Part shown: piece by piece, positions 1 to 36,380 of the stretch
How positions within the stretch are numbered: the first letter of the stretch is position 1
Layout of the letters: each line of letters starts with the position of its first letter
Assembly (NCBI GenBank): GCA_001275005.1
Contig: JWZX01002588.1
Span: 1-36,380 of the forward strand
Direction: 5' to 3'
Source of the DNA: Chrysochromulina tobinii
Lineage: Eukaryota
Length of the DNA stretch: 36,380 nucleotides
Translations under genes and position numbers: made by a program
Notes under the pieces: model-generated
Database searches by the model: none
What the model saw: only the letters and a program-made list of their open reading frames with translations
What the model was told of the DNA's origin: nothing

Positions 1-56
1 GCCGTCGCCGCCGTCGCCGCCGCCGTCGCCGTCGCCGCCGTCTTCGCCGCCGCCGC

Positions 57-90
<34 letters not shown>

Positions 91-126
91 ACCGTTGCCG
101 ACGTCGTCACCGCCGCCGCCGCCGGC
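1..126. repeat. Degenerate (GCC/GTC)n trinucleotide tract
   Basis: GCC/GTC runs; encodes a Gly/Asp-rich stretch on the minus strand. Confidence 0.85.
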
Positions 127-1731
127 GACGCTGACGTCGACATCGCCAGCGAGGCGTGCATGCCTATCTTCCGATGTGTGAATGTGAACGCCGACGTCGT
201 CATCGCCAGCGAGGCGTGCATGCCTATCTTCCGATGTGTGAGTGTGAACGCCGACGTTGTCATCGCCAGCGAGGCGTGCATGCCTATCTTCCGGCTCCAC
301 CTCGCTCGAGCCGGCTGCTCCGAAGTGTGAATGTGAACCGGCTTCTCCGGGCCTCCGAGCGCGCGCCTTTCGCGCCCTTCGCCTCCCCTTGGCTTTGCCT
401 GCCGCATGTGCTCGAGACGACGCCTCAACGCCTCTCGCAATCTGTGCAATCTCCTCCTCTGCGAGCAGCCGATCTGCGCACATCTCCGCAGCGAGCTGCG
501 CCGCGTGCGCCGCGTCTGCCGCCCGCACCGAGGCCGCGCGTGCCGCCTGCGCCACGTGCGCCGACCTTGCCCGTTCCAGTTCCCTAATTAGGATCGCCTC
601 TCTCTCGCTCAACGAAGTCGTGCCCGCCACAACGCTCGTCGACGCGGCCGGCGCGGCCTGCAGCCGGCGCTCGGCCACGAGTGCGGCGCGAGCGAGCTCG
701 CACTTGAGCAACGCTTCTGTCTGGCGTAACGACGCGTTCGATGCGTCTGCTGCGTCCGCCTGCCCCTCTGGTGTCGTCCTCGGCGTCGTCCTCGGCATCG
801 TCGGCGGCGCGAGCGACGATGGCACGACACCGCTCCTTGCGAGCTGCGCCAGTGGGCACTTGCTGCTCGTGCGCTGCTGCGACGCATCGACCGCGCCCGC
901 CACGGCGCCCTCTCGGTTCGCCGGCGGCCGTGTGCCCATCACGGCGCCCGTGCGTCCCCGTCGGAGCATCTCGACGCACGCTGCGTGCTGTGCGCTCCCT
1001 GTGGCCTCAAAGGCCACGAGCGCTGCCTCAAGTGCCGACACGCGCGGCGGTCGATGGTGCGGCCGCGAAGGCTCGTGGTCGCGCGCGCCTGCCCCGAGCA
1101 GCACTGCGAGGCAACCAGCATGCCCACGACGTGCCGCGGCGCTCAGAGGCGTCTCGCCGCTGCCCTGGATCGCCATCACGTCGGCCGCGCGGGAGAGCAG
1201 CAGCCGCACAAGCGGCAAGTGCCCGCTGGCGCAGCTCGCAAGGAGTGGTGTCGTGCCATCGTTGCTCGCGCCGTCGACGGCGGCACCCATCGCGAGCAAC
1301 AGTCGTGCGATCTCAAGTTCGCCGTGCGCTGCCGCGATGCCGAGCGGCGAGAACCCGTGGCGATCCCGCGCGTCGACCTGCGCACGGCCTGTGAGCAGGA
1401 CCTGCACGATGCGCGTACGCCCATGCTCGCACGCCACGTGGAGCGGAGTCTGCTGGGAACTGGGCAGTGAGAGCATGGTATCCACGCCGTTGGCCAGCAT
1501 CAGGCTCACCACCTGGGCAAAGCCCTTTTCGCAGCACGCGAAGATCAACTCGCTGCATATTGCGAGCAGGCTCGCCTTGTCATCTCGCATGGCTGACAGC
1601 ATGAGCTGCTTCATCGCGGGCTCGTCGCCATCTTCGAGAGCCGCCTCGAGCGCCACGCCGAGCAGCTCCTCCTGCGACGATACCGACGTGTGCGCACGGG
1701 CGAAGGCAGCAGCCACCGTGTGGTTCAGCAT
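1..1731 (-). CDS. Ankyrin-repeat protein with low-complexity/coiled-coil C-terminus (3' end outside window)
   Basis: Hand translation from ATG 1731 gives ankyrin motifs QTPLHVACEHGRTRIVQVLL, FSPLGIAAAHGELEIARLLL, TTPLLASCASGHLPLVRLLL, ETPLSAAARRGHAGCLAVLL. The frame appears open to the window edge, which would explain its absence from the ORF track. Confidence 0.85.
128..293. repeat. 60-bp tandem repeat, about 2.7 copies (coding, EDRHARLAGDDDVGVHIHTS)
   Basis: Lines starting at 121, 181 and 241 align column for column. Confidence 0.95.
799..1279. repeat. Inverted repeat: 799-880 vs 1197-1279 (76/83 identical)
   Basis: The reverse complement of 1197-1279 matches 799-880 with 6 transitions and 1 indel. 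Confidence 0.95.
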
Positions 1732-1926
1732 GTGAGAGGAAGTGCAGGGACAATTTTTCACAGAGTGTGCTGGAGGTATACCCGTACTGTACCGGGGTAC
1801 TCGCTTTAACGCACCAAGTGCCAATGCATCCCCAGGTGATGCACAGACTAAATTGTACTACCGTTATCTGTGCTTCCACGCTCCGTTCACGGCGATTTCG
1901 TCCAGTCTGTCAAGTCGTCGTCGGCG

Positions 1927-3499
1927 ATGCTGCACGTCATCCTCCTCGCCTCCGCCGCACTCAGTCAGTCAGTCAGTCAGTTTCGTCGCGGTCCCCCCGC
2001 GCTCGCCGCACTCACGGTGAAGTACGACTCTTCACGTGCGGTAGCCATAGTCACCGAGCTCGCCCAGCGCAGCATTGGGGCTTTGCCTGAAGCCGAAGGC
2101 ACTGCACGCCTCAAGAGCTCCGTGCTCGAGCTGCTCGCTCCGTACGGCGACCCGGCACTGGGAGTACCTTCTGCTACCTTTGACGAGATCGATGCAAAGT
2201 GCCGTGCGCTCGAGGCCCGCAACCCCACAGGAGCCTCCACCGCGGTGGCCGCCCTCGATGGTGCGTGGCGCGTTCGATTCAGCGACGCGCCTCCGCCGTC
2301 TAACGGAGCCCTGGGCCCGCTCCGAGGCCGTGCGTTCCAAATCGTCGACGTGGCCAGCCGCACGTATCGCAATGAGCTGAGCCTCTTCGGCGGCGCTGTG
2401 CAGCTCTCACTGGCGGCCACCTTTGAGCAGCCGTCCGCCTCCAAGGCCGCGCTTCGCGTCGCCTTCCGCACGCTCACGGCGACGCTCGGCGGTGTGGCGT
2501 TGCCGTCGATCCAGTTCCCCACAGGCACGGAGCGTACGTGGCTGCTCACCTACACGGACGCCGACACGCGCGTCGTGCGCGCAGGCGTGGACGGAGGGCG
2601 CTCGACGGCGCGTGAGCTCGGTCTGATCAAGCAGGGAGAGGGCGAGTCGCCTGACTCGTACGCCGTTACCCTGATTGCGCCCTGATTACCGCCATTACCT
2701 CGTACGCCATTACCCGTGATTGCGCTCTGATTACCGCCATTACCTCGTACGCCATTACCTTAATTGCGCTCTGAGTTAACTGATTGCGCTCTGGGTGCGC
2801 CCTGAGTGCGCTCTGAGTACGCTCTGATTCGACCTCTCATCGGCCTCGGAGTGCAGGTACCTGTTCTACCTGACGCGGGCCCCCCCGGAGGAGGCAGCGC
2901 CCGCCTCGTTCTGGCGCGTCGTGTCGAGCACTATGGCCGCCGCAGGGCAGCGGCGCGCGCTCAAGACGGCGCTCATGCAGGCGTGTGAGGGGCAGCGCCT
3001 CGGTGCAGCCACGGACGAGGCCGGGCGTGCTCGCATCATCAATCTCATTCGGGAGCTCGAGCAGCTCAACCCGACCGCACGGCCAGCCCAGTCGACCAAG
3101 CTACTCGGCACCTGGCGCGTGGTTTGGACGACAGAATCCGAGCTGCTCGCGTTGACGAATTCGGGCCTCCTCGGGCTCCCTTGCCAGGGCGCCAGCCAGA
3201 CGATCGGGCGGACGGCGGCGGCGGACGAACGCGGCGCCCAACGCGGCGCCTTCGACTATTCCCTCTCGAACGAGATCAGCTTCGAGGGCGGCTTCCTGCG
3301 TGTTGGCTCCTCGTGCGAGCCGCAGGCACAGGGTGGGCGCGTCAACTTCCGGTTCGAGTCGTGTGCGGCCAAGTGGCGCTCCGTCCAGCTGCCTCTCCCT
3401 CCGGTCGGCTCCGGCTGGTTTGAGGTGCTCTACTTGGATGAGGACCTGCGGCTGTGCACCGACGTGCGCGGCGACTGGCAGGTGTGCATCAAGGGTTGA
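1927..3499 (+). CDS. Plastid lipid-associated (PAP/fibrillin) protein with two tandem domains; exons 1927-2657, 2857-3499
   Basis: Two fibrillin-type segments (LEARNPT...LDGAWRVRFS...WLLTYTDADTRVVR; LEQLNPT...LLGTWRVVWTTE...GWFEVLYLDEDLRLCTDVRGD). A GT-AG intron joins them in frame (..PDS|YLFYLTR..). N-terminus MLHVILLASAALS resembles a signal peptide plus transit peptide. Confidence 0.85.
2658..2856 (+). other. Spliceosomal intron (GT-AG, 199 nt) filled with CTGATTGCGC/ATTACC repeats
   Basis: GTACGC...GTGCAG; removal restores the reading frame; the downstream exon also starts GTAC. Confidence 0.85.
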
Positions 3500-3728
3500 A
3501 GGGGCTCGTTCGCACTGTGGCCGAACGCTCTTCTTCTCAGTCAGTGACGGGCACGGATTGGAAGCCCGCACATGCCCACTTAGCATGCACTCGATCTTTC
3601 CGAAATTCGAAACGTCTTTTGTGTGGGTTCTTGCACATCGCACGGCAGTTCCTGCCTGGATTAAATCCTGCGCGGATTCGACACTGCCGCGCTCTGCAGA
3701 GTGCCGCGACACCAGTTCCACACAAATC

Positions 3729-5171
3729 ATGAAGCTTCGCACCATCCTGCTCCTCCCTCTGCGCCTGGGTCGCCTACGGAAATCGTCGCGGCGTCGATAC
3801 ATTGTGCCTCTCGGCGACGCACCTCCGCAGTACAACGTTGCGCCTCTCACATCGGCGCAGGCAGCAGCTCATGCAGAGGCGGCACACATGTCGAGGCTCG
3901 CAATCGGCATCGCGGCAACGCGTGCAAAGCGCCTCGCGATGAGCGCAGATGCTGCCGAGCCTTGCCGCTACACGGACGATGATGCGTTTTTCGATGAGCT
4001 TGACCGCGATCAGCGCTTGAGGGTCGTTGGGCGCCACCTTGATCACGTTTCGAAACCATTACTGCTGCTCCGCGCCACGTGGCTCAAAGGGCACCACACA
4101 GATCGTCAGTTTCGGCTGCCCGCGACGCGCGAAGAGTTACCGGCGGAGGCCACGATCACCGTCGACGAGCTCCGGCAGATCCATAAGGAGTCGAGCGCGA
4201 AGGTCGCGCTACCGGTGATCGTACTCTCCCATTTTAGGCGAACCGCAGAGCACTCCGCTGATCCTCACGGTATCACAGCTCGCCTTCTCGTCGACGCGCT
4301 CGTGAAGCGGTGGCACGGCTTCACGAGGCGCGGCGTGCAGGAGCTGGGCGTGCTCATCGACTGGTGTGGCTGGGAGGAGGGTATGGACAAGGGTATGGAG
4401 GCGTCGCCCAGCGCCGATGCGTCACTTATGCGACAGGGGCTTTGGTTTGCTCACGCAGGGACGACAGTCTGGATGGCGACGACCAAGGGCGTCCCTGCGG
4501 AGCCTGCTGCAGGACTGAGCACACCGAGCGGTGAAGGCCATTCGTATTGGGCACTCGGCCATTGTGTGGCCGAGTTCGCACTGGCAAACCTCCTCAAGCC
4601 CGCCAGCAACTCAAGCACCGCCGACTGGCCACAACTCGTCGATCTTGGCAAAGAGGACGGGCCGGACGTTGCCTTTGACCGTCCGGCGCCCCTCACGCCC
4701 CTCGCGTTCCACTCTGGGCAACGGCATGGCGAAGATCTCGTCTACACCGCCCGTGCGCCGCGCGACAGCTTCGTGGCCCCCCTGTTCGAGCGTACGTGCG
4801 TCGAGCTGCTCAGCACCGTCGAGGAGCTCAACTTTAGCGGAGCGCGATGGGGTGACAAGGAGGCCGTGCAGCTGGCGCATGTGCTGCCGCTCTGCGTGCG
4901 CCTTCGGGTGCTCCGGCTCGAGAATAATGACCTGGGCGACGTCGGCGTGAGTGCGCTCGCGGTGGCGATGGCCTACCTGCCAGCCTTCGAGACCGTGAAG
5001 CTGCTCGGCAACCCACGCATTTCGCAGCGCGGCATGGCGGCCCTAGCGCGTGCGGGGGGCTCCAAGCCGCCGGAGCCGCCGCCAGACCGCCGCCCGAGCT
5101 TTGCACGAATGGCTGCGAAGCATGCGAACCTGCCGATGCTCTCTGCGGTGCGGGCGGGGCGTTCACCATGA
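3729..5171 (+). CDS. Degenerate HET-like domain plus C-terminal RI-type leucine-rich repeats (start uncertain)
   Basis: LRRs VEELNFSGARWGDKEAVQLAHVL, LRVLRLENNDLGDVGVSALAVAM, FETVKLLGN. Upstream VIVLSH...ADPHG...VLIDWC...HCVAE resembles HET-like motifs. Confidence 0.7.
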   Translation: MKLRTILLLPLRLGRLRKSSRRRYIVPLGDAPPQYNVAPLTSAQAAAHAEAAHMSRLAIGIAATRAKRLAMSADAAEPCRYTDDDAFFDELDRDQRLRVVGRHLDHVSKPLLLLRATWLKGHHTDRQFRLPATREELPAEATITVDELRQIHKESSAKVALPVIVLSHFRRTAEHSADPHGITARLLVDALVKRWHGFTRRGVQELGVLIDWCGWEEGMDKGMEASPSADASLMRQGLWFAHAGTTVWMATTKGVPAEPAAGLSTPSGEGHSYWALGHCVAEFALANLLKPASNSSTADWPQLVDLGKEDGPDVAFDRPAPLTPLAFHSGQRHGEDLVYTARAPRDSFVAPLFERTCVELLSTVEELNFSGARWGDKEAVQLAHVLPLCVRLRVLRLENNDLGDVGVSALAVAMAYLPAFETVKLLGNPRISQRGMAALARAGGSKPPEPPPDRRPSFARMAAKHANLPMLSAVRAGRSP

Positions 5172-5833
5172 CGTATGAGGATTCATGAGGAGGGCATGTC
5201 CGCACATGTTAGTCAGTTGACAAAGTCACTCTGAAAAGACGATCTCTTTCCTGAGCTACAATGCGTTCTAAGCTCAGTTCTAAGCTTCTAACTTATATGT
5301 ACCGGCGGAAACCCTCAAACGGATACGACGCGGAAGGTGTATATAGCGTGTACACGAGGGTCGGCGTGAAAGCACATGTGCTCGACACATGTGCATGGTA
5401 GTCCAGTCGAGTAGGGGCAGGGACTGAAGGTGCTGCTGCCCTGGGTTGCGGGTGGTGGGGCGCCCGTCGTACGGCTACGGGCCGGCGGCTTCGTCAGCTC
5501 CGACGAACGATCATTGACGAAACCGGACGAAACCGCGGACATGGCGAGGACCGCCGCAGCCTAACGGCAACGGCCGGCCTCCCACCACCTCTCTCAGGAG
5601 GTTGTAACTTGTATCATATAATGACGTCTAATACCGAACTTACGATACTAACTATCGTCTATCCCCGGGCGCCAGGGCCGGTATTTCAACTTCACCGCAC
5701 CCAACCGCGCCAACCTCCAACCGATCAATAACCTCACCTAGCAAGGACCACGGGAAGGCATCCTCCTGGTTCTTTCAGGTAAACATATTTGATATTAACA
5801 ACCCTTTGTCAACATACAACGTAGATATTGCAA

Positions 5834-8828
5834 TTAATTGCTTGAATCTGAATCTGAATCTGAATCTGCATCTGCATCTTCATCTTCATCTTCATCTTCA
5901 TCTTCATCTTCATCTGATGTCGAATGACAGCTATACATGGTGCCGACCCGAACTGCGTCACTTGCCCTGCCCATCGACTTCAGCAGCCGGACCACACCCT
6001 GTGCTGAGCTGCGCGTCTCCTGATGGGCATCGCCGTAGTGCGCGGTGCAGCCGTCAAGCTCCTCCATGAAGCATACCAAAGCCCCCTCCAGATCGCCTTG
6101 CGCCTGCAGCAGCGACCCAAGGCTGTAGATCGACCCTAGCGTGAGCGGGTGTGTGTCGCCCAGCGTCGCGCGCCTCACTGCCAGCGCCTCGCGGAACAGC
6201 GGCGCTGCGCCCTCCAGATCGCCTTGGTCCTGCAGCACCGACCCGAGGTTGTTGATCAACTGCACCATGGACAGGTGTGCGTCGCCCAGCGTCGCGCGAC
6301 TTTCTGCCAGCGCCTCGCGGTAAAGCAGCGCCGCACCTTCCAGATCGCCCTTGTCGTGCAACACCAAACCTAGTTGGTTGATCGACGTCAGCGTGTCCGG
6401 GTGCGCGTCGCCAAGCGTCGCGCGCCTCACTGCCAGCGCCTCGCGGCGCAGCAACGCAGCGCCCTCCAGATCGCCCTGCGCCTGCAGCAGCGACCCGAGG
6501 TTGTAGATCGACGTCAGCGTGTCCGGGTGCGCGTCGCCCAGCGTCGCGCGACTCGCTGCCAGCGCCTCGCGGAACAGCGGCGCCGGGCCCTGCAGATCAC
6601 CCTGCGCATACAACAGCGACCCGAGGTTTCTGATAAACGCCAGCGTGACCGGGTGCGCGTCGCCCAGCGTCGCGCGACTCGCTGCCAGCGCCTCACGGAA
6701 CAAAGGCGCCGCACCCTCCAGATCACCCTGCGCATACAACAGCGACCCGAGGTTGCTGATAAACGCCAGAGTGTCCGGGTGCGCGTCGCCCAGCGTCGCG
6801 CGACTCGCTGCCAGCGCCTCGCGGAACAAAGGCGCCGCGCCCTGCAGATCGCCTTGGTCATGCAGCAGCGACCCAAGGCTATTGATCGACGTCAGCGTGT
6901 CCGGATGCGCGTTGCCCAGCGTCGCGCGTCTCGCCGCCAGCGCCTCGCGGAACAACGGCGCCGCGCCCTGCAGATCGCCTTGGTCATGCAGCAGCCTCCC
7001 GAGGTTGTTGATCGACGTCAGCGTGTCCGGGTGCGCGTTGCCCAGCGTCGCGCGTCTCGCCGCCAGCGCCTCGCGGAACAACGGCGCCGCGCCCTCCAGA
7101 TCGCCTTGGTCATGCAGCAGCCTCCCGAGGTTGTTGAGCAGTTTCGACGTCCCGCGTTCCTCCTCGGGAAGCCGCGCGAGCGCCGCCCGTCCCCGGCTGG
7201 CCAGCCAGCCGCGCAGCGCCTCGGCGAGCAACGCATCGAGGCCGCGGTGCCCACCGGTGAGGCGCCGCTCTATCGCGTCGTGGATCATTGCCTCGTCATC
7301 CGGCGTGAAGCACACGGCCCGCCTCGAGTCGACGCGCGACACGGCCCTGGCGATCGCGTCGAACTCTGTTACCAACGCCGCTTCAAAGTCGACCGCCTCG
7401 GTGGGGGGTAGCTGCACACTCAGCCTCCGCCTTCCGGCCTCGCCGCCCGCAGCCACAGTGCAGAGCGCCTCCCACAAGATCCACGCGCGCCGAAGCGGCA
7501 CGGCATCGCGCCAAGGCGAAAAAACGAGGCACGTGTGCCCAATTGCGGCTGTCGTGAGCTGGAAGACGACATCCCAGTTGCAGGGCCGCTCGGCGCTGCC
7601 CACCTCGCCCAGCCAGTGTTGACTCTGCGAGAAGACGTCGAGCCAGACGTAGACTTCTTCCGGATTAGGCTGGCTTGCCGCAAAATCCTCGACGGACGAA
7701 ACGAGCTCGGCGAACTTGTACGCGCGCGCGTGCGAGACGAACGCGGTGGGCGCGGCCACGAATGACCGGCCTGACGCTGCAAGGTAACGCGCACGCAGAC
7801 ACGCGCATCAGTCATCCATCGAATGCCCCCCCCCTCCAGTGTGCACGATCCTCATGATGTGGCAGCTGGGCGCAGACCCGCGCGCGCGTCGGCTCCGCAT
7901 GTGCTTTCAGCACGCTATCAGTACGCATTACTCTGTTCGAGCGCGGAGCCACACCTTGGTCGACGGCGCCCACGCGCTGTAGACAGGCGGCGAGCGAGGC
8001 GCCTGCCCGCTCGGTGAGCGGCTTGCAAACTCGCTCGCACGCCTCCTCGGTCGTCGCGTTGCCGAGCTGCGGCGCGTGCGCGGCGGCGAATGCACGCAGG
8101 CACGCTACTGAGACGCCGAGGAATGGCCAGTTTGGTAGCGCGGCCACCGACGAGGCAGCCACCTCGAGCTCCGTCGGCCGCAGCGGCGCATGTCCCTCAG
8201 CTGCTAGTGCAAGGTCCTCGACGCGCACGCGCCAGCGCGTGCCGCCGTCGCCGCAGCGTTCGAGGAGGGTGATGCCCCGTCCGCAGTGCTGTAGCGTGTC
8301 CCACAGAGCGGCCGGATCGCCCACGGCGAGGGCCCGCCTCGCATCGCGCGCGTCAGCAGCCTCTGGCTCGAGCGTTGCGACACCGAGCCAGTTGAAGGAA
8401 CGAGTGGCTACCAGGTGCGGCGCCAGGCAGACCGCCGATGCCCAGATGTCACGGCCCGCGGCCCACGAGAAGACAACACTCGTGGCGGGGAAGGTGCCAA
8501 GCTCAACGAGCTTCCCGTCAACTCTCGTCCGCACCGCCCAAGATCCGTCCTCCTGCTCCTCTTTCAACACGCCCTCAGCACCCGGCACACTCGTCAGAGT
8601 CACCGGATCGCCAGGCTGCAGCGGCCTAGAGTGTTCGGGAGAGACAATCACCCTCACATCTGCCTGGCCCTCGCCCAAGTGCACGTCGAAGCCCTCTTTG
8701 GTGGGCTGAACCACGACGGATTGCGATAGCATCAGGCCAGGCAGATGCATGGACATGTTTGAGGCGGCGGAGTACGTGCGGCCCCACGAATAAGGCGGCG
8801 CAATTGGGAGGGTCACAGCATCGGGCAT
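5834..8828 (-). CDS. HET-like domain plus nine 42-aa TPR (kinesin-light-chain type) repeats; exons 8828-7955, 7776-5834; 5' end uncertain
   Basis: FVSHA..YKF, WLDVFSQSQH and PLRRAWILWE motifs, then repeats of DTLTSINNLGxLLxxQGDLEGAAPLFREALAxxRATLGDAHP. A phase-1 GT-AG intron joins two ORFs in frame (..VDQ|ASGRSFVAAPTAFVSH..). Confidence 0.85.
5843..5914. repeat. Graded hexamer microsatellite (TGAATC)4(TGCATC)2(TTCATC)6 encoding an acidic DE/DA/DS tail
   Basis: Read directly from the sequence. Confidence 0.95.
6020..7153 (-). repeat. 126-bp coding tandem repeat, 9 copies (TPR array)
   Basis: 42-aa periodicity with very similar nucleotide units. Confidence 0.95.
7777..7954 (-). other. Conventional GT-AG intron (178 nt), no flanking duplication
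   Basis: CAAG|GTGTGG...ACTGAT...TTGCAG|CG; restores frame. Confidence 0.8.
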
Positions 8829-8894
8829 CACCTCCTTGGGAAGCCTGACACACCGCGCGCGCGGGCCTCAACTTTCCCCTGTCCCCACAGTGGT

Positions 8895-8963
8895 TGTCGC
8901 GTCTGTCGTGTTAACGTTCACACGGGACACACCGGCTGTCGCGTCTGTCGTGTTAACGTTCAC
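8895..8963. repeat. 27-bp perfect direct repeat (42-bp period) in a divergent intergenic region
   Basis: TGTCGCGTCTGTCGTGTTAACGTTCAC at 8895-8921 and 8937-8963. Confidence 0.9.
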
Positions 8964-9308
8964 GGGGACACACGGGCACACGGATCCCAACCCACCAACG
9001 CACCCGCACCGCACGACCGCGCGACGACCGAATCCGCGGCCGCGGCTCAACAAACGTTCGAAACAAACGTACAAACCCAGCCGCAGCCCCGGAGCCGACC
9101 GCGGCACCGCGCCCCGCGGCCGAGTTAGAAGAGGCCGCCCCCTGCGAACCCGACCCTGCCGCCTTCCGCTCTCAGAGCGCCCCCCCGCGCCTGCTCAAAG
9201 GCGGTCGGCGAAATGAAGATTCAGAATGAATGTACCGGGTACTGTACCGGTAACGCATCAGTCTATACCGGTAACGCATGAAGTCCAGCATGGTTCAGCG
9301 GCCCCCGC

Positions 9309-10256
9309 ATGGTTTGTGCTCTGCCAGACACTGACTTGCTCCACCCGGAGTCCTGTCCCTGCAAGGAGCGTGTGGGTACGCTGGCCAAGCATGGGCTGCG
9401 TCGGCTCTGCCAGCCTTCGGTGCTATGCACGTTGTCGGTAAACGCGAGCATTGCGAAGGCGACCTTGCGGAGCCCACCGGCGGCGTTTGTGACTGTTCTG
9501 CATGCGGATGATCGCCATGTACGACCCAGGGGGCTCAGTGGCGCGCCCACGACTCAGTGGCGTGTTCAGGCAAGGCGGGTGGTCGAATTGGCCGCCAATC
9601 TACGGGCGGTCAATGCTTCACTGCCTTTGCACTGTTTGCTCACCGGCAGAAACTTGAGCGCTGTCAACATGACAGCTATGCGGATGCAGCACAATATGCA
9701 GCTGCACACGAGCTGGAAAGAGCCGACCGTGCCCACGTGGGCAAGCAAAATGCATCAAGCAACCTTCGCCAAGCTCTCCGTCATGAACGCAAGCTTGCAG
9801 CTCGGTCGGCGGCTCATCTACCTAGACACGGACATGCTCCTGCTGCGCAACATAGACCACCTGGCCAAGTCTCTCCCACCGGATGCACTAGCCTTCACAT
9901 TCCGAGCCGACCACGAGCTTGTGAACTCGGGCACCATGAGCTTTCACGTGAGCTCACAATCCCGCCTCGATGCGGCCTGGAGACTCATCGCCCGGGCGAT
10001 TGCGCGTCGCCCTTGGCAAGCATGCTCGGGTGACGGCGGCGACCAGCAAGTCTGGATCTACTTCCTAGCCCGCACGACGGAGCCGCTGATCGAGCTCCCA
10101 GCGTCATACAACCTTTACCCACCGCAGCTGGAGCAGCTTAATGACTCGCGGTGGTGTGAGAGGGCTCACGCCATCCACAAATCGAACAAGCTTGCGCGGG
10201 GTTCTTGCTTGGACTTTGTTCAGCGCTGGGAACGCAAGGCGCGGCGCGTCATATAG
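9309..10256 (+). CDS. Glycosyltransferase family 8 (glycogenin-like); start uncertain
   Basis: FAKL...RLIYLDTDMLLLRNIDHL (DxD), VNSG, GGDQQ, LPASYN and HK motifs typical of GT8. Confidence 0.8.
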   Translation: MVCALPDTDLLHPESCPCKERVGTLAKHGLRRLCQPSVLCTLSVNASIAKATLRSPPAAFVTVLHADDRHVRPRGLSGAPTTQWRVQARRVVELAANLRAVNASLPLHCLLTGRNLSAVNMTAMRMQHNMQLHTSWKEPTVPTWASKMHQATFAKLSVMNASLQLGRRLIYLDTDMLLLRNIDHLAKSLPPDALAFTFRADHELVNSGTMSFHVSSQSRLDAAWRLIARAIARRPWQACSGDGGDQQVWIYFLARTTEPLIELPASYNLYPPQLEQLNDSRWCERAHAIHKSNKLARGSCLDFVQRWERKARRVI

Positions 10257-10774
10257 CGTCATACGATAGGCGCGGCAGAGCAAGTGCAGTAAGTATGTAT
10301 AAGAAATGATAGCCGTTGTAGGAAGTTAATTAGAAGTTAACTTGAACGTGGTATACATGCACAAGTCCACTCCGGTCTCCGCTTGTCTCCGCACCATGCT
10401 GTGCCGTGCGCCAGTCGGACAATACACATTCCGCCACCAGACCACGCACGCGTCACAGACAGCTGCGAGACACCTTCATACCCCAGAGATGGCGCAAACT
10501 TGGATCGGCGCTAGATCGGCGCGGGTCTCACCTTCAAGTCCCGACCCCACGCCCGTGCCGCCGCCGCCGCCGCCGCCGCTTACCTTGCCTCTCCACTGCG
10601 CGACCATTGAACGCGGGCCCAAGACGCTGTGCGGCACGCTGTCGAGCCTCATACCCTAGCTGCTCCTCGCTGGCCTGTCTCGCGTTCGCACAAAGTGCCC
10701 CGCGTTCGCAGGAGCGCACAGCGTCCCTCGGACTGACACGCCTGCCCTGCTTGTCATAGGCGATTGCCGCGAGC

Positions 10775-12188
10775 TCACTTGGCGTCGGAGTCATAGCCGA
10801 GGTACGGTCCCATCCACTTTTCGGTCACCTCGAGCGACTGTCCCTTGCGGGCCGCGTAGTCGACCATCTGGTCCTTGCAGACCTTGCCCACCTGGAAGTA
10901 GGAGGCGCACTCGTTGGCGAAGACAAGCGCCGAGACCGAGGCCGCTGGGAGCATGGCGAGCGAGTCCGTCAGTTGGATGTCGCAGTTCTTATCCGCCTGG
11001 ATGAGCTCCCACATGAACTTCTTCTCCGTGTGGTCGGGCTGCGTCGGGTAGCCTGGGGCAGGCCGAATGCCCTGGTACTTCATCTTGAGCATGTCGTCCG
11101 CGGACAGCTTCTCGTCGGGAGCATAGCCCCAGAGCTCCTTGCGAATCTTGTGGTGCAGCAGCTCGGCGAAAGCCTCCGCGAGCCGATCGGCGACCGCCTC
11201 CATCATGATGCCCTTGTAGTCGTCGTTCTGCTCGCGCAGCTTGGCGCACACCTCCTCGCACCCGAAGCCGGCGGAGACGGCGAAGGCGCCAATGTAGTCG
11301 GTCTTGCCGCTCGTCTTCGGGGCGACGAAGTCGGACATGGCGTAGTAGGTCGCCTCTTCGCGCTCCTCCTGCTGGCGGAGCGTGTGGAAGGTGCCCAACT
11401 TGACGCCCGATCCGTCGGGCTTGTACACCTCGATGTCGTCGCCCACGCTATTCGCCGGCCAGATGCCCACGACGCCGTTCGCTTGGAGCGTCTTGTTCGC
11501 GATGATCTCGTCGATGAGCTTGAGCGCGTCGTTGTGCAGCTTCTTCGCCTCCTCGCCGACGGTCTCGTCGTTGAAGATCTTGGGGTAGCCGCGGTTGGGG
11601 TACTTGCCGCGCAGCTGCCACACCTGGAAGAAGGGGTTCCAGTCGATGTACGGCAGCATCTCCTTGAGGTCGTAGTCCTTGAAGACCTTGACGCCAAGGA
11701 GCTTAGGGGTCGGGATCGCGGTCGCCTTCCAATCGACGACGAGCATCTTGGCGCGCGCCTTTTCGAGCGAGAGGAACTTGCGCGAGGCGAGGGAACGGTA
11801 GTGGTCCTCGCGCATCTCCTCGTACTGCTCGCGCACGTCCTCCATGAACTCGGCGCGCTTCTTGTCGTTCAGGAGCGACTCGCACACAGAGACGGCGCGC
11901 GACGCGTCCAGCACGTGCATCGCGAAGCCCGATGGGTAGTTCGGTGACACCTTGACGGCCGTGTGCATCTTGGATGTGGTGGCGCCGCCGATGAGCAGGG
12001 GGATGCGAAGGCCCGTCCGCTCCATCTCCTTGGCCACAGTGACCATCTCGTCGAGCGAGGGAGTGATCAGGCCGGAGCAGCCGAGGATGTCCGCCTTATG
12101 GTCCACGCAGGCCTGCAGGATGTCGCGCGAGTTGCACATGACTCCGATGTCGACGATGGTGTAGTTGTTGCAGCCCAGCACGACGCCG

Positions 12189-12220
<32 letters not shown>

Positions 12221-15065
12221 CTTGACGGTGGCCATCACGACAACGCCCTTGCCCTTCTCCTCGATCTCGGCCAGGCCCGCCGCCTTGCGCTCGGCCGCGG
12301 CCTTGGCCTTCTCAGCCTCCATGAACGGCAGCAGGTACGCCACAGCCTTCTTCATGACGCGCGCCGACTTGATCACCTGCGGCAGGAACATCTTGCCCGC
12401 GCCGAAGAGATCGCCGACCACGTTCATGCCCTCCATGAGCGGACCCTCGATGACCTCCAGGTTGGTCGGGAACAGGTGACGCGCCTCCTCGGTGTCCTCC
12501 TCGATGAACTCGGCAATGCCCTTGACGAGGGCGTGCGTGAGGCGCGCGTTGACTGGCTTGCTGCGCCACTCAAGCGCGTCTTTCTTGGGGCCGGAGGACC
12601 CCTTGTTGTCCTTGTTCTCCTTTTGCTCCTCGGCGAACTTGAGCAGCCTCTCGACGTGCTCGCCGTCGGCCGATTGGTTGAGGACGACCTCCTCAATGTA
12701 GTCGCGCATCGGCTGCGGAATGTCCTCGTAGATGGGCATCGCGCCCGCGTTGACGATACCCATCGTCATCCCGTTCTTGATTGCGTGGTACAGGAAGACG
12801 GCGTGGATCGCCTCGCGCAGATCGAGGAGCCCACGGAAGCCGAACGAGAGGTTGGAGACGCCACCCGAGACCTTGGCACCGGGCAGGTTCTCAGTGATCC
12901 ACTTGGTGGCAAGGATGAAGTCCTTGCCGTAGTTGTTGTGCTCAGCGAGGCCGGTAGCGATCGTGAGGATGTTCGGGTCGAAGATGATGTCCCAGGGCGG
13001 GAAGTCGACCTTGGGCGACACGAGGATGTCGTACGCGCGCTTGCACATGGAGATCTTCTCCTCGTAACCCGCCGCCTGGCCCTTCTCATCAAAGGCCATG
13101 ACTACCACCGCCGCGCCGTAGCGTTTGACAATCTTGGCCTTGCGGATGAACTCCTCCTCGCCCTCCTTGAGCGAGATCGAGTTGACGATGCACTTGCCCT
13201 GGCAGCACTTGAGGCCCGCCTCCACAATGTGGAACTTGGACGAGTCGATGCAGAGGGGCAGCTTTGAGATGTCGGGCTCAGGGATGAGCATGTTGAGGAA
13301 CTTTTTCATCGCGAACTCGCCGTCGAGCAGCCCCTCGTCCATGTTGACGTCGATGACCTGCGCGCCCGACTCGGCCTGCTGGCGCGCGATCTCGAGCGCC
13401 TTGTCGTACTCGCCGTTCAGGATCAGCTTCTTGTACTTGGCTGAGCCCGCAATGTTGCACCGCTCGCCAATGTTCATGAACCCGAGGGACTTGTTCACAG
13501 TCAGAGGTTCGAGGCCCGAGATGCGCATCTCGGTGAAGGGCGGCGGGCGCTCGCGCGGACGGAACGGCGTGCCGTTCGCGATCGCGTCCATCACCATCTT
13601 GTTCACCGCCGCGATGTGCTCGGGCGTCGTGCCGCAGCACCCGCCAAGCGCGTTGACGAGACCCGTGTCAAGGAAGAGCTTGACCGACTTGGCGAACGAC
13701 TCGGGCGTCTCGTCGTAGCCGCCCATGGCGTTCGGCAGGCCGGCGTTCGGGTACGAGTGCACGAAGCACTCGGCCACGTTCGAGAGCGCCTGCATGAATG
13801 GGAGCATCTGGTCGGCTCCGAGCGCGCAGTTCAGGCCGATGCAGATGGGCTTCGCGTGCTGGACAGAGACGTAGAAAGCTTCCGTCGTCTGTCCGGAGAG
13901 GGTGCGGCCAGACATATCGACGATGGTGCCCGAGATCATCACCTGATGAGGGAGGCAATCAGACAGATGAGGGAGGCAATCAGACAGATGAGGGAGGCAA
14001 TCAGACAGATGAGGGAGGCAATCAGCCAGATGAGGGAGGCAATCAGCCAGATGACGCCCGAGATCATCACCGGCAGGCGCGGGCAGCCAGACTCCTCGTA
14101 GTACTCGTCGATCGCGTACAGCGCTGCCTTGGCGTTCAGCGTGTCGAAGATGGTCTCGACGAGCAGGATGTGCGCGCCGCCGTCGATCAGGCCCGCGACC
14201 TGCGTCTTATACGCGGCGACCACCTCGTCCCAGGTGCAGTTGCGGAAGCCAGGGTCCTCGACGGAGGGCGAGATGGAGAGCGTGCGGTTCGTCGGGCCGA
14301 TCGCGCCCGCCACCAGCCGCGGGCGGTGGGGCTCCTTGGCGGTGATCTCTTTGGCCGCGTCCACGGCGAGCTCGCATGCCTTCTTGTTCATGTCGTACAC
14401 GACGTGCTCCATCGCGTAGTCCGCCTGCGCGATGACGGTGCCCGAGAACGTGTTGGTCTCGCAAATGTCCGCGCCGGCCTCGTAGTACCGACGGTGGATC
14501 TCGCGGATCGTGTCCGGTTGCGTGAAGACGAGAAGATCGTTGTTGCCCTTGAGCTCCTGCGTCGGCGGGCAATCCTTGAACATCTCCATGCGGAAGTCCT
14601 CCTCGGTGAACTTGTACTGCTGGATCGTGGTGCCCATCGCGCCATCGATGATCATGATGCGCTCCTTCATGCACTTCGTGAGGTAGTCGTGGATCTTTTT
14701 CGCGTCCTGCTTGCCCGCCAGGCCCCACGGCAGGTCGGGCCAGTTGCCCTCGACCTTCTGGGCCACCTTCTTCGGCGCAGCCTTGGGGGCTCCACCGGCT
14801 ACGCCACGGGCCTCGGCCGTGGCCTTGCAGAGCGCCAGCTTCTTCGTCAGTGACTCGATCACCTGGGTTAGCTCCTCCTCGGACAAGGCGTCGTAGTCCA
14901 CGTTGGCTTGCTGGCGCTCGATTTCCTGAGGCGACAGAAGGCGGTGAGCTCGCCGCCGGTGAGCAGCGCAGCAAGGGAGAGGAGCAGCGTTGATAGAGAG
15001 ATCGCACGTTCGATGCACGGAGTCCACACCTTTTGGACGGCCGCGGCGATAGCGGTCTTGTCCAT
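10775..15065 (-). CDS. metH: Cobalamin-dependent methionine synthase; exons 15065-15030, 14925-14071, 13942-10775 (about 1352 aa)
   Basis: [21 protein letters not shown] (Hcy/Zn domain), IGERCN (pterin domain), [15 protein letters not shown] (cobalamin binding), GIRPAPGYP (AdoMet reactivation). Two GT-AG introns restore the frame. Confidence 0.97.
13943..14070 (-). other. Intron (GT-AG, 128 nt) = 21-nt copy of downstream exon + five 21-nt repeats + AG
   Basis: CCG|GTGATGATCTCGGGCGTCATC (TG[G/T]CTGATTGCCTCCCTCATC)x5 AG|GTGATGATCTCGGGCACCATC; removal restores the conserved [11 protein letters not shown]. Confidence 0.95.
14926..15029 (-). other. Conventional GT-AG intron (104 nt) of metH
   Basis: AAG|GTGTGG...GCTCAC...CCTCAG|GAA; gives an in-frame ATG exon. 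Confidence 0.8.
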
Positions 15066-15206
15066 GGCGAAATGGGAAGGAGGTCGGTCGCCGATCTTCA
15101 GATCCTCCGAGCCGGGTCCGGAGAAGTGTGAACTACATTGATCCCCAAAAGTGTGAATCTCCCCCCCAAACTCTTTCTGTTGACATCCTATAGGGCCTAC
15201 GCCATC

Positions 15207-16373
15207 CTATACGAATTCGGGATCCGGCGCTCCCTGGCCTGCTCCCTGCTGGCCTCCTAGCTTCTTCTTCTGCACCCTGTCCTTGTCCTCAAGCTCCATT
15301 TTGCGGCACATGTCCTCGAAAGAGCCACCGAAGATCTCCTCCTGCTCCGCCTCAAACTCTTCGACGTCATAAAATTCGCCCGAGCTGTCGACTCTGAACT
15401 TGTTCTTCACGATGGCCTGCGTATGCTGGTATGCCGGCAGCGAGACGAGCCATGCGAGCTCCTTGTCGAAGATGTGCTTCTCCTGGTTCCACTGCTCGAT
15501 GATCGCTTGTTGCTTCCGTACGGCGTGCTCGCAGTCCGCCGTGTGCCGGCTCCCTTGCGCCGCTTGCTTCGCCTTGAGACGCATGGTTCGCCGCTCGATC
15601 TCGGGCTGCTGCTCGTTGAGCCGTCGTGTGAGCGACGAGAGGAACTTCTTGTAGTCCGCAATGTGACGGGCCGCGAGCTGTCCGCTCTGGTGTATAGTGA
15701 GGAGAGCTTTTCGGTTCGCGAGCACCTGGGCCAGCACGGGCTGCTTCGGGTCGTAGTCGGCGATCTTGAGTGGCTCTGCCCTGACCGTCGTCACCAAGGG
15801 CGAGGCCATGCTTGGTGGAGGGGTGGGGGGCGCCAGCATCCGCTCCTCCTTTTTCTTGAGGGTGAGTTTGTCCAGCCTGGGGATCGCTTGCTCGGCATCC
15901 TTCACGCTCGGGTCGAGAATGAGCACGCGACGCATGTCGTCGCACGCCCGTGAAAACTCGCCGAGTGCCTCCCTGGCCAGGCCTCGGCGGAACAGCGCCT
16001 TGGCATAGTCGGGCCGCAGCTCGAGTGCAAGCGTCGCATCAAACTCAGCGGCTACGAAGGCGTGCAGAGCCAAATGGCACGCTGCCCGATTCGAATAGCA
16101 CGCTGCAATCTCGGATGCAGGGAGTAGCAGCGTCCTATCGGCGAGTAGGTCACGGCCTTCTGCATGGGGCTTCATGTGCTCACCAAGCCAATCACCCTTC
16201 ATAGTTGCGCCAGCCGTCTCCAACGCGAGCGTGTAGCACTTCTCCGCAGCTTGGTACTCGCCCTTGGCGTAGAAATCATTCCCTTGCCCCTTTGCCAGAA
16301 GTGCAAATTGTCGGGACGCTTCAACGCTCTCGAAGCGCCCTGCGAGCATCTCAAGAGCCCTCGCCGATTCCAT
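15207..16373 (-). CDS. TPR protein of carboxylate-clamp co-chaperone type with coiled-coil C-terminus
   Basis: KGQGNDFYAKGEY..A..CY, CYSNRAACHLAL, YAKALFRRGLAREAL: three TPRs with K/N/N/K/R clamp residues. Confidence 0.85.
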   Translation of the reverse strand: MESARALEMLAGRFESVEASRQFALLAKGQGNDFYAKGEYQAAEKCYTLALETAGATMKGDWLGEHMKPHAEGRDLLADRTLLLPASEIAACYSNRAACHLALHAFVAAEFDATLALELRPDYAKALFRRGLAREALGEFSRACDDMRRVLILDPSVKDAEQAIPRLDKLTLKKKEERMLAPPTPPPSMASPLVTTVRAEPLKIADYDPKQPVLAQVLANRKALLTIHQSGQLAARHIADYKKFLSSLTRRLNEQQPEIERRTMRLKAKQAAQGSRHTADCEHAVRKQQAIIEQWNQEKHIFDKELAWLVSLPAYQHTQAIVKNKFRVDSSGEFYDVEEFEAEQEEIFGGSFEDMCRKMELEDKDRVQKKKLGGQQGAGQGAPDPEFV

Positions 16374-16433
16374 GTGAAGAGTCTGAAGAGCTACAAGTAG
16401 GCGTGGCGAGGAGGAGAGCGCTACAGTAGTTTC

Positions 16434-16507
16434 AGGCACCACCGGACTACCGGTAAAAAGACACCGGGGGGAGCCGGGACACACAGTCCGGTAGTCCGGT
16501 GGTGCCT
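16434..16507. repeat. Perfect 20-bp inverted repeat with 34-nt spacer
   Basis: AGGCACCACCGGACTACCGG (16434-16453) / CCGGTAGTCCGGTGGTGCCT (16488-16507). Confidence 0.95.
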
Positions 16508-17643
16508 CATACGCTAGGTAGGGGGGCGTGTGTGTGGGGACTGTGCTTGACTTGTGGGGAACATCCGGGGAGCCTCGCTTTGCATGCTTTGTGAAAAAAG
16601 AGGGGGGAAGGGGGGGAAGGGTCATTTGCAGGAAGATGCGGGATTTAAAGCACGGCTTTTCGAGGAGCATGTTGAAGTGATTTAGAGATGATTATACATG
16701 TAGTCCCGAGGTACATGTATGCCATGAGAGCCGAACATTGCACTCACTCACGTATGATCTGCAATCAAGCACAGTGTTTAAGCACAGTGTTAATTGCAAA
16801 CACACATACCCCTGCTACCCCTGCTTGGACGTGTGGACCGACGCTCACACAGCCTGCCAAACACACATTACCCTCAGGGCCCATTACCCTATCGGTGGCG
16901 TGCAAGACGGCCTCGCTTGGACGCAGCAGCTCATAAGAGAAACAACAGACGCACACCAGGATCGAGGATGACCGTATTATGACCGTATGGCTGTAGAGCA
17001 GCCCCAATGCATCTAAATGCATCTTGAGCACAGTCCATTCCTTTCCCCACATCTGCCCCCCCCACACACTCGTGCATATCAACCCCCCCATGCTTGACAT
17101 GTTCCAGCATGCTTGGCAGTTGGCACTGGTGCATATTGGCGACCAGGGCCTTACCAATGCGCTTCTGGCCGAAGCCGTACCGTATTTGAGGATGCGAGGG
17201 CGGATCGGTGAGCAGTCTTGGCCTCCTCCACACACGCCGACAAAGGAGGCCCTTGTTCCCGAGGAGCGAAACCACGAAACACAAGGCTTTTCACAGCACA
17301 GGGTAAATTCGACACCTGTTTGACAGTGTTGAGCAAACATCTCGTCTTCCCACAGCCCGACAGAAGCAAAAGTGCTCCACATGCTTGGTATTTTGAGTGT
17401 CATGCTTCGGCGACAAGATTCCTCTTCACCGTTTCACGGTGTTCAGTTGTTCACCGCGAGCCCTTCCGCGGGGTGTCGACTGATTGCGTGGACTCTCTGC
17501 CAGGGTACAGTTAGGGTACGTGTATGTTACCAACGCCGCTGCTAACAGTGGCCCCATCGGTACTATTGGGTTACGTTAGGGGGGAGGGTCTCTCCTTCCC
17601 CCGCCCGCCGCCGATTAACGGCCTGTGTAATAGCAGGCTGTGT

Positions 17644-17722
17644 CGGCCACGCCTCCGTCCATTGCGATTGCGGCCCCCGTGCTTGGGGGTCCGGAGAGCG
17701 CGCGCGTTGTGTGTTTCACAGC
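17644..17722 (+). repeat. Dispersed 79-bp repeat, copy 1 (upstream of CSPP1-like gene)
   Basis: 71/79 identical to 30468-30546, ungapped. Confidence 0.93.
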
Positions 17723-17850
17723 AGCAGCACCGCGAGTCTTGGTTTCGTCACACGCGTGTGCCAAAACGCGCGGGTTTTGCGCGCCGCCGGAGCGACCACA
17801 ACGCCAAAGCGGTCGGCATAGTTGCCGGCATTGATCAAGGGCAACGATCA

Positions 17851-20160
17851 ATGCCGCCACGAATTGTTACGATCTCGGCAGATGCGGTTGCCTCGCACGT
17901 CGCACCACCACTGCAGCAAGGCTACTACCAACCACCGCCAACTCATGTCGTGCAACAGCCGTATTACTCGGCTCCACCGCCACAGCCCGCGCTGCAGTAC
18001 TACCAGCCGCCGCCGCAGCAGCAATTATACCAGCCGCCGCCACATATGGTCGCATATCAGCCGCTGCCACCGCACGCGGCCGCGTACCAGCCGCCGCCAC
18101 CAGTGCAAACAGGACTGTGGCTCGACAACCACAGCGTATCACATGTGTCGCCCGAGTCACACATTCGCGACGCGGCGTGGAGAACGGACCAGCGCGACCT
18201 CGACCAGAAGCGAGCGCAGCAGGAGCGCACGCGCATGGAATTGCAGAGGCAGATCGACGAGAGGAAGGCTCAGAAGGATGCGAAAGCCGCCGAGCTCAAG
18301 CGTATCGAGGCGCGTGAAGCGGCCGAAGAGCGCAGCTACAACCCCTTTGGGCGCGGCGGTGGCGGCGCGCCGCTACGCGACGCCGAAGGCAACCTGCAGA
18401 CGGATCTGCGCCACGTCAAGCCCGATCGGTCGCCGGCGGCTCGGAGTACCGCAGAAGCGCTGTACGGTGCGCCTGACCGCGAGGGCGCCGTCGCCGCCGC
18501 CGCCGCCGCCGCCGCCGCAGCCGCCGCAGCGGCTGCTGCTGCGGCGCCGCCACCGCCGCGACCATTGCAGCCGCCGCCGCCCCCACAACCGCATCAGCAG
18601 CAGTGGCAGGCCCCCGAGCAGCAGTGGCAAGCGCCCGCGCCAGCCCATACTGCCGCGGCGCAGCAGCACGTTACATTTGCGCCGCCGCCGCGGCCACGGC
18701 CACCGCCGCCGCAGCAGCCGCCGGCGCAGCAGCAGCAGGCCGTGCCGATGGCGCCGCCGCCGATGCCGCCGGCGCCGGCGACGCCCGCCGATGCGTTCGC
18801 GAGGCAGGAGGCCAATGCCGCTCGCCTCGGCTCGCAAATGTCGCGTGGCGCGTTCTCGATCGGTGGCGGCATGGGCGGCGACGACGACGGCGACGGCGGC
18901 GGTGGCGAGTCCATTTTAGGGCTCCTGGGTGGCACTGCGAGCGCGGCGGCGGCTCCTCGACGGCGCGATCGAAGCACGTCCCTCTTGCCGTCCGGGATCG
19001 CGATGCCCGTCGTGAGCCTGGGCGGTGACGCGCCGCCACCAGTCGTTCGTGGAGGCGTTGTGGGTCATCCTAATTTGGGTCGTCGCATTGAGGACCCTAA
19101 TTTGGGTGGAGCTGAGGAGCGCCCGGGCCGACCCAAATTAGGTCGACGCGTCGGCGCAGGCGCGCCCGCGGGCGGCGACGGGCGCGCGGACAAGCGTGCG
19201 ATGGGCCCCTGGGCCCGTTCCGTGGCGGGCGCCGTGGCGGGCGCCGTGGCGGGCTCGAAGACCCTCGCCCGGAGCACATCGGCGCCGCAGCGCGACGGCG
19301 GCGGTGTGGACGGGCTGAGCGGCGCCCTCAAGACGGCTGCAGGCGTCGGACGGCGCGCCGCCGGTTCGGCCCACCCGTCGGCGCGCGCGCCGCCACCCCC
19401 GACCGGCGCGAGTGCCAGCTCCGCGACGAGCGCCGCCTCGGGCGCGAGGCGCGGCGGCCGGCCTTCTACACACGTCCCCGCTGATGAGCTGCACCGGCAG
19501 CTCGAATCTCGCGATGACGAGATCCGCAATCTCCGTCGGCAGCTCGAGGCTGAGAGGCTCCTTCTCGCACAACGTACGGAGCTCCTTCTGGAGCCTGGGA
19601 ATCGCTCACCCGAGGTCTTACGACAACTAGTCGGCTCTGTCTTCCCTCCGTCCGCCGGCGCTGGCGCTCACGCCGGCGCTCATGCCGGCGCTCTGACAGG
19701 AGGCGCCTCCACGAGCCCGCATCGCTCCCCGCATCGCACGCTGGCACCCAAAACGCTCGACACAGCGCTCCGCGTCGGCGCCACGGCCGTTCCCACGCCC
19801 ATCCCATACGCGCCCAATACAGCGCCCTCATATGCGCCCACACCCAGCGGGGGAGATGGAGTGTGGGACGCGGAAGTCGGCGCTGTATTGGGCGTTCTGC
19901 CTGTGTCGGTGGTGCAGCCGAGCGCCGTTGGAGGGTTCGGCACCGGCGGCGACGCCTACCTTGCCGCATCCAAGGCGTGCGTGCGTGCAGACGGGATGCG
20001 CTGCGGCCGGCTCGAGGCTGCCAAGATGCTCGCGCTCGTACGGCGTTACAAAATCATCGTGCCCCCAGACATGGCCGAAGCGGCGAAGAAAAAGGGGATG
20101 TGCAGCTACACTGTCTTCATCGATCGACTCAGAGAACTCGGCGCCGCGTCGGCAGCGTGA
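17851..20160 (+). CDS. CSPP1/CCDC66-like centrosomal or ciliary protein, Pro/Gln/Ala-rich
   Basis: Coiled coil [13 protein letters not shown] followed by [24 protein letters not shown], resembling the CSPP1 signature; possible degenerate EF-hand at the C-terminus; hidden introns not excluded. Confidence 0.7.
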
Positions 20161-20282
20161 GCGGTCCTACGGGTCGGACTCGGATTCGGGCCTGCCTCCG
20201 GCCTCGGTGATCGGATCAGTAGCGCGTCAACTTTAAGCTCCAACCGACGGCTAACCGACGGCGGGCGACGCGGCCCATTCGA

Positions 20283-20636
20283 TGTGACCGCGGCAGCCGG
20301 GCCCGCCGAGCCGATGGCCGACGCGCACGGGGCACGGCAGCCAGCGACGGCAGGCTCCGCTCACCACGCTGGCACCGACGGCAGCGGGGTGCACAGGCGA
20401 TGTCTGCACGTGTTCGGCCGTCCGGTTGCCGTTTCGCTCGGTCCGCGTCCGTCGGGGTGTCAGAGAGGGACGTTGATACGTTTCAGAATTACACTACTCA
20501 AAATGTACGGAGTCCGTGTGAACTGGCGACTCCGGGTCTCTTCAGCCGGCTGAGAGACGGCGGGTGGGAGACGAGAGGTCTGGCTGAAAAAGACGTCCGA
20601 CCTCCGCACAGCACGTCGCGCGGTGCCGCGGTCACA
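20283..20636. mobile_element. Putative non-autonomous TIR element or solo-LTR-like insert with TGT...ACA ends
   Basis: Perfect 13-bp TIR TGTGACCGCGGCA / TGCCGCGGTCACA; flanks TTCGA / CTCGA (4/5 match, TSD-like). Confidence 0.55.
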
Positions 20637-21909
20637 CTCGAACGACCACACGCGCGGACCTGCTGCCGCTGGGGCCGCTCCCGCTGGGGCCGCTCCCGCT
20701 GGGGCAGCTCCCGCTTGGTGCATACGCGCCTCGGAAAGAAATGGGTGGAGCCATCTGCGGGAGCCTCTTGGACTGCGCCGGTGGCCCTATGGAACGTGGA
20801 GTCGTTTTGCAGCCAAGAAGACGCGGCGATGGGCTGCCACGAGGGGAGAAGAATCTATCCTTGAGCTTATCGCTCACGACCTCTTCCTGTGGCTCCTTTT
20901 TGTCAGAGAACAGCCGGCGCGTTGCCCGATGGCCCTCCTCGATGGCGCCGTCGATTGCCGCCTGCGCCTCTGCGCGGAGCGTCTCAAAGTAGCCAGCGCC
21001 TTCGGCAGGTGGATCTTGCATAGCCTGCGGTGTTTGCTTGCGAGGCGTCGAATAAGCGGTCGCGTGAAACGGCGAACCTGAAGGCACAGCCTTCGTCACA
21101 CGCTTAGCACTCACGGAAGCAGGTGTCGCTGGCTGCGAGAAGGACACCGCGGAGGCGTTGTGGCACTCCTTCTCGGATGATATCTCTTGCATGACTGAGA
21201 TCACTGGATTACTCAAGCCTATCCAGTCGCTGATAGGTTGCCACCAGCTGTTGTACAGCAAATCTGCTGCAGGCGGCGCGGCGAGCGATTCTGACGGCGC
21301 GGCGGGCGCGGTAGACGGCGTCCTCGACGGCGATTTGGCAGGCTGTGCACGTGCGTTGCGGCCGGCCCACGTTGATGCGGATGGCATCTGTGATGGGTGC
21401 AGCGGCAGCGGATGCCGAATGGCTCTCAAGGGGGACGCAGCCGGTTTCGGAGGTGTTGGCGGCGGTTTGATGCCGACTGACGCCTCGTATTGCGCCTCGC
21501 CTCGTCTCCTCGCCTCCGTCTCCTCCTTGACAAACTGCGACAGATTTTTGAGCGTGTGTGTGTTCGCTCCTTCCAACTCGGCGCGCTCCCGTGCCTTCTT
21601 CCGGGCGATCCGCGCACGCACTTTGGCGATCTTACGAGCCGCATCAATTTCGGCCATGGCCAATTCGACAGCGTACCGCTGCGAGGCGGAGAGCCGCTTG
21701 ACGCAGAATTGTCGTCGCGCGTCGCCGAGGTGAGCGAGCGGATTCTCAAGCGGCATGAAGTAGTCCGGGTCATACTCGCCTGGGGCCTGCGCGAGCGCCT
21801 TTGCGATGAAGGTGCCGAGACGATTTAGGTCCTCATGTGGCTTGTCATCGTCGTTGATAGGCTTACCTGGAGTCGCGCCGCCCGACTGCAGTGCGAGGAG
21901 CCCAAACAT
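20632..21909 (-). CDS. Hypothetical protein (helical N-terminal part, Pro/Ser-rich middle)
   Basis: 425-codon ATG ORF with protein-like composition; no recognisable family; 15-bp repeats near the C-terminus. Confidence 0.6.
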   Translation of the reverse strand: MFGLLALQSGGATPGKPINDDDKPHEDLNRLGTFIAKALAQAPGEYDPDYFMPLENPLAHLGDARRQFCVKRLSASQRYAVELAMAEIDAARKIAKVRARIARKKARERAELEGANTHTLKNLSQFVKEETEARRRGEAQYEASVGIKPPPTPPKPAASPLRAIRHPLPLHPSQMPSASTWAGRNARAQPAKSPSRTPSTAPAAPSESLAAPPAADLLYNSWWQPISDWIGLSNPVISVMQEISSEKECHNASAVSFSQPATPASVSAKRVTKAVPSGSPFHATAYSTPRKQTPQAMQDPPAEGAGYFETLRAEAQAAIDGAIEEGHRATRRLFSDKKEPQEEVVSDKLKDRFFSPRGSPSPRLLGCKTTPRSIGPPAQSKRLPQMAPPISFRGAYAPSGSCPSGSGPSGSGPSGSRSARVVVRV

Positions 21910-22157
21910 TAGGCGCTCCAGTCCAATGCGAGCTCATCAAACGACGCGCGGGCATACCAAGTACACATACGTAGGTCGAGGTCAAGGATGGAGAGAACGT
22001 CCACCTCAGGTAGGATGGGAGAACCTGTGCGTTTTACGTGTTGTGTGAATTCATAAGTGATGAAGAGCTTTAGAGGCCCGTCCATAGTGTTTTCGTCAGG
22101 GACTGGGACTTGTGGAGGGGCCTTCATTTCAGCAGCAACCCGGCGTACTCCAGTGCC

Positions 22158-23003
22158 ATGTGGCGCGAGCGCGCTAGTAGCAGCGCCATCTACCCGCTCA
22201 TCGTTTACGGGAGTTCTGAATTTGCTCGCTACTTCTCCAACGGCCGTGCGGTTCCAGCCCGGATGCCGTCGCTAGAGGCCAGCCCCGCATACCAATTTGG
22301 CAAGTGGGCAAGGCTCGTCGCCTTGAGCATGGGTCTTTTGCCGGTGGTGGTGTGGCACGGGGAGCGCACTCTGCGGCGCTATTGGCAGAACCGCCGTCGC
22401 CGCTCCGAGATCATGATCCGTACACAACACGCCGACCATCTGATGGCACAGGCTGCTGCAGTGACAGCGCAGCCGCTGGCGATCGGTTCAACCGCAGCGG
22501 ACGCCCTCCGTGCCATCATCGACGCCGGCCTCAGTGGGAGTAGCACCACGGTACTCCAGCACCGGCTCTTCGAAGGGCTGCGGCCAAACGCACCGCACTC
22601 GCTGCGTATGCTCGCACTGCTCGCTTGCAGGATTGAGGCACTGCACCGAAGCGTCTCCGGCGGCGGCGTGGCCGGTGGAACGGCCTCGCCGTCCTCGTCA
22701 ACATGCGCGATCGTGCGCCACCCAGATCGTGCGAGCAGCGCAGCCCTCGCACCGACGACCACGACGGCTCAGGAGGGCAATTGCGAGGAGGCCCCGAGCG
22801 CGAGCGACTTCGCCACGTGCCGGGTCTGCTTGGACGCTCCTGTCGACGCAGTGCTCGCGCCGTGTGGGCACCTCGCCGCGTGCCTCGGCTGCCTACAACG
22901 CATGACACAGGTCATAGACTTGTCCCGAGCCTCTAGCGCGCGATTGCGCTGCCCCGTGTGTGTCACGCCTGTGAGCGATGTGCTGCGCGCGTTCGCTTGT
23001 TAG
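22158..23003 (+). CDS. C-terminal RING-HC (C3HC4) protein, probable membrane-anchored E3 ligase
   Basis: CRVCLDAPVDAVLAPCGHLAACLGC...CPVC at the C-terminus; hydrophobic segment LVALSMGLLPVVVW. Confidence 0.85.
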   Translation: MWRERASSSAIYPLIVYGSSEFARYFSNGRAVPARMPSLEASPAYQFGKWARLVALSMGLLPVVVWHGERTLRRYWQNRRRRSEIMIRTQHADHLMAQAAAVTAQPLAIGSTAADALRAIIDAGLSGSSTTVLQHRLFEGLRPNAPHSLRMLALLACRIEALHRSVSGGGVAGGTASPSSSTCAIVRHPDRASSAALAPTTTTAQEGNCEEAPSASDFATCRVCLDAPVDAVLAPCGHLAACLGCLQRMTQVIDLSRASSARLRCPVCVTPVSDVLRAFAC

Positions 23004-23146
23004 ATGTTCCCTCATATCTTTGCTAGCACTTTTCTGAAGATGATTCGAACTCCGGTCTCGTCAATGTGGCGATCGATGCGGATCGCGAGCTCGATTTGTG
23101 TGCACGGAATGTGGATGTGGCAGACCTCGGATTCAGCGTTGCCGCG

Positions 23147-23758
23147 ATGCTGACAACTGTCCTTGCTTGGCTCGCTTGGGTATCCCCGTCGCCAATGAGC
23201 GCTGTGCGTGCGCACCACTCCGCTTTGGGGCACTCGAAGTTGGGTCATGTTCGTATGGACGCCTCACCTTCACCTCCGCCTGCCACCGACATGCGCTTTC
23301 CCAATAGGCCGCCGGCGGAAGCCCCGAATGCAAAATACGGCCACGATCCGCGTGACGGGAGCGAGGACGTCAGCGGCGATTCAAACTGGGCCAACATGCT
23401 CTTCGAGCGCGGTGCGGGAAAGGTAAACACTCTCCAAACCATGGAGCAGTTTGTTGGTGCGCTGCATGTCGCCGAGAAGGCTGGTGAGATTGTCGTCCTC
23501 AAGTTCAAGAGAGTTGGGTGCGCCGCGTGCGCGAGTACGGAGAAGCAGTATGCTGAAAAGGCCAAACGTTATTCGGCCAAGGCCAAGTTTTTCGAAGTGG
23601 ACTATGACGAGGGAAAGGCCTTTTGCAAGAAATGCGAGGTCAAGTTCGTTCCTTCGGCGCACGTTTACCGCGGCTACAGCTTTCTGGCTGCGATGGCGCT
23701 CGGCAAGAACAGTTGGGACGCGTTCTCTGATCGACTCGAGCAGGAGCTGGCGCAATAG
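23147..23758 (+). CDS. Thioredoxin-like protein with atypical GCAAC active site, probable plastid presequence
   Basis: IVVLKF...GCAAC...KFFEVDYD...CEVKFVPS fits the Trx fold; N-terminus MLTTVLAWLAWVS. Confidence 0.8.
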   Translation: MLTTVLAWLAWVSPSPMSAVRAHHSALGHSKLGHVRMDASPSPPPATDMRFPNRPPAEAPNAKYGHDPRDGSEDVSGDSNWANMLFERGAGKVNTLQTMEQFVGALHVAEKAGEIVVLKFKRVGCAACASTEKQYAEKAKRYSAKAKFFEVDYDEGKAFCKKCEVKFVPSAHVYRGYSFLAAMALGKNSWDAFSDRLEQELAQ

Positions 23759-24528
23759 CGTCCACGTGCTCGTATATTCGCATGAATCAAGGCCATCCAC
23801 GTGGATGGCGCTTGAACGCCTCCCTGGGTGTTGTCTCGACTCCTGAGATACGACTCTGAACCGACGCCGACGGAGCGCGCGGACGACACGGGACGACGTC
23901 GCGGGGGGAGACAGGGCGCGCATGTCCATGTCCTTATTTTGGGAAGCATGGTGCAAGTGCAAGCCTTCCGTCACCGCAGTTAAACTTGAATCTCGTCTCG
24001 GCGCGCGTACGCTCGCCGTTGTCCAGCCGTTGCGCCCTCGCCCCCGCCGGTTATAGCGGGTTTTCGTTTGATAGCATTCGCGGCATTATATGGGTTCGTC
24101 GCGGTCGTTCGAAAACCAAAAACTGTTATTATGAAAACGAACGGACGGTACCGTCGCGGTCGATTGCGGCGTTGGCCGGCGCCGGCGGGCGACGCGACAC
24201 TTCTAAACACTATAGCGACTGCACCCGCGGCGGGGCTGTGCGGCCGGTGCGCCGCCCTCCGCACGCCACGTCGCCACCGCCCGCCCGAGACCCGGGCTGG
24301 CGGCGCGGGACCGGCAGCGGCACGGCACTTGCGCACACCCGCGGCGCGCCCGCGCACCACGCGCACCACCGCGGCGCGCCGCCCCGCAGCGCCCGCGCAC
24401 CACCGCGCCGCGACACACACGCACGCGCGACGTGCCGGCGCGGGCGCGCAGGGCGACGCCCCGCATGGGACCGGACACACGTTCCGGCTACCGGGTACCG
24501 CGTACGCAACGGCGTTGCCGGCTTCGAC

Positions 24529-26142
24529 CTACGCGACTACAGGGTACACGTACAGCGCCTCGTACCGTCTAAGTCCCTTGCGGGTGTGGGAGCTTCCCCA
24601 AGCATGCCCATGCAGTCGGCGCTTACGTCGCAACTCGTCTGCTGGCGGGACGGCGCTTGAGACGGCGCTCGACCTGCGAGGAGGCGGCGGGGGAAGCTCC
24701 CCGTAAAGCGACCGAGACGGAGCTAGAGTTGCGCCGAGCACCTTGAGCCGACGCAGCACAACGTCGGCCACCGCGCCGCGGCTAAAATGCTCAACCATGG
24801 TCGCACGTGCTCGGGCGCCACGTTCCTTCGCGGCCGCGCCGTCGCCACTCGTCGCCTCGTCGTAGGCACGTCGCATGGCCTGGCGCAGCATCGCAACTGT
24901 CGTCTCGGCGAAGCCGCCAGCGAGCTCACGCGCGACGGGCAGCTGGTGCGAGTTGTGCGCCGTCAAAAAGGCCGTTGGGCCCGAAAAATTGGTCGCGATG
25001 ACTGGTAGCCCCATCGCCATCGCCTCTGCAATCGGCAGCCCCCATCCTTCGCCGCGCGTCGGCAGGACGAAGCAGTTCGAACGCGCGTACAGCCGCCGCA
25101 AGGCGACGCGCGAGACGTCCTCCTGTAGGAGCTCTACCGGCGCCAGCTTGTCGCGCGGAGCCCTCGCCACCTGGAGCGCATGCCGGCTCACCCACTCATT
25201 GAGGTCGCGAGGGCCAGGCTCCCACGAGGGGAGGTACGACTTGATCACCTGATGAGAGAGTCCATCAGAGTCCATCAGAGGCCATCAGAGTCCATCAGAG
25301 GCCATCAGAGGCTAATCAGAGGCCATCTTAGGAAATCAGAGGCAATCAGAGGCAATCAGAGGAAATCAGAGTCCATCAGAGCCTCCCCATATGAGGGGAG
25401 GTAGTTGATGGATCACCAGCTTGACTGCGCTGCGCTCTCGAGCACTCGTGAATTCACACCAGTAGGCCTCGAGGAGCAGGTCCCAGCCTTTGCGCCACTC
25501 CCACTTGAATGAGGACAGGAAGACAAAGGGGCTCGGCGATGGCGCCGGTGTGTCGCCGACCTTGGCGCTCGGCCGTTTCCACCAGCCGAGCGGCCCGTCA
25601 CTTGGCTCTTCTACCACCGAGGGGATGTAGTTGGGGTGGAAGAAGTCCACGTCGACGGGCTCTGGCACCACGTGCAAAAGGGAGCGTGCGATGCCCGCGG
25701 CAACAAATGTGTCGACGTGCCATGCGGTCGGCACCCAGATCTCGTCGGCGTGGCGCAGGCAGGCGGCCTGCTCCGCCTTCAGGCTGGATTCAGTCATAGT
25801 GCGCGCAACGACGCGCCAAGGACGGGCGCTGCTCGACTGCCAGCGCCGCATGCTGCACGGCTCGCCATGCTCAATGACGAGCGCCCCGTGCGTCTGCTGA
25901 GCAGAGCGCGCATTCTCATCGGCCCACGTGGCACGGTACGTAGCGGCGTCACGGGCCTCAAGTTGTCCATCAAGCCAGACATCGTCGCATTTGCCCGTCA
26001 AAAGCCGGACGGCCACACCCTTGTCGTGTAGGCCGGGGACGAAGCCTAGCGCCACCTCGGTGAAAAAGCCGGAGAAGCCGCAGCCGACAGGTACGCGCCA
26101 CTCGACCTCGAATTGCACGGGGCTCGATGTTGACAAGGACAT
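24529..26142 (-). CDS. GT-B fold glycosyltransferase (GT4/group 1-like); exons 26142-25417, 25248-24529; 5' end uncertain
   Basis: DEIWVPT, VPEPVDVDFF, FKWEWRKGWDLLL, FVLPTRGEGWGLPIAEAMAMGLPVIATN (EX7E motif). Confidence 0.88.
25249..25416 (-). other. Intron (GT-AG, 168 nt): degenerate copy of downstream exon + about twelve 10-nt CTCTGAT(GG/TG/TT) repeats
   Basis: CTG|GTGATC...CTCTCATCAG|GTGATCAAG; restores AVKL|VIKSYLP. Confidence 0.92.
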
Positions 26143-26538
26143 GGCCTGGCTTTCATGCTCCAACCTGCTCGTCCTTTCCTGTGAAAATACACGATCCTCG
26201 ACAACACTCGTCCTCGACGCGCCGACCTTCGCTCAAAGCCTCCCTTCCACTGGCTTCACATCTCTCAGCCGCTAACATATGTTCATATCGTGGGAATCCT
26301 GGTGCGCCCCCCCACAGGGTGGGCGCGGATCTCCTCTCTGCGCGCTGCCTCTCTGCCTCGACCCCTCGCGCCTCGCGCCTCGCGATGTGCTGCGCGCCTT
26401 GCGAATCTGCGTGTGAACTCTACGGCGCCTTTTCACGGCGCGATCTGATCGCGGCGCGCCCTTCCCCCTGTACTTGACCCTCCCCCTCCGTGTCTCGCAC
26501 GAGGACAAGGGGGGAGGCTCAGAACCTCGTGACGAACC

Positions 26539-27723
26539 TCACGACGAACCGTCATAGAGCGGGAGGAGGGAGAAGCCGTCGTGTGTCTCGGGGACGGTGA
26601 GCGGCGAGGGCGACGACGGGTGGCTCGACGACGACGACGCGCCGTCCTTGCAGTCCTCATCCTCAGTGTGCCCAAAGCCTTGCGAATACAGCCAATGCAG
26701 TGCGCGACGTGTCCACCACGAGGGGTCCTCGCCCAGTGCAAAGCCATGCTCGCCCAGGTTTTTGCGCACGTAGCAGTGCTCCACGCCGTGCTCGCGCAAT
26801 GCCTCCGCGTACAGATCCGAGTGCTCGCGCGGCGGGCAGATCGTGTCTCCGATGGAGCCCACCAGGAAGGTGGGTGGCGCAGCGAAACCTTCACCGCCGA
26901 GCAGGGCGTCGGTAGGTTCGTCAAGGACGCGCGCCTTCTTGGGCATGCCGCCCTGGCCGCGGTTGTAAAAGTCCGCCTTCTCCGGGTCGAGCCACGGCGA
27001 ACCGTCGATGGCCGGATAGATGAGCAGCTGAGCGTCCAAATCAGGGTGAGCCGAGCGGGTCTGCACACGAGCCTGCTTGCGCTTGTGCGCGCGCAGCGCG
27101 TGCGAGGCGACCAGGTGGCCGCCCGCGGAGAAGCCGATCGCGGCGACCGGGCCGCCGCGCGCCTGGCGCACGAGCGCAGCCGCCGCATCCAGGTCGTCGA
27201 GTGCCTCCTGGTGGTCGTGGTGCGGCAGCAACCGGTAGCGCAGCACGGCCGCAGCGATCCCGTGCGACGAGAGCCACTCGACGATGGGCAGCCCCTCCTT
27301 GGGGCAGAGGAACTCGTAGTTGCCGCCGGGCACCACGATCACCGTCCCCTTGCCCTTGCCCGCGATCGCCGTCGGCTGGATTAGCAGCCGCGGCGAGTGC
27401 GGACCACAGAATAGAGGGTCGTGGTCGAGCGGCGGCATGCGCGGGCGGCTGTTGCACTCGGCGCAGATGGAGAACTTGCACTCGGCGCACACGAGGATGG
27501 GCGAGCCCGCGCACGGCGAGCATTTGCACTCGTTGCACGCGCCATGCCTGCGCCCGTCCTGGCGCGCGCGATAGAGCCTGTGGCCCTGCCAGCACTTGCG
27601 CATGGTGCCGCGCTCCGAGTGGAGCAGGATCCAGCTGGGCAAGGCGCCCCAGTGGTCGGGACCATAGATGGGTTTGCCCAGACCACGCGCACGCGGGCGG
27701 CGGTCCACGCGGTAGCAGGGCAT
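26539..27723 (-). CDS. Alpha/beta-hydrolase (acetyl/feruloyl-esterase-like) with N-terminal Cys-rich Zn-finger
   Basis: VVPGGNY, VLRYRL, GFSAGGHL nucleophile elbow, PPTFL...D...HGF catalytic triad; N-terminal CWQGH...CNEC...CAECKFSICAEC. Confidence 0.85.
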   Translation of the reverse strand: MPCYRVDRRPRARGLGKPIYGPDHWGALPSWILLHSERGTMRKCWQGHRLYRARQDGRRHGACNECKCSPCAGSPILVCAECKFSICAECNSRPRMPPLDHDPLFCGPHSPRLLIQPTAIAGKGKGTVIVVPGGNYEFLCPKEGLPIVEWLSSHGIAAAVLRYRLLPHHDHQEALDDLDAAAALVRQARGGPVAAIGFSAGGHLVASHALRAHKRKQARVQTRSAHPDLDAQLLIYPAIDGSPWLDPEKADFYNRGQGGMPKKARVLDEPTDALLGGEGFAAPPTFLVGSIGDTICPPREHSDLYAEALREHGVEHCYVRKNLGEHGFALGEDPSWWTRRALHWLYSQGFGHTEDEDCKDGASSSSSHPSSPSPLTVPETHDGFSLLPLYDGSS

Positions 27724-27885
27724 TGCTGCTGCGAGCGCGGCCACCGCGGGGCCTCGAGGCCCTCGAGAGCTCTCGAACGCCACTGGGGAAGAAGGTGGTT
27801 GGTGAAATGGCGCTAAGGAATCTGCAAGGGAATATTTCGCGCCATCACGGCAGCCCTTTTCGACTCAGCTTCCCTCCACACACCA

Positions 27886-30024
27886 ATGCTAGCGAGGCGC
27901 TTCTCGTGCCCGCCGGTCTTCGAGGCCGCGTACGAGCCGCGAGAGGTGCCGGAGGCCGCGCGCGACATGCACGGCTCGGTCATCTTCCGGCCGACTCGTG
28001 ATGACTGGCTTCCGCTCCTCGGCGAGATGATCCAATTGACCAATGAAGCCGTACGCAGGCGGGCTGCGAGCGCACGCGACGCGTCGAAGCCTCTTCAGCT
28101 CGAGTTCATGGCGGACCGCATCGATGTCGACGACCCGCTCTTCGGGTACATCGCCGTCACCAAGGACAAGGGGTGGCTGCAGGGCTTCATCACGGCCACT
28201 ACCTTCACCACTTGGCACCGTGGCTTTCGCTGGGACTCCCTGAGTCCGTGCGTCGACCTGCAGCACGAGCTGTCCCACGACGACGACAACGCGAGCTCGC
28301 CGTCGGGCTTCACGGCCGTGGCCAACAGCGGCGGCAGCGGCGGCAGCGCGAGCGCGCGCCGGCGTGCTGCCACCGCATCGCTCGCCAGGGAGCGCGTTGT
28401 CGACTCGGACGGCAGCTTGAGCGCCGAGCTGATGCAGGAGGTGTTCGCGGGGGACCCCGACGGCGAGGGTGTCGTCTGGCCGCGCGTGGCCGAGATCTCG
28501 CTCCTCGGCGCCCTCGGCTGCGGGCGGTGGCTCGTGCAGGCGCGTGCCACTAATTGCCACTGATTGCCACTGATTGCCACTGATTGCCACTGATTGCCAC
28601 TGATTGCCACTGATTGCCACTGATTGCCACTGATTGCCGCCGCGCTCGAGGCTCGTGCAGCTGCTCATTGACGGCCTCGAGGTGGCCGAGAGCCCTTACC
28701 ACTTCGTCGTGCTGATGGCGACGCACAACGCGATCCCCTTCTACGAGAAGATGGGCTTCGTGCGCGTGGGCGCCGTGCTGGCGACGCGCGTTGAGCCCTT
28801 GGCCGACGAGGACGGCGACGAGGCGGAGGGAGCTGGCATCGGCACTAAGAAGCGCAAGCGCGCGGCGGCGGCCGCCGCTGCCGCGAAGCCCGCGGAGGAA
28901 GGCAAGGGGCGGGTGCACTCGAGGCTGGTTGAGCACACGTGCAAGGAGGGCGAGACGGCCGCGAGCGTCGCCGCCCAATATGGCGCCGACGGCTTCGACG
29001 TCCTCTTCGTCAACCAGCGCCGCTTCCCACAGCTGCACCAGCACGCCCCCCTTCGAGCTGGCACGCAGCTCCAAGTGCCACGCCCGTTGAGTCGCGAGGA
29101 GGCGATCGAGGAGCTCCGCAAGCAACGGCAGAGCTGGCACACGGTCACGCAGGAGGCGACGCTTCGACGGCTCGCCGACATCACCGGCGTCTCGGCGGAC
29201 GAGCTCTATCGTCTCAATAAGGGGCGGCTCGACGGTTTGCAGTTAGGCGCCACGTTGCGCGTGGGCACGCGGCTGCTGACGGCGGGCGTGGACGGGCAAA
29301 AGGACGAGGAGTACTGCCATTGGTCCTTCCCCGATGACGAATCGCCCGATGAGCCCTCCCCTTGCATGCAAGTGCTCACCACAGCGCGGCCCCCTACATT
29401 CCCCACAGGAGCTTCCCCGATGACGAATCGCCCGATGAGCCCTCGTACATGATGGCTCGGAAGCTCAAGCCAGCTCACGAGCGCAAGGCTGGCGGCGCCC
29501 AAGCGCCCGCCACAACGCTCGAACAAGCGAAGCGCCTGCTCGTCGCCCAGAGGCCGACCGTGGTACCCGTGCCCGGGCGCCAGGCGGTCGTCGAGGCGGC
29601 ACGGCGGCGCACGGCCGCGCGCGTCGCCGTCGCGCATCCCGACCTATTCGACAAGGTCGTGCGTCTGGATGCGCATGGCTCGCACGAGACGCGGTACCAG
29701 TTCTGGTATGTGCTCACCTACCTACCCGACCTGCAGTGGTGCCACCTGGCACCCCTCGAGCGCCGCGGCACCTTCGGCGAGAGGCCGAGCCCGAATGGCC
29801 ACGTGGCCACGGGCCGCGACCGTTGGATGCTCGTGGCGGAAGATCTGGGCGGCGAGATTGACGTTGGGGCGGGGCGCTGCTTTGTCGTGAAGGCGACGCC
29901 GATGATGAAGGCCAAGGACGCCATGGACGCCAACAAGGAGGAGTGGGACATCGTCGAGCTTGATGGCGCCGTGATGGGCGTCGAGGAGCCGGCGAGGGCG
30001 GAGATGGTGATGGACGAGGAGTGA
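27886..30024 (+). CDS. GNAT-type acetyltransferase with two LysM-like domains; exons 27886-28539, 28661-29322, 29409-30024
   Basis: GALGCGRWLVQ...VVLMATHNAIPFYEKMGFVRVG (GNAT motifs A/B); HTCKEGETAASVAAQYG...LFVN and HTVTQEATLRRLADITGVSADELYRLN (LysM-like); KKRKR; two introns join three ORFs in frame. Confidence 0.8.
28540..28660 (+). other. Probable GC-AG intron (121 nt): (TGATTGCCAC)x9 plus 11-nt copy of the upstream exon end
   Basis: GGCTCGTGCAG|GCGCGT...GGCTCGTGCAG|CTG; phase 0; restores frame. Confidence 0.82.
29323..29408 (+). other. Intron (GT-AG, 86 nt): 33-nt perfect copy of downstream exon + 50-nt filler with palindrome CTTGCATGCAAG
   Basis: TG|GTCCTTCCCCGATGACG...CCCCACAG|GAGCTTCCCCGATGACG; restores YCHWSFPDD. 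Confidence 0.85.
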
Positions 30025-30143
30025 GCTCGACGGGAGCTCCGCTGAGCTCGACGAGTGAGCTCGACGGGAGCTCCGCTGAGCTCGACGGGTGAGCTCGACG
30101 GGAGCTCCGTTGAGCTCGACGGGTGAGCTCGACGGGAGCTCCG
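30021..30143. repeat. 34-bp tandem repeat, about 3.6 copies, rich in GAGCTC palindromes
   Basis: Units start at 30021, 30055, 30089 and 30123. Confidence 0.93.
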
Positions 30144-30467
30144 CCACCTGAGTAGGACCCCTTGTGAGAGACTCCTGCCGCAGAGGCAGGAGAGCAGACC
30201 TCCGACTCACCGGCCACTCGTCACTGGACACTGCGGTGGTGCGCTCAGTGCTCACGGGAGCCGTACGCAAGGACGGCGCAAGGACGAGCCGCGGTCGATC
30301 GTCAAATTATCCTCAGATCGTAGTTATGTATGTTTGCCGCGCCGACGCGATAGAGTATCCCGCTGTACCGCGGTGCGGTGTGGGCCTCTGGGTCACGCAT
30401 GGGCCCATGGGGTCACAGCTTGGAAAAACCGGCGGCGGCGGCTCTTTGGTTTTTGTGTGGGGGTCCA

Positions 30468-30546
30468 CGGCCACGTCTCCGTCCATTGCGAATGCGGCCC
30501 CCGTGCTTGGGTGTGCGGTGTGCGTGCGCGTTGTGCGTTTCACAGC
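30468..30546 (+). repeat. Dispersed 79-bp repeat, copy 2
   Basis: 71/79 identical to 17644-17722. Confidence 0.93.
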
Positions 30547-30607
30547 GCCGCAGCAGCACGGTGATGAAAGAACGCCACGTCCCCTTGGTGCTTGGACTGG
30601 AAGAATC

Positions 30608-31342
30608 ATGTCAAACTTGGCGCAGGCCCTCAAGATTGCGGGCGCGACGGTGGCGGTGGTTGCTGTGGGGACCGCGTACGTACTGATCCACGAGCATCGC
30701 CGAAAGCTCAAGAAAGAGCGCAGGGCGGCAGCAGAGGCGGAGGGTGCCTCAGGCGCCTCAGCAGATGGCAGGTCTTCTTCATACATGAGCGTCGACCGAC
30801 TGTTGAAATTGTTGAACGAGCTTGCAAAGGCCGCGTATACCCTCATCGAGCAGGTGCGTGCCGTCTGCACGCGCAAGGCAGCGGCAGCCCTTGCGCACCT
30901 GCTGCCCTTTGCAGCTCACGTACAAATTGCAAACAGCTTGCATACAGTCTGCGCATGGCACACGCCGGCACACGCACTCGCGCGCCTGAGCTCGCGCGCT
31001 CGTTCGTCGTGCTCGCAGACCCGCAAAATGGTGCACGAGAAACATGTCTCGACTGGCAGGGCTCTTGAGACGTGTGTTGACGAGCTGCAAAAGGATTTTG
31101 AGGCGGCGATGGAGGCGGTGATGGGCTCCATCCGCGCCCAGCATGGCGTAACAGAGCAGACGATGTCGCTGGCGATGATGCAGCACCAAGACAACCCCAA
31201 GGTCGCCGCTGCCGTGGTCGCGCTGCGCGAGGCAATGGCTGGAAAGCCGCCGCCGGGCTACTCGGAGGCCAACAAGGCGGACGAGGCGGAGGCCGCGAAG
31301 CAGCGCGTGCGTAGGAAGAACAAGTCGGGCAAGAGAGGTTGA
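30608..31342 (+). CDS. Hypothetical signal-anchored helical protein; exons 30608-30853, 31019-31342
   Basis: N-terminal TM (IAGATVAVVAVGTAYVLI) followed by a basic patch; probable in-frame 165-nt intron CAG|GTGCGT...TCGCAG|ACC. Confidence 0.7.
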   Translation: MSNLAQALKIAGATVAVVAVGTAYVLIHEHRRKLKKERRAAAEAEGASGASADGRSSSYMSVDRLLKLLNELAKAAYTLIEQVRAVCTRKAAAALAHLLPFAAHVQIANSLHTVCAWHTPAHALARLSSRARSSCSQTRKMVHEKHVSTGRALETCVDELQKDFEAAMEAVMGSIRAQHGVTEQTMSLAMMQHQDNPKVAAAVVALREAMAGKPPPGYSEANKADEAEAAKQRVRRKNKSGKRG

Positions 31343-32049
31343 GCATGCGTGCGGGTGCGCGGCGGCGGCAGATGGCATGACGCACAATGCTACTGTTACA
31401 AGCGATGAGAGGGTCACGAACTCCGCTGATGAAGATGATGCACGACCCTGGTGCCGGCGGCCCGACAAGTCGGCTGGCCAGTGCGCAGTGGCACGACGTG
31501 CGCGCTCTCTCCTCGTTCCCTCAGAAACGAGCCGGACCTTATGTACCTAAGTATGTACGTATCGTGTGACTGCGGACGTTGCGCCTGCTGATGTTGGAGA
31601 TGTGCGCGCGGGATGCCCAACGCGGGGGCCACGGTGCGGCGCGGCCGGCGCGGCGGGCGTCGCGCGACGCGCCCCTCGCGCGGCGCGTCGGGGGCGGCGC
31701 CCCACGCACAGTCACCGCGTCGCCACTTAAAGAAAGCTTCAACTCCTGGCGAAGGAGAGTACCTAAGCGCGCACTATCGCGCCAATCCGTCGGCCGATTC
31801 GGATAGATTCTAGTTCCTGGGTGCTGTCAGCACGAAGTTCGTTAACGGCTTTGCAGCTCCGAACGTCTCGCATATCAATCGCTCGCGCCGGGTTTCGGTC
31901 GGATAGGTGCGAAGGGAAGGCCGAATAGGTGCCGGTCGGCGGGATTTGGAAGCTGGCCGATGAGGTAATTCGTGAGGTGTGCGAACACGAGATTGTGTGC
32001 TTATCCATCAGCCGGATCTTGACGAGCGTGTCGTGACTCCTCAGACTCC

Positions 32050-32394
32050 TCACGGAGTACTCATGTCGAACATGGAGGTCGGGTCCTCGGCCGCTTTCCT
32101 AATCACTGCACTCTCCTCCTCGCTGAACACGTCGCCATTCGACGGTTGCGTTCGCGCCGCCACATGCTTATGTCGGGCGTGCGGGCGCATGCGAGCGTGC
32201 TTAAGCTCCGACTGCGCATCACGGAGCCGTGCAAAAGGAGCACCGCCGCGCTGCTGTGGCGGTTGTGGCTGCTGCTGCATGGCTGGAGGTGCTGTGGTGG
32301 CTCCTGGGCCGTACAGCAGCAGCGCAAAAATTCCCAAGGCCGCGACGAACGCGACCGTCGCGCGCAAACAATATCGGGCGTCCGCGACTTCCAT
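32050..32394 (-). CDS. Short hypothetical membrane protein, possibly a truncated or pseudogenised gene
   Basis: TM-like VAFVAALGIFALLLY; the stop lies in a TGAGGAGTC x2 duplication. Confidence 0.4.
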   Translation of the reverse strand: MEVADARYCLRATVAFVAALGIFALLLYGPGATTAPPAMQQQPQPPQQRGGAPFARLRDAQSELKHARMRPHARHKHVAARTQPSNGDVFSEEESAVIRKAAEDPTSMFDMSTP

Positions 32395-32422
32395 GGGGGG
32401 GCGGGAACAAGACGATTGCGTC

Positions 32423-32506
32423 GTATGAATAGTCAAGTCAAGTCAAGTCAAGTCAAGTCAAGTCAAGTCAAGTCAAGTCAAGTCAAGTCAAGTCAAGTAT
32501 GAATAG
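32423..32506. repeat. (TCAAG)12TCAA microsatellite flanked by perfect 10-bp direct repeat GTATGAATAG
   Basis: GTATGAATAG at 32423-32432 and 32497-32506. Confidence 0.95.
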
Positions 32507-32875
32507 ACTTCGTCCCACAAGGCTCGTCCCCCCGACGCTTCAGTGGCCGCTCCTGATCCTATCTGTCATCGAAAAGGTGTTCCAAGCTGTTCAGATAGAG
32601 CGACGGTACAATTGTATTGTAGGAATACATGTATTCGTCATGTGAGTCGTCAGAGTCCAATTTAATATTGCTCCAACCTCCAAGACTCCAACTCTCCATA
32701 CATATTTCGGTGCCTTGATCCTATTTTGTTCACTTGGTTGGGCCGATCTTTCTCGAACGAAATGGTCAGCACGAAGGGCTTTCGTATTAATTAGGTGGTT
32801 CAATTAAGGCAAGGCCACTCAGTTGACTTCGCGGATACTCCTTCTATCTTCTTCTGACGCCCAGCGCCAAGTGGC

Positions 32876-34171
32876 ATGGCGTGCACCTTCCCGATGTCCA
32901 CCGAGTCACCGAGCGCTTGGCTCGACGCGATCAACCTGGCCAGGTACAAGCCGACTCTGGAAAAGATGGGCGTGACGGAGGTGCAGCATCTTTACGCGCT
33001 GACCGAGGAGTCATTGCAGGCGGGCGGCATCGCCATGCCGGGCCATCGGAAGCGTATCATGCAGGCCCTCAAGGAGCTAGTGCCACCCGATGCGGCCATT
33101 CCTGCGGCCACTGCGGCCAACAGTGCTGTCGCCATGGAGCTTGAGCCGCGGATCGGTGCGATGGATATTGACGACGATGACAAGGTTGACCATAGACCCC
33201 GCGATCGGTCGCGGAATTTCGAGATGCCACCAGGTGCAATCCTGCCGTCCAAGGCGGCGGCGGCGGCGGCGGCGGCGGCGGCCGCAGCGGCAGCGGCCCA
33301 TAGCCCCACGACCAGCTCGTCGACGAGCACCAGCGACGACCCGAGGCCGGCGGCCGACTACAACCAGCGCCGGGCCAACTCCACGTCGTCCATCTTCATA
33401 TCGTCGACGCTGACAAAGCCTGACACGGAGGAGCTCGTGTTCTGCATCGCGGTCGTCATCCACGAACGCATCCAGCAGGGCGAAGCGCAGAGCCATGAGG
33501 TTCGACATCGCTTCCCCTTCTTCTCGGAGGACAACAATCCGCTGTACGCGGTGCCCTCTGAACTGGACGGCCGTGGCTCGGACTCGTCTGACGGCGGCTC
33601 CGACAGCGAGAAGAAGCGGACGCGGCGCGAGGTGCCCACGGAGGACACGATCTTCCACACGATCCGCTCCGTCTTCGAGTGCGCGCAGATCCCGGCCGAG
33701 TGCCTGATCGTCTCACTCGTCTACATGGAACGTCTGATCGCGACGACCTCCTGCCCCGTACTAGTGACCTCGTGGAGACCGATACTGCTCGCGTCCCTCA
33801 TCCTGGCACAAAAGGTGTGGGACGACCGGTCGCTCCACAACTCGGACTTCTCCGTCTTCTGCCCTATGTTCACCCTAAAGGAGATCAATTTCCTCGAGAA
33901 GAAGTTCCTCGAGATGGTCGACTACGACGTGTCTATCTCCGCCTCGCTCTACGCCTCGTACTACTTCCAGCTCCGCACGCTCTGTCAGCGGGTCGACCGC
34001 GAATTCACGCTGAAGCCGATCGACGTCGAAACCGCTGCTAAGCTCGAGGCGCGCGGCTCCGCGCACACGGCCAAGCTCAAGCAGACGGCGCCGCGCAAGA
34101 ACCAGTCGCTCAACGCGATCAGCGCGACGCCGGCCTCCTCCTCTGCCTTCCTGCACAAGCTGTTCAACTGA
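32876..34171 (+). CDS. Cyclin-Y-like cyclin with N-terminal SAM domain
   Basis: AECLIVSLVYMERL...WRPILLASLILAQKVWDD...LEKKFLEMVDYDV...LYASYYFQLR is typical of cyclin Y; WLDAINLARY...LTEESL...GI.MPGHRKRIMQAL is typical of SAM. Confidence 0.9.
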   Translation: MACTFPMSTESPSAWLDAINLARYKPTLEKMGVTEVQHLYALTEESLQAGGIAMPGHRKRIMQALKELVPPDAAIPAATAANSAVAMELEPRIGAMDIDDDDKVDHRPRDRSRNFEMPPGAILPSKAAAAAAAAAAAAAAAHSPTTSSSTSTSDDPRPAADYNQRRANSTSSIFISSTLTKPDTEELVFCIAVVIHERIQQGEAQSHEVRHRFPFFSEDNNPLYAVPSELDGRGSDSSDGGSDSEKKRTRREVPTEDTIFHTIRSVFECAQIPAECLIVSLVYMERLIATTSCPVLVTSWRPILLASLILAQKVWDDRSLHNSDFSVFCPMFTLKEINFLEKKFLEMVDYDVSISASLYASYYFQLRTLCQRVDREFTLKPIDVETAAKLEARGSAHTAKLKQTAPRKNQSLNAISATPASSSAFLHKLFN

Positions 34172-34594
34172 GCCCAAGCGTATCCAAGCGGATGGCGGCG
34201 AGCGCACCAGCCGAGGCCGCGTGTGCTCTACGGTATGGATATACCGGAGTGTCACATAGCCCCACGCACAGTGCACAAGTCCCGCACGAGCCGACACCGT
34301 ACAAGCGCGTCATGCTTAGGCGACTAGCATGTGCATGATCCGAGACACTCTCCGTTCTTCGAATAGCGTTCAGCTGTGTCGCTTGGTCCACTCTCTCGCT
34401 TTGTTTCGTATTGAGTCGCAGCGACAGCGACTCGCAGGCAGCAGTCGCTTTTTCTTGTGAATTTCCTTCATGTCAGAAATGGGGTGTTTGGCGCGAAGTT
34501 TGGAGTTGAGAGGGGCGACACACCAAACTGGCGCACCCCCCCAAAAAGCGCAAGGGTTCGCAGGCTCGGGTCCACATTGGAGCTGCGGCGCCAA

Positions 34595-36380
34595 ATGCCG
34601 AAGGAGAAGTCTGTCAAGGACCTTGCCTCTGGCCTGCCTCAGAGTGAGGCTGTCCGCATGGTGCTGGACACATTCGTGCTAAATGTGCCAGATGTGTCAG
34701 GCATCAGCCTGACAGCAGAAAACGTGGTCTCTGCGGCTGATGACGGCAAGGCTTCCTGGCAGGTAGGCGACGCCATCGTCTGGGTCGATGGCACAGAGGT
34801 CCGCAAGGGCAAGGCGGCAGTGGCTGATTCGATGAAGCCGGATGTCGCGACGCATACGATGGTGGTGCAGCGCATGGTGCCGGCAAAGCCTGGCTTCGTC
34901 ACCTTCATCGCCCGTATTGCTGGCGATCCTGGCCTGGGCATTGGTCTGACGGAGGACAATCGCATCTCGGAGCTAGCAGAAAAACGACCTGGCCGGAATG
35001 ATGGCCGTCTGGAGGTGCACTGCGCCGCGAGGAGCCGACGCTGCAGCAGTCGCCTAGCTGCGGCCCGAGCTGCTGCTGCGACCCCTTCTAGTGCTGCGAC
35101 CGCTGCGACCGCTGCGACCGCTGCGACCGCTGCGACCGCTGCGACCGCTGCGACCGCTGCGACAGCCGTTGCCGCCGCTGCGACGGCCGCTGCGCACCGC
35201 AAGCGCTCGATATGACAACAGTGCCTCTCACGGTGTTGCTCGCTCGCTTGTGTGCCGTGCGCAGGTGGGCGACTTCCTGATGATCTTCGATGGTGTGGAC
35301 GTGTCCGGCGGCAAGCGGACGCTGTCCGAAATCTACGACAAAGGGCGGCCGATACACGAGCTCGTGGTCTCACGTCAGCTCAAGCCGCCGCCTCAGCCAC
35401 CGATCGATCCCAAGACCAAAAAGCCTAAGCCGCTTCCGCCGCGAAAGCCCGTGCGCTTCAGTGCCTCCGTGCTCCCTACCATCCTACCGGCTGACCCGAA
35501 GGCCAAGAAAGGCGCGCCACCGGAGAAGCAGTTGCCGATCATGCTGGACGCGAAGCACGCCGTGACGGCGCTCCCGCCCGACATTGACGATATCCTGATA
35601 GGTGATGTGCTCGTCTCCATCGACGGCAAGGCGTGTTCTGCCTCGGCTTTGAAAGGCGACGCCAAGAAGATTGGCAAGCTGCTGTCCGAAAAGATCGACG
35701 TTCACATACTTGAGTTTGATCGCACGCCGCTCGAGCTCACGCCCGAGGACGAGCGTCTGCTCGCGGCCATCGCGTCCGCGCCCGCCACGGCGCCCGCCGC
35801 CGCTCCAGCTGCCGCGGACCCGACTCCTGCTGCTGAGGCGGGCTCCTCGACAGAGGCCCCGACAGAAGGCGCCCCCGCTGCTTCCCGCCTCTTCGAGGTG
35901 ACTGGATGGTCGAACTCCTCGAGCACCTTCAAGCCCGTGTGCCAGGCCACCTGCTCGCATGCCTTCTCAGCCGATTTGCCCAAATCGCTCGACCTCAAAT
36001 ACATCAAGCGGAGTGACATGCCCGCTGCCGACCTAGTCGAGTGGTCGATGCCGCCTGAGGGAGAGACGAATCGACTAGACGCGCTCATCTCCTTCTTCAA
36101 GCAGCACGACCGTGTGGGGCGACTGGATCTCGCCGACGGGCAGTCGATCTTTTTGGTGGGCAAGAATGCCGACAGTGGCGAGCTCCTATGGCGACGCACC
36201 GCGCCGCCGGCTGCCGCGCCGCCCGAGGCGCCGCCGCCCGCAGAGACGCCCGTGGAGGCGGCTACGGACGAGGCGGCGGCTGCTGAGGCGGCGGCGGCTG
36301 CTGAGTCAGCGGCGGCTGCTGAGGCGGCGGCCGCGGCGGAGGCGGCGGCCGCGGCGGAGGCGGCGGCGGCGGCGGAGGCG
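34595..36380 (+). CDS. Multi-PDZ-like protein with SPOC-like domain (3' end outside window); exons 34595-35014, 35265->36380
   Basis: WQVGDAIVWVDG, GLGIGL...DGRLE|VGDFLMIFDG, ILIGDVLVSIDG (PDZ-like); LPKSLDL...LISFFKQHDRVGRLDL...IFLV (SPOC-like). Confidence 0.7.
35015..35264 (+). other. GT-AG intron (250 nt) containing about 8 copies of GCTGCGACC at 35093-35163
   Basis: GAG|GTGCAC...GCGCAG|GTGGGC; restores the PDZ motif GRLEVGD. Confidence 0.85.

What the first reader, a model, noticed from the sequence alone, without database searches (positions are those of the whole stretch)
2658..29444. Candidate intron-generating system: introns made of an exon duplication plus a repeat filler
Seen: five of nine inferred introns contain a direct copy of the adjacent exon. 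metH 13943-14070 has 15 nt perfect (19/21); GT 25249-25416 about 33 nt degenerate; 28540-28660 11 nt; 29323-29408 33 nt perfect; 2658-2856 4 nt perfect with possible longer degenerate similarity. In each, the duplicated segment supplies one splice site (GT, or AG for 28540) and the filler supplies the other. The remaining introns (7777, 14926, 30854, 35015) show nothing beyond short proto-splice matches. Established: introner transposons make introns with short TSDs, and repair of staggered breaks has been proposed for introns flanked by direct repeats. Inference: the variable and long duplications, absence of TIRs and repeat filler fit neither classic model well. They suggest recent intron birth at staggered breaks by reiterative synthesis of a splice-signal cassette.
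Basis: partly seen in the sequence, partly recalled or inferred. Interest (0 to 1): 0.92.

Follow-up and report, generated by a model that had tools for sequence, protein, structure and literature searches.

The report
Young algal introns with long duplications
In the alga Chrysochromulina tobinii, four introns are short inserts of repeated splice signals set between two copies of 11 to about 33 bases of the gene itself, and near-identical versions of two of these genes appear to lack them, so they are likely new introns made by a small copying element that published screens missed.

Summary
The window is Chrysochromulina tobinii. Four of the five claimed duplications hold: 15, 11 and 33 nt perfect, about 33 nt degenerate. 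The 4-nt case at 2658 is chance-level. Independent assemblies and ~99% sister alleles keep the three duplications they cover. The introns look recent. A METH 1331/1332 identical, called intron-blind on 23-27 kb contigs, reads through the 13943 site. A 93% allele and all distant loci covering the sites lack both LysM-gene introns. Inserts are 53-131 nt, lack terminal inverted repeats, lie sense to the gene, and consist of branch-site repeats and acceptor modules that recur across the genome. Best reading: a tiny SINE-like insert placed at staggered cuts, likely by a borrowed reverse transcriptase (0.45). Rival: break repair copying other introns (0.3). No enzyme was found; no genome is held. 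Chrysochromulina introners are published (4-bp duplications), but C. tobinii scored zero families. This scan noted the same footprint before on another contig of this genome. New variant of a known kind.

The parts
13943..14070 (-). metH intron 2 (128 nt, GT-AG): 15-nt copy of the downstream exon plus a 113-nt insert of five 20/21-nt branch-site/acceptor units, of which only the last keeps its AG
   Evidence: spliced in RNA contigs X18, X16; read through by intron-blind calls P0047/P0287/P0292
14056..14070 (-). intron-side copy of the 15-nt target duplication; supplies the GT donor
   Evidence: sequence; slide 15 right + 1 left; 'both 16'
13928..13942 (-). exon-side copy of the 15-nt duplication
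   Evidence: sequence
13943..13962 (-). 20-nt terminal cassette (branch motif with A at -17, pyrimidine run, acceptor); shared core of many other genomic contigs
   Evidence: tables 5 and 7 (14 DNA contigs diverge at 13941, 11-14 at 13960-13963)
25249..25416 (-). GT4 glycosyltransferase intron (168 nt, GT-AG): degenerate 37-nt copy (25380-25416) of the first 33 nt of the next exon (25216-25248), then a 131-nt 10-mer array ending in a 17/20 match to the cassette in the same register
   Evidence: spliced in X14, X18; 5' part identical in L006
28540..28660 (+). LysM-protein intron 1 (121 nt, GC-AG): 110-nt insert carrying the donor and a 10-mer branch-site array, then an 11-nt copy (28650-28660) of the upstream exon end (28529-28539) that supplies the AG
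   Evidence: one RNA contig, X18; absent from 8 distant loci and read through in 11 of 15 cluster proteins
29323..29408 (+). LysM-protein intron 2 (86 nt, GT-AG; predicted, matches the NCBI model P0002): donor 3 nt before a perfect 33-nt duplication (29326-29358 / 29412-29444); 53-nt insert 29359-29411 carries branch motif, acceptor and 3 exonic bases
   Evidence: no RNA joint seen; absent from 7 distant loci, read through in 12 of 15 cluster proteins
29360..29389 (+). second dispersed module; joined to 10-mer arrays at other genomic places
   Evidence: tables 5 and 5c (joints 28629-29360, 28574-29360, 29387-28557 in DNA run X10)
2658..2856 (+). PAP-fibrillin intron (199 nt, predicted): filler of the same type (11-mers, 14/20 cassette match at -33) but only a chance-level 4-nt duplication; internal 45-nt tandem repeat
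14926..15029 (-). control intron (metH intron 1): no duplication, no filler
7777..7954 (-). control intron (TPR gene; predicted, frame closes): no duplication
30854..31018 (+). control intron: spliced, no significant duplication; identical in L007
35015..35264 (+). control intron: spliced, no significant duplication
10775..15065 (-). [quoted passage not shown]
24529..26142 (-). host gene: GT4 glycosyltransferase
27886..30024 (+). host gene: LysM-domain protein (Ctob_004251), 643 aa spliced
1927..3499 (+). host gene: double PAP-fibrillin protein, 457 aa spliced

Best explanation
These introns are 53-131-base inserts of branch-site repeats and acceptor modules that sit between two direct copies of 11 to about 33 bases of coding sequence; they likely arrived recently, as copies of a tiny non-coding repeat family placed at staggered cuts, most likely by target-primed reverse transcription with a borrowed LINE-type enzyme. 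Shown: the duplications, the shared modules, sense orientation, splicing of three of the four, and intact reading frames across the sites in relatives. Inferred: (1) a staggered cut whose overhang is filled in gives the duplication; (2) a short RNA with one fixed end (the 20-nt cassette or the second module) and one repeat end of variable length is copied into the cut, with slippage on the repeat; (3) only inserts that happen to find the missing splice site in or next to the duplication (GT at 13943 and 25249, AG at 28540, a GT 3 nt upstream at 29323) restore the mRNA and survive, which explains the one orientation; (4) arrays keep changing length afterwards and the duplication decays with age.
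For: Duplications of 11 and 15 nt fall in the 7-18 nt range given for L1 and RTE elements, which often end in microsatellite-like repeats (PMC6007223 passages). Length varies between loci and there are no terminal inverted repeats. The cassette abuts the duplication at the same register in metH (20/20) and GT (17/20), against at most 15/20 in 2000 random 150-nt stretches of the window. In DNA run X10, 14 contigs leave the window exactly at the cassette end and 11-14 leave at its other end into other arrays; summed contig depth in the bins holding fillers is 686-14,904 against about 40 in single-copy bins (the tool warns this is not a copy number). Apparently empty alleles: METH P0047/P0287 1331/1332 identical, starting at internal Val21 behind intron 1 and reading through the site on contigs up to 27,425 and 23,485 nt; 10 of 15 LysM cluster members (93% allele) read through both sites; 8 distant DNA loci lack the 28540 intron and 7 lack the 29323 intron. 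19 of 22 matches of the filler 8-mer in the window lie in these introns, all sense to the host gene (3.45 expected in all).
Against: No reverse transcriptase or partner LINE was found: no genome is held, and 42 window ORFs gave no RT or transposase. A 33-nt duplication is longer than the usual non-LTR range. The 28540 insert lacks the fixed cassette end, and the 29323 insert has no array and carries 3 bases beyond its AG, which fits copying from genomic DNA or pre-mRNA as well. Only four events were examined. The empty METH and 93% LysM alleles are seen as proteins only; their DNA could not be fetched, and intron-blind calling is inferred from internal start codons and read-through into introns.
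Confidence: 0.45

Rival explanations
1. Break repair with capture: a staggered double-strand break is filled in and patched with sequence copied from the 3' part of another intron (DNA or RNA template), with no element-specific enzyme. The family grows because each new intron is a further template.
For: Daphnia neointrons show exon-shared direct repeats of 4-12 bp read as staggered breaks (PMC4202315 passages). Inserts here differ in make-up and ends; the 29323 insert carries 3 extra bases past its AG; overhang length is unconstrained (11-33 nt).
Against: Repair alone does not explain why 3 of 4 duplication-bearing inserts, plus the 2658 intron, use one repeat type, or the fixed register of the cassette in two genes; the listed Daphnia repeats are shorter.
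Confidence: 0.3
2. One reading: a dedicated telomerase-like enzyme writes branch-site repeats de novo into staggered breaks from one short template RNA.
For: The very young metH insert already holds five near-identical units with a partial unit at its start; units are multimerised branch sites.
Against: Units differ from intron to intron (10, 11, 21 nt) and one insert has none; arrays change length after insertion (L006); no template RNA or enzyme found (Rfam 0 hits).
Confidence: 0.1
3. The introns are old; relatives lost them (for example by deletion between the direct repeats), and the duplications arose later inside them.
For: A deletion between the direct repeats would restore the empty site exactly; the GT duplication is already degenerate; mosaic LysM alleles show that haplotypes mix.
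Against: All distant loci that cover the sites lack the introns (8 and 7 loci); perfect 15- and 33-nt copies in neutral sequence imply youth.
Confidence: 0.08
4. A classical MITE-type DNA-transposon introner.
For: Introners are common in marine Chrysochromulina MAGs, one with 4-bp duplications, no TIR and a co-opted 3' site (PMC9860276 Fig. 2C legend; table rows).
Against: No TIRs; duplication length varies 11-33 nt, whereas published classes have fixed 3-9 nt; inserts are not alike end to end.
Confidence: 0.05
5. Assembly artefact of short reads at simple repeats.
For: Short-read contigs break at the arrays (table 8); no long reads were laid.
Against: L003 and L004 match the window 100% over 18,495 nt; L006 and L007, with their own substitutions, keep the GT and LysM duplications they cover; RNA splices the predicted lengths.
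Confidence: 0.02

Closest known systems
Introners of Chrysochromulina sp. TARA MAGs (Gozashti et al. 2022, PMC9860276)
   Same: Same genus; repeated intron-making inserts without TIRs; one splice site carried, the other co-opted from a target duplication (as at 28540).
   Different: Published example has a 4-bp duplication and near-identical copies; here 11-33 nt, both architectures occur, and inserts share only modules. C. tobinii is listed with 0 introner families in the 2025 follow-up (PMC12130899 supplement file 7).
Emiliania huxleyi introner fam24 (PMC12130899 supplement file 8)
   Same: Haptophyte; 'co-opt 5', carry 3''; noted with '10bp terminal direct repeats'; mechanism unknown.
   Different: 5 copies, one table row, automated TSD call of 2 nt; sequence not seen, so kinship is untested.
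Polarella/Symbiodinium introner-like elements (bioRxiv 10.1101/2020.10.14.339549)
   Same: 5' site recruited from the duplication, 3' site carried; shifts of splice register relative to the duplication (as at 29323).
   Different: Each class has a fixed 3-8 nt duplication; Symbiodinium elements have inverted repeats.
Daphnia pulex neointrons from staggered-break repair (PMC4202315)
   Same: Presence/absence among alleles; direct repeat shared with one adjacent exon; internal repeats.
   Different: Repeats 4-12 bp; no shared branch-site repeat family in the passages seen.
Non-LTR retroposons (L1/RTE-driven SINEs; PMC6007223)
   Same: Variable 7-18 nt duplications, no TIR, microsatellite-like end.
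   Different: No partner LINE or promoter identified; inserts are very short; their repeat doubles as a branch site.

Membership tests
Introner (mobile-element-derived intron family) | Present in one allele or species, absent at the same site in relatives | tested here: met
   (three introns; protein-level for the closest alleles)
Introner (mobile-element-derived intron family) | Spliced out precisely | tested here: met
   3 of 4 duplication-bearing introns; 29323 not seen
Introner (mobile-element-derived intron family) | Copies at unrelated loci alike over most of their length | tested here: inconclusive
   only modules shared (20/20, 17/20, 14/20, 13/20); many other genomic contigs share them; full-length copies could not be surveyed
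TIR/MITE DNA introner | Terminal inverted repeats | tested here: not met
TIR/MITE DNA introner | Fixed short (3-9 nt) target duplication | tested here: not met
   11, 15, 33 and about 33 nt
Non-LTR retroposon (SINE-like) | Variable target duplication of about 7-18 nt | tested here: inconclusive
   2 of 4 in range, 2 longer
Non-LTR retroposon (SINE-like) | One fixed end and one simple-repeat end, no TIR | tested here: inconclusive
   met in metH and GT; 28540 lacks the fixed end, 29323 lacks the array
Non-LTR retroposon (SINE-like) | Autonomous LINE sharing the 3' end | not testable with these tools
   no genome held; none among window ORFs
Break-repair neointron (Daphnia type) | Direct repeat shared with the adjacent exon | tested here: met
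   longer than the 4-12 bp reported
Intron gain by tandem exon duplication | Intron consists of duplicated exon sequence only | tested here: not met
   53-131 nt of non-exon insert

The most novel reading that the evidence does not exclude
C. tobinii runs an active intron-writing system: a reverse transcriptase that copies, and stutters on, a minimal branch-site/acceptor RNA at staggered cuts in genes, so that working introns are built in one step from multimerised splice signals rather than from a transposon body; similar branch-site arrays in other haptophytes would be its footprint.
Probability: 0.15. Interest if true: 0.9.

Novelty: new variant of a known kind. Interest (0 to 1): 0.66.

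Why it matters
How new introns arise is still argued between transposons and break repair. Here a cultured alga with a small genome appears to carry presence/absence differences between alleles that encode practically the same protein, and the footprint (long variable duplications, inserts made of splice signals) fits neither the fixed-duplication introners nor unique repair patches. Screens that need end-to-end similar introns score this genome as zero, so this route may be undercounted. It is testable at once on the public C. tobinii assembly and lake metagenomes.

Tried and rejected
No whole genome is held, and the metagenome contigs behind L002, L003, L008, L009 and L011 are not held as records, so no genome-wide count and no RT search were possible. 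Filler patterns gave 0 hits in viral contigs. In GTDB contigs they gave 2 and 27 hits, all in bacterial context, with 2-7 matches of a shorter pattern in each of 5 genomes checked: not haptophyte contamination, not used. L002 (22 kb, probably a paralogous locus) has no filler introns. Cluster look-ups for the window's GT, PAP and control-intron frames could not be made, so the state of the 25249 and 2658 introns, and of the control introns, in the closest alleles is open. GT relatives at 54-72% identity read through the site (14 proteins viewed, 13 with the motif), but DNA or RNA origin is unclear for most. PAP relatives span the junction (6 viewed) with unknown source: uninformative. No RNA joint for 29323-29408 (low cover, not evidence of absence). 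RNA contigs of X17 and X19 run into the GT intron, and X17 also into a control intron: retention or DNA carry-over, undecided. Rfam: 0 hits. The 7-nt inverted matches inside the GT intron's 5' copy may be chance and were not used. The first null contained the true exon ends and a wrong TPR donor and was replaced. Literature searches listed no paper describing this footprint in C. tobinii. The recalled report of 10-11-bp intron repeats in E. huxleyi was not found in the library. Supplement files 13-14 of PMC12130899, the cut part of the PMC9860276 table (70 of 214 places seen) and the bioRxiv supplements were not seen and could hold related families.
Full report
Organism. The second exon of the gene at 27886-30024 matches Ctob_004251 of Chrysochromulina tobinii at 100%, on a contig of 36,380 nt. 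The genome paper gives METH as Ctob_004248 (PMC4580454, passages).

Observation. The nine introns were tested with an alignment anchored at the splice site, against all coding 40-mers of the window that share the splice dinucleotide (TPR intron). Four stand out: 13943-14070 (15 nt perfect; 0 of 742 null values reach it), 25249-25416 (37 nt against 33 nt, degenerate; 0 of 742), 29323-29408 (33 nt perfect; 0 of 743) and 28540-28660 (11 nt perfect, 3' end; 2 of 962). The 2658 intron (4 nt; 27 of 742) is not significant among 18 ends tested. The four remaining introns are at null. The intron-side copy has Ser TCC, as do the two distant loci with Ser there (L005, L020), while the exon now has AGC. 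The insertion therefore likely swapped one Ser codon for the other, which suggests a filter for inserts that restore the protein.

Splicing. RNA contigs skip 13943-14070 (X18, X16; 16 letters fit both sides) and 14926-15029. They also skip 25249-25416 (X14, X18; short side 23 nt), 28540-28660 (X18 only, depth 2.9; a GC-AG intron), 30854-31018 and 35015-35264. No joint was listed for 29323-29408, where cover is low; the NCBI model and all homologues have the spliced form. The DNA run breaks at the arrays but shows no joint that skips these introns among the rows listed (41 rows not shown).

Not an artefact. L003 and L004 match the window at 100% over 18,495 nt. L006 and L007, about 99% identical in exons, keep the duplications they cover; L006 has one 10-mer fewer in the 28540 array. 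No long reads were available.

Recent gain. METH proteins P0047 and P0287 are identical to the window's spliced METH at 1331 of 1332 positions (the one difference in P0047 is the start codon read as Met) and P0292 at 1324. All three start at internal Val21, just behind intron 1, and read through the 13943 site, on contigs up to 27,425, 23,485 and 7,574 nt. A neighbour TPR protein sits on a contig of the same 23,485-nt length. I infer intron-blind calls on DNA that keeps intron 1 and lacks intron 2. For the LysM gene, 10 of 15 cluster members (an allele 93% identical, contigs up to 37 kb) read through both sites. P0014 reads through site 1 and into intron 2; P0015 and P0023 start at site 1 and read through site 2; P0022 starts at site 1 and reads into intron 2; P0017 reads into intron 1. 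Intron 2 tracks window-type residues just before it. These mosaics may be recombinants or chimeric assemblies. At DNA level, of 24 loci, 8 distant ones cover site 1 without an intron and 7 were read across site 2 without one; the intron-bearing loci are the window's own type (L003, L004, L006-L008), and the rest do not cover the sites or were not read by motif. For the 25249 and 2658 introns the closest alleles could not be checked.

The insert. None has terminal inverted repeats. The metH insert is a partial unit plus five branch-site/acceptor units, only the last with AG. The terminal 20-mer recurs in the GT intron at the same register (17/20) and more weakly at 2658 (14/20) and 28540 (13/20); control introns reach 10-11/20 and 2000 random stretches at most 15/20, with 16 of 2000 at 14 or more. 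Filler introns hold 6-13 branch-type motifs, controls 1-2. The filler 8-mer occurs 22 times in the window (3.45 expected); 19 lie in these introns, all sense to the gene. In the DNA run, bins with fillers have summed depth 686-14,904 against about 40. Many contigs share the cassette and then diverge on either side, and the second module (29360-29389) is joined to 10-mer arrays elsewhere. The fillers are thus parts of one genome-wide repeat family.

Mechanism. Long, variable duplications, no inverted repeats, one fixed end and one simple-repeat end are the marks of non-LTR retroposition (7-18 nt for L1, 7-15 nt for RTE; PMC6007223, passages). Against it: the 33-nt duplication, the two atypical inserts, and no enzyme among 42 window ORFs. 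Break repair that copies other introns is the main rival (0.3). That these are recent, duplication-flanked insertions I hold at about 0.9.

Known systems. Introners are published for marine Chrysochromulina MAGs, with a 4-bp duplication in the figured case (PMC9860276, passages and supplement rows). C. tobinii has 0 families in the 2025 screen, and one E. huxleyi family is noted with 10-bp terminal direct repeats and unknown mechanism (PMC12130899, passages and supplement files 7-8). Dinoflagellate classes have fixed 3-8 nt duplications (bioRxiv 10.1101/2020.10.14.339549, parts 1-2 of 4). Daphnia neointrons share 4-12 bp with the exon (PMC4202315, passages). A review of transposon-derived introns does not mention haptophytes in its main text (PMC11282704, term search). 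Nine literature searches listed no description of this footprint; unseen supplements could hold one. It agrees with this reading and led me to the dinoflagellate paper, but it is not independent evidence and I did not check its counts.

Verdict. A real, recent intron-making insertion family with an unusual footprint: a new variant of a known kind, mechanism open but directly testable. Interest 0.66.

Noticed in passing
window 29368: An in-frame GC donor inside the insert would add 15 residues, mostly a repeat of the duplicated peptide, if used with the same acceptor.
   Followed up: partly
window 27886-30024; P0011-P0024: Two allele classes of the LysM gene (93% identical) occur as mosaics in metagenome proteins: recombination between divergent lineages or chimeric assemblies.
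   Followed up: partly
window 28540 and about 28773-28946: The NCBI model Ctob_004251 drops one Trp at the GC-AG intron and omits 58 residues that are open frame in the window and present in homologues; probably annotation errors.
   Followed up: partly
window 2655-2774: A 45-nt tandem repeat (2.7 copies) starts 3 nt inside the upstream exon and so carries two more copies of the donor region into the intron.
   Followed up: no
L012 788-912, L014 about 3939-4072; L012-L017, L021: Unidentified 69-72% GC relatives have their own introns at other sites of the LysM gene; one holds a 10-mer array built on the CTCAC branch motif, with 4-7 nt repeated at the junctions.
   Followed up: no
window 16448-16485 and 17576-17730: Intergenic repeats with very high depth in the DNA run (over 200,000 at 16465); a similar motif lies in L002 9842-9906. 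Possibly another small mobile or promoter-like repeat.
   Followed up: no
window 32431-32498: 5-mer microsatellite, 15 nt shorter in L008.
   Followed up: no
L002 4774-5482: AT-rich satellite of 10-11-nt units in both orientations, unrelated to the intron filler.
   Followed up: no
L027-L053: 27 places in bacterial genomes carry three or more copies of a similar 10-mer, mostly apparently between genes; likely unrelated.
   Followed up: partly
window 25382-25401: The intron copy of the GT duplication forms a 7-bp hairpin, longer than the 5-bp one in the exon copy; may be chance or fold-back copying.
   Followed up: no

What the first reader, a model, noticed from the sequence alone, without database searches (positions are those of the whole stretch)
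2658..28660. Shared, strand-specific CTGAT(TGC) minisatellite in four introns looks like a multiplied branch-point cassette
Seen: four introns in unrelated genes (two on +, two on -) have fillers with the same core, always on the transcribed strand: CTGATTGCGC (2658), TGTCTGATTGCCTCCCTCATC (metH), CTCTGATTGC/CTCTGATGG (GT) and CTGATTGCCA (28540). Unit lengths differ (about 10, 21 and 44 nt). Established: CTRAY is the spliceosomal branch-point consensus. Inference: a common template is copied reiteratively, or selection keeps only insertions in the splice-competent orientation.
Basis: partly seen in the sequence, partly recalled or inferred. Interest (0 to 1): 0.82.

Follow-up and report, generated by a model that had tools for sequence, protein, structure and literature searches.

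The report
Repeat-filled introns that seed new introns
In this alga, many genes carry short introns made of one shared 10-base repeat plus a shared splice-site end, flanked by duplicated host sequence, which likely marks an undescribed way of creating new introns by copying a small template into DNA breaks.

Summary
Four CTGAT(T/G)GC arrays lie in introns on the coding strand; RNA contigs splice the metH one, and homologous proteins fix the junctions of two more. A scan of public metagenomes shows a genome-wide family in a haptophyte. Arrays are sense to the gene in 27 of 29 Pfam-oriented cases. One splice site comes from that duplication; the other comes from a shared donor or branch-point/acceptor cassette. 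A second 45-nt cassette family, with one copy in this window, is built the same way. Antisense copies exist but survive as in-frame peptides (4 of 4 are multiples of 3), so strand bias is likely selection, not mechanism. Database proteins imply a metH allele without the intron (DNA not seen). Best reading: recent intron gain by templated insertion at staggered breaks, likely from a short RNA, with later slippage. The introner survey's filters would exclude such introns. Branch-point use and the enzyme are untested. The scan's notes showed no earlier report of this.

The parts
2658..2856 (+). Intron (199 nt, GT..AG) in a two-domain PAP_fibrillin gene (about 1927-3499). Holds 11-nt CTGATTGCGCT-type units and re-copies of the donor junction (45-nt period); only a 4-nt duplication at its ends.
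   Evidence: junction ESPD^SYLFYLTR matches homologues' EAADAYLFVLTR; DNA contigs cover both ends; no RNA contig spans it.
13943..14070 (-). metH intron (128 nt, GT..AG). Starts with a copy of the next exon's first 15 nt, then five copies of the acceptor cassette CTGATTGCCTCCCTCATC(A/T)G; only the last keeps AG.
   Evidence: Spliced in RNA contigs X16 and X18 with 16 letters fitting on both sides; junction matches P0001, P0004, P0005.
13928..13943 (-). Downstream copy of the 16-nt target duplication (other copy 14056-14071)
   Evidence: (both = 16)
25249..25416 (-). Intron (168 nt, GT..AG) in a GT1 glycosyltransferase gene. Begins with a diverged copy of the next exon's start, then 10-nt CTGATGGCCT/CTGATTGCCT units, ending CTCTCATCAG.
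   Evidence: junction SAVKL^VIKSYLPSWEPGPR matches homologues such as QSVRLLIKTYLPSWEPGPR
28540..28660 (+). Predicted intron (121 nt, GC..AG) with nine CTGATTGCCA units. The acceptor comes from an 11-nt duplication of the upstream exon end (28529-28539 and 28650-28660); the donor start resembles that of L010.
   Evidence: Frame restoration; not tested with RNA; no homologue found
29323..29408 (+). Predicted intron (86 nt, GT..AG) of the second family ('type B' cassette GCATGCAAGTGCTCACCAC, pyrimidine tract, CACAG), with a 33-nt duplication (29326-29358 and 29412-29444).
   Evidence: not tested with RNA
14926..15029 (-). Ordinary metH intron (104 nt) with no array and no long duplication; an internal control
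   Evidence: Spliced in RNA contigs of X15, X16, X18 and X17

Best explanation
These introns are members of a genome-wide family of short insertions flanked by duplicated host sequence, likely made when a polymerase copies a short shared template, likely an RNA such as an excised family intron, into a staggered DNA break. Shown: the insert is 10-nt units plus either a shared acceptor cassette or a shared donor start, set between two copies of 8-50 nt of the target. In class 1 the duplication of the downstream exon supplies GT/GC and the cassette supplies the predicted branch point and AG. In class 2 the insert supplies the donor and the duplication of the upstream exon supplies AG. Exact excision restores the original mRNA (shown for metH by RNA). 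Inferred: insertion happens in both orientations. Sense copies carry stop codons and survive in exons only when they splice out; antisense copies have no stops and survive only in frame or outside coding DNA. Inferred: target-primed reverse transcription is the copying step, and new introns may act as templates for more. Shown: unit number varies between alleles afterwards, as slippage would give.
For: Direct repeats scoring >=10 flank 51 of 95 arrays against 23 of 456 control spans; a GT/GC..AG pair is in register in 35 of 51 on the array strand and 9 of 51 on the other. Tail-anchored search: duplications scoring >=10 in 41 of 91 cassettes against 47 of 1183 control CAG|G sites. The two copies differ at 23 of 748 positions, so the events are young. 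Classes among 35: 17 upstream, 12 downstream, 6 both; the script put the window's 28540 intron in the wrong class. Orientation: 27 sense against 2 antisense by Pfam, tallied by hand from 76 arrays; 42 sense, 4 antisense, 32 uncalled by a codon model that was right in 57 of 59 leave-one-out chunks. Four antisense inserts in open frames all have spacing divisible by 3, against 8 of 35 spliced ones (Fisher p 0.006, picked after the fact). Identical or near-identical MetH proteins (0, 1 and 8 differences) run through the junction but start inside exon 2, on contigs up to 27,425, 23,485 and 7,574 nt, implying an allele without the intron. Cassettes in one locus are no more alike than between loci (p 0.23 and 0.70), which favours a diffusible template. 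Variable 8-51-nt duplications are typical of target-primed retrotransposition (recalled).
Against: No template RNA, reverse transcriptase or autonomous element was found; no whole genome was held and Rfam finds nothing in the window. The empty metH allele was not seen as DNA: 0 of 4 DNA runs show the joint, and the protein evidence assumes a gene caller that does not splice. Three of the four antisense inserts are bare array pieces without splice ends, so the match of insert ends to splice sites may be selection alone and is not evidence for an intron RNA template. 44 of 95 arrays have no strong duplication, including two of the four in the window. The loci were chosen by the repeat pattern, so they cannot show whether other fillers insert the same way.
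Confidence: 0.5

Rival explanations
1. Same insertions, but the donor is DNA: a repair polymerase switches template by microhomology from the broken target to another genomic copy of a family intron and back, re-copying part of the target.
For: Alternating blocks of target copy and array in single introns (window 2658, L009, L044, L074). Short shared letters at joints. Direct repeats flank new Daphnia introns ascribed to staggered breaks (PMC4202315 passages). Two local look-alikes in L056 and L010.
Against: No excess of local donors. It does not explain why a few cassettes dominate the donor pool, including antisense inserts under no splicing selection. Daphnia repeats are 4-12 bp, shorter than the 8-51 nt here.
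Confidence: 0.25
2. A non-autonomous transposon (MITE, SINE tail, or HUH-type such as a Replitron) with an unseen autonomous partner, that is, an ordinary introner.
For: Introners are common in Chrysochromulina MAGs (PMC9860276 supplement rows). They co-opt one splice site from the duplication. Replitrons give variable-length duplications and one was found in C. tobinii (bioRxiv 2022.12.15.520654 passages).
Against: No fixed length, no fixed duplication length, no two fixed ends; either end can be missing. Only a 5-nt CTGAT/ATCAG inversion in the tail; no fold above shuffles.
Confidence: 0.13
3. Introns arose by plain tandem duplication of exon DNA, or are old, and the repeats grew later by slippage because CTGAT helps splicing; shared cassettes spread by gene conversion.
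For: Tandem duplication is an accepted route to introns (PMC3443670 passages). Arrays do change length by slippage. Strand-biased 10-11-nt intronic repeats were reported in Emiliania huxleyi and read as functional (Read et al. 2013; recalled, not held).
Against: The same 20-45-nt cassettes abut near-identical duplications at dozens of unrelated loci. Antisense copies in coding frames cannot be selected for splicing. Control introns in the window lack both array and duplication.
Confidence: 0.1
4. Assembly artefact: a very common repeat joined into genes by mistake.
For: Logan contigs break inside the arrays, and depth over the metH array sums to several thousand against about 40.
Against: Four DNA runs carry both junctions of the metH and fibrillin inserts, and RNA removes the metH insert at GT..AG. 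The same inserts recur in separate samples.
Confidence: 0.02

Closest known systems
Introners, including Chrysochromulina sp. families (Gozashti et al. 2022, PMC9860276 / bioRxiv 2022.06.06.494994; passages and supplement rows read)
   Same: Many similar introns in unrelated genes; one splice site carried, the other taken from the target duplication; bias to genes.
   Different: Published duplications are 3-9 bp (4 bp in Chrysochromulina); here 8-51 nt and variable. Only one end is shared, either one, and the interior is a tandem array. Their pipeline needs similarity near both ends and removes low-complexity families. The motifs were not in the held supplement, which is cut and may hold no sequences.
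Intron gain at staggered double-strand breaks in Daphnia pulex (Li et al. 2014, PMC4202315; passages read)
   Same: New introns with a direct repeat of the adjacent exon end and internal repeats.
   Different: Daphnia repeats are 4-12 bp; the passages read describe no filler shared between loci. Here a few cassettes recur genome-wide.
Strand-biased 10-11-bp intronic tandem repeats of Emiliania huxleyi (Read et al. 2013; recalled, paper not held)
   Same: Haptophyte, 10-11-nt period, intronic, strand-biased. GC donors are common in E. huxleyi (PMC4028052 passages).
   Different: As recalled, read as a possible splicing signal, with no link to target duplications or intron gain. Whether those repeats have the same anatomy was not tested.
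Intron transposition and tandem genomic duplication models (Yenerall and Zhou 2012, PMC3443670; passages read)
   Same: A copied intron brings splice signals; a duplicated AG|GT supplies splice sites.
   Different: Reverse splicing leaves no target duplication, and tandem duplication brings no foreign filler; these introns show both.
Telomerase-made interstitial repeats at breaks, LINE tail slippage, DRT2 reiterative reverse transcription (first two recalled; DRT2 seen only as a search listing, PMC12039810)
   Same: A short RNA template copied repeatedly, in the first two cases between duplicated target sequence.
   Different: An analogy only; no enzyme or RNA was identified here, and none of these is known to make introns.

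Membership tests
Spliceosomal (U2-type) intron | Removed from mRNA at GT/GC..AG | tested here: met
   metH intron skipped in RNA contigs; junctions of two more match homologues. The 28540 and 29323 introns are predicted only.
Spliceosomal (U2-type) intron | Branch point at the CTGAT/CTCAC motif | not testable with these tools
   Position fits (-17 to -31); no lariat reads.
Introner (Gozashti definition) | At least four similar introns in non-paralogous genes | tested here: met
Introner (Gozashti definition) | Similarity reaching within about 10 nt of both intron ends | tested here: not met
   One end is locus-specific duplication of 8-50 nt in most copies (criterion)
Introner (Gozashti definition) | Not dominated by short repeats | tested here: not met
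   Type A is array-rich; type B is not
MITE / cut-and-paste DNA transposon | Terminal inverted repeats and fixed short duplication | tested here: not met
   Duplications 8-51 nt; no stable fold in four window introns
Non-LTR retroposition (target-primed reverse transcription) | Variable-length target duplication, one fixed and one ragged end | tested here: met
   the fixed end may be due to selection
Non-LTR retroposition (target-primed reverse transcription) | Source RNA and a partner reverse transcriptase | not testable with these tools
   No genome held; contigs behind the loci not held
Recently gained intron | Empty allele in the same or sister population | tested here: inconclusive
   Proteins imply one; 0 of 4 DNA runs show it
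E. huxleyi-type intronic 10-11-nt repeats | Genome-wide intronic enrichment and strand bias | tested here: inconclusive
   Strand bias met in a sample; enrichment in genes only modest, 27 of 32 against 374 of 600; definition recalled

The most novel reading that the evidence does not exclude
Haptophytes run an ongoing intron factory: a reverse transcriptase primes on broken genes and copies short branch-point RNAs, the ends of excised introns, reiterating a 10-nt unit in telomerase fashion. Each surviving insert is a ready-made intron and a new template. This would be direct evidence for RNA-mediated intron multiplication and would explain the strand-biased 10-11-nt intronic repeats of haptophytes generally.
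Probability: 0.25. Interest if true: 0.92.

Novelty: new variant of a known kind. Interest (0 to 1): 0.72.

Why it matters
Where new spliceosomal introns come from is a long-standing question, and copying of introns through RNA has little direct support. Here the inserts are young, numerous (about 9,100 stored metagenome stretches match the pattern, an estimate that includes unrelated matches and repeat assemblies) and in a cultured alga with RNA data. So empty and filled alleles, templates and new events can all be looked for. The anatomy falls in a blind spot of introner surveys, so the class may be undercounted elsewhere. It also predicts a common annotation error, and small in-frame AIRGNQRQSE-type peptides in proteins.

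Tried and rejected
ORF length alone did not orient genes (62 against 52). Local donors: rejected as the main source. A 10-nt periodicity in duplication length: best p about 0.04 over 17 periods on 31 hand-picked lengths, not significant. RNA structure of four introns: none above shuffles. Rfam: no hit in the window. Viral or prokaryotic source: the tail has 0 matches in viral and in prokaryotic genome contigs; 5 viral matches to the array pattern were set aside as unrelated; one viral contig ends in a type B cassette and may be host-derived. L015, L120 and L099 were checked as a possible parent element: an inverted-repeat element with an array inside, no recognised enzyme in the segments scanned. 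Empty alleles in DNA runs X10-X13: none; a depth-3 joint at 13840-14056 with a 23-letter side was ignored. No RNA evidence was obtained for the inserts beyond position 18000, and RNA did not span the fibrillin intron. Homologue search for the 28540 gene found nothing. Locus filtering: one search kept 77 of 134 loci by GC and by eye; five dropped ones (L064, L099, L100, L117, L131) proved haptophyte-like and were restored. Pfam got 241 of 268 segments (overlapping duplicates left out). Literature: ten searches found no description of this family; the library lacks most subscription papers and Read et al. 2013.
Full report
Source. The window is 64% GC. Its MetH is 87% identical to a protein labelled Phaeocystis cordata and 72% to Emiliania huxleyi over the first 500 residues, so it is a haptophyte. 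A Chrysochromulina-like species is a guess from GC (63.4% in C. tobin; PMC4580454 passages). No whole genome was held.

Observation. All four arrays are present. CTGATTGC occurs 18 times against 1.64 expected. Pfam places the four host genes on the strand that carries CTGAT. RNA contigs of two runs skip 13943-14070 exactly, GT..AG, with 16 letters fitting on either side; two more RNA runs stop at that junction; none of four DNA runs skips it. The fibrillin intron (2658-2856) and GT intron (25249-25416) give junction peptides that match homologues. The intron at 28540-28660 is predicted from frame and an 11-nt repeat only. Three other introns checked in the window lack the CTGAT array.

What was missed. 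The metH intron begins with a copy of the next exon's start; the 28540 intron ends with a copy of the previous exon's end; the GT intron begins with a diverged copy; and a fifth intron (29323-29408) has a 33-nt duplication around a different cassette. A strand-neutral pattern scan of metagenome contigs returned 130 stretches from 1 of 64 parts of the collection, with about 9,100 estimated in all. In 77 of 134 loci kept as haptophyte-like, plus the window, 51 of 95 arrays had a flanking direct repeat scoring at least 10, against 23 of 456 control spans. A splice pair lay in register on the array strand in 35 of 51 and on the other strand in 9 of 51. Anchoring on acceptor tails gave 41 of 91 against 47 of 1183. 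The two copies differ at 23 of 748 positions. Lengths run from 8 to 51 nt, median 19, in 31 hand-picked cases.

Anatomy. Two complementary classes appear among the 35 in-register cases: donor from the duplication with a carried acceptor (12), acceptor from the duplication with a carried donor (17), and 6 mixed (the window's 28540 intron belongs to the second class though the script put it in the first). Carried acceptors are stereotyped: after the last unit, CATCAG in 43 of 76, CATTGCATGCAG in 8, CATCTG (the metH internal copies) in 4, other in 21. Carried donors recur too: L009, L023 and L092 share one start, and the window's 28540 intron resembles L010. A second cassette, GCATGCAAGTGCTCACCACGGCGCCC plus a pyrimidine tract and CACAG, is built like class 1. 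GT follows a tail in 60 of 88 cases and GC in 9. Every unit or cassette holds a CTGAT or CTCAC at branch-point distance in the five window introns; the branch-point consensus is recalled and its use is not mapped.

Strand. Pfam hits in flanking segments (241 of 268 submitted) orient 29 of 76 arrays: 27 sense in 17 genes and 2 antisense, after leaving out three bacterial-type loci and two low-complexity hits (tallied by hand). A codon model gives 42 sense, 4 antisense and 32 uncalled of 78 arrays; one antisense call (L054) is probably wrong and two (L015, L120) are one element. So the bias is strong but not absolute. The sense units carry stop codons; the antisense units carry none. Four antisense inserts in open frames (L023, L038, L043, L074) all have duplication spacing divisible by 3, against 8 of 35 spliced ones (p 0.006, chosen after the fact). 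L008 has an antisense array in an apparent intron that uses a GC donor from the repeat itself. This is what selection on two-way insertion predicts. Enrichment inside genes is modest: 27 of 32 arrays have coding signal on both sides against 374 of 600 random spans, with an in-sample model.

Age. P0001, P0121 and P0126 differ from the window's spliced MetH at 0, 1 and 8 residues, cross the junction unbroken, yet start at a valine codon in exon 2. They are recorded on contigs of up to 27,425, 23,485 and 7,574 nt. If those genes were called without splicing, an allele lacks this intron but keeps the first one. I could not see that DNA, and four DNA runs show only the filled allele. Orthologous arrays differ in unit number between samples (L011/L078, L015/L120).

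Mechanism. Shared cassettes between young duplications mean a template was copied in. Donors are not mainly local (p 0.23 and 0.70), though L056 has an intron that starts with the exon sequence following another intron of the same gene. Variable long duplications and one ragged end fit target-primed reverse transcription (recalled). I commit to a short RNA template, most simply excised family introns, at 0.5; DNA template switching 0.25; a transposon with an unseen partner 0.13; duplication plus slippage 0.1; artefact 0.02. The insertion-plus-selection frame common to the first three is about 0.88. Against the RNA reading: no RNA or enzyme was found, and three of four antisense inserts lack splice ends. 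One tail ends at CAG with a 13-nt duplication and no donor (L064), a single case in favour.

Known systems. Introners share the logic of co-opting one splice site, but the survey that found them in Chrysochromulina MAGs required similarity near both ends and removed repeat-rich families (PMC9860276 passages), so it would drop these. Daphnia's new introns have 4-12-bp repeats (PMC4202315 passages). Strand-biased 10-11-nt intronic repeats in E. huxleyi are recalled from Read et al. 2013, which was not held; that lowers the novelty of the bare observation but not of the insertion anatomy. PMC12480563, PMC4028052 and PMC11282704 (passages) do not describe the family. Ten searches found no description. 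The scan's earlier notes held nothing on this sequence.

Verdict. Interest 0.72.

Noticed in passing
L056:1980-2046 and 3151-3251: In an AAA-domain gene, one type B intron begins with the exon sequence that follows another type B intron 1.2 kb downstream and has no duplication of its own; it looks like a whole intron copied within one gene.
   Followed up: partly
window 19060-19254: Inside the 881-codon open frame lie CCTAATT(T)GG motifs in both orientations and antisense fragments resembling the type B cassette; CCCTAATTAG also ends some family introns (L012, L057).
   Followed up: partly
window 35015-35264: Probable intron filled with a different array, (GCTGCGACC)n, with no CTGAT.
   Followed up: no
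window 30022-30144: 34-nt tandem array rich in GAGCTC palindromes starting at the predicted stop codon of the LysM-containing gene.
   Followed up: no
window about 1960-2011, 8890-8990, 16448-16485, 17576-17670: Intergenic dispersed repeats with summed DNA depth of 1,500-12,000 against about 40; many loose ends in other contigs.
   Followed up: no
L015, L120, L099: Element with inverted ends beginning TTGCCTCCCCCCTGTGTTTTG and AAAACAC subterminal repeats, holding a CTGATTGC array near one end.
   Followed up: partly
L135:2874-3060: A contig filed as viral has four TGACGAACCC units between 40-nt duplications (spacing 78, in frame on the other strand) and a type B cassette at its end; a third unit type with the same anatomy.
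   Followed up: partly
L084/L091: GAGATCGCAC 10-nt units precede a type B cassette in one intron, so other 10-nt units use the same framework.
   Followed up: no
window 6084-7137: 126-nt coding repeat, 8.4 copies, in a long minus-strand open frame.
   Followed up: no
window 13975-14085: Low-depth RNA contigs in X17 cover the metH intron: retained intron, DNA carry-over or other loci.
   Followed up: no
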